A DNA stretch of 64,000 bases from a virus, in IMG/VR virus record IMGVR_UViG_3300045125_000101, positions 74,068 to 138,067 of that record; one strand, written 5' to 3'. Below are positions 1 to 64,000 of this stretch, piece after piece. A model generated the notes under the pieces. The model worked only from the letters and a program-made list of their open reading frames with translations, made no database searches and was not told where the DNA came from. The translations under genes and the position numbers were made by a program. How positions within the stretch are numbered: the stretch's first letter is position 1; the number at the start of each line of letters is the position of its first letter.

Positions 1-440
1 GATATACTCCAAATCCATCATTTACAGGTGCAAATGTTGTGCCTACTCTGTCTTCATTATTGAATATATTAGGTTCAAGACGCCAAGAACAGGCAACTAT
101 TTTCCTGTCAGAAAGATGATACAATATCATAAAGAGGTTTGTCGTAATGGCGACTGACATACATATCGCTATGTATAAGACTAAAGAATTCAGTCTGCAC
201 TCTTTTAATTGCTTCGTTGACTCCACCGCCGATGCCTTTTGATTTTTCATTTTGTTCGTAAATAGTTTGTATGTCTTTTTGTTCAAGCAACCAATCTCTT
301 GTTTCGGTGTCATTTTCTGTATAAACAATGATGGGTTGATTTTTGTAATATGAGTTTTCGCGAATAGATTCAATCGCCAACTTCAAGTAGCACAAACTTT
401 TGTATGTATTTATGACCCAAGTATATTTAGCATCATTCAT
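1..440 (-). CDS. Glycosyltransferase family 2 (partial, runs off the window; frameshift near 110)
   Basis: WVINTYKS...IIVY...GGGVNEAIKRVQTEFFSLIHSDM is a GT-A/GT2 N-terminal pattern; reading continues in another frame to position 1. Confidence 0.75.
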
Positions 441-458
441 ATTTTTATTTATTATGCA

Positions 459-680
459 TCAAATAATGCTTATAACATTGTCAAAAAACATTTTGGCACT
501 TTCTTCAACATCTCCGTCAAACTTCATTACTCCATCATTCCACGAAAGTATTCCAATCTGTTTATTATCTTTTTTAAATATTACGTTGTTTGACGGTTGA
601 TAACATGATATTGGCACGGACAACGAATCTGTCAAATCTTGATTCTTATAAAACTCAAACTGCGTTTCAGTTATATTCAT
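459..680 (-). CDS. Hypothetical protein
   Basis: 73-aa ORF tightly packed in the operon. Confidence 0.5.
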   Translation of the reverse strand: MNITETQFEFYKNQDLTDSLSVPISCYQPSNNVIFKKDNKQIGILSWNDGVMKFDGDVEESAKMFFDNVISII

Positions 681-1446
681 ATTTTTCCGCTTCTGCTCTA
701 AGAGCCATATAATCGTTGTATAGATTAGTCTTTACAAAGAAATTACGCATACCAGTTTCGGCTAAACGACAATATGTTGGAATATCCAACCCTGCTACAC
801 CTCTTTTTACTGTGAGAGAGTTGTGGTGCAAAATACAAGCTCTATCAACCACACCAATCTTATATCCTAACTTTTTGGCAGTAAGAGCAAATAGCCAGTC
901 CGGCCCCCATCCATACATAAGGTCGGAATCTATATTTCCCACAGCTTCAATCAAACGACGAGAAATAAGCGGACATTGAAAATCAGAATATACAACACGT
1001 CTTATTTCCTTGGAACATCTGCTATGCATTGATTTCCAATGACATTGCTGGTTTGGTTCTATGTTATAGAACGATGGAGCTACAATGTCGTATTCTATTT
1101 CATCATACGCAATCATATGCTCTGTAAAGATTGTTTTGAACATTTCGCCACGAAGTGTTCTTACAAACTCATATGGATGTATGGTCAAGTCATTACTAAG
1201 AAATAACAAAGAGTCATATTCTTTGTTTTCTTTCACAAACTCCATTGATGCATTTAGTCCGCCACCAAAATATACATTAGTTTCCAACTGAAATGATGTA
1301 TACTTGCTTCTGTTTTCTGGCTTGGATGCGTTGTCTAACACAAACAAATCATAATCTTGTCTTTCATATGGCTTAAGAGACTCATACAGCATATCTGTAT
1401 AATCTGGCATATTATGATTTAAAATAATCGCTGCTGTTTTACCCAT
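667..1446 (-). CDS. Glycosyltransferase family 2
   Basis: AIILNHN...VLDNAS...NVYFGGGLN...LLFLSND...YGWGPD. Confidence 0.8.
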   Translation of the reverse strand: MGKTAAIILNHNMPDYTDMLYESLKPYERQDYDLFVLDNASKPENRSKYTSFQLETNVYFGGGLNASMEFVKENKEYDSLLFLSNDLTIHPYEFVRTLRGEMFKTIFTEHMIAYDEIEYDIVAPSFYNIEPNQQCHWKSMHSRCSKEIRRVVYSDFQCPLISRRLIEAVGNIDSDLMYGWGPDWLFALTAKKLGYKIGVVDRACILHHNSLTVKRGVAGLDIPTYCRLAETGMRNFFVKTNLYNDYMALRAEAEKYEYN

Positions 1447-1447
1447 A

Positions 1448-1863
1448 TTATGTATCTCCGTTGAATATTCTCATTTTGATGCTCTTTCCAGACATTTCGG
1501 CAGGTTCAATAAAAAACTTTTTATCTGGTGCGGTTATGCTAAAGAACATTTCAAGTTCGTCTTCAGTGTCTGCAAACATCATAAATGTTTCATCTTTTCC
1601 GCTTTCTCTGCATTTGAACAGATTATATTGTGTAGTAGTTACGGTAGTATATCCTTGATTATGCTTCATCGGTTTCAGATATAAGAATAAACTCGGCAAA
1701 ATCATTGCCGCAGAATATACCGATGCGGTAATATTAGTAAATAATGTATCGTTTAGTATAGCATCTTTGATATAAAAAAGCGATATAAACATCAAAGGAA
1801 ATCCAACTATCGAAAACATCAATACTAAGTAATAGTAAAAGCTTTTTTAGGTTTTGAAGTCAT
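1448..1863 (-). CDS. Hypothetical membrane protein
   Basis: Two hydrophobic segments; TTGACA..TATTAT promoter-like sequence upstream; start inferred across a frameshift. Confidence 0.45.
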
Positions 1864-1901
1864 CTTCGGATATAATACCTTTTAATATGCCGTTATGTCA
1901 A

Positions 1902-2576
1902 TCAGTTAAACGTCATTCCGTGTTTCAAAAATATTTCTTTCAATGCATATTTTAACGGAAGATGTCTAATAAGTAATCTTTCGAGCATCTTTAAATTATA
2001 TGGATATACTTTTTCCAATCCACATTGTGTGTAAGGATCTGTGGCCCCTTGTTCTATAATGCCATATGGTCCCCAATGCGTCTGTACTAAAACCCACCAC
2101 TGTCTATAGCGCGACGAAGCTGCTTTCTTGTTAGAACCCAACAAGCCTGATGCTGGTTAGCTTGCCACCCAATTTTTTTGGTGAGCTTTTTGAACCATTG
2201 GTCCATAATATTCACACAAGTTTACTATAATTTTTTTGTCATCTCTCTGCTCATACAATAAAAATCCAGCAACTTGATTGTCAGGCAAAGTATTGTTATA
2301 CTCTAGGAATGCATCCAAATTATCTTCTGTAATAAGAATGTCATTTTCAGTATATATGAATAAAGTCAAAATTGTCTATGGCATCAGCCATTTCCCATCT
2401 ACATGGATAAGGCAATCCTTGAGTGATATCTTCTGGGTGAATTACCTGCTTTTCTCGCAGCAATGGTACAGTAGTATGTATAGTTATATCAACTTTATAT
2501 TTTTTCATAGACCTGTACTCTTTTAGCACTTGGTCCAGATACTGCAAGCTGAGTATTACCAAAATTATTTACACAT
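1902..2576 (-). CDS. Glycosyltransferase-like protein (frameshifted)
   Basis: Three consecutive ORF fragments; FIYTENDILIT DxD-like motif. Confidence 0.5.
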
Positions 2577-3467
2577 ATTTTTGTTCTCATAAATTTTTAA
2601 ATATATCTATAATTTGTTGAGCGCGAGTTTCTGCGCGGTGATATACATTCACTTTACTATATATTCTTTCTGACAAAGTTTCTCTCATATATTGGTTGTC
2701 TAGTAGATATTGTATCATTTCAACGGCTTCTTTGGATTAGAATAATACAGTATATCTTTACCATCTATAAACAAATCGTAGATACCAGTAGCAGCAGATA
2801 TGCGATTGGTAACTACAGCAAGTTTACATCCTCCCGCTTCAAATATGCGACGAGTAATTTCATCATATCTTGCATATTGAAAAGCAACAGTACCACTATT
2901 ATAAAACTCAGTGTTTTCTTGTGGAGGTATTTTTTTATTGATAAACTTGTCTCCCAGCGTCAGATTGAATATACCTAACGCCCGGGCCTATCTCCGCAAG
3001 TTGTAATACATACGTTTTTTTCTTGGTATGTTATCTTTGTATCTAAATAAAAATTCATCTCCCCAATGGTTTAACCAATGAGCATTTTTAAATCCCATTT
3101 CTTTGTACTTAGCGTAACATCTTGCATCAGGTGTATATATTGCATCTGCAAACTTTACTCGTTCAAACCCCTGCCCAAAAGTCTGCGGTTCATCGCCCAT
3201 GTCCAATATTAATTTTGTTTTACTTATAGATTTTAGTTTTTTAATTTCAGAATCTAAAGAATCAGAAGTCCAAGGCCAAAATACACCAACAAAATCATAC
3301 TTATCTGCGTGTGGATACAATTTATCTAAATTGCAATTGCCCGCATCAAATTTATATACATCAACCTCGTGCCCCAATCTTTTGAACGCAAAAGACAATC
3401 CAAGTGGACAATTCCAATAATCTTCTGGCCGCTTTTCATCACCGTGCCATAACATTGCTATTTTCAT
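2570..3467 (-). CDS. GT-B glycosyltransferase, CgeB/Glyco_trans_1_2-like (frameshifted)
   Basis: MKIAML...AFKRLGHEV N-terminus; downstream frame reads EITRRIFEAGGCKLAVVT. Confidence 0.7.
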
Positions 3468-4288
3468 AGTTTCTCCAATATTTTGTCTATTGCTTGTTCA
3501 ATGCTATACTTTTGACGAAACCCTAAATATCTCAACTTTTCACAATCCATAAAGAAGTTTGGTGTTTGTACAATTTGATGAAACTCTGGCGCGTCTATGT
3601 ATGTTATTTGACTTCTTTGAACCAGTCTTTTTCATTACATAATCAACAACATCTATAAGTTTAGTGCTGTCTTCTGCACCAATGTTGTAGATATCATTCA
3701 ACCTCCCAGAATGAGTTATTAAGTTGATTGCTGCACATACATCTTCAACGTGCAAGAAGTTTCTATAGTTGTCTCCCTTGTATATGCTTATAGGTTCGCC
3801 TCTGTACTATATTTCCTATAAGATATTCCAACGCATTTTTTTCTTACCAGCAGACACGTCACCGCCAATGACATTACAAAGACGCATTATTCTATAGTTC
3901 TTATGAAATGTGCGACAAAATGACTCGGTAAGGTCTTCCCCGCTTTCTTTGTTATAGAATAAAATCCCTTTTGGAATACAACGGTCTATTTCTCTTGCGG
4001 GATGATACTTGGTATATCCATCACCGTATACAAACCAGCTACTAACAAAGTTAAATGTACCTTGCACGTTTGGCAATACATCAACAAGTTTAGTAAGGTT
4101 GGTATTGATGTCTTTATGCAGGTCATCAAATACGTGATAGTTGTGCGTAGTGCTTATGAGATATAACACATCTTGCATTCCTTCTACCCAGTTTTCATCT
4201 CGTGGAGCAATGATGCTCTTATTTGATACATTTTGGCAAAATTACTGCCAATGAATCCAGAACCGCCAAATATAGTTAGTTGGTCCAT
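3464..4288 (-). CDS. NAD-dependent epimerase/dehydratase (frameshifted)
   Basis: IFGGSGFIG Rossmann motif, SSWFVYG, RLCNVIG, RNFLHVEDVCAAI, IYNIG. Confidence 0.85.
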
Positions 4289-5585
4289 ATTGATAATACA
4301 GTCTCAATATGATTAAGATTATCCTGCGATATTGTAGGTGCACATCCTAAGAAAAATACAAGGTCAAGTACTTTGTTTGACTCTGGATACTTTTTGTAAT
4401 CATCGAGATGTTTATATCCGTTATGTACCAATAGATTTCCTGCAAAATAGTTACGAGTTTGTACACCGTTCTTTTCCAAGAATGAAACCAGTGCTTCTTT
4501 TGCTTCTTGTCTTTACAAATGATAGGTACGCCAAATGGAACCCAGTCTGTTTCAGCAAATGTGTTCGGAAAGTTTAATCCATGTACATATTTCTTGAGAT
4601 AAGACTGTATTGAGTTCTTGTTGGATTGTCTTGTCTTGCAGATATATTCAAGTTTCTTCAACTGCTCTAATCCAATGGCACCTTGTAGGTCGAGTGGCTT
4701 CAAATTCCAACCGATTCGGTTGAATACATACTTGTGGTCAATAATGAGTTCTGGAAACTCTTGGTGAGCTACCTGGAAAATCTTTGTTGCAAGAGCCATT
4801 GCACAGTAGATTTGCTGCTCCAACACAATAACAATCCTGCCCCAAGTACCAAAACTTCTGGCCATATCAACGATTTCGTATATCCGACGAAACCATACCA
4901 CCTTCCAGTGTTGTTATTTCGTGCGCAGGATAAAAAGAGCAACTTGATACAACAGCATATTCATTCAAATATTTTCCACGCCACTTAGAACCAAGAGAGT
5001 CGCAGTTATCCAAAAGCAACTTGATATTGTGCTTTTTGGTAATGGCAAGCATTTCGTCCATGTCTGAGAGGGTTGCCTAGTACTGGGCTCAAAAACACAG
5101 CCTTTGTTTTTTGGCTTATCTTTTCTTCAATTTTCGCCAAATCAAAATTCAGCGTTGACCATTCAATGTCTATGAATACTCGGCTTGAGATTATTATGAA
5201 CAATAGCAGACACAGTTGTTGGAAATCCTACGGCAGAAACAACAATTTCATCACCGTCTTTCCATCCAAAATACTTTTACAAGCTGCGATAAGAAGCAAG
5301 TTTGCGCTTGAACCGCTATTACAAAAGAACGAGAACTTATTGTTGATATGTCTACCAAACTCTCGTTCAAATCTTGCACACGTTTCTCCAGAAGAAGACC
5401 ACTTTCCAAATAAAAGCGATTCTATTGCAGCGACCAATTCGCTATTATCAAAGTATGCGCTAGAATAATATACCTTCTTTTTTATCTTTTGCTACAAGAT
5501 TGTGCGCAAACTTGGGCACAAACCCATATTTAGATGTTATGCTTTCTATGAATTTAGAAATGTCTTCTCGTTGATTGTTTTCCAT
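4276..5585 (-). CDS. rfbH: DegT/DnrJ/EryC1/StrS PLP enzyme, RfbH (CDP-4-keto-6-deoxyglucose-3-dehydratase)-like (frameshifted)
   Basis: NSGSSANLL, LLDNCDSLGS, SFYPAHEITTLEGG (His at the usual Lys position, as in RfbH/E1), DHKYVF..IGWNLKPLDLQGAIG, TRNYFAGN. Confidence 0.8.
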
Positions 5586-5589
5586 AAAT

Positions 5590-6314
5590 TTAAAAATAGT
5601 TGCAGGTTTTATTGTATACATCTTCCCAATTTACTACTGGACCTATGTATTTTGGTTCACAGTGAGTAGAATAGCCCGGTATAGAATTTATTAGCGTTTT
5701 TCCTTCTCTTGTAAGATGTCTGAACTTGTCAAAGTCTCTGGTTAGTCCTTTCTGTATATCGCAGTATTTACGTGTATGGCGAAATCTCTTCGCAGTGTGC
5801 TTCCTTTGCACGCATATGTATTTGTGGTATTTGGTATTGTTCTCCAATGTACACTCGGAGTACATCCAATTTTTTGATACCAAGTCTGCATACATTTCAT
5901 AAAAATATTTATCGTTATGATCGTATAATGTTATATAATCCACGTCAATATATTTAAATCCTTCTATCAATATTTTTGACCAACCAATATTATGCAGATA
6001 GTCATCTTCTACAAAATATAGTATATCTTCATCCGAAAATCAGAAGCAATGGCAGTATCCAATAGATTTAAAAAACTTTTGGCATCGCTGCCTCCTTGCT
6101 TTTCATGTAAATTGAACTTTCCCTTATATTTTTCATTTTCCAAAAATGTCCGCTACCAGAAAGAACGCCATCAAAACATACATTTAGTTCACAATTTTCA
6201 TCCATGGTGTTAAGAAAGCTGTTAAAACAGCCTTCTCTGCTAAAAAAGATGGTCTTTCTTTGTTCGCAGAGTTGCTTGAAACTTGCAGTGTCTTGCGAAT
6301 ATTTTTATTTTCAT
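5590..6314 (-). CDS. Glycosyltransferase-like protein (frameshifted)
   Basis: ILYFVEDDYLH and YITLYDHNDKY motifs. Confidence 0.55.
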
Positions 6315-7078
6315 TCTATTTTTAGGTCCAAATAAGGTTCCACCGTGTTGTATTCAAAACCCAAAGATTACGTCTCTTTCCGCGAAATGGCTCAGAAAAT
6401 CCTTATGCACAAGTGCCGTCCAGTCTTGGTCTTTATTATGACTCCAACAACTTACTTTTTTAACATAGTCTCTTTGGAACGTACCCAAGAATAATGATGA
6501 ATAAATGGCTTTCCATTATATGTCACATTTCTTGCTTTGCTGTCATAAGGCACATAATCAAATACACCAGAACGTTCATTTTCATGCATTATGAATTGCT
6601 CCTGATGTATACATTCCTTTTTCCACGAGTGCAATAGAATCTGCACTATTCTTTACATTGATATTTGAAATCTCTGAAATAGAAATAATTTGCCAACTTA
6701 TAGCTAACCAACAATTTGCTTTGCTGTTCTGCCCACCAAGCGTTGAACTCATCCGGTACAATTATTTCGTCTGTATCTAAAAACATAAAATAGTCTGTAT
6801 CATCCGGAGCAACTTCTATTCCTATCTGACGAGAAATATTACAATGCCAACGGGAACTTTCTGTTCTGGAATAATCAAATTCGATGAATTCTGCACCAGA
6901 TTTTCTCCCACAGATTTAAGCAGCAGTGCTCTGTCTTGCTCTTCTGTTCCATCGTGGAAATGAGGCTACAAAACGGTACAACAACTTTATACGAAACTTT
7001 TAATGCAGCATCTATGCACGGCTTAAGAAATATATAATCATTGGTGCAGTAGCTTATAACTGTTGTAATTTTTTTCAT
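6311..7078 (-). CDS. Glycosyltransferase-like protein (frameshifted)
   Basis: ITTVISYCTND, FMFLDTDEI, HHYSWVRSK. Confidence 0.6.
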
Positions 7079-7085
7079 ATTAATT

Positions 7086-7906
7086 ATTTATAGTATAGCT
7101 GCTATAGTTGATATCTTTCTGCCAATCAGTTCTTTCAAACTTTAACGATATTGATTTGGCATCTATTATATCAACGGGACATCCATAACATCTTTAATTA
7201 TTGTATCCAAATCGCCCATTTTTTCTCTTGGTATGGCAATGTATGGTCACAAGGATATTCCGTGTTAATTTTACCAAGATATATCCCAAAGACAATATTT
7301 TATTCAGCAACATTTCGGAATTTTTACCAGCAATTCAACCATTGATTTTCCACTTCGACAAACATAATTGGTCTCGAATTACTAATCAATGTTTGCGCTC
7401 CTTCTAAAAGAAATAATTCACATCCTTGGAACATCCATTTTAATAAAAGATACGCCGGAAGTTATAACATTGTCCAGTTTCAACATTTCTACCATATCTC
7501 CTCCATTGCCGACTTTTGTTGCTCCTATATTTACTCCCTGTTGTCTATCTACATCAACATATTCCATTTGAATCATTTCATTCTTGTTTCCCAAAGCAAG
7601 ATTAAAACAAAATACATTTCTAAGGTCATTGATGAACACGTTACCACAAAGTTGTTGATATATTACTCGCAACGGTTCGAATGCCCCCACTCTACCTGTT
7701 GGTCCTACCATTTTTGCCATCGTAATTGTGTGGATATCCTAAATTAGCGCCGCAGTCCAAAACAAACGTCTCCTTTCTTTTATCACATTTTTTACAACAT
7801 TATAAAAGTGAGGTTCAAAATCGTGATTGGTCATTAGTGCTTGTCCGAGCGCATCATTCGGCAATATCATAAACTTACCGTGCAATGTATCTGTTATATT
7901 TGGCAT
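7086..7906 (-). CDS. FkbM-family methyltransferase (frameshifted)
   Basis: DCGANLG, GRVGAFEP, FIKMDV.G.E. Confidence 0.85.
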
Positions 7907-7907
7907 A

Positions 7908-8856
7908 TTATTTTATGAAAATGTCATTAAATTGTTTCATTACATTTTGTGGAGAAAATTTTATAGAATATCTGTCCCAATCAACATTATCAATGTAATT
8001 TTTATCTATTTCCAACAAATACGACAAAAGTTCGTATCCATTTTTATATAATAAAGCTCGGTCTCCCAACATTTCAATATGTGCTCTCATTATACCATTC
8101 ATACGAAGCGTCAAACGTAAATACTGGCTTATTACGGGACGAAACTCGCCAACAGCCAGTCCAAATGTTTCTCCGTCAGACCTGCGGCGCAACATCACGT
8201 CAGCAGTGTTGATAAATTTAGTTTTGTAAATATTTTCGGCGAGAAAACGGAATAAATTTTGCGCGAGGATGGTCTATAAATTTTTCTGTATTTAAGAATA
8301 TTGCCCATAAATTGTTTCGTCTATCCAACGCATCTCATTACTGCATTTTGTGCAAACTTTATATCAAACTGTTTATATCCACACCAATCTTCCTATTACA
8401 AGTGCATTATTTGGAATTCCAAGTTCAACTCTCAAACTATCTTCAGTTTTTGGAAGATTTATGATATGAGGCGACCCATTTTGGTTGGTTAAATCTGCGT
8501 GCTAACCATTCACTTACTCCAGCGTATACATCTCCGTGCGGTTCGGTCATACTGAATATGCAATGTATTGCAGTTTTGCAATTTTTTGGAGTTACTCCTT
8601 CATTTCTTCCGCCCGCTTTTGCAAAATAAAAACATCTATCTTTTCTTTATCCACTATATTCTGTATTTCAGATTCATTGTCATATAATATGGTTTTGAAC
8701 TCAGAATATTTTTCTGGGGGACACGTAGATTTTGGCCTTGAACTCATTATGATTGGTTCGTGCCCCAAGCAATCTCTTATAGCGGCGGAATAATCATAAG
8801 TAACTGTCCCGCATCCTCTATGGTCTAGTTGTTCAACGTGGACTGCAATCTTTATG
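7908..8856 (-). CDS. Glycosyltransferase, GT-B-like (frameshifted)
   Basis: RGCGTVTYDY N-terminus; RSDGETFGLAVGEF; FSPQNVMKQF. Confidence 0.7.
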
Positions 8857-8897
8857 GTACTATTCTTCGTATTGTATATATTTCTTGAGACAGATTA

Positions 8898-9595
8898 TTA
8901 AAATTTTTCCAATCGTCCCATTTTTGCGCTTATAAATTTACCAGAAATTCCATCACTATTTTCAGAAATCAACCACTCTATCAGTTGCATTGCAGGTTCT
9001 GGGTCATCTCCGTTCTCACTTTGACGTTTTGCTTTTTCATATTCCTGCGTTCCAATTATCTCCGGTCCCGCTTGCAGTGGGCCATCAATGATGTTAGTTT
9101 TAATAGCGCCCGCAAGTGCCACTGCGTTTATGTCCAAGGTAGATTCTTCCAATGCCATTGTTTCCACAAGTCTAACCACAGCAGTTTTCGCTACAGCATA
9201 TGCAGAAAAATATGCTCTGCCATTTCCGGCTCCTCCACCTGCCATACATACTATTTTTTGGCGTTTGTCAGTGCGCATCAACGGATAAAACTCTCGTATA
9301 ACATTATATGTTCCATCTAAATTTATTCTTATTGTCTGTAGACCAATTTTCCAGGATTTGTTTTTGTTATTTTACCCAGTTCTCCTTGAGTTCCTGCACA
9401 CGTAATGATTGCGTCAAAGTAAACATCACAATCAAGAAAGTAATTGGCCCATCCTCGCACTTCTTCTATGTTAGAAACGTCGCACGGATATTTTGAAGAA
9501 CGAGAAAGACCATATACTGTATGCCCATTATTTTCGAATCTATCAGACAACATCTTTCCTATACCAAAAGTATTACCTGTTATTAGAATGTTCAT
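8898..9595 (-). CDS. SDR-family oxidoreductase (frameshifted)
   Basis: ILITGNTFGIG, CDVSN, CAG, YAVAK catalytic YxxxK. Confidence 0.85.
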
Positions 9596-9649
9596 CGTTG
9601 GATTTTTTAATGGATGGAATAAGAGATAATCCAATATTGTATTTTTCGT

Positions 9650-10318
9650 TCAATTGGATGAGAGATTGTGTATTTCTCTGCCGAGTGTATCATTTGTATA
9701 TGGTCCTCCAGCTTTTAAATAAGATAACTTACCTATACGTTTATCTGTTTGCAGTCCGGCTGTTATATCTGATGAATTGGCCCCAACCGCTTTTGCAATT
9801 TTATCTATTTCATTTATGAATGCGATAGACATTGCCAAGTATGAATTAAGAGCGTGCTTTACCATCTCAGCAGATTCTAAACTCATCCAGAGTATGTTAG
9901 ATGTCAATGGACGAAACAATTCAGCAATTATGTCCTTTGATAAATTGTCACATCCTACGATAACTCTCTCTGGGTTTAGAAAATCATTTATTGCTCTGCC
10001 TCTTCTTAAATTTTCAGGAGAACACGCGATTCTAATATCTGTATATACATTTTCTAATGTTCTACAGGTTCCAACAGGCACTTGCGTTGATATTAATGCA
10101 ATTGCATTCTTTTTGGCGAGCGGTAACACTTTTCCCAACCAATCAAATATGATTTTTGAATCTGGTTTACCATCTTTGTCCACTGGTGTGTCATAGCAAA
10201 CCCATATGACATCACTATCGCCCACTTTGGCATCATCTACATTTACTTGATGAAATTGCTCCATACAAGCAGCAGTTATATACGCCAGATGCCCGTGACC
10301 TATTACTGATATTTTCAT
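9650..10318 (-). CDS. UDP-glucose/GDP-mannose dehydrogenase family protein (short form)
   Basis: CYDTP, STQVPVGT, SPENLRRG, ESAEMVKHALNSYLAMSIAFINE, DKRIG. Confidence 0.85.
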   Translation of the reverse strand: MKISVIGHGHLAYITAACMEQFHQVNVDDAKVGDSDVIWVCYDTPVDKDGKPDSKIIFDWLGKVLPLAKKNAIALISTQVPVGTCRTLENVYTDIRIACSPENLRRGRAINDFLNPERVIVGCDNLSKDIIAELFRPLTSNILWMSLESAEMVKHALNSYLAMSIAFINEIDKIAKAVGANSSDITAGLQTDKRIGKLSYLKAGGPYTNDTLGREIHNLSSN

Positions 10319-10319
10319 A

Positions 10320-11003
10320 ATTTATCCTTGGCCCATATTTGCTTGTTTAGACCAATTTTGGTTATAAAACAAGTTTTTGTGCTTTTGTGTCTATCTATGG
10401 TCTTGTCGTGAACAATGGACCATTCTACTTCTTTTGGTAGCATAGTAACATATTCTGCACCCATTACAGTCTCGTGCAAGGGTTTTGCCATTGTATCTTT
10501 AAACTATTTTTATATATACGAGATTGATAATCACCGTGATTCCAATTAATTATTGGTTCATTGCCAAAATATTCTGGTAATGTGCTCATATGCCAGCCCC
10601 ACATAGCAGCATCTTGCTGGGTTGCTCCACGTACAATATTAACTCTGGGTACTCTATATAGTTCTACTGTAGGATTGGATTTAATCAACTCGTGCATATT
10701 TTGCAACAGTTCGGGCCAAAGATATTCATCGGCATCAAGCTGAACAATATAATCACCAATGCAACGCTTACTACCATAGTTCTTATGCTCTGCAAAGTTT
10801 TTATTTAGTGCGTGTTGAACTACACTAAAACCATAGCTTCTTGCTTTATCAAGTATCTTTTTGTGCCATCATTGTCTGAAAAATCGTCCAAAATGACAAC
10901 TTCATCATTTGCGGCATTAAAATCAATATGAGTCTTGAGCTTCTCAATTAATTCAAGAAGCTCAAGTGTCTCGATTCTTACACGTAACCAAATAACTTAT
11001 TTT
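10320..11003 (-). CDS. Glycosyltransferase family 2 (frameshifted)
   Basis: VVILDDFSD, NFAEHKNYG, YIVQLDADE, VPRVN, DYQSRIY. Confidence 0.8.
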
Positions 11004-12303
11004 CACGACGTTGTTGGCGTTATTTTTTTGAATTTGGGTAATGTAATACCAACCTTCTTTTCAAATACAGGCAAGTGCTTTTCTAGAACACCAACCAGTA
11101 ATTTTCCTGCCGCATCAAGATTGAATTTTTCAGCATTCTGAGCGCGCAACTTTTCAGCGTTTGGAACATAGTTGATATAGTTGGTGTATATATCTTCCAA
11201 CTTTTGTGCAGCGACACTATAGTTTGCATTAAACCATTGACCTTCTTTCACCAACCATTCATTACACGCACTCGGTGGAACGTTGACCAGTGTACCGGCA
11301 ATAGATTGGATAAATTTTCCGGCAAGAAATCTACGTGTCCACTCCAGTTAGTGGTTAGCAATGGCTTTCCGCTTAGTGTCGCCTCAAGTAGTGGTCTACC
11401 AAACCCTTCACCGTGCGTAAGACTGACGTGTGCTTTGACTTTTGGATGATTGTATAGGCGATTCAATTCTTGCGGAGTTAATTCTCCGTGAATTACATAT
11501 ATATTCGGAAGATTTCCAGATAATGATGAACGAATATCATTAATCTTCTTCAAGATTTCCGCTTTATCAATCTTAGAGAATGTGGCTCCGCTTGTCTTTA
11601 AAATCAAAGCAGGAGCATTCTTTTTGTTCTTGAATACTTCGCTGAACAACTTAACAAGCATTCCTACATCTTTTCTATCTGCAACCCAATTCGCCTTGAA
11701 TCCAGTGACCAACAAACAAATAGCAGAATGTTTCTGGTACTGCATTGTAGCGCGGCGTCTATTTCTTCAGACGGTTCATTAATTTTCTTGTAAATATTTG
11801 TATCCACCCCCTCAAATACAACTTCAATTGGCTTATTTACTTGAATTTTTTCTGTCATCCCAGACCGCTCGTCTCTGCGGTCATATACTGTTTTGATAAG
11901 CACTTCTTTTGAAAAGTTTGAAGGAACAATATTCAAATTCATTCTGTTTAATCCTTCAATCCATTCAGGCTTTGGTACCGTGCTTTCAATACCAGCGGTT
12001 ACGCCAATGTTATATTTTTCCGCGTGGTTGAAACTCGTTTGGAATAGATACTTGAACGAGAAGTTCCGGCTGTGAAGTCAATTGCGTAGTCAATATTCTG
12101 CTCTTGATTTCTTTTACCATAGGACGACTTTCGTCATCCAACATAGTATTCGGACATACGCCCCATCGCATTGGTACAATCTTAACGTCAAACTTATCAT
12201 ATTTTATGATATCTGCCGCAAGTGCGAAGCAATGGTCTCCATATCCAGATCTAGAAGCTACTGGACCTTGAATGACACATACTGGTTTAATTTCGGTACT
12301 CAT
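11003..12303 (-). CDS. Glycosyltransferase family 4-like (frameshifted)
   Basis: GPVASRSGYG, SIPNEFQ, HGEGFGRPLLEA, TNWSGHVDFL. Confidence 0.85.
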
Positions 12304-12323
12304 TTATATAACCTTTTGTTTGT

Positions 12324-12514
12324 TATGGTGCTGTTCCAGGTGTATTTTGACCTTCTTGCTCTTGAATGATGGCTTCAATCTCAGATTTAACATCATTGAT
12401 GCGGTCCTTGAAGTCAGTCATAACTACTCGCTTTTCCATTTCAATTTCACGAAGTTGCTTGGCAAGTTCGTAGATTTTTGTCTTTTGCTTCTTCTTTTGT
12501 TAATGCTTTAGCCA
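12324..12514 (-). CDS. Small coiled-coil hypothetical protein
   Basis: MAKALTKRR...KIYELAKQLREIEMEK read on the - strand between two GT genes. Confidence 0.45.
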
Positions 12515-12523
12515 TAATATTAT

Positions 12524-14005
12524 TTATTTGTTATATTTTTTAAGAACTTCATCCTTGCTTAATTTTTGGCATCGGAAATCCGAGACTATTATTTGGCATA
12601 TGTTGTGCCCAATATATTCATCGTGGCGATAGATATTAAATCTTTCACGGCCTTTCCAGTTTGCCATCATATTGTCCAATCCAGCAGCCATCTTTTCACA
12701 CATGCTTTCTGCACTTAATCCACCAACTCCGCACATCCATTCTCTGCCTTCAAGGGCATATTCACGCCGCTTTTCTTTACTGGTCAAATACCAATACATA
12801 AATGCTTCTGCACAATCTTCCCACTTGGCATAATCAGCAAGAATATATGGCGTTGGAATGCTGCCTTGCATCATGTGAGAACCCGGAAAGATTGGTGTAA
12901 CCCATCTACCGTGATTCTTGTATCTACCGTCAGCGTTGGTTCCCCAGCCATTTTCAAACTTTACTGGATTTCCCGCATCATCAGTAAATCCACATTGGTC
13001 TTGTAGCCCACCAGTCACTGTTACGATGATTGGTGTGCCTGCCATCACGCTTTCCGCAGTAGCAATACCAAATCCTTCGTTGTCAGATAGATTAACAGTT
13101 ACGTCAGCCATATTATAGAACTGGTTCATTCTTTCTGGAAGAACCTTTTCAACGCTGAATACAACATCATAGTTGGGACAGAATGCTTGTTTGCAGGCAG
13201 GTAAATCTGTACCCGCTTCATCCACTGGATGCGTATGCAAGAACAATACACACTTTTCTGCTTCTTCTTTTGGAAGATTGTCGCAGAATGCTCTGTATGC
13301 AAGAAGGATAGTGCTGGTTTGCTTACGACGAATATTTCGGTTATTGTAAAAGATTACAAACTTATAATCTTTCTTGAAATATTGTCTGCGTATAAGTTGT
13401 AGTTCGCTTAATTCAGCAGATGTAGTAAGCGGTCTAAACATTTTGCGATTAATACCGTGTGGCACATAAGATACAGTCGTTGGATTGTCTAATACGTTAC
13501 CAAGAATATTCTTTACGATATTTTCCGTCTGCTTACTAATGCAACCAATCCAATCACACGATTCATAATATGGGCGATTATACATTGGATATGGCAAATC
13601 ATCCCATATAGAATAGAATCCGATTGGAATCTTTTGACGAAGTTCACGTTCGATTTGATATAGCCAAATCCAAAAGCGAGGGTCAGTAAAATGCAGCAAT
13701 GCATCCGGCTTTTCCATCTTAATTACTTCATTAAGAAGGTTGGCATCACCATATCCATCTACTGGATATAAACGCACATATGCATCATCTATACCAGCAA
13801 CTTGATTGGTTGCTTGGTCAAGATTCATTATTTTACCCTTCTCTGGATGAGTGACGCTACCTGCCATCTGCACCCAGTTATATTTGTGAGAAAGACCTGT
13901 CACAAACTCTCTTGCCATAGTAGCAATACCAGAATGCATTCTTAGGTCATCACAAAGCAGTATAATCTTCTTTCTGTCCTTTTGAGGAATATAACCATTT
14001 ACCAT
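12524..14005 (-). CDS. Glycosyltransferase family 4
   Basis: DDLRMHSGIAT, YVPHG, NNRNIRRK, NEGFGIATAES, TGGLQDQ. Confidence 0.9.
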   Translation of the reverse strand: MVNGYIPQKDRKKIILLCDDLRMHSGIATMAREFVTGLSHKYNWVQMAGSVTHPEKGKIMNLDQATNQVAGIDDAYVRLYPVDGYGDANLLNEVIKMEKPDALLHFTDPRFWIWLYQIERELRQKIPIGFYSIWDDLPYPMYNRPYYESCDWIGCISKQTENIVKNILGNVLDNPTTVSYVPHGINRKMFRPLTTSAELSELQLIRRQYFKKDYKFVIFYNNRNIRRKQTSTILLAYRAFCDNLPKEEAEKCVLFLHTHPVDEAGTDLPACKQAFCPNYDVVFSVEKVLPERMNQFYNMADVTVNLSDNEGFGIATAESVMAGTPIIVTVTGGLQDQCGFTDDAGNPVKFENGWGTNADGRYKNHGRWVTPIFPGSHMMQGSIPTPYILADYAKWEDCAEAFMYWYLTSKEKRREYALEGREWMCGVGGLSAESMCEKMAAGLDNMMANWKGRERFNIYRHDEYIGHNICQIIVSDFRCQKLSKDEVLKKYNK

Positions 14006-14049
14006 ATATAACCTTGTATTATGTTTTAAATCATTGATTTGTCAAATTA

Positions 14050-14259
14050 TTTAAAATGCAGAACCACTGATTTGTAAAGAATTTTCTTCGTTAATCTTTT
14101 TTCTGAACTCTGGGTCATTGATATACAAACATACACAGCGATTAACAAGCTTTTGTAGTGTCATACCACTTGACACTCCCGCTTCTTTGAATGCTGTGTA
14201 TTTATCTTTGAACAGATGTACAGACGTGAACGATGTTTCAGACTAGTTTTTAGTTTCAT
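14050..14259 (-). CDS. Small hypothetical protein (possible ribbon-helix-helix-like regulator)
   Basis: MKLKTSLETSFTSVHLFKDKYTAFKE...TLQKLVNRCVCLYINDPEFRKKI. Confidence 0.5.
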
Positions 14260-14327
14260 ATATATGAGTTTTAGTTTTCTCTATATACATATATATGAAA
14301 TATCGTTTTGGTATATATAAGAATTAT

Positions 14328-15337
14328 TTAATCTTCTTTACCATTACAATAAAGTTCGCCCTTATCATTCTTTAGCGTCTTGAAGATGCAGTATTTGCAG
14401 TTTTTGCGTGCCTTGCCGGATTCTTTAGAAACACAGCATCTTTATTATATTCGCCGTTTTCATCAAAGCCATTTTTTATAAAATCAAGAAAAGCGGTTTC
14501 CACTTCTTTCATACTCATCTTGCCATCTGGCGGCGAGATACGTTGAATACGCTGCTGCGGAAACTCTACATCTTCAAGTAACTTGCGCTTGACTACAAAA
14601 AACTCAACTTCTATATCAGACATAGGCACTTTGAATACCTGATGATAAAAACGCTTATATAGCAACAACTGGTCAATCTTGGTTCTATCAGCCTTTTGAT
14701 ATTTGTTCCAGCCACGAGTACTTGTTTTGAAATCTAAAATAAGTATCTTGCCTGTTGCCTTTTCTTTGAACACAATGTCCAAGAAGCCTTTGTATGTTAT
14801 AGTATTGTTCTTTAGCGGTATTTCAAGCGGTAGTTCTATTCCTACTACTTCATACTTCTTTGATGGAAAATGCTTGGTGCGTATGGCATAACTGGTTACG
14901 TGGTCAAGAATAGTTCTGCCATCTGACTTGAACTCTGCTACTTGAGATGGCGTAACAAGACCAAGTTCTTCTATATCTTCCGCAGACAATGTAGATACTT
15001 GCTCATCCGTCGCCATCTTTAGTTGTTTTAGTTCTTCATCAAACGATGATATGAACTTGGCATAACAATCAAACTCATCTGCCGCAGACGAGCCTACATT
15101 ATATAACAATCTAAGATACTCTTGCAATGCTTCGTGGATGCCAGTTCCGAATGAAGTATTGATATTTGCTTCATATGGAGCAAGTTTGTCAATATATGAC
15201 AACTTCCATTGCTGCGGACATTTTAGCCACATAGCATATTGACTAAAACTAACCGTTTTGTTTTTCTTTTTTCTTCAGTAGGAGTTACAACAGGAACTTC
15301 TGCTGTTGGTTCGGCGTAAAAAATCGTTAATAGACAT
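14328..15337 (-). CDS. PD-(D/E)XK nuclease (Cas4/RecB-like)
   Basis: SFSQY..W..CP, FGTGIHE, GFLD, ILDFKTS, QLLLYK. Confidence 0.85.
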
Positions 15338-15420
15338 AAAATCAGTATATATCACGTATTATGAATGTCAATGGCAAACTCTTTATATTTATTTAGATAA
15401 AGAATATCAACATACCTCAT

Positions 15421-15878
15421 ATGGAAAATAAAACATTCACACATATCCTGCAAAAAGGGAATATTGCGTACATTTTCAGTAGCAAAGGTTGTAAGGAAAA
15501 AGATATTGATGAACTAAAAAGTTTAATCAAAGGCATTGCTTCAGACGAGCGTGAATATAATCAGATGCTCAAAAGAAGAAATGGCAAAAATGTCTGATAT
15601 GCACGATGATAAGAACCCAATACCCGGCATTATATACAATAACGATGAAACAGATGCCAGAAGAAACTTGATATATACCATTGCCAACAAGTTTTCAAAA
15701 AATATCAAAAGTATGAACTTCAATAAAGGAGAACTTGCATTCTTGATTTCTTCTATTGTAGCAAAGTTGGAACTTGAACACGAAGATTTGTAAAACTTAG
15801 CGAAGAACTTGGAAATGAACTTGGCGAAGACGACGAAGAACAGGATGAAGATGAAGACGGTGATGAATACAAATACTA
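15421..15878 (+). CDS. Hypothetical protein with acidic C-terminus (frameshifted)
   Basis: ORF 15536-15793 plus flanking in-frame fragments. Confidence 0.4.
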
Positions 15879-16530
15879 AAATTTTTGTATCCAAATCTTC
15901 ATAAACTTTTCTACGTGCTCGTTTAGTGTTGGGTTCAGCAATAGTTCCTGCAAGCTGAGTGGCTTATTTAGTGCAGGGTTTAGCAATAGTTGATGCACGT
16001 TTAGTCGTCTTTCATCTTCCCACTCAATGGTATGATGTGCCGCTGCTTTGATTTTAGGGTCATTATATGCTTCGTGCTCATTGGCAGGTTGCACAAACTG
16101 CTTTTCGCCATCAACAATGCTATATTTGCTGATATGACATATATTATTCCATTGACTTCTTTCTTCAAGAAGTGCAACTCATCTTTTTCATATGTGTCAT
16201 AACGCACGTCAGTTATGATATAATAATCATAGTTTGACTCTTCAATGGCTTTCTTGGCAAAATCAATCCAATATCTACCATTAGTGCGTTTGCGTTGAGC
16301 ATCACCATACCATACAAGCATTGGACGAATAATGTCCTTTCTTCAGTGATTTGAGATATGCAGATATGCCAAGATTATCTTTTAGAAACTTGTCGCAATG
16401 CACCTTTAGTGGTTCAGCAAAGCAATCTTTTTTACACTCTTGCCTGCTTGTTGAAGTTTCATTTCCAATATAGCAGCAAATGTGTCTTTACCGCAGCGGG
16501 CCACCCCCGATACTCCCAACACTTGTTTAT
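15876..16530 (-). CDS. Deoxynucleoside monophosphate kinase-like P-loop protein (frameshifted)
   Basis: VLGVSGVARCGKDTFA, RPMLVWYG, IITDVRY...E. Confidence 0.75.
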
Positions 16531-16549
16531 TTATTTTTTTGCATATATT

Positions 16550-16960
16550 TATTCCCACTTGCGGTGGTCTTCTGCTACCCATTCCCGTGCCATCATATTC
16601 AGCAATATGCCATTTTACATCGTCAGGCACTTCTACGATTTTTATTTTTCCACTATTACCTGTTGATGCTTCAGCACCAAGTTCTTCAATGGTTTCAATC
16701 AAAAACTTGTTGGTCCTATCATTTCTAAAACTATCATTGATGATATAATCATACGATCTTTCCTGCTCTTGTGGATTTGGTATAGAATACGCACGCCAAC
16801 CAAAACTATTATCTGGGTTAGATACAGGAACAAGTTTTTTGGGAGAAGTATATTCGGTTTTGAAGAAATAACAACCTATGCCTGCTTTTTGGCAGTATAG
16901 TTTGATTGCTTCTGAAGACAAACTAAATGCTCCATAGTATGCGTTGATGGCGACTTTCAT
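16550..16960 (-). CDS. Conserved phage hypothetical protein
   Basis: MKVAINAYYGAFSLS...LIETIEELG...KIVEVPDDVKWHIAEYDG. Confidence 0.6.
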
Positions 16961-16961
16961 A

Positions 16962-17433
16962 TTATGCTTCCATTAGTTCTTTGATTTGCTTTTCGTTATA
17001 TCCGTATTTGCTTACAATGCCGGTAATATCTGCCTTTGTCAAGATAGATATATACTCAAGTACGTTTCTTTCACTATCTTGAAAATGATTGGCAAGCAAA
17101 TCTAAGCAGTGCAGGATTGTGCTTTTCACTCTTGCTTTTGATATATGGATAAAATGCTTTGCGTTTTGGCACAAATGCAATCAATACCTTATAAAACTCC
17201 TTGGGCGATAATACGCCGCCATACTTTTGAACGTGGTTCAATGTATCAATAAGTTCAGGTTGCATACTCAGAAAGCGGCATACCATAAAGTTAGACCAAC
17301 TCTTTTTGTCTGCATCAGAGATTTTATCAAAGTAATCAACGTCCTGCTTTTCGCGAACGTGATTGATATGGTCAAACAAGCCCTTGGGCTTGGTTATGGT
17401 TGAGCCGCCTTCAGTTGATTTCTTTTCTGGCAT
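16962..17433 (-). CDS. Clamp-loader small subunit-like protein (T4 gp62-like; frameshifted)
   Basis: LFDHIN...WSNFMVCRFLSM...PKRKAFYPYIKSK. Confidence 0.6.
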
Positions 17434-18004
17434 TTTAGGATTTTACCCAAACACGCTTATCGTATTGCACAAAGGTTGTCAATCCAAAGCCGTTCTTGGC
17501 GTTAGACCATACACCTACATCATTTTTTGAGGATGTGATTTTTGTAAATGTAGCCGCAGTTGATTCAGACCGGCTTTGGTCAAATAAAACTTGCTGCCAA
17601 CAGACAACTTTCCAAACTCAATCTGCTTTGTTTCTTCGCTCATTTTTGTTTTCCTCTGTTGATAGTTCTGCAGTGTCCTTTGTCTTGGTAATAAGACGCT
17701 GAACGTGCTGTTCTAATCTATGAAATCTTGATTGATATTCTGTATGTTTTCCTGATAGTTTATCTAGCTTTTGCTGGTTTGACGCTTGAGATTATCAAAG
17801 ATTATCTTGAGCGTGTCTGTAATAGCATTGCCGCTTTCCATAATACTGGATTTTATGGTCTTTATCCATCTTCTTGATGCGAATATGCAGTTTATACAAC
17901 TGATAAGCAAGATACATCTCTGCCATCGCAACGATTGCTAAAAGTATATAAAAATAGGTCATAATATAAATGCCCCAACAATATATGTCAGGGCAGTGTA
18001 TTTG

Positions 18005-18664
18005 TCAAGACGCCATTTGATGCCTTACTTCAACTACATTGTCCAAGAAATGCACCCAACTTGGATGATGGGCGATTTGGATCGTAGAACTTACTGGTAT
18101 GGCTTTAGGAGCAATAGGCTTGCGAATAAGTTTCAAGCCAGCTTGTTCTGGCGTTTTGTCGGCTTTCTTGCTATTGATGTCTTTATGACACCATACCATA
18201 TTCTCAAATGTGTTTTTGCCACCTTTGGTACGTGGTATAACGTGGTCAATATTACCATCTTTCCAAGAAATCTGACGGCCTGTATATTGACACACACCAC
18301 CATCTCGCTTACGAATGCTTTCTTTGGTAGGACGAGGCGTAACTACAGGCATTTTGCTATAGTTAGATTGTATGATTACTCGTGGAGCACGAATAGTCAT
18401 ATTAGATGTATGTATAGCAAGGTCATAATCTCTTACTGGCAACTTTTTCCAAGTTTCCCAATCAACAGGCTGAACATATTCTGGATTGTCCCAATCAACA
18501 TTGCCGTCGCTATCAGTAGGAAAGTTCATATCTATAGCAAGAGCAGCAGGACTATTGCCGTCAACTCCACCAAGCATAGAAATAAGAGCTTCTTTGACAG
18601 TCTTTGTATTCAAAGCTTGCCACAAGCCGTTTAAACATAAAACCGGTTGATTGACTACATTCAT
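18005..18664 (-). CDS. HNH endonuclease (McrA-like)
   Basis: VLCLN, RDGGVCQYTG, NIDHVIPRTKGGKNTFENMVWCHKDINSKKADKTP. Confidence 0.9.
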   Translation of the reverse strand: MNVVNQPVLCLNGLWQALNTKTVKEALISMLGGVDGNSPAALAIDMNFPTDSDGNVDWDNPEYVQPVDWETWKKLPVRDYDLAIHTSNMTIRAPRVIIQSNYSKMPVVTPRPTKESIRKRDGGVCQYTGRQISWKDGNIDHVIPRTKGGKNTFENMVWCHKDINSKKADKTPEQAGLKLIRKPIAPKAIPVSSTIQIAHHPSWVHFLDNVVEVRHQMAS

Positions 18665-18709
18665 AATATATCCTTTCAGATATAACTATGTGCTATAAAG
18701 TATAAAAAG

Positions 18710-18919
18710 TCAAGTCTTATTTTTGACTGGAATAACCTTTTCAATCCTGAAGTATGGGTCAAAATCAATCTCCATATCATCATCAAACAAAACAACCGTT
18801 CTGTTGGCTTTTTGTATTACAGCGGTTACTTTTAGTTTCTTACCAGTTGAAGAAATAACAATATCTCCAACTTCAAGTCGCTTGGCGATTTTATCCGTAT
18901 ATGCTGTTTTTGTCATCAT
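18710..18919 (-). CDS. Small hypothetical protein
   Basis: 69-aa ORF with ATATTTAT directly upstream. Confidence 0.5.
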   Translation of the reverse strand: MMTKTAYTDKIAKRLEVGDIVISSTGKKLKVTAVIQKANRTVVLFDDDMEIDFDPYFRIEKVIPVKNKT

Positions 18920-19194
18920 AAATAAATATCAATATTTTGTGCCTAAATGCCAATATCCACAATAACTACATTTGTATGGCGTTTTTCAGAACGATACTCT
19001 ATCAGTATTCTTTTAGCATCACGCAATGCATCGTTTATACTGCTATAGTTTGTTTTAGATGCACAAGATGTTTTGTGATGTTCATTTTTGGCAATATGCT
19101 TTCTTTTCATAACATCTTATACTAAGAGTAGATATTGTCAATAAAAAATCCCCCAAAGTTACTCGGGGATTTTGATTTATTTTTGCTCTAACTA

Positions 19195-19399
19195 TTAGGC
19201 AAGAACCGCACGCAGCGCAGCAACCTGTCGGCCATTGAGGAACGCGGGTGAACTTGCCGGTCTCGGGATTAGTGGCACCGAGAGTAAGATACGTAGAAAC
19301 GCTCTTCTTGTTAGCCTTAGAGAAGTACAGGGCAAAACCATCGTTGATGACGGTGGTGGCTGTCTCCTTACCATTGTGTGTCTTTGTAACCTTTTTCAT
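19195..19399 (-). CDS. Small basic hypothetical protein
   Basis: MKKVTKTHNG...TNPETGKFTRV; followed by a terminator-like hairpin. Confidence 0.45.
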
Positions 19400-19466
19400 A
19401 TGTTTGTGTAGTTTGTTTTGTTTTTTATTATTCTTATGTTGAATAAGATAAAATCAAGTATGCAGA

Positions 19467-20436
19467 TTACTCACAAAGTGTCAATAAACTTTCGCGAGAA
19501 ATCTTATTTATAGCGATTTCTTTCATTTTGAACTCAAAGTCAGAGGTGCAAGTCGCCTTTGTAGTTGGCATAAATAGCAGGCAGCATTGTAGGAAAATCA
19601 GCGTGAGCACGCGGATTTTGCCGAGCAAAGATTCACTAAAATGAAACAATGGAACAACATCCTTGGGCCAAGTACTTAGTGCAGTTTCAAATGCTTCTTC
19701 TTCGCTTGTGGCATTAGGATTGCATAGATGATGCAGATTATCAAACGTGATTGGAATACCAAGTCGCTTGAATGTATTTTCATACAACGCCATTACTGAC
19801 CAACTCTTATGTTTGTCTTCGTTCTCAAGCACAAGACGACTACGCACTCCATCGCTCATATTATGATACACCGTTTCAAATCTATCTGTGGTTTCGCCGT
19901 AGTTACCGTTGTTATAACAGTTCATATGAATATTGATAGGCCTTCATAACTTCTTGGAAGTTGTAGCATATCCATAATCAAAGCGTGTTGTTCCAAATCT
20001 CGTGATAGAGTTTTCTACTACCTTTGGATTGGGGCTGGCGGGCACAACAAGCTGGTCTGGATGCATACTACAGCTGAATATTATGCTTCTTGATTGTATT
20101 AGCCGCAGCAGCAAACTCTGCATATATAGCATCAGCATTGTAAAATCATCTACACCAAACTTCAAGTCTGGATGTATTATTAGCTGGAAGCACATTGCTG
20201 CCAATGCGATAGTTCCAGTTATTGACTGCACACTCTTTGAGAATGGCGTGAATAGTTTTGATGTTATTGAGCGAACGGTCAGCAAGAACAACCATTGCAG
20301 CTTTCTTACCCAACTTCTTATATTGGGCATATGTCATAACATTGAACTTAGTTTTTTGCTCTTGTAGTCCTACGTGAATACAGCAGAGAGATGGAGTAAT
20401 ATTAGATGGTAAAATCATATAAGACATATTATACAA
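19467..20436 (-). CDS. uvsE: UV-damage endonuclease UvsE (frameshifted)
   Basis: NYRIGS, CSMHPDQLVV.ASPNP, INIH, LVLENEDK, ITFDNLHH..N, LFHFSES. Confidence 0.9.
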
Positions 20437-20479
20437 TAAATGGTTGGTGTCAAAGCAATAAAAAGTAACGCGCCGATTA

Positions 20480-21066
20480 ACTTTTAGTCAGTTTAAAATT
20501 TCCAACACCATCACCGAGTGTTATTTTTCCCAAGTATAATCTTTATATTTTTCTTTTACCTTTTCTAAAAATGCTGGTCCCGTTTCATATAAATTATTTA
20601 TATCGTCTCCATTATAAGCGCCATTCTTTCAAAAAATTATTTCTTTTATTTTTTATTCTATCTAAATCAATTGAATTTAAAATCAAATAGTCTAGTCCTT
20701 CGGTGTCTATACACAAGTGATGAATATCTGTTAATTTTAACATTTCACACATCGTGTTGAACTTTACGGTTCTTATTTTTTTGAATCAATTAAGTTTCTA
20801 TATGTTCTTCTATTAATCAGACTATTTAATCCGTCGTGATTATATAGATAAAAATCCGCCACACCATCTTCTACAGATATACCAAAATCAAAATACTAAT
20901 ATTTCGTGCTTTTGTACAGCGGCGAATAATTGAGTTTTAACTGCTCTTGTTATATCTTTATTGGGTTCAATTAGAATTATACGGGATTTTTCATCTATTT
21001 TTTCTATCATTCGTTGGAAATCGTCGTTTCCCGCATTTAGATCCTATTTGTATATAAGTATTCACG
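20480..21066 (-). CDS. FkbM-like methyltransferase (heavily frameshifted)
   Basis: YIQIGSNAGND, ILIEPN, IDTEGLDYLI read on the - strand. Confidence 0.55.
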
Positions 21067-21127
21067 TAATATATTAATAATAAGAGCCTCGTTAGAGGCT
21101 CTTGATTATAACCAAGTTATGAGTTTT

Positions 21128-21850
21128 ATCAGAACTTAACAGTAACAAATCCACTCAAGCCAATCATTGTTGGCGTGTAACAGAGTTGTTTAGATGATTA
21201 TAACGATAACCAGCACCAACAACCAACGTTCTTGGCTTCATACACCAAATCAATCTTTCCAGTAAGGTAATAATACGAATCCTTTACTGGACCGCCTCGG
21301 AGTTCTGGTAGAGCATCCTTGGCACTAACCCAACCAAGAGTTGCCGCAGGAACCAGTTTGAATCCCTTAGCAAGCAGGAATAGATTGATTGGTTGACTGA
21401 GTGTACCTTCAGCAAACAGTTGGCGAAGATTCAAGTCATAGCCAGCAGTCACTGTTGGGCTCAAGAATGCGTCATATGCCAGTGAACCATAATGCTTCAA
21501 TGCTATAGTTTGTCTGACCCTTGGCAGCACTAGCCTTTTGGATAAAAATATCCAACGCCGCCAACCTTGAGTGTGGTAGCCTTGTCAATGGAATATCCTT
21601 GAGTTAGAGCAACATCAACCTCGCGAACAGTTGTGGCTAGATTATCAATATCCCAAAAACCAACTACAGTCAAACTGGTCTTTGATGGCAGATTTACTGT
21701 AACTTTAGAAGTACCAACATTAGTTCCGCTGGTTACACCGCGAAACACATAGTCGCTTTCAAATCCAGCAGTAGCAGATACTGTCTGTGAAAAAGCAACC
21801 GAAGTGATAGCAATCAAACCTGCGATTAGTTTAGTAATATATTTCTTCAT
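21128..21850 (-). CDS. Signal-peptide outer-membrane protein, TorF-like putative porin (frameshifted)
   Basis: Signal peptide, ESDYVFRG motif, alternating beta strands, C-terminal SGFVTVKF. Confidence 0.65.
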
Positions 21851-21903
21851 ATTTATTTTATATTTAGTTATTTTTCTTCACGATTTTACGCAAAGTACCG
21901 ATA

Positions 21904-21932
21904 ACTATATGATATAAAAATCTTTATGTCAA
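21904..21932 (-). promoter_or_regulatory. Sigma70-type promoter
   Basis: TTGACA-N17-TATAGT upstream of the porin-like gene. Confidence 0.7.
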
Positions 21933-21941
21933 TATATAAAA

Positions 21942-22328
21942 TGGTGGACGTGGCGGAAGTCGAATCCGCGTGCTGTATAATATAACTACAACCATATACA
22001 TGCTTATCTCTTATAATCCGACTAAGTTTGGTAGAGCACCACTTAGAAGTTGAGGACTCTGTATTATCTCGCTGTTGTTACGACCCTCGTCCTCACAACA
22101 GCCAGCAGATGGTCGAGCGTTGTTATTCCATATATCTGCGTCAATAGATAAAACGGGTAGCAACTTAGGCTGCACAGCAACTTCGCTCTTGCGGCTTACG
22201 CTCAAGAACGATGTCTTTGCAAGATTTCTCTTAGCATTTATTTTTTCCAACGGGTATTATACAGAGACATTAGACTCTGTGCATGCGGACTCGTATCTAC
22301 ACTATATAGTAGAATCCAGAACACGCCC
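21942..22328 (-). ncRNA. ssrA: tmRNA
   Basis: 5' GGGCGTGTTCTGGATTC; 3' T-arm plus CACGTCCACCA with G3:U70; resume context AAATAAAT-GCT; tag frame ending GCA GCC TAA. Confidence 0.93.
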
Positions 22329-22337
22329 ATAAAGATA

Positions 22338-22518
22338 GAAAACGTGTAGGGGCTAGGTGTTTGGGCACCAGCACCGGAAATACATTCGGGTATTTCATCC
22401 TATCCCAACAACTTCGGATATTTAAACAAGAATAAGACTTGATACCTACTATGATGTTATGTGAGAATAGTCGCAAGTTTTACAAACAACGACTCTTTTA
22501 ACTACCCTACACGTTTCT
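22338..22518 (-). ncRNA. Unassigned ~180-nt structured RNA
   Basis: Terminal inverted repeat AAACGTGTAGGG/CCCTACACGTTT; no ORF; between a promoter/boxA-like leader and tmRNA. Confidence 0.55.
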
Positions 22519-22652
22519 AAAAGTGATTCAAAGAACAGCATCTATAATTATCTAGATATATCGTCATGTCAATACTTTTTATTTTAGGAAATTTTTATAA
22601 AAAGTATATTCTGGTTGACATATACAATACTTAGAATAATATTTTTATTTTT

Positions 22653-23006
22653 ATGTATAAACTATTTCTTGATGATGTAAGAGAGCCAGAACAAGTGACT
22701 TGGGTGAAACTGCCAGATGGTCCTTGGGAAATCGTGCGTAACTATAATCAGTTTGTTGAGCATATCAATAAGCACGGCATTCCATCATATATTGCTTTTG
22801 ACCACGACCTTGCAGAAGAGCACTATGGTGCTAATCCACGAAGCGAGTTCAAAGAAAAACTGGCTATCAATTGTGCCAAATGGCTCATTGAAAAGTGTAT
22901 GGATGAAGATACGAGCTTTCCACACTATGTTGTTCATAGCATGAACCCTGTTGGAAAAATGAATATCACCAGCCTTATTGAAAACTTTAGAAACACCATC
23001 AAGTGA
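22653..23006 (+). CDS. Cyclic-phosphate-processing receiver-like domain protein
   Basis: LFLDDVREP, IAFDHDL, CAKWL, VHSMNPVG..NI. Confidence 0.75.
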   Translation: MYKLFLDDVREPEQVTWVKLPDGPWEIVRNYNQFVEHINKHGIPSYIAFDHDLAEEHYGANPRSEFKEKLAINCAKWLIEKCMDEDTSFPHYVVHSMNPVGKMNITSLIENFRNTIK

Positions 23007-23668
23007 AGAAACTGACGTTCAAGAGTTCTGAACAAAAGATATGGTTTGTGTCTGACCTTCATGTTGGACACAACAAACCATTTATATTAAACCCTCGCTT
23101 TTACAATAATGTAAATGAAGCAGTTCAGCATACTTTTGATATGTTGTATTCACATATCGGTCCAAATGATATAATCTTCAATCTTGGCGATATGGTGTGC
23201 GGAGCAGGTCAAGCTTCAGAAGAATATGCCAAAAGAGTAGTAAATATACCTTGCAAGGCTCATTACTATATTTGGGGCAATCATAGTGCTGGCATCAAAA
23301 GCTTATATGATAAGGTGCGTGGTGATATTGGACTATTGGCAGATGATATAGATATGTATCCTTTGCCACATCCAAATAGCCCGTTTGTATTTCTTGGGCA
23401 TTATGCAGAAGTGTTTATTGATAGCACGCCAGTTGTATTAACACATTATCCTATTGCTTCTTGGAATCATATGGGTGATGGTGGATATAATATTCACGGT
23501 CATTGTCATAGAAGCATGAAAGAAGATACAACTATAAAACGACTTGATGTTGGATGGGATTGGAAAAAGCGACCAGTTGAATGGAATGAGATTGTGAGAG
23601 AACTTAAATCAAACAAGTTTGAACCAGTCGATCATCACGGAAAAAATGTTGATTCATTTTTTGAATAA
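23003..23668 (+). CDS. Calcineurin-like metallophosphoesterase
   Basis: SDLH, LGD, GNH, HYP, IHGHCH, DVG. Confidence 0.9.
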   Translation: MKKLTFKSSEQKIWFVSDLHVGHNKPFILNPRFYNNVNEAVQHTFDMLYSHIGPNDIIFNLGDMVCGAGQASEEYAKRVVNIPCKAHYYIWGNHSAGIKSLYDKVRGDIGLLADDIDMYPLPHPNSPFVFLGHYAEVFIDSTPVVLTHYPIASWNHMGDGGYNIHGHCHRSMKEDTTIKRLDVGWDWKKRPVEWNEIVRELKSNKFEPVDHHGKNVDSFFE

Positions 23669-23693
23669 AAAAGCCCCGAGTTATCGGGGCTTT
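23668..23693. terminator. Bidirectional intrinsic terminator
   Basis: AAAAAGCCCCGA-GTTA-TCGGGGCTTT between convergent genes. Confidence 0.75.
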
Positions 23694-23697
23694 AATT

Positions 23698-24129
23698 TTA
23701 CAGTGAACTTGGTGTTGGTGTAGGTTCGGGCATTGGCTCGAACGTAGGATATATAGAAGTTTCTGAAGTAGGTGATGGTGTTGGTGTGGTCCAAGGTGGC
23801 GGCAAATAAGCAATAGGAGGATTTATTTTATTATCTATTTCTAAATCTATACTTGCTTGCATCTGTGCCAATTTTTCTTGTCCAATAGATTCTTCTATCC
23901 AATCTGTTACATTTTGTTCCGTAATTTCTGCATATGGTATGAAAGGACGACTACCGGAAACAAATGGTGCAATTTGTTGAGCACCAAATAATTGATGGCT
24001 ATAACTGGCAGAATTCGCTTCACGAGTACCAGTATAATACCAATGTACTATATACACAATATTTTCTAGACCGTCTTGGTGTGCATATGTTTGTAATGTA
24101 GGAAATGTCCAATTATATGTAGTTGCCAT
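23698..24129 (-). CDS. Tail-fibre-associated-type hypothetical protein with Pro/Thr tail
   Basis: YNWT...VYIVHW...FIPYAEITEQNVTDWI...INPP..LPPPW. Confidence 0.55.
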   Translation of the reverse strand: MATTYNWTFPTLQTYAHQDGLENIVYIVHWYYTGTREANSASYSHQLFGAQQIAPFVSGSRPFIPYAEITEQNVTDWIEESIGQEKLAQMQASIDLEIDNKINPPIAYLPPPWTTPTPSPTSETSIYPTFEPMPEPTPTPSSL

Positions 24130-24156
24130 AGCTTTATACTAAACCATTCAGTCCAA

Positions 24157-24466
24157 TTATGCCGACGGTGTTGGTGTTGCGGTCGGAGTTGGAGTTGGCG
24201 TTGGAGTTTCGGACGCTGTTGCGGACGGAGTAGGTGTTGGTGTAGCAGTTTCCGACGGAGTTACGCTAATTGTAGGCGTTACTGATCGGCGTTGGAGTAG
24301 GTGTTCAGTTCTGTTCCGCCCACGCCAGCACCGGTGCAGCGCCCGCTTGTCTTGCTGCCATTTCTTCATTAAAATCGCGAACAATGCGAGCATATTGCTC
24401 CATTAGTTTGTTCAACGGTGCTCTGTCTTTGTTGATTTGATAATAAGTTTGCCAAGGTATTAACAT
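24157..24466 (-). CDS. Small protein with (TP)n repeats (frameshifted)
   Basis: MLIPWQTYY... followed by TPTPS repeats. Confidence 0.45.
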
Positions 24467-24493
24467 AGTATGTATAAATATATAAGTATATAA

Positions 24494-25352
24494 TTAAAAC
24501 TTCATATTTCTAAAGCGTTTTGCGGCTTGGCCTTGAAACTTTCTTATATCAACATTTACGTTTGCTTTCAAGAACTCAATGATTTTCTTCATTACCTGCA
24601 TAAGCATCTTTACGTCTTCTTTAGCATCATCGCCAGCCATCAACTTTGACGCCAAGAGCCTGACCAAGTTTTCCAAGACTTGAACTATAGCTTTTATATT
24701 TTGTTTTTGCAAGCAGACCGTCCAATACAGTTTTTACTTCAGGAACATTTTCAAGTGCCTGCATTGCTGGAATAAAAAGAATCTTGATATATTGACTGTA
24801 TCAAGTACTTCATATCTTTTTCATTGGCGGCAAGCCGTGAAATTTTCGTCTTGCTGCTATCACTTTCATATCAAATGTTGCATTGTGTGCTAATATCACA
24901 ACATTTTGAAAACTGTCCAAAAATTTTTTCAAACTCCAGCAGTGCTTCTTTTTCATCAAGTTTTTCGGCGTTTGGTGTATCATATCCAGTCATCTTTAGT
25001 GCATCTCGCGGATGTAAATCTGGTTTGCCATATTTCTTTTCTCGCCGTGCCATTTCTTTATTAAGATGCTTTGCTTCTGCACTGTTAGGGTCATTCAAAG
25101 CATTGTTTAGTGCAGGTCCAATATTTACTTTTTGCTAAACTCACCAAGTTCATTGAATGTTGAACCATCATATGCCATTGCAGCAATATGTGTTGCTTGA
25201 ACATATGATGTATTTGGCTCAAGATCCCACAGTTTCTGTGTCAAACAATACTATTGTTTTGCCGTCAAACTTCAAAAACTTATCCAGTCATTTCTGGTAT
25301 AGTAAAAGAATATAGTTTGGCTTCAAATAGTAAATCTTTGAGTTTAACTATG
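24494..25352 (-). CDS. DEDDh 3'-5' exonuclease, DnaQ-like (frameshifted)
   Basis: VLFDTETVG (ExoI), ILAHNATFD (ExoII), LDT, DAKEDV (ExoIII); N-terminus VKLKDLLFE. Confidence 0.8.
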
Positions 25353-25610
25353 CTTATAAATATATGGATATAAAAAAGAGGTGGATTTCTCCACCCTCTA
25401 CTGGTTTTCTTTTTTATTGGCAATTATTTTGAGTAATCTTGGTCAAAAATAATGACCAAGCCCAAAATAGCCCAACATACAACGGCTGCTACCATGATAT
25501 GTTTCTCCTATCTCAGAGCCACAGACCCATAGGTTGTGTGGCTGTTATAACTGAGTGTATAATTATACTTCAACTATTATAATAACTCAATATAATAAGT
25601 TATTATTTTT

Positions 25611-26222
25611 TTATCTTACTACTACAGTAGTTGTTTCACTTTTTACCAGACCAGCATTATTAGAAGCATCTACTCTATAACTGCCCGCATTTGCAGATGT
25701 TACATTTGTTAGTTGCAAACTTGAGCGTGTTTGTCCTGCTAATACTACATTGTTTCTATACCATACAAAACGTAATGGTCCCGTAGCAGCAGCATCAACA
25801 TTTGCTTTTAGTGTAATATTATCGCCAACATATGCATTTACTTCTAAACTATATAAATCGCCTTCAAGTATCCAAAAGTTTCTGCTTAGTCGTGTCAGCT
25901 TGAAAACAGAACCCATATTTTTTGTTCTGTATGCTTCATCTGGTTGTAAAATAGTTACGCCATCTTCAGCAACAACTTCCACTGTGCCACTGCTTAGTGT
26001 TGTACCGATTATTTCCGCGCCTACACTAAATACATTAATTCTTTCAAATGGTACAATGAACTTTACTACTTTATTGACTGGCGTTTGTAAGCCAATCAAA
26101 TACCCACTATCTCTGCTTGTTATTTTATATTCAGTAGTAATAGATATTGTTTTTACATCAAGAGCATATGCACTTGAAAACAATCCGAAACATATTGCCA
26201 ACAGTAAAAGTGCCTTTTTCAT
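25611..26222 (-). CDS. Secreted immunoglobulin-domain protein
   Basis: Signal peptide; GPLRFVWYRN...LQLTNVTSANAGSYRVDASNNAG. Confidence 0.8.
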   Translation of the reverse strand: MKKALLLLAICFGLFSSAYALDVKTISITTEYKITSRDSGYLIGLQTPVNKVVKFIVPFERINVFSVGAEIIGTTLSSGTVEVVAEDGVTILQPDEAYRTKNMGSVFKLTRLSRNFWILEGDLYSLEVNAYVGDNITLKANVDAAATGPLRFVWYRNNVVLAGQTRSSLQLTNVTSANAGSYRVDASNNAGLVKSETTTVVVR

Positions 26223-26342
26223 ATACCATATAAATATAATATATATGATATGAAAATGTTATAAACTGTTGATTAGTTTCTAATCATACTGATTTTCACG
26301 CCACTAATATATGGCGTGAAAAATTCAATCGTCAGAATTATA

Positions 26343-26687
26343 TTAACCGCGAATAATCTGAATTTTAACCTGATTAGGAGCAACTGGCGTAACTACAACA
26401 ATGGCGAAGGATCGCTGTCAGCAGTACCCCAATTATTTGTAGCACGCAACTTGTATGTGCCAGCATCTGTTAGAGCAATGGCATTAAATACAAGATTGGC
26501 ACCAGTAGCAACTTGTACATCATTCTTGAACCAAGCAAAAGTAATAGGCGTTGTGCCTTGTGCTTCACCGGCTAAGGTGATTTTTGTGCCAGTATATTCA
26601 GTAGATGATACTGGAGGAGTTTGTGCTGCCATAGTTGAAAACACACCTGCGATTGCCATCAATCGCTATAACTAATAGTTTTTTCAT
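26343..26687 (-). CDS. Secreted single-Ig-domain protein
   Basis: GTTPITFAWFKND...DAGTYKLRATNNWG. Confidence 0.8.
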
Positions 26688-26768
26688 AATTATGATTGTT
26701 TATAACGTTCAAGCATAAATATGATGATATATACGAAAAGAGTATATATAAAAACTAAATGGAAAAAT

Positions 26769-26930
26769 TTACCAGCGATGTATTACACCCGCAACAATAA
26801 AAGCGTTGGTGATGATATATGATAAGATGATTATTGTGCGAATAAGTGCAACTTTATCTGCTTCACAATCATTTGTATCTGCTTTTTCACCAAGCGATTT
26901 TGCCCAAATTCTCCAGAATTTTTTAAACAT
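26769..26930 (-). CDS. Small membrane protein
   Basis: WRIWAKSLGEKA...ADKVALIRT...NAFIVAGVIHRW. Confidence 0.6.
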   Translation of the reverse strand: MFKKFWRIWAKSLGEKADTNDCEADKVALIRTIIILSYIITNAFIVAGVIHRW

Positions 26931-26934
26931 AAAT

Positions 26935-27020
26935 TGGTAGTCGAGAGGGGACTTGAACCCCCAATCCCTCACGGGCAGAAGTTTTTAAGACTTCTCTGTA
27001 TACGATTCCAGCACTCGACC
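26935..27020 (-). tRNA. trnL: tRNA-Leu(TAA)
   Basis: Cloverleaf, loop CTTAAAA, long variable arm, CCA. Confidence 0.9.
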
Positions 27021-27029
27021 ATATAAAAT

Positions 27030-27106
27030 TGGTGGTCGCGAAGGGACTTGAACTCCTGACACCATCGATGTAAACGATGTGCTCTAACCAACTGAGCTAC
27101 GCGACC
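27030..27106 (-). tRNA. trnV: tRNA-Val(TAC)
   Basis: CATCG-TTTACAT-CGATG, CCA. Confidence 0.92.
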
Positions 27107-27111
27107 AAATA

Positions 27112-27387
27112 TTAAATTTTTCCAAATTGTTTTTTCTGCCAATATCCTACAGGTTTTGTTTGTATTTCGTATGACTTGCACCACTTTCTAACAGCGTTGC
27201 CAGATACTCCATACTGTTTTCCTATGCTTTCTATTGGAACAGATTCTATTAGATTTGTCAAGTGTTCTTTTGATGGGCGTTCTACTTTACGACAATATTG
27301 TTTTGGCTTAGTTCTCCAGTTTGGGTCTTTGGGAATTTTTGGAGTTTTAGGAGCCCGTTCAATTTCCACTTTATCCAAATAAGACAA
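27112..27387 (-). CDS. Helix-turn-helix protein (endonuclease-associated type)
   Basis: RPSKEHL...IGKQYGVSGNAVRKWCK. Confidence 0.6.
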   Translation of the reverse strand: MSYLDKVEIERAPKTPKIPKDPNWRTKPKQYCRKVERPSKEHLTNLIESVPIESIGKQYGVSGNAVRKWCKSYEIQTKPVGYWQKKQFGKI

Positions 27388-27392
27388 TAACT

Positions 27393-27991
27393 TTATTCCA
27401 TTTTTTCTGCAACCTTTCTGATTCTATTGTAATATCTAGAACCTTTATGGGTACTTACCGCTTTTGCTATATCTGTTATGCAATTGTATTTTTTACACGC
27501 CTCCAATATTTGCTCGTCGCCAACTTTCATATTTTTTCTATGAGAAGTTTCTGTTTGTGAGTGGCAGTTAGGACACAAAAACCGGAGATTTTCTTTCTAT
27601 TATCTCTCCAATTTCCATCTTTGTGGTCTACTTCCAATGTTATTGGAAGATTATTATAAGAATTTATATTACATTTTTCGCACTTATATTCTCGTCCAAT
27701 TTCTCGCAATGCTCTTGTTAAGATATTTCCGTGAACTCTTTTATCTCGCGTCGAGAACATCAATATTTCATTGGCACATTTTCTTGTATTTTCTACTCTT
27801 CTTTTAGCTCCTTCCAACATTCCTGCTACACTTGACTGGAAATGAGAAGTATCAATACCATATTCTTTTATTTTTCGGCTGATGTGATTGTGTCCTCCAC
27901 CCGATATTGGGCAATTTACAATACGCATTACTTCTGTAACCGATTTCGCTTTTTTTGCGGCATCTTCTAATATTTGTTTGGTGTATTTCAT
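27393..27991 (-). CDS. HNH homing endonuclease (frameshifted)
   Basis: YKCEKC, LEVDHKDGNWRDNR, LCPNCHSQT. Confidence 0.88.
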
Positions 27992-28046
27992 ATACAATAA
28001 ATAGTATACACAACACAAAAAACATTGCTCGTTTACTACTTTTTAA

Positions 28047-28137
28047 TGGTAGCATCGGTGGGGCTCGAACCCACACGGGATATTTCACCCATCGGTTTTT
28101 GAGACCGACCTGTTTAACCAATTACAAGCACGATGCC
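28047..28137 (-). tRNA. trnL: tRNA-Leu(CAA)
   Basis: TCGGT-CTCAAAA-ACCGA, long variable arm, CCA. Confidence 0.9.
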
Positions 28138-28152
28138 ATATCTAACAAAAAT

Positions 28153-28241
28153 TGGTGGGCGAGACAGGACTTGAACCTGCACGCTTGTATAATAAGCACG
28201 AGCTTCTAAGACTCGAATGTCTGCCATTCCATCACTCGCCC
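28153..28241 (-). tRNA. trnL: tRNA-Leu(TAG)
   Basis: CGAGT-CTTAGAA-GCTCG, long variable arm, CCA. Confidence 0.92.
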
Positions 28242-28244
28242 AAT

Positions 28245-28287
28245 TCAAAGAACACCTATACTCTACACACTTTATTTATTTCGTCAA
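28245..28287 (-). promoter_or_regulatory. Sigma70-type promoter plus boxA-like leader
   Basis: TTGACG-N16-TAGAGT then GTTCTTTGA just before tRNA-Leu. Confidence 0.6.
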
Positions 28288-28606
28288 GAACTTTCTGCGA
28301 TAAACTGCATATCCTAATCCAATCATTCCTGCAAACAATGCATATGTAGATGGTTCAGGCACAGCAGGACCGCAATAATCTTTATCATATCCATCTTTGC
28401 CACCATAATATGGACTCTTATATTTATCATCATCATCTTCATCATCCCAATCATAACTGCTGCTCATAGTAATCATCTGCACAGGGTCATTATATGACGA
28501 CGTAAATGTGCTGATAATATCATAGTTTGCCAAAATCAACAATAGTATCACTGGCAAAAATGCTGCCAACAAACATAGCAAAGATAAACAATAGTTTCTT
28601 ATTCAT
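28276..28606 (-). CDS. PEP-CTERM sorting-domain protein
   Basis: C-terminal AVPEPSTYALFAGMIGLGYAVYRRK; hydrophobic N-terminus. Confidence 0.85.
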
Positions 28607-28704
28607 ATGAGATAACTATACACTTTTTTATGCTTTGTTCAAGCACAAAAACTATAATAAGTAAAACAACGTATTATATCTTATAATCGTCATTTTCTAT
28701 GCTT

Positions 28705-29122
28705 TTATATATTTTCGCTTATACGATTTACCCAATAATCTAAATCATATGACTCATCTACTTTAGTATGATATTCAGTAGGTTCTGTAAATAACTTTGT
28801 TGTATCACTAAAATCTCGCACAGGTTTTCTTGCCATAAATACTATATAAGCATCATTTGCTCCAAATGCTTGTCTTGCTGCTGCTGTTGGACATACAAAA
28901 TCTGCAATTGCATATACACCTGTTCTATTTACAATATCACATAATATGCCCATTCTTTTAGCGTGTTCTATTCTATCTGATATATCAAATGTAAGGTCTT
29001 TATTTATTTTAGACCTTATTTCATCAGCGTTGAAATGAACCGCAGATAGTTTCTTTGCTAATGCAGTAGATAATGTTGTTTTGCTCAGAACCGGGTAATC
29101 CCATAACAAGTATCTTTTTCAT
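28705..29122 (-). CDS. cysC: Adenylyl-sulfate kinase-like protein
   Basis: ILVMGLPGS.KTTL, NADEIR, DLTFDISDRIEHAKRMG, IADFVCPT. Confidence 0.75.
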
Positions 29123-29127
29123 AAAAG

Positions 29128-29212
29128 TGGTGCTAGATGGGTTACGATCCCACGAAGGATTTCTCCAAGAGCTTATGAAACTCCTGTGCTTTGTCCACTT
29201 GCATACTCTAGC
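29128..29212 (-). tRNA. tRNA with CAT anticodon (Met or Ile2) and long variable arm
   Basis: GGAGT-TTCATAA-GCTCT; variable hairpin GGA-GAAA-TCC; CCA. Confidence 0.75.
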
Positions 29213-29274
29213 ATAAAATTATTTATTTTTTCTACTTTTTTCCTACTTTTACTTATACTTATAATTATAAATAT

Positions 29275-29400
29275 ATGGGAAGAAAAAAATATACAAAACT
29301 GATAAAGAACAAGTCGAGGCTAGAAAAGCCCGACAAATGAGATACTATGAAAGAAATAAGGAAATAGTCAAGAAAGAAAAAACTCGGAGAGATATTATGA
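29275..29400 (+). CDS. Small basic ORF preceding an endonuclease
   Basis: MGRKK.YKTDKEQVEARKARQMRYYERNK (one indel). Confidence 0.5.
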
Positions 29401-30199
29401 ATACAAAAAAATTGCCGCCGCTAAATAAAGAAGAGTTGGAGAAATACATATCAGACGGATTGTCCTCATACGAAATGTCTGAAATAGTTGGAAGAGGGCA
29501 AACATCTGTTCGTTGGTGGCTCAAGAAGTATGGATTAAAAACAAATCATATTGTTGGCAAATCCTAGAGGCATAATAAAGAATACAATAAACAAAAAATA
29601 CGGAGAAAAAAACATAATAAATTGGAGTGAGTTTCAAGTGTACTATGATGGTGGAAAAACCGTAAAAGAGACGATAAAAATATTCAATGCTTCTCGTAAG
29701 ATGGTAGAAGATGCAAGAAAAATAAACTATTCACACCAAGAACACCATCGGAAACATTGCGTATGACAGGCCGAGCTTTCAAAAACATTCAGATGAGACA
29801 AAGCAACTACTATCGGAAAAACGAAAAGCATATTTGAATAAAACTGGCAACGCTGCATGGAAAACTCACGAAAAATTTAAATCACAACCGTGCGAATGGT
29901 TAAAGTCGGAACTATTAAAAATAAATATTCAATTTGAACCAGAACACGAGCCTTTGAGGCATATTGGTCGTTATTTTGCGGTAGATATTGCGTTTATATC
30001 CAAAAAATTTATAATAGAAATAAACGGAAGACAGCATTATAATTCAGACGGGTCTTTGGCTCCATATTATCAAAATCGCCACAACCTTATTACATCATAT
30101 GGTTGGGAAATATGGAAATTCCATATCACGAAACAAAATCACCATATTTTTTGGAGAAGGTTTTTGAATGTATTAAAACAAAAAATGGTCCTCCCGTAG
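29397..30199 (+). CDS. DUF559/Vsr-like homing-type endonuclease with HTH and NUMOD-like segments (frameshifted)
   Basis: GQTSVRWWLKKYGLKT; HSDETKQLLS; YFAVDIAF...IIEINGRQHY...GWEI. Confidence 0.7.
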
Positions 30200-30289
30200 G
30201 ACTCGAACCTACAGCCGTACTCACATCTAGAGTCGCCCTTTCGGGTGTCGGGTATAAACCGAATGCTCTGCCAATTGAGCTACGAGAGG
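30186..30289 (-). tRNA. trnI: tRNA-Ile(TAT) with greatly expanded variable region
   Basis: Canonical D arm, TCGG-TTTATAC-CCGA, T arm GTAGG-TTCGAGT-CCTAC, CCA; 104 nt. Confidence 0.8.
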
Positions 30290-30440
30290 AATAAAATGTT
30301 AAAGAACGAGGAAGGCACATATTGCGGTTCGTGTCCTTCGAGGAAAACCTACCCGTTACCTCCGTGCAGTCTCACTGCACCCTTATCTTGCAATACATAA
30401 TGGCAGATTTTTATCCAAAGTCAATAACTATTTCGACTTT

Positions 30441-30692
30441 TTAATCAGCTTTATCGCCAAACATAAACTTGTTGGCAATAACATCTATGTTATGAAATGC
30501 TATACTGACCTTATCTATCATCCAAGGGTCCAACTTAACATTCTCATTTGCCATAATCTCTTTTATACGCTTGCACTTTTCTTCTATGGCAGTTAGTTGA
30601 TATTCAATCATATCCTGCTGACGTTCTGGATTTAATGTTACCATTTCATCCATTACTTCTTTGATAAGGTCTTTTAGTTCGGATTTCTTCAT
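30441..30692 (-). CDS. Hypothetical protein (probable head-internal type)
   Basis: MKKSELKDLIKEVMDE...LDPWMIDKVS; ATATTTAT upstream. Confidence 0.6.
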   Translation of the reverse strand: MKKSELKDLIKEVMDEMVTLNPERQQDMIEYQLTAIEEKCKRIKEIMANENVKLDPWMIDKVSIAFHNIDVIANKFMFGDKAD

Positions 30693-30719
30693 ACTATTAT
30701 AAATATATACATATAAACA

Positions 30720-30746
30720 AAAAACCCAGCATTTACGCTGGGTTTT
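30720..30746 (-). terminator. Intrinsic terminator
   Basis: AAAACCCAGC-ATTTAC-GCTGGGTTTT. Confidence 0.7.
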
Positions 30747-30768
30747 GTGACTTGCAACTATTTTAGTT

Positions 30769-32736
30769 TTATGGCTTTGGGGGCAAGAATGTGCCTGTGC
30801 CAGTATTAACTGGATATACTCCACTCAAGTTGGTCGCAAAGCTCAATGCACTCAAATCTGTAACTCCTTTGCATTAAATGTAAGTGCCGAGGTCTTTAGC
30901 AGATTAGACAGTGTAATGCTTCCGCCAGCAGTTAGTGTTAGAGCACCAACTACTGAGTTTGTAGCAGCAGCAGAAGTATTGAAGATGTCTGCACCGCTAA
31001 CAACAGAAGTTGCTCCACCATTTAGCGAACCGATGTTTGTAGCACCAAGCTCACTTACGCTGATTGCACCTGTTCCGGTTGTGATGGCAATCAAACCAAA
31101 GTTGTTGTTTGGTTGAGTTAGAGCAACATCACCATTGTTTGTATTAACTGCCAGATTTCCACGAACATCAACAGATGTGGTAGGAACCTGCGATACTGCC
31201 GCACCAGCAATACCAACAGTAGATAGTGTCAAGTTTCCAGCTACGTTGGCTGTACCAAGAGCCAAGGCACGAGCCTGTGTCAATGTAGCATCACCAGTAG
31301 CAGTTAGTGTAACGTTTCCAAGGTTGTTTAGACCAGCAGGATCGTTCAACACAACGTTGGCTGCACTAAGATTGCAGCTGCACCAGCAGTCAAACGACTG
31401 GGTAGCAACCAACTGAACAATATCACTCTTGCTTGCAGCAACCAGATTACCAGTTACAGCAACACGGTTTAGGTTTAGTGTAGCATCTTCAAAGATGGTG
31501 GCATTACCAACGAACATCAAGGCTAACAGGACCAAAACTATGGTTTGCACGAGTGATATTAACATCGCCGGTAGTAACAAACGATGTTGGACCATACACA
31601 AACTGCTTTTCTGCTGTATCAACAACAGTAGGAGCAGTAAATGGTATTACCAGAACTTCCCAATGCAACACCAGTCAAGGCAATGCGAGATAGAGCAGTT
31701 ACATTAGTATCACCTGTGCCGCTGTTTGTAACATTAGCAAGAGTGACTGCACCACCGCTAAGAGTAATGTTTCCAGCCGCCATTACATTATAGTTAGTAG
31801 AAGCAGCACTGCTTGCAGCAACAATGTTATTACCAGTAACAGTGACATTAGTACTGGTCAATCTAGGAAGAGAAACGTCTTTTCCAGAAACAGTCAAGTT
31901 TGTTACGTTGAGTGTGCCAGTGCCTTGTGTAACTGCACCAGCGGTCAAAGTGCCAGTAGCATTGATTGTAATATTACCCGTGGAAGTAATAAATCCATTA
32001 GGAGCAATAACTACATTGCCGCGCAGATGTATTGATGTCGGTCTTGCCGTTGAGCACAGCAGGAGCACCAGCAATAGAGCCAAGCGAAGCATTGCCTCCG
32101 TATGTATTGACTACGAGGTTACCAGTAACACATAGCACCTCCAATGTTTGTAGCACGAGATGCAATAGTGATGTTTTCACCAATGCTCTGCAATACTGCA
32201 CCATCATTTAGGGTTACACCATTGGTAAGCACGCTGGTAGGCAGATTGTCTTGGCTGGGCAACTTGCTATTGGCATTCCAGTATCCAAGTGCAACGGTAG
32301 GATCATCCACGGTGCTGACATATAGTCCAGCAGCATTGATGGTACTTGTACCACCAATCAGCACACCGTTCGGATTTAGAATAAACACCCGTCCATTGGA
32401 CTCGATGGCACCATTCACGACGCTGGCTGCTCCACCTGCGACGATATTCAGCACAGACGAGTTGGCGGTTGGCAATGTATATTCAATGCGCTGACCCGCG
32501 TCGATTGTGCTGGTTCCGCTACCAAAAGCCTGCCAAGTTAGCACGGACTTGTTTGGAGCAGCAATGCTCAGTGAGGTAGATGTTCCATTTACTAGAACTC
32601 CCGCTGTCGTTTGTAGGTTGGTAGCATCAATGCTAGGAATAGCAAAGACATAACCAACAGCGAATACAAACGCCATCAGCGAAGCCATTACCTTCGTCCA
32701 CAGCGAGTTATTATGTGTATTAGTTGTATATTTCAT
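30769..32736 (-). CDS. Filamentous-haemagglutinin N-terminal (TPS) domain protein with beta-helix repeats (frameshifted)
   Basis: Signal peptide; VLTWQAF, SVLNIV, NGRVFILNPNGVLIG; G/T/N/V-rich repeats. Confidence 0.85.
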
Positions 32737-32870
32737 ATGTATTTTGTTTTTATTATCTGTTGTTTAACTGATAGTAGAGCCAATAAATATGCACATATAT
32801 ACGACTAAATCAAGCAAAAAATTTTTATATATATTTTTATATATACGATTTGATATATATATTATCACTT

Positions 32871-33300
32871 ATGTATACATACAAATGCCGCATTAATAAA
32901 GTGTTAGACGGTGACACTGTTGAAATAGATTTGGACTTGGGATTTAATACTACTCTTGCTAACCAAAAAGTAAGATTACTTGGTATTGATACACCAGAAT
33001 CTCGTACAACAAATAAAGAAGAAAGATACGTGGCAATCTTTCTAAAAAGAAACTACAAGAAAAACTGGCTGTAGGTAGTTATGTAAAGATTATTACACAC
33101 AAGAATGATAATAACGATGACAAGTTTGGCCGCATACTTGGCGAGTTTATTCTTGATGATGGTACTAATCTAAACAAATGGATGATAGAAAACAACTATG
33201 CTGTGCCATATCTTGGCGAAAACAAAGAGCTTGTGCAAGAAGCACATCAAGCTAATAAGAAGAAACTTATTGAACGTGGCGAGTTGCCAAAAGAATCTTA
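32871..33300 (+). CDS. Thermonuclease (SNase) family protein (frameshifted)
   Basis: VLDGDT..IDLDLGF..VRLLGIDTPESRT; DKFGRILG. Confidence 0.85.
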
Positions 33301-33978
33301 ATTGTCTAGTTCTCTTGGGTCAAACTTGTCCCAGCCATCCGGCTTTCTTTTATCACCAAAAGTACGATTGTACATCCAATACAACTTGGTGAATAGTTCC
33401 GGCCATACAAATACTTTAGCGTTTGTGCCTAATAGCGTTATTGAATTTTTATCAAAGTATCTGCCGCGAATAATAATTGGACCGCCATCTTTGTTTTTAC
33501 AATTTACAAAAGTAAATCTACGTGTCTTGGGACGATCTTGCTGGTCATATATGCTATAATCGCCAAGTAGTATATCGTTAAATACACAACTATTAAACGT
33601 AACGTCGTGTACTCCGCCTTTGATGCCAATATCACATACTTCATCTAAAGCATATGGCGATTTAATAGTTTTTCGCACGCCATCATTTACAAATGTGCAA
33701 TCTGTAAATGTAACATTAGCACCACGAACCATATCAAATGCTCGTGCTGTGCCATTTTTGAATATACAGTTCTTATATTCAAGACCAAAAGTAAGCGATG
33801 CTTTACCGCCCCATCTTGTATCTTGACCGTCTATAGTGCAGTTGATTACAGCACTATCATCATTTTGACTAAAGCAGAAAACAGATAACCCATCAGTTCT
33901 GTTGTCTGGTGTATCTGGATTGTATGTGTTTGATTTATCAAACGTTTGATTTTCTATTACGATATTTGTTGTAGCCAT
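33298..33978 (-). CDS. Right-handed beta-helix-like protein
   Basis: Repeated NCTI/NCIF/DCTF/SCVF motifs. Confidence 0.55.
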   Translation of the reverse strand: MATTNIVIENQTFDKSNTYNPDTPDNRTDGLSVFCFSQNDDSAVINCTIDGQDTRWGGKASLTFGLEYKNCIFKNGTARAFDMVRGANVTFTDCTFVNDGVRKTIKSPYALDEVCDIGIKGGVHDVTFNSCVFNDILLGDYSIYDQQDRPKTRRFTFVNCKNKDGGPIIIRGRYFDKNSITLLGTNAKVFVWPELFTKLYWMYNRTFGDKRKPDGWDKFDPRELDN

Positions 33979-34019
33979 AATGGCTATAAATATCGTTTTT
34001 GAGGAAAAATTTACACGAC

Positions 34020-34268
34020 TTAGTTTGTAGGCGTGCTAGTTGGCGTCACTTCTGGTGTAGCCGTTGGAAATTCGGCATTATTTTCAAGTTTTTTGCTTGA
34101 TGCAAAATAACTAGCAACTTCGGTCATAGTTAATCCAGTAGAATCCAACAATGGATGTAAGTAGTTTATTCTATTTTGTCGAGTGTTTTTATGGCCACCC
34201 AATTTATCCAAAAGATGTGCCATATTCCAAGAAGAGCTGGCCATAGCGATGAGTTCTTGCGAGTTCAT
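34020..34268 (-). CDS. Hypothetical protein
   Basis: 82-aa ORF with ATATTTAT upstream. Confidence 0.5.
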   Translation of the reverse strand: MNSQELIAMASSSWNMAHLLDKLGGHKNTRQNRINYLHPLLDSTGLTMTEVASYFASSKKLENNAEFPTATPEVTPTSTPTN

Positions 34269-34365
34269 ATTTTATTTAATATAAATATAAACAAATTAAA
34301 ATAAAAATAACCAAAAAATTAAATTATTTTATGTTTAACAGTTTAATAAACTATCGCATTTTTGC

Positions 34366-35054
34366 TTATACGATGTTCTGATAATGATTCGTAAAAAATA
34401 ATTCAACACAATTGTTGATTTTTCTTGGCGTATCAACCGCATAAATTTCTCCCGTCTTATTATGGTCGTGTATCACCCATCTAACCAGACCATATTCGTT
34501 TATAATAACAACTGTGGGTATAAGCTTAAAAATTTCTTGATGTGCGACTTGATGTATCCAAAATTGTGGAGTTTTTTGGCACACCGATATAAATCCCATT
34601 CCCGCACATCGAGTAGTATTTACCGCTGCCACCGGACATTCCGCATCGGGAATATAATATTCTTTTTTGGATTTAATATCGTACTTAGTTCCTACAGCAT
34701 ACACAATAAACGAATCGTATTTATCTTTGTTTTCTGAATACGCATTTTGTATTTTTTCTATGTATGTTGGACCCATATAATCATCGCAGTCTTGCCTTGT
34801 TTGAATATCAAACTTTATCGCGTTGAATTTTATTTCTCTCATTCTAGAAAACATTGAATAATTTTTTATTCCATACTTCTCACATTCATTTTTAATAAAA
34901 AATCTATGAATGTCTCGCACACAAATAAAAAGATGAAAATTTTTATTGGTCTGCTGGTGCAAACTCGGAAAATATACATTTTCATCACTTCAAAATAATT
35001 ATTGAAAGCGATATCGTCTTCTAGATTTATTCTCGTTATAATCGCGTGGTTCAT
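34366..35054 (-). CDS. Glycosyltransferase-like (putative rhamnosyltransferase type; frameshifted)
   Basis: HAIITRINL, QQTNKNF, IQTRQDCDD, WVIHDHN. Confidence 0.6.
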
Positions 35055-35110
35055 CGTAGAATATAATTATCCGACACAAACATACTCGTCGCATAGTTCT
35101 CGCGAAATAA

Positions 35111-35390
35111 TTATATTTTTTTCACAGAGTATAAAAACTTATTTTTAAAACCAAATTTCTTAAATTCAGATTCTTCTATCAATTCATTTGCGCATATTAT
35201 TTTTGCTTCAAATCCGGCAGAAGTAAGTTTATTCAAAAAATCTAATTTTCCATATAGTCTAACTCTATTTGGTTGACCATACAATTGATGCCGTTTTTCT
35301 GGTGTATCCGCTTCATTATTTTCTAGTGTTACATCGCCTTTTGTCGGCACCATAAATATTCCAGTTCCACCTACTTTTAATGTTCTTATA
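35111..35390 (-). pseudogene. C-terminal fragment of a class I SAM methyltransferase
   Basis: RTLKVGGTGIFMVP...YGQPNRVRLYG...AGF; the SAM-binding N-terminal half is absent upstream. Confidence 0.5.
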
Positions 35391-35493
35391 TAAATATAAA
35401 TAAATTAGCAAAAACAATCATTTTTTGATAATGTTATAATTTATATAAATTATGCATAAATGCCTCAATTTACTTGATATACTTTTATAGATT

Positions 35494-35583
35494 TGGCGGA
35501 AGAAGTGAGATTCGAACTCACGGAGACCTTTCGGCCTCGACGGTTTTCAAGACCGCTGCCTTAAACCACTCAGCCATCCTTCC
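35494..35583 (-). tRNA. trnS: tRNA-Ser(TGA)
   Basis: GCGGT-CTTGAAA-ACCGT, long variable arm, G73, CCA. Confidence 0.95.
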
Positions 35584-36361
35584 GTTAAAAATAATTATAT
35601 AACTAATGAACTTTTTGAGTACTCATTAAGATATATTTCTTCTGTCCATTCTTCCGCAATAATTCTATTATGATGTCCCATTCCATATTTTATATTATCC
35701 TCGCACATCCTAGAATAAGATATTCTCCGCTTTATCGACGTGATAAGAATATGACAACCGCCTATAATGAAGAAGTTTTAGCACATCTTCTCCATATTTC
35801 TGGGGAATAACTTCTCCGGAAGGAGTCTAGAATAATGACTACCCACGGTCCATCCACATGTCTCTTATTTTTAGGATTGAATATAATGTTATTTGAATAA
35901 TTTCAGATTTTATTCAGTTTATAATTTGGTTTGTAATCGGTTGGTTATAATCCGGAAAACGTAGCGATATCATATCATAACCCACTACGGTTGGGAAAGT
36001 TACTCTTTGATTTTTAAATTGTAAAAGAATGTCATACATTTTTGGATGGTATAATAATTCATCATTATCACAAACAATCATCCAATCAAAATTATGAGCA
36101 CCGTCTTTCCATACATTATTTCTTATATCCTTGTAAAGAATATCATCTACATATTTTCCGGAATCTGCGGACCACGTTTGTATTTTTTGTTTTGCCTTTA
36201 CCGAGTTCCAAATGCAATTTCAACACTTTTGTCCGTACTATGCCCGTCTACAATGAGAATTTCATCCACCCACGGTTCATAATGATTAATAAAAAACGGC
36301 ATTATGCGTTCTTCATCTTTACATACTGTAACTAGTTTGATTTTCATATGAGTTATAGCAC

Positions 36362-36457
36362 TGGCGGTGAGTATAGGATTTGAACCTATGGTACGCGGTT
36401 TTTACCCGTACAACGCTTTAGCAAAGCGCCGCTGCGAGACCACTCAGCCAACTCACT
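36362..36457 (-). tRNA. trnS: tRNA-Ser(GCT)
   Basis: GCGCT-TTGCTAA-AGCGT, long variable arm, CCA. Confidence 0.9.
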
Positions 36458-36533
36458 GCCATTAGAAACAAAAAGAACCCTACGTTGATCAAGTGAGGGT
36501 TCTGTCAAGATAACTTGAAAACATTTATAGTTG

Positions 36534-36916
36534 TTATTTGGGAGTGCTTACTTCTGGTGCATCCAATGGTGTAGGTGCAGTTGTATATGCGGCTTTTGTT
36601 TCTCTTGCTTTGCAGCAATCAGAACATTTGCAAGTGGTTGAACTGCTGCCGCCAACGAAAAATCCATATTCATGTTTTTCTGTATTGGCAAATATACCAA
36701 CTTCTTTTCTGCCACCAACAACAAGCAATCCACATAGCAGCATTACAAGCAATAATACAACAATAGGAGTAATCTTTGTTTTGCATTGCCGGTGCAACAA
36801 TCTGGTTCAGACACAAACAGTGATACAATAAATGCCCATATTGCCAAAAACGCACTACGAACAGCATATACAATGTTTCCTATCAATCTTAGTATATAGT
36901 TTATTATAGTTTTCAT
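36534..36916 (-). CDS. Hypothetical membrane protein (frameshifted)
   Basis: Hydrophobic segment and Cys-rich C-terminus. Confidence 0.4.
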
Positions 36917-36924
36917 ATTTTATT

Positions 36925-37642
36925 AGTTATATCCTACCACCTTGACTCATAATCCAGTTTTGTGCAACTTTATTTCGTGGTAGTACTTTTGCCCACGCAT
37001 TTATTTTCCATACAATCCATCCGCAATAACTTTTGCACTATCTGCTCTACTTTCGCTATTATCAACAATAATCATGTTTTTCGCACCAAACAATCCTTGA
37101 AAATGACCTATATTACTTTGAACTGCTTGCCACATTTTTTCTACTTGGCTTGGCGGCAAAGTGCGTGCTCGCTTTGCGTTTCTGGCTTGAGCAGTTTCTA
37201 AATCTGTATTTACCAATACCATCATTGTTTCATAACCAAGTTCTTTAAGCCAAGAATTTGATTTTGAAATTTTATCATAATCCTTACCTGTACCATCTAT
37301 TACAATACCAATTCTGCCATCAACCCAGTCTCCTTCACGTTTATATGTCAACTCTTTGGCTCTATCTCGTATCTTTTGACCTTTTGGAGAGTATATTGCA
37401 TCCGGTGTCAATGGTAGTCCAGCTTGACTCAATAAGTGTTCATATACAATATCAGAGTTCAATACTTTGAACCCCATACCTTCTAATCCAATCTGCTTTA
37501 CAATATAACTTTTTCCAGAGCTGGCCCGCCTGCCATAGAATACTGCTTTGAAAATAATAGGGTCATCTACACCTTCATTTACGCCAAGGTTTTCTAGCAT
37601 TAGCCTTTTATGCTTTTCAAATGTAGATTGCAATATATCCAT
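36925..37642 (-). CDS. P-loop kinase/ATPase (Zeta-toxin/AAA_33-like)
   Basis: FKAVF...SGKSY, NSD..YE, IVIDGTG, VNTDLETAQARNAKRAR. Confidence 0.75.
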
Positions 37643-37839
37643 ATAATATATAAATATGGATATAAAAACTATTTATCTAATCTTGTATATCTGGAATATA
37701 ACGACTCTGGAGCAGAGTTTTGTTTTACAAACTTGTTTGCCATCTTAGATAGTTTAGATGGCGATACTCCATCATAAAAAGCATCAGATAGTTCTCTGAT
37801 GGTTATTGGTTTGGCTGCTTTTTTCTTTTTTGGCATATA

Positions 37840-38456
37840 TCACCGAACGTACAGCGCATCTCCCCATTTAAAAGTCATCTCGGTTTCTACTCTATTGAAT
37901 CCAAACAAGCTCAAATAACTGTCCATTTCATGGAGCAAACAACAGTTTTTATATAATGGCTCTGCATTTACTTCCGAATAAATATACTTTATTGAGTCCA
38001 TTATTTTTCCACAACCTTTCAAGTGCTAAAAGTTCTGCACCTTGTATATCAAGATTTATAAAATTTCTAGCATCCGGTGATATATCATTTTCACTAAACA
38101 ATGTGTCAAGTCTCTTTGTATTAAACTCTTTTACTTCAGCGACTTGTATTCCCGGATAATAATCCTTATGTGTTCCAAATTCAAGAATCGACGACGATTG
38201 TCCATTATTTGTTATATAAAATTTTGTTAATTGATTATTAGTATCACTTACCACACCGTGTAATATTTTTCATCAAATTGAAGCGTTGTTTTTAACAAAG
38301 GTCTTCAATAATTTTGTCGTTACCATCTATCCAAACTGTGTTATACAGCCCCATCCGTTGATAATCGTGTCTTTCTTCCAAATAATGCGCACCAATATGA
38401 ATTATGCCAGTAGGCATGCCATATTTTTTTACTATTGTTTCTATATTGATTATCAT
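37840..38456 (-). CDS. FkbM-family methyltransferase (frameshifted)
   Basis: IIHIGAH, NNGQSSSILE, NLDIQGAELLAL, IYSEVN, WGDALY. Confidence 0.88.
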
Positions 38457-38507
38457 ATGTTTATTTGTATATATCAAACATCGCAGATATTGTGCCAGTT
38501 ATAAAAA

Positions 38508-38585
38508 TGGTACAGGTGGTGAGATTTGAACTCACAATCTTTCCGCCCCAAACGGAACGCGATAACCAGATTACGCTACACCTGT
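38508..38585 (-). tRNA. trnP: tRNA-Pro(TGG)
   Basis: TTCCG-TTTGGGG-CGGAA, CCA. Confidence 0.9.
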
Positions 38586-38630
38586 ATAATTACATTTTTT
38601 CTACCCTATAACTATTATGTTGAAGAACTT

Positions 38631-39092
38631 TCACACATAATGCCAAAAATTCTTCTTTGTCAAGTCCGATTTTGCTTGGTTGGCTTCTTTTAACGCCAAT
38701 CCCATATTTTCCAATGTAGACTCTCCACCTCTTGACAAAGGAATGATATGGTCAAAAGAATATCTGGGCATATCTTGCAAATCAATCGGTTCTCCGTTAA
38801 ATAACAAATTGGATTTTTTCCTATCTTTTTTTCCACATCTGCTTGTTTTAGCAATGGATAATTTTTCTGTTTGGACTGTTTTTACCATAGTTGTAGCAAA
38901 ATCCTTGTATTTTCTTATACAGCGCGCCGCGTCGAAGTAGAGTGTCTTGCATTTCTATTTTTGGTTTTTGCTTCTGCCCACTAGAACAGTGATATGCAAT
39001 TGTACCTTTAGAACAATCTAAGATATTTTGTATTTGTGTATATGTTTTCCTTCTTTGCGAAGTCGGATTATTTCTTGTTGTAGTATTGTCAT
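38631..39092 (-). CDS. HNH endonuclease with N-terminal HTH (frameshifted)
   Basis: LDCSKGTIAYH; FDHIIPLSRGGESTLENM...ANQAKSD. Confidence 0.8.
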
Positions 39093-39213
39093 ATACAATA
39101 AATATATGACAGGTTCAAATTTATGCTAAAAATATTGAACTATTTACTATATAAAAATGCCCAGATACACAAAGCATCTGGGCAAGAGATAAACGTTTAT
39201 ATGTGTTTATGCT

Positions 39214-39449
39214 TCACTTACTCTCAACAAATCGATAGAGTTTTGATGCAATTTCCATTAGCTTCCTCTACGCGATTGTCGGGTGCAGCAGTTAATGTAT
39301 TCTTGTTGGTTTTTTCAGCTTCATAACGCAACGCTTCATTGGCGAAGTGATAACGATGGTCAGCCATATCAAGTGCCTTGTTAAGCACTTCCCAACGGAT
39401 TTCATAACCGCTCTTACCCGTCTTTTTGTGTATTTGTATCTTTACTCAT
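39214..39449 (-). CDS. Small conserved phage hypothetical protein (frameshifted)
   Basis: KSGYEIRWEVL..A...IASKLYRFVE. Confidence 0.5.
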
Positions 39450-39537
39450 TGTGTGTGTATGAAATGATTTACATTATTGTATCTCATTTCGCACATCATA
39501 ATAATTAAAATACTATTTGTCAAGAATATAAAAAAGA

Positions 39538-39848
39538 TTTGTCGTTTATTTCGTATGCGACTCCACGAAGGGACTGCCCTAATTGTGTGTGAAAAATTTG
39601 GGAGGGCTAATGATTACCTCCATTCTAACTCTGATATTTCAGTTATTCAGTCAGATGACACCGTCGCATCATAATGGTTCGCAATGTCATATGTTATTCT
39701 ACATACAAACCATACCTCTGAGTAGCTTCGGTTGGCCAACCTAGGCTTCAGCATAGTACCTTACTTACTAATCAGAGCAGAAACTTACTCATATTCTTCA
39801 TATGAATAATGCGTTAGTCCCATTTGATAAGACTTTTTCCGCCACAAA
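39538..39848 (-). ncRNA. Unassigned ~310-nt structured RNA
   Basis: ORF-poor, multiple hairpins, 3' H-type pseudoknot; downstream of tRNA-Ala and a boxA-like motif. Confidence 0.5.
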
Positions 39849-39871
39849 AGATGTTTATTAAAGAACGAAAT

Positions 39872-39947
39872 TGGTGGACCCAACAGGGTTCGAACCTGCG
39901 ACCTTCTGCTTGCAAAGCAGCTTCTCTACCAACTGAGATATGAGCCC
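39872..39947 (-). tRNA. trnA: tRNA-Ala(TGC)
   Basis: CTGCT-TTGCA-AGCAG region, G3:U70, CCA. Confidence 0.95.
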
Positions 39948-40002
39948 ATTAATTAAAGAACAAAGATAACTATGTACTAGTTTTATGAAATGTCAAGAAA
40001 AT

Positions 40003-40077
40003 TGGTGGTCCTTCACGGTTACGCTCCGTGGTCTTTCGATTATCAGTCGAAGGCTCTAACTATTGAGCTAAAGGACC
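40003..40077 (-). tRNA. trnI: tRNA-Ile(GAT)
   Basis: TTCGA-CTGATAA-TCGAA, CCA. Confidence 0.9.
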
Positions 40078-40267
40078 GTAAAAATCACTAAAATCATTTT
40101 CTATACCCTCATAATACTTGTCTTGTTTATATATCTGTAAAATACGAGCGTGTTCATAATCACTTGTAGGTATCCATCTAGGCGGTTCGCCTTTTAGGAA
40201 TATTACTGTATATGATTTATTTTTATCAACTGCTCTTCTTATCATTAGCATAAAGATAAATATATAG

Positions 40268-40341
40268 TGGCTGTTCCTCCTAGACTCGAACTAGGACAAG
40301 CGCAGTCAAAGTGCGCTGTGCTGCCATTACACCAAGGAACA
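40268..40341 (-). tRNA. trnQ: tRNA-Gln(TTG)
   Basis: GCGCA-CTTTGAC-TGCGC, CCA. Confidence 0.92.
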
Positions 40342-40431
40342 ATACAGATAATTATCATTCTGTCAATAAATATATCCATCGGCATTTCAGTGCCCAAATG
40401 CACATTGTAGCCGATGATTTGGTTAATAAAT

Positions 40432-40509
40432 TGGTAGCCCCATTCGGGTCACGATCACGGGCTCTCCTGCTTGAAAGGCAGGCGAACTCAACCATTATTC
40501 TATAGGGCC
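40432..40509 (-). tRNA. trnE: tRNA-Glu(TTC)
   Basis: CCTGC-CTTTCAA-GCAGG, CCA; T arm imperfect. Confidence 0.8.
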
Positions 40510-40547
40510 ATAAAATTGAGATAATGTCGCCATATTGCGACTCAAAA

Positions 40548-40624
40548 TGGCGGGACTGGTGAGATTCGAACTCACACTAAAACACGTTCGTAGCGTGTGT
40601 GACTTTCCAGTTGCCGACAGTCCC
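40548..40624 (-). tRNA. trnR: tRNA-Arg(ACG)
   Basis: ACACG-CTACGAA-CGTGT, CCA. Confidence 0.88.
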
Positions 40625-40689
40625 GTAAAATTGCGAAGGTAGCTAGTATCTCAACCAAGCTATTAAGTCGTTGCGACACCTTCTTAAAT

Positions 40690-40776
40690 TGGTGGTGACA
40701 GTTGGACTCGAACCAACGAAGGCCGGTAGGCCGAATGATTTACAGTCATTTGCACTTGCCGCTATGCGATGCCACC
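40690..40776 (-). tRNA. trnY: tRNA-Tyr(GTA)
   Basis: AATGA-CTGTAAA-TCATT, long variable arm, CCA. Confidence 0.92.
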
Positions 40777-40787
40777 ATTTAAAATAA

Positions 40788-40863
40788 TGCGGGGTGCATC
40801 GGATTTGCACCGACTCTCTATAGATTGACAATCTATCGCTTGTGCTTCATAAGCTCCCACCCC
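40788..40863 (-). tRNA. trnD: tRNA-Asp(GTC)
   Basis: ATAGA-TTGTCAA-TCTAT; no intact CCA in this read. Confidence 0.78.
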
Positions 40864-41024
40864 ATATAAATTTATTAGCAAGATGTGAATTCACTTATCA
40901 CCATTTAGCGTGTTTGCACGTCCATACTGACTTTAACAGTCTCTTCTTGCTACAAAACGATATTTTTACTAGTATTGTCGTAAAAAATTACTTAATTATC
41001 AATCCGTTGTATATATATGTATAT

Positions 41025-41661
41025 ATGAAATATGAAAAAGTATTTGTAATAGGATTCAATAAAACTGCTAGTACCAGTTTTCATAAATTATTTGTACATT
41101 TAGGTCTTCCATCTGTGCATACTCGAGAATGGAAATATAAAAAATATACATGTTTTTCTGATGGGAAAAGGCATACACTTGACGGACCTGATAATTTTAA
41201 ATCTTTGGAACAAAGATTCCCAAATGCATTGTTTATACTAAATACTCGACCATTATCTCAATGGTTATTTAGTAGAGCTAAACATGGTATAATATACCCA
41301 CGCAAATGGTCTTATCCAGCAACCCACGAAAAATTTATAAAATGGATAAATTCCAGAAATTCTTTTCACGATGAAGTATTGAGTTTTTTTTTCAAAAATC
41401 TCCAAACAAACTTCTTGTGATAAATATAAATAATAAAAATTGGGAATTGATGGTGGCAAATGAATTGGGATTTTGTAATCACGAACAATTATTTCATGTC
41501 AACTCAATACCAGAAAGTACCATTCCAGAATTCACGCTATTAGAAATATAAAAATATTTTAACAGAAACTTTCAAAATGTTAAATATGAATGAGAATTGA
41601 GCAAAACCGTTTGGACATAGATTCGGAATTAGTAAAATGTTACAAACACAATTTGTATTAA
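41025..41661 (+). CDS. Sulfotransferase-family protein (frameshifted)
   Basis: KVFVIGFNKTASTS (5'-PSB loop), FPNALFILNTRPLSQWLFSR. Confidence 0.75.
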
Positions 41662-41663
41662 AT

Positions 41664-41751
41664 TGATGCTCCGAGAGGGACTCGCACCCCCGATGACATT
41701 TTACTGCGGCGGCTTAAATGCCAAACCTTTCGCCGCTGAGAGAATCGGAGC
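41664..41751 (-). tRNA. tRNA-like gene, probably tRNA-Lys(TTT) with long variable arm
   Basis: GCTCCGA/TCGGAGC acceptor and T arm; anticodon loop ATTTAA is one base short. Confidence 0.55.
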
Positions 41752-41756
41752 ATAAA

Positions 41757-41981
41757 TGAATTACCAGTGTGGGGTTCGCACCCACCATACACTATTTTTT
41801 CCGTGATGGTCTGAACATATCGTGCACTCTGTTCTTGGTTTATCAACCGCAGCTATTTCACGCTTGGCAGTTGATATCCGACTTATCGGTCGTCGTACCT
41901 ATCACTTGGTCTCACAGAAGCGACCCGCAAGATTGCTGATGTGTATGCTACGACTGCTAAGATTCTGCATCTTACTGGTAA
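41757..41981 (-). ncRNA. ~225-nt RNA with tRNA-like acceptor and T arms
   Basis: TTACCAGT/ACTGGTAA, GTGGG-TGCGAAC-CCCAC and multiple internal helices. Confidence 0.65.
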
Positions 41982-41983
41982 AG

Positions 41984-42059
41984 TGGCTGTCCCAGCACGG
42001 TTCGAACGTGCGACCTTGAAGTTAACAGCTTCTTGCTCTGCCGACTGAGCTATGGGACA
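41984..42059 (-). tRNA. trnN: tRNA-Asn(GTT)
   Basis: GAAG-CTGTTAA-CTTC, CCA. Confidence 0.93.
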
Positions 42060-42068
42060 ATAATACCG

Positions 42069-42488
42069 TCATCTTGTTCTGCATGACAGTTTGAACACAC
42101 CAATATACATTTTTCCGCTTCTTCTTTTAAGCGAGCAAATGATTTTGTTCGTTCCACTAATTTGAAAATCTTTGTTGTTTGGATCTTTATGGTGGAATTG
42201 TAATGCTCTCTGGCATTTATCGTAGCCACAGCAAACGCATTTTCCGCCCATATGTTCTATCAACTTTTGCTTGGTACGTCTTCTCCATTCTGTGACTGCT
42301 TTCACTTTTTGATCTGCCCTAACCACATCTTCCATTTTTCTATTTTTTATTATTAAATATTTTGCTAAAGTGTGCCTGTGCCAGCCAAACTTTTTTCCTA
42401 CTTCGGAAACAGGAACATCATTTTCATCATAAAATTTTTGCATTTCTGCTATTTGGTCTGCCGTTGGTTTTATATTCTTTGTGTACAT
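42069..42488 (-). CDS. HNH homing endonuclease
   Basis: GGKCVCCGYDKCQRALQFHHKDP...LVCSNCH. Confidence 0.85.
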   Translation of the reverse strand: MYTKNIKPTADQIAEMQKFYDENDVPVSEVGKKFGWHRHTLAKYLIIKNRKMEDVVRADQKVKAVTEWRRRTKQKLIEHMGGKCVCCGYDKCQRALQFHHKDPNNKDFQISGTNKIICSLKRRSGKMYIGVFKLSCRTR

Positions 42489-42544
42489 AATATTAACTTT
42501 CTTTGTTAATAAATATGTAGCAGCAAGACAAAACGGTGATAAAT

Positions 42545-42633
42545 TGTAGAGAGTGTTTAGCCAAGAGTGATTATATTAATCTACTATGAACCTATCCCAA
42601 TAATTTGGATAGCTGTGCCCTTAACTCTCTGTA
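42545..42633 (-). ncRNA. Structured RNA motif, copy 1
   Basis: AGAGAGT/ACTCTCT closing stem; paralogue at 44093-44177. Confidence 0.6.
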
Positions 42634-42638
42634 AAAAA

Positions 42639-42713
42639 TGGCATAGGCGACAGGAATCGAACCTGTATAAGGCAGTTTTGGAGACTGCTGCACTACCAAT
42701 ATACCACGCCTAT
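42639..42713 (-). tRNA. trnW: tRNA-Trp(CCA)
   Basis: GCAGT-CTCCAAA-ACTGC, CCA. Confidence 0.9.
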
Positions 42714-42717
42714 ATTA

Positions 42718-43899
42718 GATTAGTTTGTTCAAACCATCACCAACAATGGTCTTATGGTCGAATGCGAGAGTTGGTAATTGTTTGATGTCAAACCATCTTT
42801 AGCTTCCTCTGCATCATCTTGACCTGATACTTTTTTATTTGCATACTCTTCTGGAAGAATTATACCAAAAGCATATGATTTTGACCAAGCATCTTTTGTA
42901 TCTCTGGGATCTCTGCCTGCTCCTTCATATACACCGATTGGAACAACCATACTTTCCAAATTAGCGATATACAATCCAGTTTCTTCTTGAAGTTCTCGTA
43001 TAGCAGCTTGTTTCGGAGTTTCTCTACCAGGTTTCACTCTTCTCCACGTTTTGCGTTTGTGTCTATAAATCCACCAGGCAACGCCCATTTACCACCTTCA
43101 ACTCCTGCTTTTCTTTTGATGAGTAGAATTTTGTATCCTTCGGCGTCTTCCTTCAGAACAATGTTGTCTACCGTTGGGTTTGGACCTTTGTATCTATAAT
43201 TGGACTGAGAAGCAAATTGACTTCCATCATAATCCTTATTCAAAATCTTTTCTACAAAGGTATATGAACTTGGAACAAGAAATATAGCTTGAGAAGGTTG
43301 AAGTAGATGTACAGTACCTGTTCTATCCAACACAACATCATATCCCATCTGTCTTAAAAGAGTATTGAAATATATCATTGATTTCTTAGCTGGACCAGCG
43401 CTACCTTCCACCTTGTTGCTGATATAATTCATCAAACCATAAACATATTTTCCATCACTGTCTATTGGGTATAGCATATCCTTAGAATTGTCTTCAAACT
43501 CTTTGAGAAGATCATCAAACGATGAACCAAACTTCTTTTCGTATAAAGCTTTAAGTTTATTCAAATCAGATTGTTTTGAATTATAATTCTCAAGATCTAT
43601 TACTTTGTTTGTGTTTTAACTTTAAAACATTTACAAAAGGTCTGTCTTTTTCGAACAAGTAATTTTTTTCTTGAATATCATCAAATACGTCACTCAGCTT
43701 GTAGGCGTACAATCCAACCGGAGTTGAATATGGAGTCTTGGGATTGATTCCCACTTTTTCAATGGACGTGGAATGTTATGAAATAATTTTCATCATCTTT
43801 GTATTTTCTCAAGGACTCAATTGCAGAAACCTTTGGATTCATTTCTGGATTCTTTCTCGCTTCTTGTATCTTGTATAATAAGTCTTTGAGTTTAATCAT
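42718..43899 (-). CDS. ADP-ribosyltransferase-like domain fused to Nudix hydrolase (frameshifted)
   Basis: MIKLKDLL; GINP...TPVGLYAY; GYDVVLD...QPSQAIFL; C-terminal TVDNIV..ILLIKR..WALPGGF..ETPKQAAIRELQEETGL..GRDPR. Confidence 0.75.
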
Positions 43900-43930
43900 A
43901 TCTTATAAATATGAACGTATCCAAGTAAAA

Positions 43931-44005
43931 TGGTGGGAATGGACGGTTATGCTCCGTCTCACACAGATTCACAATCTGTTATGCTTCTATTACATCACAA
44001 TCCCC
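43931..44005 (-). tRNA. trnH: tRNA-His(GTG)
   Basis: ACAGA-TTGTGAA-TCTGT, CCA. Confidence 0.85.
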
Positions 44006-44010
44006 GTAAA

Positions 44011-44086
44011 TGGCTGTCCCAGCACGGTTCGAACGTGCGACCTTGAAATTAACAGTTTCTTGCTCTGCCAACTGAGCTATGGGACA
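44011..44086 (-). tRNA. trnN: tRNA-Asn(GTT), second copy
   Basis: GAAA-CTGTTAA-TTTC; near-identical to 41984-42059. Confidence 0.93.
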
Positions 44087-44092
44087 ATAAAT

Positions 44093-44177
44093 TGTAGAGA
44101 GTGTTTGGTCAAGAGTGCTTATTACGCTACATGAACCCATTGCGATATTCCAATGGCTGTACCCTTTACTCTCTGTA
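44093..44177 (-). ncRNA. Structured RNA motif, copy 2
   Basis: Same junction sequences as 42545-42633 with different but complementary stems. Confidence 0.6.
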
Positions 44178-44320
44178 AATTTTTATTTAAGATACTTTTT
44201 GGCTAATGGCGTTAATTCCATTCCAGCATCTTGCAGTTGTTTGACTGCTTCTTTTCTGGTTCTTATCTTGTTTTTAGTCTACCTTCTAGCGTTGGTAATT
44301 TGATTTTATTTTTCATATAT

Positions 44321-44397
44321 TGGTGGAGGCTGATAGGAGTTGCACTATCTTCTCGCCGTCTTCAGCGGCACGTGAGCACTAGCTTCACCAAACCTCC
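44321..44397 (-). tRNA. trnF: tRNA-Phe(GAA)
   Basis: TGCCG-CTGAAGA-CGGCG, CCA. Confidence 0.82.
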
Positions 44398-44406
44398 GTA
44401 AATTAA

Positions 44407-44569
44407 TCCCGCTCATGAGCTTTACGAGGCTCACTAAATTTGTTACCTGACCAATGTGGCGTTTCGTTCCTCATTGGGCTATTAGCTCACGATAACATTA
44501 CTTAATGAGTGCCCATTGAAACATAAGGCATCTTCAACCTATCCATGAGGTCCGGTTCGTGCTTCGGGA
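44407..44569 (-). ncRNA. Unassigned ~165-nt structured RNA
   Basis: TCCCG/CGGGA ends, TCGTGAGCT/AGCTCATGA, CCAATG/CATTGG; fills the spacer between tRNA-Thr and tRNA-Phe. Confidence 0.45.
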
Positions 44570-44571
44570 AA

Positions 44572-44646
44572 TGGAGCCGTGTAAGGGACATGCACCCTTC
44601 TATATAGTTTACAAGACTATCACATCGCTATCTATGTTTACACGGC
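44572..44646 (-). tRNA. trnT: tRNA-Thr(TGT)
   Basis: ATAGT-CTTGTAA-ACTAT, CCA. Confidence 0.85.
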
Positions 44647-44652
44647 GTAAAT

Positions 44653-44727
44653 TGGTGCCCCATGACGAGAATCGAACTGTCGCATGAACCTTGGCAAGAT
44701 TCCATCCTACCACTAAATGAATGAGGC
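44653..44727 (-). tRNA. trnG: tRNA-Gly(GCC)
   Basis: GAATC-TTGCCAA-GGTTC, CCA. Confidence 0.85.
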
Positions 44728-44732
44728 GAAAT

Positions 44733-44809
44733 TGGAGCCGTGTAGCAGAATCGAACTGCTCTCCATTGTTTTGCAGACAAGTGATCACCAACCAGCTATC
44801 TCACACGGC
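44733..44809 (-). tRNA. trnC: tRNA-Cys(GCA)
   Basis: TTGT-CTGCAAA-ACAA, U73, CCA. Confidence 0.85.
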
Positions 44810-44815
44810 ATTAAA

Positions 44816-44907
44816 TGGTGGACCGTATAGGAATCAAACCTATCGCCATTCCTCTATACACAATTTTCAATCATTGTTGCGAATGTTTACATCAGCTAAT
44901 ACGACCC
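44816..44907 (-). ncRNA. tRNA-like RNA with Ala identity (G3:U70, A73) and no D stem
   Basis: GGGTCGT/ACGGTCC-A-CCA; T arm ATAGG-TTTGATT-CCTAT. Confidence 0.6.
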
Positions 44908-44912
44908 AAAAA

Positions 44913-44999
44913 TGGTGGTGCCGATTGGACTCGAACCAATGTAGACCGTTAGGTCAGGAGATTTACAGTCTCCCGCGATTGCCGCTACGCGACGACACC
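44913..44999 (-). tRNA. trnY: tRNA-Tyr(GTA), second copy
   Basis: GGAGA-CTGTAAA-TCTCC, CCA. Confidence 0.92.
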
Positions 45000-45004
45000 G
45001 AAAT

Positions 45005-45080
45005 TGGTGCGGTAGACAGGGTTCGAACCTGCGACAACCAGCTTGGAAGGATGGCGCTCTACCAACTGAGCTACTACCGC
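45005..45080 (-). tRNA. trnG: tRNA-Gly(TCC)
   Basis: Loop CTTCCAA, canonical D and T arms, CCA. Confidence 0.93.
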
Positions 45081-45087
45081 AAAAATG

Positions 45088-45750
45088 TTAGTATTTACTT
45101 TTTATACGCTTGGTCGATTTACGTGGCTTTTTCTTTACCACGCATTCGTCCTTACACCTGAATAATGCCACACCCAGTATAATTGTCAAGGCCGCAGTGA
45201 AATATACTACTTTTTCATATGCTGCTAATTCATCCAACGCTATTTTTCTTGATTGTTCAGCAGCGTGAAACTTATTATCTAAAACTTTGTTTATAATTTC
45301 TGTCATAGGATCTATTACCCTATATAGTTCGCCGTTATATAACTGAGCGTGTATTTCTTTTACATCTCCTCGCACACTTAGTATTTGAACTTTCTTTATA
45401 TATTCTGCTACTTTTTGTGCACGAATAAATAATTCTTTATCATCTAAAGTTTCTACACCATTTACTGTTTTCTTATATGCTTCAACCAATGAATGCTGAG
45501 TTTGTAAAGTTTTTGATAATGTATTTCTAAACTGGTCTATTGTAATAAGGTCGTGAGATACTTTGACTTGGCTATCTACAAGTGTAAGACCATATGAATC
45601 AAACAATGGGCTAAGTGTATTTGTTACAACTTCAAACTCTTTATATGAATGGTCAACCTTTGAACGCAACATAGAACTTGTATATAGTCCTTTAGATACA
45701 AAGATAGACACAATAAACAACATTACGATAATGGCGTGTTTTGATTTCAT
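45088..45750 (-). CDS. Two-TM membrane protein with helical periplasmic domain
   Basis: N- and C-terminal TM segments flanking a ~150-aa helical region. Confidence 0.6.
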   Translation of the reverse strand: MKSKHAIIVMLFIVSIFVSKGLYTSSMLRSKVDHSYKEFEVVTNTLSPLFDSYGLTLVDSQVKVSHDLITIDQFRNTLSKTLQTQHSLVEAYKKTVNGVETLDDKELFIRAQKVAEYIKKVQILSVRGDVKEIHAQLYNGELYRVIDPMTEIINKVLDNKFHAAEQSRKIALDELAAYEKVVYFTAALTIILGVALFRCKDECVVKKKPRKSTKRIKSKY

Positions 45751-46066
45751 CTTTTTTAATAAACTTTTCTGGGTTTTTAGATACTTGCTTGGCTAATCTT
45801 GCCAATCCTTGTAGCAATTCTGGTGATATTACACCAACTACACCATATATTATTGCTTTGGTAAGGCTAGATATATCTGTTTGCTCTAGCATAAACCAAG
45901 CTATGATAGAGCATATAGAAGCAGCAAGTATCTTTTTGAATTGCTCAACCCACGGCATTTTGCTTGCGTCTGTGAGCAATCTAGCAACCATACCAGCAGC
46001 ACCTACAAGTGCTACTAGCCAACCGCCAGTTAAAAATTCTTTTATAAGGTCTTTGTCATCTGCCAT
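45730..46066 (-). CDS. Holin-like membrane protein
   Basis: Three short TM helices (GGWLVALVGAAGMVARLL...IIYGVVGVISPE) and a basic tail. Confidence 0.6.
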
Positions 46067-46129
46067 ATATTCGTATATCTATAGATATAATATATATACT
46101 AAAAAACTATATAAAAATATTTTACAATT

Positions 46130-46420
46130 AGCAAATACGTAATACTACGCATTTCCCATTCCGAACCGCGTGGAGGTTTGTAAAAACTCGGAACACAACA
46201 AAAGAATATAACTCAACGGGGTTGATTACCCATCTTATTGTTATACTCTTTTATTTATAAGAACAATATATTCACTTCGGCCTCACAACAAGTTATCCCT
46301 AACACTATCCTGTCCTTAACTTGTTGGTATTGATTCCCACAAAACGGTCCTCTCTATTATGAGTCCGGTGGCTATTTTAACGCTTATAGGTGCGCTTTTA
46401 CCTATCTAACCTAACGAAAT
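46130..46420 (-). ncRNA. Unassigned multi-hairpin RNA or leader (~290 nt)
   Basis: 10-bp and 13-bp helices; directly downstream of a promoter and boxA-like motif. Confidence 0.45.
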
Positions 46421-46429
46421 TGATTTTTT

Positions 46430-46483
46430 ATAAAGAACTATAACTAACTTTGCTTACTCTACACACTTTTTATACTTTGTCAA
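46430..46483 (-). promoter_or_regulatory. Sigma70-type promoter plus boxA-like motif
   Basis: TTGACA-N16-TAGAGT then GTTCTTTA. Confidence 0.65.
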
Positions 46484-46507
46484 ACACTATTTTCATTTTC
46501 TCCAAAT

Positions 46508-46539
46508 AAAAACCCCACCTTTTTACGGGTGGGGCTTTT
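46508..46539 (-). terminator. Intrinsic terminator
   Basis: GCCCCACC-CGTAAAAA-GGTGGGG-TTTT. Confidence 0.75.
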
Positions 46540-46717
46540 AGGTTGGAAATTTTACTTTCTCCTTTTAAGCCACACCCTCCTTTGTATCGCCTTCAACGGC
46601 TTCAATGGATGGTTGTGCAATAAAGCAGCGAACCCACTTTGAGCTTAGATTGCTATACTGGTTATGTGATGTGCTATTCATTTGTTGAATATAAATATAA
46701 CTATGGCGGCAAAATAA

Positions 46718-46936
46718 TCAAATGTCAATAACTTTTTCGCTATTATACAATCTCCTGAACTTCTCAGTAATCTCGTATGGATAGTAAAACATTGTATAAC
46801 CATCATCAAACTTGACGGAATCAAAGTTTATGCCTTTTACTGTAACGGTTTTTGAAATAAAAGTGGCCATTTTTCCTGTAGGAATATGCACCAATCGTTC
46901 ATTATCATTGTAATGATATTCAATGTAGTTTTTCAT
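46718..46936 (-). CDS. Hypothetical protein
   Basis: 72-aa ORF in operon. Confidence 0.5.
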   Translation of the reverse strand: MKNYIEYHYNDNERLVHIPTGKMATFISKTVTVKGINFDSVKFDDGYTMFYYPYEITEKFRRLYNSEKVIDI

Positions 46937-46940
46937 TTTT

Positions 46941-47198
46941 TTATTTTTCTGGTTCTAACATCTCTTTTATCTTTTCGGCGTTGATAGGAACGTCTGGGAA
47001 CTTTCCTAACGCCATAAAATAATATGCTGCCAACAATCCTTCATAATGTCCTTGCCACCATTCTTCACTTTTTCCTTCACGATTTTCGTATGGTTGTAGT
47101 TTTTGTTTAGCATCTGCCAGCATTTCTTGAACAAGAATATCTGTGGCAAAATAGCCACGGATTCTTTTCTTGTATTGTTCTAGTTCGTCGTTGCTCAT
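46941..47198 (-). CDS. Hypothetical protein
   Basis: 85-aa ORF in operon. Confidence 0.5.
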   Translation of the reverse strand: MSNDELEQYKKRIRGYFATDILVQEMLADAKQKLQPYENREGKSEEWWQGHYEGLLAAYYFMALGKFPDVPINAEKIKEMLEPEK

Positions 47199-47229
47199 TC
47201 TTTATGAATACACTTTCCATTTTTCTTTG

Positions 47230-48104
47230 TCAACTACATTCCATTCCATCGAGCCGTCGTATGATTGCTATTCTTGAACATTTCACTCCCATACTATTTG
47301 CTACTCTCGTAGATTCAGACACATTTTTTGATATAAGATATACATTTATAATTTGGTTCTTGATATGGTCCAACTCGACATAGCACCCGTTTTCTTTGCC
47401 CCGCTTGACACTCTTTGTTCGTATAACTTGTTTTGTTTTTTCCGAGTGCTTCATCCCAAAGAATGGGTTATTTTTTCCCATGTTAAGTTTGGATAAACTA
47501 TCTCTGGTTTCCGGTGAGTGTAATCTACCAATAGCCTTATTTCTAATTTTTTCTTTGGTCTCTGTGGTTTGGCTTTTTCCGAACATTCCATTCTTTTCTC
47601 CAGATTTAGATTTGGACATTTTCTTTCTATATTCTTTCGTTGGAATCCATCCAGATTGTCCCTCGCCGCCATCGGTCAAATTTGTCAATATTCCAGTGCC
47701 AATATCTCGTCTTCCATATTTTCTAATATATTCTGTTTCTTTTGCTAAAGCCACACTTTCGTTAATATTTGCTTCCAACCTTTCAACTAAAATCGTTTTC
47801 TCGGAATCTATAATGCTTTTTATTTTATAATATAGATGCTTGTTTCCGTGTGGAACATTTCCTCTTTTTGTTTTCTTTTATATGCGAGATGTCTCTATTT
47901 CCTTTGCCTTTACCAATATAAAAGAGGCAAATGTGTATCGAGGTCAATCAACGCATAAACATAAAACTCATTCTTTGTTTTTATAATATCTTCGCATTGA
48001 CTCTTTATTGAGTCGTTTTTTGTTTCTGTAATAGTATTCTCGTTTCCATCGTTTTTCGGCTTCATTTTTTCCTCTTGAGTTATATATTTTTTCTTTCTCC
48101 CCAT
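47230..48104 (-). CDS. GIY-YIG/NUMOD3 homing endonuclease with an MGRKK basic leader ORF or domain (frameshifted)
   Basis: FYVYALID..YIGKGK, ILTNLTDGGEG, repeated HS.ETK.K.S / NPFFG.KHS. Confidence 0.8.
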
Positions 48105-48151
48105 AATATGACCTTTACTATAAATATATAACTCTAAGAAAAAAACTCTAA

Positions 48152-48890
48152 TTATTCTTTATACTTTTCAATATATTTATTTGATATAACTTTGAACGAA
48201 AGTCGCCCTTTCAAGGTTTCACTGTATGTTTCCTCCATAGGTCTCCATACTATCCCCTCGGCAGGTGTACCATTATCATAATTCAGTTCGTTGGATAATT
48301 CCAATAAACGAGCAAGTGTGGTTGTTCCTCCAGAACCAAAGTCATTATGACCGACTGCGGGAACCATATTCAATCCGTGTTTTTTACAAAAATCTCTGAG
48401 ATTTGTATGACCTAGGTATTTCCCAGTATCAATATCAAACAAGTTGAACAAGTATAATTTTGCTTCGGATAAACCAAGACGGTTTCCCTGTATTGATGGA
48501 CCTACAATTTCGCCTTGAATACAAAGATTGCGAGGTTCGCTGCGAAGGATTTCTTCAATCTTCAACTTACGAGCCATTTTCCAATGAGCATTGTCATCTG
48601 TTTCCTTCAAATCAAGATTACGCGAACATACACCAAAATCAGCATCACGGCGATATGCTGTAAAACTTGTGCCATCCATCTTCAATGTGCCAATAAGCAC
48701 CAAGACCTTTATTGATTGCTTCAAGCAGAACATTTGGTTCAGATTGTAGTCTAGGTTCATCAGTTTTATGTAAGAATGCTGGGAAATTGCCCTTGACCAT
48801 TCCAGACAGATGTGTAGGAACAATTGGCTCATACTTCTTTATGTTTAATATGGATGTCAAATCGGTGCCGATATCTAGTAAAATTTTCAT
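48152..48890 (-). CDS. RNA ligase (Rnl2/DRB0094-like), C-terminal nucleotidyltransferase part
   Basis: KYEP, FPAFLHKTDEPR, KMDGTS (motif I), VCSRN, IQGEIVGPSIQGN, EGIV, SFKVISN. Confidence 0.9.
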
Positions 48891-49852
48891 ATTGTAAATT
48901 TGCCGAACTTCCTTGTTAAGAATAAATTGTCGGAGTCTTCATAACATTTTTTATAAAAATTATAGACTGACGATTGGTTCATTATTTTTAAGTTTGAGGT
49001 GTTTTTGTTTTTGTACTTGTACACTTTACCAAACACCTGCTCGGAGTCAAGGAACTTGTTCAACCCTGCTATAAAATCATGTGAACCAACAAAATCCACA
49101 ATATTTCTATTTCCACTCTTGATATAGACACAACCATCCCCATCAAAGTAACCACGGACAAAATGCCACATGTACTTGGCCGGAACCTGTGCGGTGGTAG
49201 GAAACTGTAGCACCAGCGATTTTTGGGGACCACCCCCAATGAAGATAATTGCTTGGACAATTCTCTACTACTTACCACGAACCCGACGGAATTTGAATGA
49301 TTTTTATTTTTGCTTTTTTAACAATCATTTTGTACTTACCTACATGAATTCTTTTGGCAAACTCGCTTAAAATATAAGAATCATCTTCCGATAAGAAGAC
49401 GCACATTCCCCGTCGAAGATTACAACCATCCGAATACATTAACCCAAGAAAATATGCTTTATCGAAAGAATCAATTTGTTTAAAGTATTCAAAATTTACA
49501 TGATACTTTCTTTGTTCGTAGTTGTGCTCCCTTAGAGTTACACCGTTATTTTTAATAGCAACCTGACAACGAATTCCCGCAAAGAATAGTCATTGGATAG
49601 CAATTTTATGGAACATCCATTATTATATTTATTTACAATTTCAATTTGGACATTGGGACATATCTTATTTATCCATTTATTCGCCGTGGTTTGATGCTTT
49701 CCGACAGGAACTCCTGCTTTTTTTAGTATCCTAGATATTGTAATTCTCTCCACGCCGTAAATCTTGGCAATTGCGGTGGTCGAATTAGTTTTATATAACT
49801 TTATTATGTTATTATATTCCGATTGGTGGATTTTTTGATATTTTGGTTTCAT
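48887..49852 (-). mobile_element. Free-standing LAGLIDADG homing endonuclease (frameshifted)
   Basis: YFKQIDSFDKAYFLGLMYSDGC and HFVRGYFDGDGC; N-terminal HTH repeats. Confidence 0.85.
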
Positions 49853-49897
49853 ATTAATAAATATCATCAATACACTCAAAAGTTCAATATTTTTTAC

Positions 49898-50257
49898 TTA
49901 AAGATTGTCTGTAACATTTACATATTGTTTTCCATCTTGACCAATCTCGATTGTGCCATATTGGTTTAATATAGACAAAGGAAGCGCGAGTCCCTGACTC
50001 AATACCCCCTTAAATCTTCGCGTTTTTATTCGCATCGGCTTGTCTTTTTCACCTTCTTTACGTAGATGGTCATTCCAAGACGCAATGGGAAGCACGGAAT
50101 CTATTTCAAAGAAAACGCACAGGTCATTTACAGAAAATTCTGTTTTCAATGCCACACATTCCCACCCAAGAACTTTTACGCAAACAATCTTATCCGCTCC
50201 TTCAATTGGGCGTATCTCCGATATTTTCTGGATTGATGCCAGTTTTCTTTCACTCAT
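49898..50257 (-). CDS. RNA ligase (DRB0094-like), N-terminal OB-fold part
   Basis: MSERKLASIQKI..IRPIEGADKI...FFEIDSVLP...GVLSQGL. Confidence 0.88.
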   Translation of the reverse strand: MSERKLASIQKISEIRPIEGADKIVCVKVLGWECVALKTEFSVNDLCVFFEIDSVLPIASWNDHLRKEGEKDKPMRIKTRRFKGVLSQGLALPLSILNQYGTIEIGQDGKQYVNVTDNL

Positions 50258-50615
50258 TTGTATATGCCTTTCGCACAAGCTCCCACGCTTCACGGTCACA
50301 ATCGTGACCAAGTGGAGTATAGATTTTGTATCTTTCTTCTTCCTTGGCCGCTTTGCGAAGAGCACGAGCTTCATCATCTCGCTCAAACTCTCTTTCAAGT
50401 TCGCGTTTGATAAGTTCTTGCACTCTTTCATCCAAATGCGGCCAAGCATTTGCCAAATCTCTTGCAAAGCAACAAGTTGCAATAGTCATACGACCAAGAA
50501 AATAACGAAAACTCCAAAACACCAAATCCGACGGAGTGTCAGAAAAGCTGTTGATAAGAAACTTGTCTTTCTTAGAAATGCGGTCAGATTTGCCAATTTT
50601 CATAATATCTACCAT
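50250..50615 (-). CDS. Hypothetical protein
   Basis: SFRYFLGRMT...LGHDCDREAW. Confidence 0.55.
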   Translation of the reverse strand: MVDIMKIGKSDRISKKDKFLINSFSDTPSDLVFWSFRYFLGRMTIATCCFARDLANAWPHLDERVQELIKRELEREFERDDEARALRKAAKEEERYKIYTPLGHDCDREAWELVRKAYTNE

Positions 50616-50682
50616 ACACTATAATAACCTTTTGTCAATATCTTTTTATTGGTTGGTATATATTTATTATAACGAACTACTT

Positions 50683-52247
50683 ATGATTTCACTACTTTCT
50701 TTATTACAAGAGGCACTTAGCGGCAAAAAGTTTTATGACCAGCTTGTAAGTCCATCATTCAAGACGCAGGACACATTTCCTGTAAAAATGGATTTTATTG
50801 TTGATAATAAGAAAGTAGAAGTTGTTATTCCTGTCAAGATTACCATGAACAATCTCAAGCGCGAGGTTGACCAGTATATGAAAGCGCCGGTAGAAATGAA
50901 AGCAAAGCTTGATACATATGCTTATTGGTATGACAACTTCAATAAACTTGTTTTTCAAAGCATGGGTGAAAGTGATGGTTGCTTGTTTCTTGCTGCTTGC
51001 GGATATTGTTCTGCTAATACAGCACTTGACCAGAACATTCTTGAAGCTGCCAAACTATATACAGCAGTAAAGAAAGATTTTGCCACAGAAGAAGGCAAAC
51101 AAGCACTTTCAGATATTGCAGCAAACGTAAAAAGCAATCTAAAAGACAAAGACCTGTCATTTTTGGCACAGTTTCCAAATAGTGCGTATGCTAATCTATT
51201 ACTGCCAAAGAAAGATTATACAGGTAAGAAGATTGAAAAGGGAGCCAAGAAGGGTCAAGATGACATCTTTAGTGAAATCACTGTATCAAATGCCAAGATT
51301 CCAAACTTCAATACATATGTGAAGTATTATCTTCAGCACAATGGTCAAGTTACAAAAGAAGAACTATATAACGACCTTGAATCAGGTGTATTTACTATCA
51401 GTGGCACAAAGATCAACTCGTTTCTTATTAATCTTATATTTCCAGGCAAGAAATGGGCAGGTAAGATTGACCCAGCAACTATTGACCGTTGGATGATTCG
51501 TGTGTTTTTTGATGAGCCGTTAAAAAATATGGTTGAAAATGACATCACCGATTGGATTGAACATCTACCGGATGAAGACGAAGAAGAAACCGTAAATGAA
51601 GCAAAACCAAAGAAGCCAAAACTTTCTCCGGAAGAACAAATGCTTGCTAAGAAAAAGAAAGCACTTGAAAAGAAAAAAACGCAATCGTAAACAGCATTGT
51701 AATGAAACTGTTTGGAGATGATGTTATTCGTCAAAATCTTGTAAAGATACTTCATGAAGAAGCACAAAAGATTGGTCTTACATCATATCAACTACAAGCA
51801 CTGGCGTGGGTCAATATCCGTGAGAGATATGAAGAACCCGCCGCAAAGTTTGCCAAGTTTGAAGATGTTATGGATTATGCAAAAGATGCCGCTAGCACTG
51901 TTATGGCGATAGATCCAAACATCAACTCTGTATTGAACACTATCAAGATACTTTCATCCGGACCAAGATTCAAATTCACCAACCCACAACAAGTTGTTGA
52001 TACTATTGAAAACGCTGACAGATATGAGAAGGTATATGTATTGCCACCAAAGATTGCCAAAGCAAAGAAAGATAAGGGTTCTACTATTGATTACACCAAA
52101 ATCAAGGTTGGTATGGTAAGCGACAACAAGGCGGATATATACAACTTGAAGATATCCAAAAAGAAGCCAATACAAACAATAGATGGAGCAAACAGAGCAG
52201 AAACACTCAAGAAAGTGCTTGATTGGATTTTAAACTATAAAACATAA
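50683..52247 (+). CDS. HhH-glycosylase-like fold protein (one gene split by a frameshift near 51690)
   Basis: YWY, SANTA..QN, GTKINSFLIN, ATIDRWM, YQLQALAW; N-terminus MISLLSLLQE. Confidence 0.6.
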
Positions 52248-52250
52248 TAA

Positions 52251-52276
52251 TAAACCCGCCGATTTGGCGGGTTTTT
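52251..52276. terminator. Bidirectional terminator
   Basis: AAACCCGCC-GATTT-GGCGGGTTTT. Confidence 0.75.
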
Positions 52277-52679
52277 AGTTATTGCACTTCTTTACTTCTC
52301 CACGTAGTGTAAACAAACCATCTACAGGAGTCCAAGTAGTTATTTTATTACTATCAAATGGCTTGCCGCCATCTTTACGATTTACTGCTACAGTAATATG
52401 CGGCACAGAGTTTTTACTATAAAACCCCACTACTCTTACTGCAATAGCCTTGTCGCTAATGCCATAATGAGTGATATCAAGACTTTGAGTTGTGCCAAGA
52501 TACGGTTGAATAAAATCAGGAGCTTTGCCCATAGCTATAGTCATATGATGACAAAACATCTCCCAACCATTATCACGTACAATGATGGGCAATCTGACAC
52601 CATTTACCTTGATATTGTCATCTGCCCATTTGACAAGTTTCAAGTGTGATTTTTCATCTAGTACTACAGCGGTATACAT
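52275..52679 (-). CDS. 2H phosphoesterase (tRNA-ligase CPD-like)
   Basis: Two HxT motifs, HHMTI and PHITVA; SN.IT.W. Confidence 0.8.
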   Translation of the reverse strand: MYTAVVLDEKSHLKLVKWADDNIKVNGVRLPIIVRDNGWEMFCHHMTIAMGKAPDFIQPYLGTTQSLDITHYGISDKAIAVRVVGFYSKNSVPHITVAVNRKDGGKPFDSNKITTWTPVDGLFTLRGEVKKCNN

Positions 52680-52680
52680 T

Positions 52681-53634
52681 TTATTTAGTAAGAGTTAGTA
52701 TCTTATATATAGTTGCCATAAAGCATATTTCTCTATCTGCAACAGAAACTTCTTGATATTGACCTTCTGCAAGCGCAAGAATAACTTCACCTTGAGCATT
52801 CGGCGCATATTCAGACACTTTTTCATACATTTCTGTATATAAGTCGCTGAAGTTCTTTAGGCTGTTATCTGCCACAAGTTGGCGAATATCACCAAATGCA
52901 ATCTTCTTGTTTGAGTTCTTGAGCATATCAATAAGTTTAGACTTGATATCACCCTGCAACACATCTTCTTTGGCAAGTTTTAGTTCACCATCGATTACAC
53001 CACGCTGTGCTGTATTGATGATGGCACGAATGTCTGGATAATGACTATTGACAAGCAATACAATACCATCCTTATCAAACTTGACATTTTCCTTTTGTAG
53101 GATTTTTACAAGGTTGGCGGCGACATCCTTTTTGGTAGGAGGATGAATGGCATAAGATTGACAACGGGATTGAATGGGCTCAGTAATGCGTTCGTGATAG
53201 TTACAAGTTAGGATGAACCGAGTGTTCATACTATATGTTTCCATTGTATTACGCAGACCGGCTTGACCGGCAGCAGTAAGATAGTCGGCCTCATCAAGAA
53301 TGATTACCTTCATACCATTGAAGCCAATAGTAGAAGCAAAGTTCTTGATTTTTACACGAATGGTGTCAATGCCGTTGTCATCCGAAGCATTGATGTAGAG
53401 TACATCGCATTTGATGCTTTTCGTGATAAGTTTAGCCAGAGTAGTCTTACCAGTTCCAGCGCCGCCATATAAGAGTAGATGTGGTATGTCATTTTCTTTG
53501 ATATATTGTTTTACCTTTTCCTTCAAGGCATCATTACCAACATAGTCATTCAAGCTGGTGGGACGATACTTCTCGCACCAAAGCGAATGCTCTGTGTTGA
53601 TGTTTGTGGTTTCTGTATCTTCAAGGAAGCTCAT
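52681..53634 (-). CDS. Clamp loader large subunit (RFC/gp44-like)
   Basis: LWCEKYRP, GGAGTGKTT, INASD, ILDEADYL, IQSRC. Confidence 0.93.
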   Translation of the reverse strand: MSFLEDTETTNINTEHSLWCEKYRPTSLNDYVGNDALKEKVKQYIKENDIPHLLLYGGAGTGKTTLAKLITKSIKCDVLYINASDDNGIDTIRVKIKNFASTIGFNGMKVIILDEADYLTAAGQAGLRNTMETYSMNTRFILTCNYHERITEPIQSRCQSYAIHPPTKKDVAANLVKILQKENVKFDKDGIVLLVNSHYPDIRAIINTAQRGVIDGELKLAKEDVLQGDIKSKLIDMLKNSNKKIAFGDIRQLVADNSLKNFSDLYTEMYEKVSEYAPNAQGEVILALAEGQYQEVSVADREICFMATIYKILTLTK

Positions 53635-53635
53635 T

Positions 53636-54364
53636 TTAGCTGTCAATCTCCTTCTTGATAAGATAATAAGACGCTTCAAAATCCTTGTTCTTGAACGAGA
53701 TATTGGAAATACCAGAAGCAGAAACCTTGAAGATAATGCCACCAAGACCACGACACTTGCCCGCAATCTCCTTGAAATAGTTGGCATTGAAACTGATAGG
53801 CTTGTCCAGATTATCCTTTCCGGCGATAGGAGAAACATCCAACTTGATGCGGCTGGTATTGATATTGCTATATCCGATTACCAGTTCCATCTTGTTCTTC
53901 TTGTTCATAAGAAGAGTGAATGTTTCGACTTCAGGTAAAGCATTCTTGGCCTTGATATACTTGTCAATAAAAGCATCATCCATCGGAATCTCCACATCAT
54001 ATGCCTTGATTTCCTTTACCTTGGGGGCGGCAGGAATAATAGACAAGTCGGCAAGCAGCACCGTAGAGTCGGTAGAACCATCAGATACAGACCAACTAAT
54101 GGGTCGGTCATCAATCTTATTGATTGATATTTCAATGTTTTCATCAAGTACGCCAATCATCTTCTTTACTTGAGCAGTGTCGTGAATGCCATATTCACCA
54201 CTGTCAATCTTGATACTTGAAAACGAGACAATACCAGCAAGGGTACGATCCTCAGACACGAAGTTGGTCTTGATAGCATTTCCATCAGACACAATCTTAA
54301 CAGACTCAATCGTTCCGTTGAGATTATATAGGTCGATGAACTTGTTTAGTTCGGATTTATTCAT
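53636..54364 (-). CDS. Sliding clamp (gp45-like)
   Basis: ~240 aa alpha/beta protein between the polymerase and clamp loader; ends YYLI. Confidence 0.7.
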   Translation of the reverse strand: MNKSELNKFIDLYNLNGTIESVKIVSDGNAIKTNFVSEDRTLAGIVSFSSIKIDSGEYGIHDTAQVKKMIGVLDENIEISINKIDDRPISWSVSDGSTDSTVLLADLSIIPAAPKVKEIKAYDVEIPMDDAFIDKYIKAKNALPEVETFTLLMNKKNKMELVIGYSNINTSRIKLDVSPIAGKDNLDKPISFNANYFKEIAGKCRGLGGIIFKVSASGISNISFKNKDFEASYYLIKKEIDS

Positions 54365-54411
54365 AATAGTAGTATGTTTGTATGATGTATAAAATGTATG
54401 ATTTGTCAATA

Positions 54412-56944
54412 TCAAAAAGTAAAGAACTCGTTGATTGCTTCTTCATCTTCGCTATAAAGAGTCCAAGTCAGAGCATCATAAAAACTCTTGAGTTTCTTTT
54501 CTAACTCAGCGTCCCAGATGCGGTTACGGTCAATATACTGGTTGATAAAGTCCATAACAATCTTAGGGTCTTTGCCATCATCCTTGAACGCCAATCCATC
54601 CAAACCAAATGGATTGCTTTTTAGATATGCCCATTTGATTTTACCGCCATTCATAATAGGCTCTGTTTCTGATAGGCTGTATCTCTTTAGCATATCGTTA
54701 TATGCAAGAGCGGCCTTGCATTGAGCAGTAGAACCATCAACAAAATGAAATAGACTGCGGTCTTTTGGATTGAAATCTGTCTTGGCGTCTGTGTTGGCAA
54801 TAAACCGCACAGAAGTATTCTTGGCGATATCTTCAAGGTTGAAAGATTTCATAGACGCCTTGAAGTCCAAAATCTTCTTATCCAGTTGCTTCTTTTCTGT
54901 TCCGCGAAGAATATCCTCCAATACAGAACTCATAAAGTCTCTGAACTTCTTGGGATAACTTGAACGCACAACGTCAAGACCTTTGATTTCAATATCGTTG
55001 GTATCTTTGCTCAGTTCCATATTATATACCTTGAGCATTGCATAACGCTTCTTGACAATCCAGAATGCGGCTTGAGCAACAACATCTGGAGCAATCTTGA
55101 TGCGGTTGTCTGTGCTGTTGAACATCTTGACCATCATCACCTTATAGAAGTCATTGAGACCATCCGCGACTTCGTTGATAGTCTTGATGGCATATGGCTT
55201 GATTTCGGAAACCTTCTTCGTGCTTGGCAAGAGAGTTGATGTCAAGATACAAAGAGTCTGTGTCAATATAGATTACATAATCTTTATCTTTTGTTTCGCA
55301 GCGTTTATTGAAACGAGCATTTACAAACTTGGCACTTGTCTTGATGATTTCTTGACCGGTCAAAGTTACGCCGCCGCATTATCAAGGTCATAGAACCTAA
55401 AGATAGGCAGACCAAGAACACCATATAGCGAGTTGAGCAAAATCTTCTGCACTTGCTGACGACGCTTCCAGAATGTAGTAGCAGCCTTGTCGCCACTATC
55501 CGACGCCTCTTTCATCTTGTTCTTATACTCTACACGTTCAGCAAACCATTTCTTGAGAATGTCAGGAATACATCCAATCTTCTTCTGGTCATATACCACG
55601 CCGTTCGCACTTACAGACAAGTTGTTTTCAACAAAGAACTGGTTGAGTTGCTTGTATGTATATTTGTCATCCGCAAAATCAACAACATCTTCTGTCTGCT
55701 TGGCATACTTCTCTGCACTCCAGTTATTGATTACTGCCATCTTGGTCTCTGGAGAGATGTTGATGCTCATAATCACGCTGGGATACAGCGAGTTGATATC
55801 GGCAGAACACACCCAGTCATAACGACCTTGTTAACAGGGTCTTTTACATATGCACCAACAAATCCTTCTTCAGAGTCACTCGTCGTCTCCATCCGTATCT
55901 TCATCATCTTTTGTTTGCGGTTTGTTTGGAGCAACAAGTTTCTTGGCGGCGTAGATATGTAAGCAGCGCACCTTCAAGAACTTGGAAGAGATATGAAATC
56001 TCTTCATAACCAACGTGGCAAACGTGACAGATGCTCATCGCAAGGTCAATAAACTGCAACTTGTCGTTCATTTTGCGAACAAGCACAATATCGTGCAAGT
56101 TGTATTCAATGAATTTGTTGATGTCCGTCTTCTTCAGATTGTCCAGCGAGCCTTCATCATAATCCACCTTACCTACACTTAGTTCTTCTCTCGCGACAGT
56201 ATCAAGACGATAGTTCGCAAGTTCTTCTGGCTGTATTTCTTATACAACAACAAATAGTCAAGCGTATTTACGCCAGCAATAGTCATCTTGTTCTTGAACT
56301 TGTTGAAATAACAAACTCCAATAGGAGACAACTTGCCCGCCGTTTCTTCATCAAATACCTTGAGTAGTCTGGCGTGCAGATATGGAAAGTCAAAGCCGTC
56401 GATGTTCCATCCCGTAGCAATCGTTGGATTGACTTCTCTCCATTTATCAAGAAAGCATTCAGCAATCTTGTTCGTGAAGATATGAAGATACTTCAGCACG
56501 TGCATTTGCCCCGCTTTTACAACCTCTTCTTCATCAGAGAACAAAGCAGTAATACTTGTTCTTTGCTGGCATCGCACAACGCAATGGCAGTGTAATCTTC
56601 TGCACTGGATTTTCGACATTCGGATATCCTCAGCCAGTAGAACTCCACTTCAATGTCAAGCACTGCCAGTCGATGATTAGTGAATACATCGTCGCTGCTT
56701 CCATAAACATCTATCAGGAAACGAGTTTCAACCGGAACGATTTGACTCGCGCAGTGAAGAGTCTCTTGGATTGAACTTCTCTTCAACGCGGCCTACAAGT
56801 TCTTGACCATAACATGACCTCATATTTGCCACCCTTCTTCTTGCGATATGCATATGGTACATATTTCACTCTGGCATAACCATTTTGGTCATCCCAAACG
56901 TGCACAAGGTTGGCTTTGCGGTCATAGAATGCTGCTTGATACAT
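54412..56944 (-). CDS. Family B DNA polymerase (frameshifted)
   Basis: LDIEV, GWNIDGFDFPY, ADINSLYPS, KILLNSLYG, YIDTDS, KKRYA, IKGLDVVRS. Confidence 0.95.
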
Positions 56945-56950
56945 ACCAGC

Positions 56951-56978
56951 ATACTACCACAATGAATGGATATGTCAA
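56951..56978 (-). promoter_or_regulatory. Sigma70-type promoter of the polymerase operon
   Basis: TTGACA-N16-TAGTAT. Confidence 0.6.
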
Positions 56979-57011
56979 GCGTCAGCTTTTAAATTGTTTG
57001 GTGCTATTGTT

Positions 57012-57600
57012 CTAGTTCCATTTCTCTCTCCAATCCGTGTCGTCAAAATCATAAACTTGGTGAGTGCATCCCAATTTTAGAAATTCTAGAATCTCGGTAT
57101 TAGACCAGTTATAAGTGGAAGGAAATAATTTAGAATTTGCATAATTGTCTAAAACAAAAATTCCAGTGGGTTTTAATTTTGTGTGAAACTTTTTGAATAA
57201 GTCACTTCTGTTATAACCCCAAACCGTATCTATGGATATCACATCAGAAACTTTCCGGAAATCTCATGGTTCTCGATTTCAGTTTCTATGTCGTTTCGAT
57301 TAGGGATACATTTAGATTCTATAGAATCTTCCAACCCTCTGAACATATGCCGTTTGTAGAAACTATCTAAAAATTCTCTGTTTGTTTCTATTCCAAAAAC
57401 TTGGCCACAACGACGAGCACAAGGCAGAAAGTACTTGCGCCCATGCCAACATCAAAAACAATTTCGGTACCTTTCAATAATCCAGCCAAAAAATAGCGGA
57501 TGCTGGAACTACCCACGGAGATTTGAGCCGCAAACCTTCATCTTTTGGGTCTATATAATTTTTTGGAATTCTCAATTTTAACACTCGGCGTATCTTGGTT
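57012..57600 (-). CDS. Class I SAM methyltransferase-like protein (frameshifted)
   Basis: PWVVPAS, VFDVGMGAST, ISID..G, LKPTGIFVLDNY. Confidence 0.55.
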
Positions 57601-59384
57601 CACCGTATTATTCACTCGACTATTTTATCTTGGTTTTACACACCCAAGCAATGCTCTGAAAAGAAGGGGGTCATAATTTATTAAATTGTTTTTTCGGAAA
57701 TGTAAGGATATCTCAGATATAACGATTTCACAATGATTCCATATGACTCCTTTCATATTTTTATTGAAATAATAGTGTTTTGATGGCATAGTCCGTGCCA
57801 TTATAAAATCTCCAACATTTAAATAATCACTTAGATAATTAAACTCTCTATTTTATATCCTCCGTCACACAATATTAATTTTTTCCTTCTTCTTTCAAGA
57901 AATTTAAAACATGATAATCTGTTATCTCCTCAAAATTTTGACTAAAAATATTGATAATGCGTATATCAATTCCCGTTTTCTCAACTCAACATACGGGCGT
58001 CTTTCTTTGATATCATATGAAAGTATTTTGGTAGAAATTGGAGTATTATTAATTCTTAAAAATTTTGCAAACCCTCCAAGAAATGTTCCTATTTCTGTGG
58101 ATATGCGTAAATTGATGTAATTCAATAAATGGTTTAAAAATTCTTTGAAAATCTTTATGCTGTGATGCGTGGTACCCTTCTATTGTATCAGATTGAAGTT
58201 CTTTCTGGTTATTTTTTTTCATAGCAAAATGCTGTTATTATATATCAAATGAATTATTGAATAGTCACCAAAAAACTGAAATAATTTGTGTATTGTTTTT
58301 CTCCAAAATTCTCCATTACAAACTTTTGTCCATTTTTAGCAATCTCTTCTCCATTTTTCATCCATTCTGTGTAAAAATTCGGCATCTTCTATAAGCGCAC
58401 CGTTTTTACAACACGGTATATAGTGCACATATTCTTTGGAGTCCCAACTGAGATTCCAGTAATGGATTGGTTCAAAAAAATCCCAAACAGCCGCACATCA
58501 AAGCTTCCTATATGTTTTGCTAAACAAAAAATTCATTGGAAAATCATAATGTCCAACAAACGCAGATTTAAATTCACTCAACTTGTTATAATAATTCATA
58601 GAAATCAAATATGATTTCTCTTATATCCGATGTTTTAATAAAAATACCAATTCCTTAAAATTGTGCGAAGTTATCATCAATCTCCGCATCATACGCCTGG
58701 ATGTATATCCTCTCCCAAGAGATCCGGATAAAATAATTTGGTCATTTCTTTTGATATGGTTTATTTAGCAAAGGTTCAAACCAAACTGGATTCAAAAATA
58801 AAACATATCGACTGCTTTTTTAGAGTACTCGGTCATATTTAAATTTTTAAAATATATAGAACTTGGAGTAATTATATAACTACAATGTCAAATGCAAGAG
58901 ATGTGTGTATCGGGGGACATTCGATGATAGTCGAACGCAGTATATTTCTTTTGGCAGGTCATCTTGCCAGCTATAATTTTTATATTTTTAGACTTTGATA
59001 TTTTTATTATTTCTCAGGATATGCCGTGGGATGTATTCCTAAATACAATCGAACCGTTAAACTCATCTCGTCTCGTTAATGTGCGCGACAAACTCCGCAC
59101 ATTATTCATCTTTAATTCTCGGCGTATATCTATTGTAGTCATCATTTTTATATTATATTGATACAATAAGAGGTGCTTTTATAATATTCATCGTTGAATA
59201 CATCTATCAAAAATCTAATCAATTGCATCTGTATGCTATAATTTTCGCGCCCACGATGAATAACTATTAATTTTTTATAAACCAAAATATTATTTATACC
59301 TACTTTTATTTTAAAAATACAGCTATATGTAGATCCGAAGATATAAAAATTATATTCGTTATACATTTTTTTACGCAAACCCAT

Positions 59385-60132
59385 TATCTCGTTTATTTTA
59401 TGAATATGTCTTCTTTTTCCATCTTCTAGATAGTTCCAACCTTTATGTTCAAAACATCTGAGTGCTCATTTGGAAATGTCACTCAGAACATCTCGGTTTA
59501 CGGCCCCTACCAGTTGCAACCCGCCAAGCAGGTTCTCCTCTAATATAATCTTCTCGCTGGTCCTCGATTTTGATATTTGACGAAGATAACATCATATTTT
59601 CTCCGACATTTTCTTTTCAATTTAAAAGTTGTTCCCGAAAAACTTAAACGATTGTCAATCATAAATTTTTTATTAAACAAAACAACCCAAGAGCACACTC
59701 TAGACAAGAACATTCTAAATCAGTTTCCGTCTGCTCAAATACAGGAAAAATCGAGTGTATCTATTTTTCCCCATACTTTAAATCGCTCATCTTGTATATG
59801 TTCAATAAGATGGTCAAAAAATTTTTGGTCTTTGATTTTAATATCCGAATCCAAGTGTAAATCCAATCCGAAAGTTGTTTCTGGAATAAGTCTATCAACC
59901 GCTTTAGTATGAGATAAAATTTTTCCTTCATTTATTAAATTAAAATTATAGATTTTTGTTTCTCAATCAAATATTGCGTTGTACCATCTATATCACTAAC
60001 TGCACTATTATAAACATGCAAAACATACTTGGGATGAATAGGAAACCAACTATCAATGCAGTCTTGTAAATCACGAAGTCCACCGGCCACGGCGATAATA
60101 ATATCAATTTTGGATGTAGTTGAAATTGTCAT
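59385..60132 (-). CDS. Glycosyltransferase family 2-like (frameshifted)
   Basis: IDIIIAV...LHLDSD. Confidence 0.5.
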
Positions 60133-60315
60133 AAATTATGTGTATATGCAACAACTTCTGCCTTCAGTCTAACAGAAGGAGATTTTCCAGTTTTTAATTT
60201 ATTTTTCAATATCTTTAAAAAATATGTTTTATTTTGGTCCAAGTAATAATCACTTGTATATCCAATATAATCCGCCCTGTTAAAAACAATGTTTTTTTGT
60301 TCTATTTCAATAGTA

Positions 60316-60993
60316 TTAAGATAATTCATAATCTGAAAATATAGAGTTTACAAATTCGGTTTGTTCCGAGTCATTTTGTAGCGTCGAAGTCCATATTTTT
60401 TCGCCTGCAATATCTATTGGAAAAACATATTGCTTTGAATGTTTGACACACATAATTGTTATGTTGTTTTTTTTGGCGTATTTAGCAATCCACAAATCTG
60501 CCATGTTTGGCTTCTGGAAATAGCTTAGGGGTAATTTCATCAAACTTGTGTGAAAACACATAACGCCAGTTCCACCTACATGAACCGGTACGTTTTCCGG
60601 AAAGTTCTCATCAAACCTATAGACGTTTTCAACAGAATAACAAAAAGAATCAATCGGAAAACTTTTATAAGTTCTTCCATGCAAATTACATATTTTTTCG
60701 ACCATATTTTTCTACGTTTGAAATCATGAACTTTGTATAATCCGATGGGTATTCAATATCGTCGTCTATTGTAAAATAATATCCGTCGGAATTAATCAAA
60801 TCTATAAATTTATAGGCATCTCCAAGCTCGTTGTCGGTAATATAAATTCTTATTTTCTTATCATATAACTCAGCCGGAATTGCTTCATAAGAATTTAAGG
60901 CAACATTAATGACATCATATTGATCAATTACTGATTCTACAGATTTAATCAATCCATCTATTCGGTTATAACTGATACGTTGTATATTATCAT
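60316..60993 (-). CDS. Glycosyltransferase-like (frameshifted)
   Basis: LGDAYKF, YFTIDDDIEYP, GGTGVMCF, NMADLWIA. Confidence 0.65.
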
Positions 60994-61684
60994 ATAATGG
61001 ATATTAACTTTACATTTTTACGATCTTCTGGGTTCATTTGTGATTCGTGGTCACCGTGACTGGCCAGAGAACGTTTAACTTGATACATATTATATCCTTC
61101 TTGAATAATCTTTTGCTTATCTGCTCACCTACGCCAGACCCAAGAAGCGGATTTTTTCCCCACCTAGATTCTTCTATTGGATGAATTGTATAATCTAATG
61201 CCTCAAAAATTTTTTTTCTACAACAAAAAATAATTCACACCAACCAGTTTTGTAATATTCTTCAAATTCAACCGGCTTTACATTAGTCCATTTTGGTTTG
61301 TTTCTTTGACATTCATAGAGCACAGTAGCTAATGAAATTTTTTGGATGAGTCTATCTTTTTATAGAGTTTTATAGATTTTTCAAAAAAGTTTTTTGTTAA
61401 CCTATTGTCATCTTGTAGATAGAAGAAATACTTGGCGTCAATATTTTTTACATATTTAAATGTATCATTTATTACTTTCCAAAATTTACGTTTACCGTTG
61501 TTCTTCGCATATTTTATATATTTTATATCATAATTTTCTATGGCAAATCTTTCATTTCCACCGTCATCAAATACGGTTACTAAAATTTTACTATTTTTTG
61601 CGTTATCTTTAATATCTTCGAGCAATAACTTCAAGGACTCATTTCTGTTATAGGTAGTAATTACAACACAATAATCATACTCAT
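60990..61684 (-). CDS. Glycosyltransferase family 2-like (frameshifted)
   Basis: VVITTYNR, VFDDG, NNGK, YLQDD, GSGVG.Q.S. Confidence 0.65.
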
Positions 61685-61983
61685 AAGTTAACTTCTTACG
61701 CTGAGTGGTTATTTCTGAATAATTTCCGTCTTCTTCATCTATTTAAGAAATAGGTATAAATTTGGTCGTAAATTTTTTGTTTGATTCCACTTATATCCAA
61801 TAAGTTATCGTGATTAAGCTTCAATATCTCGGGAGGAATGTGTGAAAATATTTTTTGCCGATGTATATAGTCTCTGTCAATCTTGTCTCCGTGCCAATCG
61901 TGTATGACGTTTCCCCTCTATATAAGAAATAGACCCACTCACATAATCATAAATTATTTTTTCCAATCAAAATAATCTCGACT

Positions 61984-62277
61984 TTATGCTTTCCACGAGT
62001 TCTCCCCATGCGTAAACATATCCGGTATCTGTTGGTTGCTATATATTGCAAATAAAAATGCCTGTGTCGCCACCTCCGACGGGACAGTATGGATACAATC
62101 CACCGTAATTCCAAAGTTCTCTTCTTGCTGCCACGCTCTACCAGTAACCGCTTTATCATTTTTATTTGGTTTTGGTCCACCGATAAAACAATATCCAGGC
62201 AAAGTTGATGTTTTTCTTCCAAACCTATCCGTGTCAATTCCGTATTTAAAAAGTTGTATAACTTTATACGTATTCAA
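61984..62277 (-). CDS. Hypothetical protein
   Basis: 97-aa ORF fragment. Confidence 0.35.
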   Translation of the reverse strand: MNTYKVIQLFKYGIDTDRFGRKTSTLPGYCFIGGPKPNKNDKAVTGRAWQQEENFGITVDCIHTVPSEVATQAFLFAIYSNQQIPDMFTHGENSWKA

Positions 62278-62799
62278 TTTTCTTGACGCATCTTTGTACC
62301 AGTGTTTATTTGTAAAAATTATATCGTGGTCTACTTAAGCAATTTCGTATATTGGTCGAGGAACCAACTCTTTGACTACGATGTTAATACTGCTTCTTTT
62401 GAAAGACATATTTTCTTTATTAACTTTAATCTGTTTCCATCCAGAGATTCCTTTAGTTTCAAACTCATCAGTCAAGGAAAGTTCAATTCCGTAGAATGGA
62501 ATCTTTTCCACCGGTATGCATCTTTATAAACCTATGCAAGTTTCTTGAGAAGGAGTGGTATATCCGGCCCAATTATAATGACGAAGCCACGGCACAATGT
62601 CTCGGTAAAACACTTTCTCCTCTGGAAGCCTCTTCTGTGAATTGCTAGAACGAAATTCCTTCGGTATTATTGGACACTCGTTGAGTATCTTTCGGTCAAG
62701 TCACATTCGTTCATAGGTACTAAATGATTCGCATTAAAGATATGAATTTTTTCTGATTTCGTCCAGTTCTTTGCGTCTGCGTTGTAAAATTATTTTGTC

Positions 62800-63424
62800 A
62801 TATTTATTTTCTATACAACGAGTGTCGTATCTGTCTCCGAGCTCGCTGCACTTGGTACGCCTATATCACAGAGCACATCTATCTTTGGCATAAATATGTC
62901 TACTTCCAACAATATATCTTTCATCAAATTGCATCTGCCTCCACACTTCCAACTAAAGAATCATTCATATTTGGGGAAAAATGATTTTTCTTTATTAGAA
63001 ATCGAGCCGTAAAAACATAGGGAAATTTGAAATTCTCTTAACATTTTTATAATTGTCACCTTTTACGGAAATAAAATTTAAATTTCAGTATTTCCTTGTT
63101 TTGAAATTTTTCAAGCAATATACCCATCAGGTTTTCCATCAATGCATCGTTTGAATCAAAAAACAAAATGTTTTCGTGCAGCTTTTTTTTGCGTGCGTAT
63201 TTTTTATTATGTATAATCAAAGTTTTTGGAAAAAATACAATTTGATATGCTTATTATACAGATCATTATTTGCTAAGAAAGTTCATTGTTTCCTTACAAT
63301 TTTTGATTCATTCAAGCAATATTTCAAAATTGTTACATTTCTTCGCAGAACTAATACCCGATAAGTATATATCTGACCAAAAACTTTGTGTTTTTGCATG
63401 TAGGTATAACGATTGATACCCTCA
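62800..63424 (-). CDS. Glycosyltransferase family 2-like (heavily frameshifted)
   Basis: MRVSIVIPT, ILFFDSND, WKCGG-like motif. Confidence 0.5.
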
Positions 63425-63489
63425 TATTTTTATTTATAAAATTATGTAACCATTTTATCATATTAAATAATATATGGAGTGACCTTCGG

Positions 63490-63920
63490 TCGGCAACTGT
63501 AAGTGTGCGACGAGTGGGCGTAGGTGCCTTGTATTCGTTGGTGTATTCGTTGGCGTAAGCGTAGGTCTGGTATCGCCGGCGTAAGCGGTGTTCGGTATTC
63601 GTTGGCGTAAGTAGGTGTTCCGGTATTCGTTGGCGAGTTATAGAACCACTGAGAGTTGGATGCAATTGACGGAGTTAAGGTATTTGATGGTGTTCTGGTA
63701 GGAATGGTGTGGTGTTGTGTTGAACTTTTTGTAGAGTTGGTGTCGTCGTAGGAGTTATTGTTGTAGCAGGAGTTCTTGTAGAGTATGCGTAGGAGTGTTT
63801 ATACGAGTTGAAGCTGGCGACTAGGTGTGCGCATTCGTTGGAGTAGGGGTTGAAGTTTTTGTTTGAGTTGGAGCTGGCGTAGAAGCGTGTACGACTTGGC
63901 GTGGGCGTAAAGCGATACGG
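63490..63920 (-). repeat. Thr/Pro-rich (TPT)n low-complexity coding repeat
   Basis: Repeated GTATTCGTTGGCGTAAG-type units encoding TPTNT on the - strand. Confidence 0.55.
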
Positions 63921-64000
63921 CGGCACGAAAAACGCGAAAGCGTTTCACGATAAATGGAAAACTGTTAAACACCCAAATTGAGGGAATGAACGAAGACAAT

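Follow-up and report, generated by a model that had tools for sequence, protein, structure and literature searches.

Since T4, phage tRNA clusters have been known to harbour stable RNAs without established function. The T4 array itself consists of a cluster of tRNA genes with a homing endonuclease inside it and, at its end, two stable RNAs, rnaC and rnaD, whose function is still unknown (PMC9697503). Other described systems that bear on the present locus are the manA motif, known from T4-like phages (Weinberg et al. 2010, PMC2864571), and the HDV-like ribozymes, including drz-Fpra-1 (RF02682) and the theta ribozymes of gut phages (PMC10879173).

We analyzed a window of 64,000 nucleotides (positions 74,068 to 138,067 of IMG/VR record IMGVR_UViG_3300045125_000101) from a large uncultured jumbo phage that is a distant T4-like relative. 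Positions 21,942 to 46,483 of this window contain an array of RNA genes, every one on the minus strand. The region is probably a set of promoter-driven tRNA operons with around 10 interleaved small structured RNAs that belong to at least eight unrelated families. By analogy, rnaC and rnaD appear to be their closest counterparts: they are likewise encoded in a tRNA cluster, on the tRNA strand, and carry a T-arm or closing-helix module, and the overall layout of the T4 array is common to both phages. Moreover, rnaC combines a canonical T arm adjoining its 3' end with a large internal insertion, as does element E4 below. In contrast with the two units found at the end of the T4 array, those described here number around 10, represent several families, are scattered, and in several cases are variably present. 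No sequence homology between rnaC or rnaD and any element was detected with nhmmer, and blastn yielded short chance words only. A preliminary description of this DNA had presented the array as the best candidate for an undescribed system in the window; in that respect T4 provides a precedent that is 50 years old.

The tRNA array and its interleaved units

ARAGORN detected 20 tRNAs under default settings. Relaxed settings combined with Rfam added Gly-GCC, Phe-GAA, His-GUG, Asp-GUC and Thr-UGU, as well as a long Ile-like tRNA and a degenerate tRNA-Lys copy that has an intact counterpart in relatives. The total of about 27 is near the 26 counted previously. Non-canonical tRNAs are also present in the phage, and its genes include a DRB0094-type RNA ligase and an AAA_33/zeta-like kinase. 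Features of the array are listed in Table 1.

Table 1. RNA genes, structured units and signals of the array, in the direction of transcription (z: folding z-score against dinucleotide shuffles)
Feature	Spacer	Position	Strand	z	Remarks
Sigma-70-like promoter		46456..46483	-		TTGACA-16 nt-TAGAGT; kept in relatives
E9 leader domain, multi-helix RNA	E9, 46130-46420	46256..46430	-	-2.6	Junction and loop sequences invariant
Pre-ribozyme hairpin	E9	46197..46255	-		Outer and inner stems covary
HDV-like self-cleaving ribozyme (predicted)	E9, 3' third	46120..46194	-		Predicted cut 5' of G46194; putative catalytic C 46131 in J4/2 (GCUAA)
E8, tRNA-like	E8	44816..44907	-	-1.0	Acceptor stem, T arm, helix CAUUC/GAAUG around a hairpin
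E7, 163-nt GC-richer unit	E7	44407..44569	-	-2.0	Between tRNA-Thr and tRNA-Phe
E6, Y-shaped RNA	E6	44093..44177	-	-2.3	P1 7 bp, P2 6 bp; directly upstream of tRNA-Asn
E5, paralogue of E6	E5	42545..42633	-	-3.0	Inserted gene (42069-42488) between E5 and its tRNA-Asn
E4, 225-nt RNA	E4	41757..41981	-	-3.6	Acceptor-like stem, D-position hairpin, T arm
Degenerate class-II-like tRNA-Lys(UUU) copy		41665..41752	-		Altered anticodon loop; 3' end UCA, not CCA
E3, cloverleaf-shaped	E3	40876..40952	-	-2.8	Middle arm with 4-nt loop in place of anticodon loop
Small closed two-hairpin unit		40625..40689	-	-1.4	Between tRNA-Tyr and tRNA-Arg
E2, ~270-nt RNA	E2, 39538-39848	39585..39864	-	-1.7	3' of tRNA-Ala; sub-threshold manA-like; ends in terminator-like hairpins
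E1, folded RNA	E1	22338..22518	-	-3.9	Between promoter and tmRNA
Phage tmRNA		21942..22328	-		RF00023, 83.8 bits

The first tRNA transcription unit starts at the sigma-70-like promoter. In the array as a whole, units are delimited by promoters and terminators, and the spacers are located within such promoter-to-terminator stretches. An A/U-rich junction, (A)UUU(A)Y, bounds the tRNAs and all nine spacers alike: (A)UUU is found immediately 3' of 21 of the 28 tRNA/tmRNA units and flanks the extra units too. The proposal that the spacers would be co-transcribed and released by tRNA processing fits this anatomy, namely their strand, their position between promoters and terminators and the shared junction.

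As described beforehand, the nine spacers lack a credible ORF (their longest stop-free runs on the RNA strand span 15-47 codons) and share the orientation of the tRNAs and the tmRNA. Their GC content is 0.36-0.46, compared with 0.365 for the window, a genuine but slight enrichment that is clear only in E4 and E7. A terminal stem closes E1 (11 bp or more), E3 (8), E4 (8), E5/E6 (7) and E8 (7), but is weaker in E2, E7 and E9. No spacer was called as a tRNA either by ARAGORN (default, relaxed, intron and organellar settings) or by RF00005 (E up to 10, small windows), and none combines a cloverleaf having a 7-nt anticodon loop with a match to tRNA models. E3, E4, E8 and E10 are tRNA-like and lack an anticodon loop.

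Homologues were obtained from IMG/VR and metagenome contigs, including one complete 297-kb phage; no GenBank phage gave a DNA match to the array, to E7, or to E1 plus the tmRNA. Compensatory changes were detected in E1, E2, E3, E4, E5/E6 and E9, with counts that are small and partly share ancestry because the relatives are few and mostly close. They amount to 7 of 54 pairs in E1 (with a 74%-identical homologue), 4 of 82 in E2, 3 of 22 in E3 (three sequences), 4 of 68 in E4 (seven homologues, few breaks) and 12 of 44 in the E9 leader (alifold with the 68%-identical homologue from relative G008). In addition, E1, E3, E6 and E9 are kept in a phage that is merely 68-79% identical over these regions. 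Most of the extra RNAs are real and conserved. Some relatives nevertheless lack E6, the 40625-40689 unit, E2, E4 or the E7/E8 block. The idea of a single system therefore has to be modified, as the spacers are real, conserved and structured but form a heterogeneous set whose units are gained and lost between close relatives. The motif CCGAAG is present in E1, E2, E7 and E9, but was dropped as a shared feature because pairwise alignments between elements were no better than those of shuffles.

Individual RNA families

E1, a conserved RNA with a defined fold, lies upstream of the phage tmRNA as a leader fused to it. E2 may be a divergent manA-type RNA, judging from its match to RF01745: the score is 24.5 bits (34.8 and 26.1 in homologues), below the threshold of 55.2, and matches were absent from 14 of 14 control genomes. 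The full model is covered. E2 aligns with its 5' module (a hairpin between GAA..AA and UAA), with the pseudoknot strands and with the 3' hairpin, whose loop is GGUA..CA.UA..CC; the two hairpin elements also agree with the fold supported by covariation. In contrast, the central junction is unaligned, and a long-range helix that covaries is in competition with one of the model helices. E2 differs further from manA in having about 120 extra nucleotides in its central domain, and in its location downstream of a tRNA, where terminator-like hairpins and a promoter follow; this is not an obvious 5' UTR.

E3 is found 5' of tRNA-Asp in the window and in relative L028, but 5' of tRNA-Lys in G008. In E4, the acceptor-like stem, the D-position hairpin and the T arm enclose about 150 nt of extra helices. 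An 18-mer scan for E4 gave mostly chance matches, together with two further homologues, in L010 and L028. The fold of E8 is kept in homologues from two metagenome contigs, where its hairpin has been swapped for an unrelated one. We discarded the possibility that E8 is an alanine-accepting tmRNA-like domain: G3:U70 and CCA are replaced by A3-U70 and CUA in L038. At a relaxed threshold, ARAGORN makes a permuted-tmRNA call at the E8 homologue of L038.

The E5/E6 family comprises five distinct sequences; pairing is 100% in P1 and P2 and includes compensatory changes. The closing helix of this family resembles that of the tRNA-like units. An additional helix, AAGGG/CUCUU, was rejected because it is unsupported and broken in two lineages. 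A search of 265 kb of related DNA with model R1 detected no further copies. The gene inserted downstream of E5 had been read as HNH and has no Pfam match.

E7 is a singleton, with no homologue, no Rfam match and an empty 17-mer scan of IMG/VR; its thermodynamic support is weak (a z of -1.5 is obtained on the plus strand). In L038 and L039, the spacers 5' of tRNA-Phe were considered as E7 homologues and turned out to be a different RNA. The small two-hairpin unit, which was absent from the earlier list, is precisely missing in L028.

A candidate HDV-like ribozyme at the head of the array

The spacers had been described as unassigned RNAs. This holds for the majority, which have no Rfam family; apart from the manA likeness of E2, the exception is the 3' third of E9, predicted to be an HDV-like ribozyme. 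With RF02682 it scores 28.8 bits, and its counterparts in five relatives score 25-33, all below the threshold of 44; RF01787 gives 26.8 bits against 37, and no Rfam model reaches its gathering threshold. The number of control genomes with ribozyme matches was 0 out of 14. The Rfam alignment yields P1, P3 and P4 of the core, and P1, P2 and P4 covary over five lineages. P2 and P4 are paired in all six ribozyme variants despite their different sequences (three to four distinct), and P1 shows two compensatory changes in G008. Because MAFFT misplaces P2 and P4, helices were listed by script.

The candidate has the nested double pseudoknot (P1, P2, P3 and P4, with P1.1) of known HDV-like ribozymes, with which it shares a CCUCC-N-CG-N-GG core, a G at the cleavage site that closes P1 (as G.U or G-C) and a cytosine in J4/2. 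The latter reads GCUAA, GCAAA or GCGAA, the C being invariant. As in the case of theta ribozymes, it is found in a Caudoviricetes genome encoding a DRB0094-type RNA ligase. The location is however different: theta ribozymes cleave within 5 nt of a tRNA 3' end, whereas the predicted site follows a conserved hairpin, and neither ARAGORN nor Rfam, relaxed settings included, called a tRNA upstream of 46194. Hence, the statement that most spacers adjoin a tRNA does not extend to the ribozyme part of E9, which has no neighbouring tRNA. In every relative the order is ribozyme, small ORF and tRNA-Gly(UCC), the first tRNA of the array. Compared with known HDV-like ribozymes, this one heads a whole tRNA operon, about 55 nt before the ORF, and its P4 has 6-11 bp. 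On sequence grounds, we thus propose an HDV-like ribozyme in a new position, behind a conserved leader.

The hairpin that precedes the ribozyme conserves an internal loop, CAAUAAGAU / GUUGAG. We considered that it might be an intrinsic terminator, which was judged unlikely given the A/U-rich base of the stem and a poor U tract in L034.

Processing and possible functions of the extra RNAs

RNase P recognizes the acceptor/T minihelix. Most units have a closing helix of 7-8 bp, and in E4 and E8 a T-arm hairpin beside this helix recreates such a minihelix. We infer that the tRNA-maturation machinery of the host would cut the units from the precursor, and that the excised units would accumulate as stable RNAs, as rnaC and rnaD do. 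At the head of the array, the ribozyme would remove the leader and leave a 5'-OH on the downstream RNA, which would then carry the holin-like gene and the tRNA array. As a whole, this explanation (operons, processed stable RNAs and a ribozyme-cut leader) has in our estimate a probability of roughly 0.6. With low confidence, we further suggest that the units, far from being passive spacers, act in trans by binding specific factors, of host or phage, in tRNA or translation metabolism, because their loops and junctions are invariant while the stems covary.

One alternative is that the units act in cis only, as punctuation or insulators that prevent tRNA misfolding and give RNase P or RNase E a point of entry, and are functionless once excised. 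The processing junction that bounds the units, their small size and closing stems, and the fact that E3 is tied to no single tRNA are all consistent with this explanation. Furthermore, some close relatives lack a unit and retain the adjacent tRNA; units are dispensable, and neutral or cis-only elements would fit too. On the other hand, a spacer has no need for invariant loops and junctions with covarying stems, as found in the E9 leader, in E5/E6 and in the third hairpin of E3; E4, E2 and E1 (180-270 nt, multi-helix) far exceed the size of punctuation; and most neighbouring tRNAs in the array manage without an extra structured unit. We consider a cis-only role unlikely.

Rather doubtful is the reading initially put forward, a toolkit for anti-defence or translation control made, for instance, of tRNA-mimic decoys for anticodon nucleases or tRNA-binding enzymes. 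Several units do mimic the acceptor/T-arm half of a tRNA without an anticodon loop, their distribution is patchy, as is common for accessory counter-defence genes, and the non-canonical tRNAs, RNA ligase and kinase suggest investment in tRNA conflict. However, potential partner genes were not found: Ro60/TROVE is absent from the phage, five relatives and the complete 297-kb relative, and RtcB and SmpB from the phage and the complete relative. Neither the alanine identity nor the CCA end of E8 is conserved. Bacterial and phage Y RNAs (YrlA) and the tRNA-like domain of tmRNA resemble the units in joining acceptor and T-arm modules with non-tRNA helices, but identity with YrlA was discarded on account of the absence of Ro60/TROVE and of any Rfam model match. 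A more specific scheme, which we regard as speculative and improbable, is that E3, E4, E8, E5/E6 and E1 are tRNA or tmRNA mimics that titrate defence nucleases, tRNA-modifying enzymes or ribosome-rescue factors. Such mimics would be cut out like tRNAs and would then titrate host defence nucleases that target tRNAs, and the conserved upstream domain would control the HDV-like ribozyme in the leader, switching the operon on.

Finally, decay of tRNA genes into neutral leftovers with residual RNA-like structure is very improbable: the neighbouring tRNA-Lys copy is clearly degenerate, and many shuffled sequences fold as well as E7 and E8, but helices are maintained through compensatory changes in six families, the identity of E6 is 96-100% in relatives where that of the flanking gene is 86% at the protein level, and E1, E3, E6 and E9 persist in the distant phage mentioned above.

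The array supplies at least six covariation-supported RNA families. Relatives with or without single units, one of which has a complete genome, constitute natural presence/absence controls. If one of these RNAs does turn out to act as a tRNA-mimic decoy or to regulate the ribozyme, jumbo phages would become open to direct tests of RNA-based counter-defence and operon control.

RNA genes of the array

The sequence analyzed is the final 64 kb of an IMG/VR virus record, which is 138 kb long and has an estimated completeness of 64%. Its clamp loader shares no more than 47% identity with the clamp loaders of an uncultured 484-kb phage, Microcystis phage Mel-JY01, Pelagibacter phage HTVC008M and further myoviruses of the T4 type. 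This protein thus marks the source as a jumbo phage and a distant relative of T4. Its family B DNA polymerase is encoded in several separate ORF pieces.

All RNA genes of the window are carried by the minus strand. ARAGORN called 20 tRNAs, and an Rfam scan detected extra tRNAs besides the tmRNA. A relaxed ARAGORN search combined with an unfiltered Rfam scan added Gly-GCC, Phe-GAA, His-GUG, Asp-GUC and Thr-UGU (44.2 bits), together with a class-II-like tRNA. The total of about 27 tRNAs, a long Ile-like one included, plus the tmRNA is close to the 26 tRNAs and tmRNA counted in the preliminary description.

In a subset of the tRNAs (Asp, Phe and Thr), the T loops begin with UGC, not UUC; default ARAGORN called none of the three, and Rfam recovers those for Thr and Phe only with a small-window search. 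In relatives, tRNA-Lys(UUU) is 87-89 nt long (contigs L028, 1117-1205, and L034, 5470-5556) and is of class II shape, with a long variable arm and a T loop of the UGCGAGU type; in the window copy, the anticodon loop is altered and UCA takes the place of the terminal CCA. A short conserved hairpin between tRNA-Arg and tRNA-Glu (GUCGC-AAUAUG-GCGAC within UUGAG/CUCAA) is also found in L028.

Features of the RNA gene array and its surroundings (window positions; E1-E9, spacers between RNA genes)
Feature	Position	Strand	Remarks
tmRNA	21942-22328	-	Rfam, 83.8 bits
E1	22338-22518	-	
Long Ile-like tRNA	30187-30290	-	included in the tRNA total
AAA_33/zeta-toxin-like kinase gene	37001-37642	-	inside the tRNA region
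E2	39538-39848	-	refined to 39585-39864
Short conserved hairpin	40510-40547	-	
Unit missing from L028	40625-40689		
tRNAs Asp, Phe, Thr with UGC T loops	40789-40863, 44321-44397, 44572-44646	-	
Sulfotransferase-like ORF	40842-41420	+	opposite strand
E3	40876-40952	-	
Class-II-like tRNA (tRNA-Lys copy)	41665-41752	-	88 nt; relaxed ARAGORN + unfiltered Rfam scan
E4	41757-41981	-	flanks CCA-CUUU on one side, AUUUAU on the other
Gene between E5 and its tRNA-Asn	42069-42488	-	inserted; no Pfam match
E5	42545-42633	-	flanks UUUAC on one side, AUUUAU on the other
E6	44093-44177	-	flanks as E5
E7	44407-44569	-	flanks CCA-UUUC on one side, AUUUAC on the other
E8	44816-44907	-	flanks CCA-UUUUU on one side, UUUAAU on the other
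E9 ribozyme (3' third)	46194-46120	-	
E9 pre-ribozyme hairpin	46255-46197	-	
E9 leader	46430-46256	-	
Promoter of E9 leader	46483-46456	-	sigma-70-like
NUMOD3 homing endonuclease	47230-47778	-	beside the array
RNA ligase pieces	48152-48832 and 49898-50482	-	adenylyltransferase part PF09414 + PHA02142 OB-fold part, one gene between
Family B DNA polymerase pieces	54412-56619	-	

Structured units among the tRNAs

None of the nine spacers gave a tRNA call in any mode tried (ARAGORN, Rfam). The preliminary description had presented them as ORF-free and as richer in GC than their surroundings. The first property held throughout, as no long open frame was found on the RNA strand in 9/9; GC content was raised only modestly (0.36-0.46 vs 0.365), and clearly so in E4 and E7 only. 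When compared with dinucleotide shuffles, folding was strong in E1 (z -3.9) and E4 (z -3.6), clear in E5, E3, the E9 leader and E6 (z -3.0 to -2.3), and weak in E7 (z -2.0) and E2 (z -1.7), while E8 folded no better than its shuffles (z -1.0). E4 and E7 fold better from the minus than from the plus strand.

About 15 related contigs were gathered via a neighbouring protein and exact-word scans, and collections were searched for homologues by exact-word scans only. The E9 region of L028 is 80% identical to that of the window, and the homologous RNA regions of G008, a 297-kb phage record with a completeness score of 100%, are 68-79% identical. L034 (1-14681) holds 29 tRNAs within 14.7 kb and many spacers of 100-290 nt. 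Among the most useful relatives were two metagenome contigs, L038 and L039. Both harbor a spacer of about 215 nt located 5' of tRNA-Phe (7041-7256, plus strand, and 2922-3139, minus strand, respectively), which contains an 11-bp long-range helix, a hairpin that covaries and a module resembling a T arm, GGGUUCGAAGUCC, and is unrelated to E7.

Features of tRNA architecture recur among the extra units of the window. E4 combines an acceptor-like stem of 8 bp, a hairpin at the D position and a T arm (5 bp, 7-nt loop) with extra helices of about 150 nt; its alignment with seven homologues comprises 68 pairs, four of them compensatory, and an internal 10-bp helix is rebuilt by two double changes. E3 is a cloverleaf whose middle arm is closed by a 4-nt loop, with three compensatory pairs among three sequences; its downstream neighbour is tRNA-Asp in the window and L028 and tRNA-Lys in G008. 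E5 and E6 are paralogues. In their family of five members, three homologues included, pairing is 100% in both P1 and P2, four versions of P2 exist, and 0/500 shuffles reached the observed covariation score; a third proposed helix was not upheld across the family. In homologues of E8, the T arm, acceptor stem and CAUUC/GAAUG helix persist and another hairpin takes the enclosed position; one homologue has an additional D-position hairpin. A role of E8 as alanine acceptor is disfavoured because neither G3:U70 nor CCA is conserved in homologues. For E7, neither a homologue nor an Rfam match was found. The gene inserted beside E5 had been read as HNH in the preliminary description.

E1, located 3' of a promoter and 5' of the tmRNA, has a closing helix of at least 11 bp. 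Its copies in close relatives are 97% identical, too alike for covariation information. The G008 region is 74% identical and keeps the order promoter-E1-tmRNA; in this alignment, 7 of 54 pairs are compensatory. An SmpB gene is absent from the window's phage and from G008.

Ribozyme-like and manA-like elements

The 3' third of E9 matches the full RF02682 model with 28.8 bits and drz-agam-1 with 26.8 bits, both below threshold; ribozyme homologues all score 25-33 bits, and 0/14 control genomes gave a match. The alignment shows a P1 of 7 bp that opens with a G.U pair, the core CCUCC-A-CG-C-GG, a P4 hairpin, a GCUAA J4/2, and a P2 formed by the 3' strand and the J1/2 region. P1 and core are kept in 6/6 variants. 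P2 varies (UUUUACAA/UUGUAAAA, UCAUACA/UGUAUGA or UACACA/UGUGUA), three hairpins unrelated to each other serve as P4, and J4/2 is GCUAA, GCAAA or GCGAA. In G008, P1 carries two compensatory pair changes and the core reads CCUCC-U-CG-U-GG. On this comparative evidence the HDV-like fold is established, and we infer that the element is a self-cleaving ribozyme. Cleavage would detach the leader and leave a 5'-OH.

In its 3' third, E9 resembles a known HDV-like class, given the sub-threshold Rfam matches and the covariation; upstream of this part lies a hairpin, preceded by a leader. The leader is multi-helix with invariant junctions, and 12 of its 44 aligned pairs show compensatory changes. In the hairpin, outer and inner stems covary around a nearly invariant internal loop (CAAUAAGAU / GUUGAG). 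Theta ribozymes are associated with tRNAs; the E9 ribozyme differs because an upstream tRNA is absent, and a hairpin is found instead. Downstream of the ribozyme, all relatives have a small ORF, holin-like in the window, and then tRNA-Gly(UCC), with which the tRNAs of the array begin. A split RNA ligase of the DRB0094 type with a PHA02142 OB domain is another product of the phage, and ligases of this type are enriched in phages with theta ribozymes (Kienbeck et al.). The AAA_33/zeta-like kinase may be the polynucleotide kinase partner of the ligase.

E2, which in relatives starts 4-5 nt 3' of tRNA-Ala, gave a full-length match to manA of 24.5 bits in a small-window Rfam scan (homologues, 34.8 and 26.1; threshold, 55.2 bits); none was found in control genomes. 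Known from T4-like cyanophages and marine bacteria, manA is an orphan riboswitch candidate (PMC2864571). E2 has about 120 nt extra in its centre relative to manA; directly 3' of it lie terminator-like hairpins and a strong promoter, not a gene. Of 82 predicted pairs, four show compensatory changes; comparison by hand revealed three double changes in one hairpin and two in another. E2 is a possible divergent relative of manA rather than a member of the class.

Shared junctions and mosaic arrays

Nearly all tRNAs of the array encode CCA, which is immediately followed by (A)UUU in 21/28 tRNA/tmRNA units, and AUUUAY or UUUUAY precedes most units. The extra units occupy exactly this junction frame. 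Sigma-70-like promoters lie upstream of the E9 leader, tRNA-Gln, tRNA-Ala and the genes after E2, and a terminator is located ahead of the E9 promoter. Together, the shared frame and this layout support co-transcription of the extra units with the tRNAs and a putative common processing route. RNase P and 3' trimming would excise the units, which might build up as stable RNAs.

The arrays are mosaics: E6 is precisely missing from three close relatives, one further unit from L028, the block containing E7 and E8 from the closest relatives, and E2 and E4 from G008.

Identity with Y RNA fails, as no Ro60 gene is present. T4 offers a closer parallel: its tRNA cluster has two stable RNAs, rnaD and rnaC, as its 3'-terminal members and a homing endonuclease in its interior, and rnaC has a canonical T arm. 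The design is the same, on a larger scale in the window, but sequence similarity is absent. The function of rnaC and rnaD is still unknown (PMC9697503).

The analysis demonstrates the folds, their conservation, the shared junctions and the placement of the HDV-like element at the operon head. The unassigned structured RNAs proposed in the preliminary description are real, yet heterogeneous, and known classes account for part of them; beyond those classes, they are new RNA families of a known, unexplained kind. The combination of invariant loops with stems that covary favours specific partners over a passive spacer role, and the patchy distribution of the units suggests accessory roles.

Follow-up and report, generated by a model that had tools for sequence, protein, structure and literature searches.

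Extra small RNAs have been known from phage tRNA clusters since the 1970s, the species 1 and species 2 RNAs of phage T4 among them, and to our knowledge a function has never been found for them. Species 1 RNA is encoded by rnaC, a 139-nt gene with rnaD as its neighbour (NC_000866, 70908-71046), and its sequence and fold reveal a 7-position terminal stem that runs straight into the T arm, with an insert of ~105 nt. The function of this RNA is still unknown (PMC9697503). We describe here an uncatalogued RNA gene that a clade of uncultured phages carries in its tRNA cluster, and whose closest known analogue is T4 species 1 RNA. In both cases a gene for a small RNA, known to be stable in T4 and putatively so here, sits directly against tRNA genes of a phage cluster and on their strand, and in both a terminal stem and an adjacent T arm enclose a folded insert, with no anticodon arm. 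The T4 RNA differs in the size of its insert and in its canonical UUCGAAU T loop, whereas the new RNA, unlike rnaC, displays a U-G-N-G-A loop, a hairpin at the D position, a possible pseudoknot and a covarying palindromic loop. A covariance model of the new RNA (R2) yielded no match in the T4 tRNA region (L090) at E up to 5. A structural search of 80 related loci for other long stretches bounded by a terminal stem and a T arm recovered only tmRNA and tandem-tRNA artefacts.

The gene was found in a 64,000-nt stretch (hereafter the window) that forms part of a 138-kb virus record in IMG/VR. On the minus strand of the window lie an array with no fewer than 20 tRNA genes and a tmRNA gene (21942-22328; 83.8 bits with the Rfam model, G3:U70 present, not reported by ARAGORN). 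As claimed in a first-pass annotation of this stretch, the RNA gene starts 2 nt past the CCA of a tRNA-Asn gene (41984-42059), and 9 nt lie between its end and a tRNA-Lys(UUU)-like gene (Table 1). No sigma-70-like promoter or terminator-like site was detected between the RNA gene and the flanking tRNAs. Its slot is constant across 20 copies, namely Gly-...-Asn-Trp-element-(Lys UUU or Asp GUC)-Tyr-Arg-Glu-Gln, and the downstream neighbour varies among them, being this tRNA-Lys, a different tRNA-Lys or a tRNA-Asp. The conserved block starts with the first base of the terminal stem and continues right up to the following tRNA, regardless of its identity: the tail and linker, UUCA and UUUAU, are identical across all 17 copies of groups 1 and 2 irrespective of the next tRNA, and the group 3 copies have UUUA-UUU in this region. 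On the upstream side, tRNA-Trp and the RNA gene are separated in the window by an inserted HNH gene and a second tRNA-Asn, and a sulfotransferase gene occupies the same place in one relative (L103). A functional tie to tRNA-Lys(UUU) was suggested by the first four copies, which included a non-homologous tRNA-Lys after the RNA gene in L087, and was dropped because tRNA-Asp follows in others.

The genes around this slot show several features of their own. The tRNA-Lys gene that bounds the RNA gene, the only tRNA for Lys within the array of the window, has a 6-nt anticodon loop (AUUUAA) and a UCA end in this record; its orthologues in L005 and L088, both called tRNA-Lys by ARAGORN, have a CUUUUAA loop and a CCA end, and the oddities of the window copy could be due to a homopolymer assembly error or to decay. 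A second, unrelated tRNA-Lys(UUU) at L087:1015-1090 (+) forms a perfect cloverleaf with D loop UAAAGUG and T loop GGCAGUA; it is missed by ARAGORN and scores below the Rfam tRNA gathering threshold, and its sequence recurs downstream of the RNA gene in L097. The window also contains a tRNA-Asp(GUC)-like gene (40790-40863, -) with a UGCAAAU T loop, which scores 42.5 bits with the Rfam tRNA model and is missed by ARAGORN; in L098 and L092-L096 a tRNA-Asp(GUC)-like gene lies directly 3' of the RNA gene, in place of tRNA-Lys. The HNH endonuclease gene (42050-42488, -), which together with the duplicate tRNA-Asn precedes the RNA gene in this record only, is apparently frameshifted: CxxC...HH belongs to ORF 42069-42488, whereas the second CxxCH falls within ORF 42050-42229, which overlaps it; the 139-aa HNH ORF has no match in Pfam. 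Sulfotransferase-like genes are found within the tRNA arrays (for example L103:3298-3894, +, and 40842-41420, +, in the window) at sites and in orientations that vary between relatives. Adjoining the array in L005 is a gene for a 686-aa protein with CHASE2 and adenylate/guanylate cyclase regions (L005:4633-6693, -), relatives of which are encoded on at least 599 IMG/VR stretches.

A total of 20 copies of the element, 14 of them distinct, were recovered, with 74-99% identity to that of the window. Pattern scans, both exact and degenerate, uncovered L005 and L091-L099 in IMG/VR and L087 and L088 in metagenomes, and contigs encoding homologues of the neighbouring 220-aa and downstream 246-aa proteins contributed L101, L102, L116 and L118 along with the divergent copies L103, L107 and L119; some copies were found by patterns in which part of the sequence was set in advance, which for group 2 included the palindromic loop. 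The covariance models R1 and R2 score 275-293 bits in the window and 188-296 bits in 19 other contigs. With these models no copy was detected in more distant relatives, represented by 80 related loci and 44 whole records; pattern scans of 185,579 prokaryote species genomes found no copy, and blastn against 50,697 GenBank phage records returned zero matches. A search against Rfam 15 matched no family at gathering thresholds or at E up to 10, either with the window copy or with a divergent one, and a known Rfam family, which the first-pass annotation had allowed for, does not account for the gene. The arrays themselves are mosaic, with orthologous tRNAs 54-100% identical between contigs, and the element is conserved at least as well as the tRNAs that flank it. 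Indels of 1, 8 and 34 nt in its internal domain (the cargo) exclude a reading frame on either strand. The supported helices are rich in G.U pairs, which on the opposite strand would read as A.C mismatches, and this asymmetry identifies the tRNA-sense (minus) strand as the folded one.

Table 1. Features of the RNA gene and its 3' boundary in the window; position n of the RNA corresponds to window coordinate 41982-n.
Feature	Window coordinates	Strand	RNA positions	Remarks
Whole RNA gene	41757-41981	-		225 nt in the window; 224-258 nt among relatives
P1, terminal (acceptor-like) stem, 5' strand	41974-41981	-	1-8	
D-position hairpin	41959-41973	-	9-23	5-bp stem, 5-nt loop GCAGA
Candidate pseudoknot, GUCGUA strand	41949-41954	-	28-33	
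Candidate pseudoknot, partner strand	41892-41897	-	85-90	
Helix B, 5' strand	41939-41947	-	35-43	anticodon-arm position
Hairpin H50	41910-41932	-	50-56/66-72	9-nt loop
Irregular helix C (candidate)	41803-41905	-	77-85/172-179	closes h93, H106 and H148
Small hairpin h93	41878-41889	-	93-104	
Hairpin H106	41841-41876	-	106-141	variable peripheral arm
Hairpin H148	41813-41834	-	148-169	12-nt loop; stem pair 149:168 changes from A-U to G-C
Palindrome GUGCAC	41822-41827	-	155-160	in the H148 loop
Helix B, 3' strand	41786-41795	-	187-196	abuts the T stem, no linker
T-arm-like hairpin	41769-41785	-	197-213	stem GUGGG/CCCAC, 7-nt loop U-G-N-G-A-N-N
P1, 3' strand	41761-41768	-	214-221	right after the T-arm hairpin
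3' tail UUCA and linker UUUAU	41752-41760	-		reaches the first base of the next tRNA
Downstream tRNA-Lys(UUU)	41664-41751	-		long variable arm; 3' boundary, outside the RNA

Every one of the complementary segments listed in the first-pass annotation was found on the minus strand at 41757-41981. The 225-nt stretch folds at -70.6 kcal/mol, beating 200 of 200 dinucleotide shuffles (z -3.67). In the final alignment (A9), 17 pairs show double changes and 96.8% of the cells are paired; none of 500 shuffles scores as high and slid controls fall far lower. The compensated pairs are distributed over P1, the D-position hairpin, helix B (three pairs), the T stem (one), H50, H106 (six) and H148. Double changes in B, P1 and H148, as well as those in the palindrome discussed below, are confined to one branch (groups 3/4), and each of them thus counts as a single evolutionary event. 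The structure is conserved in homologues, and the four-arm frame, originally read as a tRNA-like acceptor/T module around a large folded domain, is backed by compensatory changes.

The frame comprises four helices that meet at one junction in cloverleaf order: the terminal stem, the D-position hairpin, helix B and the T hairpin. The acceptor-like stem had been proposed with 8 bp, and seven of these pairs are kept in every copy; pair 3:219 shows a compensated change, being A-U in 11 and G-C in 3 of the 14 distinct copies, and pair 8:214 is either U-A or U.G, or is lost through deletion of U8. The proposed D-position hairpin likewise displays a compensatory change, at 13:19, which is U-A in the window and C-G in the other 13 distinct copies, and its pair 10:22 is broken in two copies. 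At the anticodon-arm position, the CATACAC/GTGTATG helix (helix B, with 35-41 pairing to 190-196) has acquired compensatory changes at 39:192 (C-G to U-A), 40:191 (A-U to G-C) and 42:188 (A-U to G-C), with 100% of its cells paired. The GTGGG/CCCAC T arm contains one compensated pair, the outer pair 197:213, which changes from G-C to A-U in L119. The T loop is fixed at positions 1, 2, 4 and 5 and variable at 3, 6 and 7; it lacks the canonical UUC, and its position 56 varies. No covariation between the D loop and the T loop was seen in alignment A9 (positions 14-18 versus 204). T loops of the UGCGA type are also present in cloverleaf tRNAs (Trp, Lys and Pro) of the same arrays, as are other non-canonical T loops, namely UUAAA in Arg(ACG) and AUCGU in Glu, in a survey (window, L005, L087, L088 and L091-L098) that used a crude extraction and in which some loops are possibly mis-registered.

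Helix B leads into a cargo of ~150-185 nt that takes the place of the anticodon loop. Its 5' part contains H50, a single hairpin over positions 50-72 that is absent from the list of the first-pass annotation; pair 55:67 occurs as C-G, U.G or A-U with 100% of cells paired, and pairs 53:69, 54:68 and 56:66 alternate between wobble and Watson-Crick forms. Two local helices in this region (46-48/53-55 and 57-62/67-74) are broken by L103 and L107, and were replaced by 50-56/66-72. Complementarity is present for the proposed helix GTGATAGGT/ACCATCAC (helix C), and its flanking pairs are invariant, but 79:177 (G-C, G.U or G.A) and 81:175 (U-A, C.A or G.A) are non-pairs in about half of the copies; positions 81 and 177 each occur as three different bases, and 87.8% of the cells are paired. 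A register-shifted pairing of 77-81 with 172-176 is contradicted by G81 in L101. The CCGA/TCGG hairpin (h93) also held in part, with three pairs kept and 95:102 occurring as G-C or G.U, but the fourth pair changes from A-U to A.C in most copies. Both strands of the possible pseudoknot GTCGTA/TACGAC are invariant across the 14 distinct copies, and the pairing has a probability of 95% in the nested ensemble; given that it crosses helix B, it would constitute a pseudoknot if formed.

The remainder of the cargo is formed by two further hairpins, and compensatory changes were found in both the 10-bp helix and the GAACA/TGTTC helix that had been listed in this part of the molecule. H106 shows double changes at 106:141, 107:140, 108:139, 109:138, 110:137 and 111:136, and its loop is expanded by 8 nt in group 2 and by more in L119, where the insert spans 34 alignment columns. 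Long stretches of the RNA (28-54, 76-91 and 193-203) are constant apart from the changes at paired positions given above; alongside the variable H106, this is what a folded core with a single peripheral arm would look like. Two further candidate functional elements, a repeated CCAAG motif and an A-run at 182-187, were discarded, as neither is kept in groups 3/4. A search for an antisense target within the same genome returned only chance-level 18-nt matches.

The apical loop of H148 reads GA-GUGCAC-GAUA in groups 1/2 and GA-ACAUGU-GAUA in groups 3/4 (3 copies). Thus, six of six bases differ between the two forms, all by transitions, while both are perfect palindromes and the flanking GA and GAUA are invariant; the constancy within groups 1/2 is partly by construction, as the group 2 search pattern fixed this loop. 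A run of six adjacent differences has a permutation p of 0.026 (window versus L107), to which the retention of three self-complementary pairs contributes a further ~1/27. The self-duplex energies of the two 6-mers are -10.7 (GUGCAC) and -6.8 kcal/mol (ACAUGU). Given that these six adjacent bases are unable to pair intramolecularly, a loop-loop homodimer is the simplest reading, and the RNA probably pairs with a second copy of itself via H148 as a kissing-loop homodimer. A purine-flanked GUGCAC palindrome in an apical loop also constitutes the dimerization site of HIV-1 (PMC7357161). The two cases share the same 6-nt palindrome in such a loop, along with a second natural variant that is also palindromic; however, the RNAs and their biology are unrelated, the loop is 12 nt here versus 9 in HIV-1, and the phage dimer is deduced purely from covariation.

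The same loop could alternatively act as a conformational switch, pairing in cis with the 3' strand of helix B (190-195) and thereby competing with B. GUGCAC can indeed pair with GUGUAU at six of six positions, two of them wobbles, and loop positions 158-160 covary with 190-192 in alignment A9; however, in groups 3/4 the pairing of ACAUGU with GCAUAU includes a C.A mismatch, whereas self-pairing is six of six Watson-Crick in both forms, and we regard such a switch as distinctly unlikely. A more basic alternative is a structured RNA without a tRNA-like frame, in which helix B and the T arm give way to a local 3' hairpin (172-179/190-198) and a hairpin with a GNRA cap; such an RNA would be released merely through the processing of the flanking tRNAs. 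With the first nine distinct copies this fold and the one proposed in the first-pass annotation were about equally good: their energies are close, the non-tRNA-like fold is both the minimum-free-energy fold and the RNAalifold consensus of those copies, and the changes GCGA to GAGA and U-A to U.G in the T loop are compatible with a GNRA hairpin. The GNRA-hairpin fold is rejected on the divergent copies. Groups 3/4 leave 186:200 and 185:201 unpaired and convert the closing pair of the GNRA loop to U.U, position 197 changes to A and pairs with U213 rather than C173, and helix B gains its three compensated pairs where the competing hairpin breaks, so that the non-tRNA-like alternative appears unlikely. 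The tRNA-like fold in turn differs from the established RNAs that it recalls, and the gene does not encode a tRNA, an intron-bearing tRNA, a tmRNA or a member of any Rfam family. The Rfam tRNA model (RF00005) has no match inside 41757-41981 at E up to 10, though it detects the flanking tRNAs, and ARAGORN with default settings finds no tRNA at the element. P1 and the T hairpin, corresponding to the acceptor/T part of a tRNA, are present in the 14 distinct copies with 3:219 and 197:213 compensated. The further likeness to tRNA lies in the four helices at one junction, the stacking of the terminal stem beside a hairpin with a 5-bp stem and a 7-nt loop, and a tRNA-like slot and spacing; the differences lie in the absence of an anticodon stem-loop, in the linkers (0, 11, 0 and 0-1 nt versus 2, 1, 4-5 and 0 in tRNA) and in a T loop of U-G-N-G-A-N-N rather than UUCRANN.

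A tRNA gene split by an intron, self-splicing or otherwise, whose product would decode after splicing, might be expected in an array rich in homing endonucleases, and 28-33/85-90, lying beside 77-85/172-179, is reminiscent of how P3 and P7 are arranged in group I introns. Nevertheless, with introns of up to 250 nt allowed, ARAGORN calls Ile, Thr, SeC, Arg or Pro depending on the copy, besides wrong-strand calls, and there is neither a consistent anticodon arm nor a variable region between B and the T stem. In agreement with the original observation that group I core motifs are not recognisable, Intron_gpI (RF00028) has no match at E up to 10; H148 is separated from the 3' strand of helix C by 2 nt, which is short for a group I J8/7, and the genes upstream and downstream differ between copies, which therefore have no common exons. 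Taken with these points, an intron is highly improbable. Marginally easier to entertain, and still very unlikely, is entry into the ribosome by a small RNA that either resembles tmRNA or is aminoacylated in some other way: a terminal stem, T arm and long helix are the plan of the tRNA-like domain of tmRNA, and the 3' tail N-UCA resembles N-CCA. Like tmRNA (RF00023), the RNA combines an acceptor stem and T arm with a long helix that replaces the anticodon arm, a large domain and pseudoknot potential, whereas it has a D hairpin rather than an open D loop, lacks the UUCGA T loop and is ~140 nt shorter; the likeness to tmRNA that had been pointed out is thus architectural only, and T4 rnaC is closer. 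The alanine identity pair of tmRNA is G3:U70, and, as had been noted for the window, it has no counterpart here, since 3:219 is A-U or G-C and never G.U. Models of the tmRNA clan in Rfam do not match at E up to 10, the lack of an obvious tag frame is borne out by ARAGORN -m, which finds none in 9 copies, and by indels that break the frames and leave none conserved, and the phage already encodes a tmRNA. Finally, the stretch might lack any function as RNA, being either a relic in decay or an element that acts as DNA, for instance a site of recombination or attachment; the mosaic content of the arrays and the damaged appearance of the neighbouring tRNA-Lys in the window would suit this, but at least seven helices kept by compensation, the G.U asymmetry and a conservation equal to that of the tRNAs render it exceedingly improbable. 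Readings as a group I intron, RNase P, a YrlA/Y RNA or a T-box were also discarded, having no Rfam support and an unfit topology.

In light of these comparisons, we consider it rather probable that the gene specifies a stable non-coding RNA in which a tRNA frame carries a cargo, and which is processed by tRNA enzymes, dimerises through H148 and acts in trans. It would be co-transcribed with the tRNAs of the array, and RNase P would cut its 5' end via its own tRNA-like frame. The 3' end could be generated either by RNase P cleavage of the next tRNA followed by trimming or by an RNase Z-type cut after U222, and CCA addition might possibly follow. The tRNA frame would thus serve as a handle for processing and stability, a role that is likewise assumed for the frame of T4 species 1 RNA. 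Having dimerised through H148, the RNA would then act in trans, neither decoding nor carrying a tag. Our best guess is that it functions in trans as a tRNA-shaped decoy or scaffold for a protein that belongs to host defence or to the machinery of tRNA or translation.

On a bolder and decidedly tentative reading, which we would not presently expect to hold, this RNA is the first representative of a class of phage RNAs that have a tRNA frame and act as kissing-loop homodimers, their cargos joining two tRNA-shaped ends. If this were true, the dimer could link or sequester two molecules of a factor that binds tRNA, such as a processing enzyme, an elongation factor, a ribosomal site or an anticodon nuclease. 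We know of no homodimer among tRNA mimics. Natural RNA homodimers in general are rare (PMC7357161), and should the dimer prove real, the very short list of functional RNA dimers would gain a tRNA mimic that is a natural homodimer. What is new in the present RNA is an apical-loop palindrome, that of H148, which has changed at all six bases yet is still palindromic. The gene offers a larger and better-constrained example for the old puzzle of the extra RNAs of phage tRNA clusters. Should its frame truly act as a handle for RNase P and for processing at the 3' end, it would point to a general route by which phages may express and stabilise arbitrary RNA cargos from their tRNA operons.

Follow-up and report, generated by a model that had tools for sequence, protein, structure and literature searches.

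A tRNA-shaped element without a usable anticodon loop in the tRNA gene array of a large freshwater phage

Inside the string of tRNA genes of a large freshwater phage lies a tRNA-shaped element, hereafter X, on the minus strand at positions 44816-44907 of the window, that is, of the whole 64-kb stretch of DNA analysed here, which makes up the final part of an IMG/VR virus record of 138 kb, about 64% complete. X has the acceptor and T arm of a tRNA, an alanine-type acceptor among them, it has no usable anticodon loop, and it is real DNA found in four studies. Our preferred reading, which we put forward tentatively, is that X gives a processed, alanine-chargeable tRNA mimic that does not decode.

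The window encodes pieces of a family B DNA polymerase, a clamp-loader-like AAA protein, an RNA ligase and homing-endonuclease motifs, together with a long array of tRNA genes on its minus strand and a tmRNA gene. tRNAs for all twenty amino acids are present in the genome, including Phe(GAA) (44325-44397), Ala(UGC) and Ser, and the first-pass annotation of this DNA was right in saying that a tRNA-Ala, here Ala(UGC) at 39872-39947, and a full tmRNA (21942-22328; 83.8 bits with the Rfam tmRNA model) are encoded separately from X. On the same strand as X, tRNA-Tyr(GUA) lies 5 nt upstream (44913..44999) and tRNA-Cys(GCA) 6 nt downstream (44733..44809); this is the second Tyr copy, and its allele type is the one that the relatives L002 and L046 have. 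The 5-6-nt spacers of X are of the same CCA-(A/U)UUU style (CCA-AUUU punctuation) as those of the flanking and other array tRNAs, and a scan of the minus strand from 43800 to 46200 found no terminator-like site around X.

The array holds other small genes that depart from the usual pattern. ARAGORN missed minus-strand tRNAs Gly(GCC) (44657-44727), Thr(UGU) (44575-44646), His(GUG) (43934-44004) and Asp(GUC) (40790-40863), as well as the Phe(GAA) gene mentioned above; several of these have the non-canonical T loops UGCAUGU, UGCAACU, GCAUAAC or UGCAAAU and D loops without GG, and together they represent a second style of tRNA beside the canonical ones. A small structured RNA between tRNA-Tyr and tRNA-Arg, at 40625-40689 (minus) in the window and at L002:8387-8469 in a relative, has in the window a closing stem GAAGGU/ACCUUC and the end GCA, and its sequence differs in relatives.

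All seven pairs of the acceptor stem of X are formed by direct reading, its 5' strand GGGUCGU (44901..44907, all positions of X being on the minus strand) facing ACGGUCC, which is followed by the discriminator A73 and an encoded CCA (44816..44826); the pairs include G1:C72, G2:C71 and the tandem wobbles G3:U70 and U4:G69. Next come a candidate D arm, UUA(G)C-UGAU-GUAA (44887..44899), with four pairs, a bulged G and a tetraloop, and CAUUC (44881..44885), the 5' strand of a helix at the anticodon-stem position, for which GAUG of the D region is an alternative partner. The distal hairpin, GCACAAU-GAUUGAAA-AUUGUGU (44858..44880, one extra base removed as described below), has 7 bp and an 8-nt loop, and is followed on the 3' side of this long arm by the 6-nt bulge AUAGAG (44852..44857) and by GAAUG (44847..44851), the 3' strand of the helix. 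The 3-nt linker GCG (44844..44846), at the position of the variable loop, leads to the T arm AUAGG-UUUGAUU-CCUAU (44827..44843), in which the T54, psi55 and A58 positions are kept and U stands for C56. The acceptor with its G3:U70, A73 and CCA, the T arm, and the CAUUC/GAAUG helix with its 3-nt linker thus read as they had first been annotated. In a strict search of the 138-kb record on both strands (276 kb), which required a 7-bp acceptor without mismatch, a T stem of 5 bp, a T loop of the form UUxxA and NCCA, the matches were true array tRNAs, three longer calls ending on one such tRNA, and X, with nothing elsewhere; by this whole-record scan, the acceptor/T-arm module of X is not due to chance.

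Independent assemblies correct X by one base. Words were sampled from the 541 bases around X, and 14 public runs contained at least half of them; contigs of four runs from four studies were compared with window positions 44500-45200, of which 45100-45200 had no cover. Every X-covering contig of the four runs equals the window minus one base at 44877, one T of the TT at 44877-44878, and three of the four runs have zero substitutions in X. The window has a further one-base excess at 44549, 44667 and 44788, common to the runs covering each place, and no substitution lies beside any of the four positions. The record therefore has single-base insertions in this stretch, and the extra base at 44877 is most likely one such error. 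Since all covering contigs have one base fewer, the true length of X is 91 nt; the 92 nt first annotated are those of the window letters. With the base at 44877 removed, the distal hairpin becomes an unbroken 7-bp stem. In tRNA-Gly(GCC), removal of the extra base restores the T stem, and ARAGORN then calls this tRNA, while the D loop of tRNA-Cys, treated in the same way, becomes the D loop of the relative L043. Further anomalies described for this window should likewise be compared with independent reads; candidates for such artefacts are 6-nt loops and split genes, such as a fragmented DNA polymerase (54412-56619) and a split Nudix gene (42729-43564).

The copies of X in the runs do not differ anywhere in the 44500-45084 block, not even in the spacers, because of which selection on X is neither shown nor excluded by them. 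In run X8, contigs break near gene ends (e.g., 44816-44903 for X), and as the branching of shuffled cassettes explains such breaks too, they allow no conclusion on expression; runs labelled 'METAGENOMIC RNA-Seq' are probably DNA, and true metatranscriptome runs contained no more than small shares of the sampled words.

It had been allowed at first that polished reads might restore a normal anticodon loop; the contigs give a 7-bp stem and an 8-nt loop, and the distal hairpin without a canonical 7-nt anticodon loop is borne out. X cannot read codons; this hairpin and loop, together with the 6-nt bulge, make an arm of about 12 bp in place of the anticodon loop, and from established tRNA geometry an arm of about 12 bp would not be expected to bring its loop into the decoding centre. 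An intron-bearing tRNA was considered and rejected, since the 28 nt enclosed by CAUUC/GAAUG allow eight single excisions, and none of these yields a 7-nt loop that has U33 as well as a purine at position 37. A tRNA-like gene of a relative, L046:1964-2065, does look as if it had an intron, unlike X: about 30 nt with a small hairpin come right after the 5' strand of its anticodon stem and are followed by GUGAUAA, a perfect tRNA-Ile(GAU) loop, and its 3' end is ACA, not CCA. In a 501-nt search, X gave no match to the Rfam tRNA model RF00005 at E<=10 and none to the Rfam tRNA-Sec model, and ARAGORN made no call on it, either in the window or after correction. With ARAGORN thresholds of 70-80% only forced calls were obtained, and at 80% the drawing of X is a tRNA-Phe(GAA) that has a 3-nt 'intron' and a long variable region lacking an arm.

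The alanine identity marks (G1:C72, G2:C71, G3:U70, A73 and CCA) are all in X, which supports the alanine identity given in the first-pass annotation, and among the array RNAs read the combination of G3:U70 with A73 occurs in X, tRNA-Ala and tmRNA only. Position 4:69 is U4:G69 in X, as opposed to C4:G69 in the tRNA-Ala and tmRNA of the phage, and U4:G69 beside G3:U70 might weaken recognition by alanyl-tRNA synthetase (AlaRS). This enzyme needs the acceptor helix only; minihelices and microhelices for alanine, which need no more than an acceptor/T-arm helix with G3:U70 and A73 to be alanylated, were reportedly described by Francklyn and Schimmel in 1989. Such minihelices are laboratory constructs, whereas X is a natural gene with extra arms and with U4:G69 beside G3:U70. 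Natural allo-tRNAs with G3:U70 are alanylated in Escherichia coli (PMC5389517).

A GTDB scan yielded six compact alanine-acceptor RNAs of 71-72 nt, from TM6, Saccharibacteria, WWE3 and others (L062:3943-4014, L070:3031-3102, L065:3649-3720, L063:4401-4472, L064:68-138 and L072:3381-3452), which have G3:U70, A73, a covarying 4-bp D stem, a UGAU or UGGU tetraloop and a possible 8/4 branch. They share with X the C-UGAU-G D tetraloop, the UUUGAUU T loop and the ACCA end, and the first six acceptor pairs of L065 are identical to those of X (GGGUCG/CGGUCC); unlike X, they have 7-nt loops, some with Arg anticodons. Their loops vary (ACG, GCG, AGG or none usable), an upstream ACACTTCTTG motif is common to four of the six, and ARAGORN calls one of them tRNA-Arg(GCG). 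We know of no paper on these RNAs.

A covariance model, R1, built from three of these compact RNAs gives X a full-length match (19.7 bits, E 0.003 in the 64-kb window). X had been described as lacking a D stem, but R1 aligns a 4-bp one, U9-A21, U10-A20, A11-U19 and C13-G18, with G12 bulged and a UGAU tetraloop. X can accordingly be modelled as a compact four-armed cloverleaf that has A8, A22 and a 3-nt variable loop, and a hairpin and 6-nt bulge in place of the anticodon loop. The score of X is in the range of the Cys (19.9) and Gly (18.7) tRNAs of the window, and R1 ranks its ordinary Arg (26.3), Leu (24.1) and Ala (23.4) tRNAs above X; the likeness to the compact RNAs is therefore claimed for shape only, not for kinship. 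Computed energies are -19.1 kcal/mol for the long arm without the D stem and -17.4 kcal/mol with it; rival tRNA-like folds, in which GAUG/CAUU forms a Sec-like D hairpin (7/5, 8/4 or 9/3 branch), come to between -12.5 and -17.1 kcal/mol, and the unconstrained minimum, with a 3' half that is not tRNA-like, to -21.5 kcal/mol. Thermodynamics by itself thus favours non-tRNA pairings in the 3' half of X. Ensemble probabilities are 0.83-0.99 for the pairs of the distal hairpin and 0.43-0.59 for GAUG/CAUU as against 0.05 for CAUUC/GAAUG, and the fold of X has no excess stability over shuffled sequences (z about -1.0 to -1.3).

The elbow of X is also of an uncommon type. U at T-loop position 56 is found in this array in X only. 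The GTDB scan that yielded the compact RNAs collected every genome stretch with GGUUUGAUUCC-N5-GGUCCACCA, which gave 12 tRNA-like matches with a U56 T loop; ten of the 12 have G-A, not the usual G-G, in the D loop, in other words A19:U56 replaces G19:C56. Among the ten are tRNA-Ala(CGC) genes of two Opitutaceae and one Nanosyncoccus MAG (L066:7129-7204, L069:758-833 and L061:3979-4054), whose D loop is UUGAUA or CUGAUA and whose T loop is UUUGAUU, a rare elbow variant that X shares. The UGAU D tetraloop and U56 of X fit the A19:U56 rule, which modestly suggests that the contact between D loop and T loop is kept in X, or that X descends from a tRNA of the A19:U56 type. The same T loop, with G-A in the D loop, is seen in an unannotated tRNA-like gene of a relative (L008:4626-4699, between tRNA-Arg and tRNA-Glu), which has the anticodon loop CUGUUUG (GUU with U37); it has the 9-mer UGUAUAGAG in common with X, probably by chance.

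As a non-decoding mimic, X would be a tRNA-derived small RNA gene, co-transcribed with the tRNA array of the phage and cut out like the neighbouring tRNAs, because its acceptor/T-arm module and the CCA-AUUU punctuation of its spacers are the same as theirs. The host AlaRS would then charge it by way of G1:C72, G2:C71, G3:U70, A73 and CCA. The role of X, if it has any, would most likely be to act as a decoy, or to compete, for host proteins that hold tRNAs by the acceptor, T arm or elbow. Transcription, processing, alanylation and target are in this scheme what we infer. A search of the 138 kb for an antisense partner of X gave a longest match of 11 nt, which is at chance level.

Almost as likely as a non-decoding mimic is a neutral relic, that is, what was once a tRNA gene, perhaps for a tRNA-Ala of the A19:U56 type, whose anticodon loop was disabled by a one-step palindromic insertion and which is carried without function in a cassette-shuffling array. 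The distribution of X is in keeping with this. Eight IMG/VR loci and five metagenome loci carry relatives, 76-86% identical, of the gene that lies upstream of the array (45088-45750); X is absent from these 13 loci by blastn and from the whole records of four relatives, and it has no homologue among 50,697 phage records by megablast and blastn. Pattern scans of IMG/VR (exact 3' 28-mer, loops only with free stems, and D-stretch) found no homologue either, an acceptor-anchored pattern gave 32 chance matches in GC-rich coding DNA and no homologue, and the loops-only pattern found none in GTDB genomes. The comparison of homologues proposed earlier, which was to ask whether G3:U70 is conserved, therefore had none to draw on in any collection searched, and neither covariation nor selection is demonstrable from it.

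In relatives, the slot that X occupies holds different cassettes: after Tyr, L045, L046, L050 and L057 have a 105-nt hairpin RNA without CCA, L059 has tRNA-Gln(UUG), its order Tyr-?-Cys-Gly(GCC)-Thr being otherwise the same, and L056 has tRNA-Thr. Some contigs of runs X2 and X8 join Tyr straight to Cys (a weak observation, the shorter side being 24 nt), and natural variants without X seem to exist. X looks like one cassette among many in a shuffling array. The arms of its hairpin form an almost perfect inverted repeat, which is what one template-switch event would produce, and this, like the rejection of X by the Rfam tRNA model and ARAGORN, also speaks for a relic. Against it, the roughly 28 bp of the four arms and the insert are all intact, as are the identity marks, the T-loop signature and CCA, and a relic that was still processed with its G3:U70 would still be charged. 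No ancestral tRNA can be named: the alignment scores of X to the tRNA-like modules of the array and to the tRNA-Gln of L059 are at the level of shuffled sequences or of unrelated tRNAs, and X is not measurably closer to any one array tRNA than to the others.

Two of the RNAs of the relatives are worth describing in their own right. The 105-nt RNA (L046:1606-1715, and in L045, L050 and L057), between tRNA-Tyr and tRNA-Gly(GCC), is conserved and has an 8-bp closing stem, GAUCAGUA/UACUGAUC. In L056, a 64-nt RNA, GCACU...AGUGC-ACCA, lies about 90 to 25 nt upstream of tRNA-Tyr (3' end 9626), between tRNA-Gly(UCC) and that tRNA-Tyr, and has an acceptor-like stem and CCA and no clear T arm.

A more specific form of the mimic, which we consider unlikely, is that X is a phage weapon, stable, alanylated and inert towards the ribosome, to which the long arm and its 8-nt loop would give a target of its own. 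Possible targets would be a host anti-phage enzyme that attacks or senses the acceptor ends or elbows of tRNAs, or a transferase that uses aminoacyl-tRNA, in which case X would donate alanine outside translation.

In the first-pass annotation, X was compared with the tRNA-like domain (TLD) of tmRNA standing alone, and that it should be a true mini-tmRNA, a TLD without a tag whose binding of SmpB serves either to rescue ribosomes without tagging or to titrate SmpB, now appears very improbable. The precedent for such a gene is the 'TLD only' tmRNA of mycobacteriophage DS6A; molecules of this kind are reported to be strong inhibitors of tmRNA, with titration of SmpB as a possible mechanism (Hudson et al. 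2014, PMC4131195). Like X, this 'CDS-less' RNA is phage-encoded, is in the same size range (about 83-91 nt for the two), has an alanine-type acceptor with G3:U70 and a T arm, and has no message and no usable anticodon. The spacing of acceptor, inner helix and T arm is similar too, the layout being 7 bp, 15 nt, helix, 3 nt and T arm in X and 7 bp, 14 nt, helix, 4 nt and T arm in DS6A, and the G3:U70, A73 and CCA of X would suit a TLD. However, a 501-nt search with the Rfam tmRNA model RF00023 gave no match to X at E<=10, whereas the DS6A element (JN698994 28478-28560), used as a positive control, scored 43.2 bits and the tmRNA of the phage, as given above, nearly twice that. In the DS6A element the D loop reads UGG..UCGAC, and the T stem is preceded by a GCAC linker where the model has GGAC; at those sites X has AUUAGCUGAUGUAAA and GCG, and so lacks both the GG..UCGAC D loop and the GGAC linker. 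In a TLD, the space at the position of the anticodon stem is filled by SmpB; in X, a D stem and a helix at the anticodon position can form in that space. Unlike DS6A, the phage also has a complete tmRNA, with which an SmpB decoy would compete, and the 138 kb of the record, about 64% complete, contain no SmpB gene. Membership of X in the tmRNA TLDs is thus not supported, though X may conceivably act like one.

Two other systems bear comparison with X. The stable RNAs C and D of phage T4 (species 1 and 2) are, like X, small non-tRNA genes packed among the tRNA genes of a large phage; T4, like the phage of X, has family B DNA polymerase, clamp-loader-like and RNA ligase genes, and the 3' end of rnaC resembles a T arm (CCGGG-UUCGAAU-CCCGG). 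The T4 RNAs differ from X in their length of 119-139 nt, in having no sequence likeness to it and, as far as read, in not showing the alanine identity set, and rnaC has no encoded CCA. To our knowledge, the function of rnaC and rnaD is still unknown. Allo-tRNAs, which occur in bacteria and in phage tRNA clusters and some of which have been discussed as regulatory or inactive (Mukai et al. 2017, PMC5389517), are like X about 90 nt long, with a longer anticodon stem and, in some, G3:U70, and their 8/4 or 9/3 branch and tetraloop D hairpin can also be drawn for X. X has neither their long variable arm nor their 7-nt anticodon loop, and they decode in E. coli (PMC5389517). No stable stem forms in the variable region of X; the one stem that can be drawn there makes the fold less favourable in energy.

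Least probable of all is that X decodes as an allo-tRNA-like 8/4 or 9/3 cloverleaf, with GAUG-UAAA-CAUU as a Sec-like D hairpin and the 7-bp hairpin as the anticodon arm, its 8-nt loop being read as UGA or GAA so that alanine would be placed at serine or phenylalanine codons or the frame would shift: A8:U80 and U9:A79 can lengthen the acceptor stem, the ensemble prefers GAUG/CAUU to CAUUC/GAAUG, ARAGORN at 80% does draw a tRNA-Phe(GAA), and allo-tRNAs with G3:U70 exist and decode (PMC5389517), but such folds, though drawable, are 2.5 to 6.6 kcal/mol worse than the 7/5 long-arm fold, the variable region would be 14-18 nt without an arm, a 7-nt loop is impossible, the tRNA-Sec model does not match, and Phe, Ser and Ala tRNAs are already in the genome.

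The tRNA arrays of phages are usually read as aids to codon usage or as spare parts against host tRNA nucleases. A chargeable mimic that does not decode, as X may be, fits neither of these roles and would join genes of the DS6A type. If such RNAs are charged and stable, they would point to a second use of the alanine system outside decoding, for which X provides a defined test case of 91 nt.
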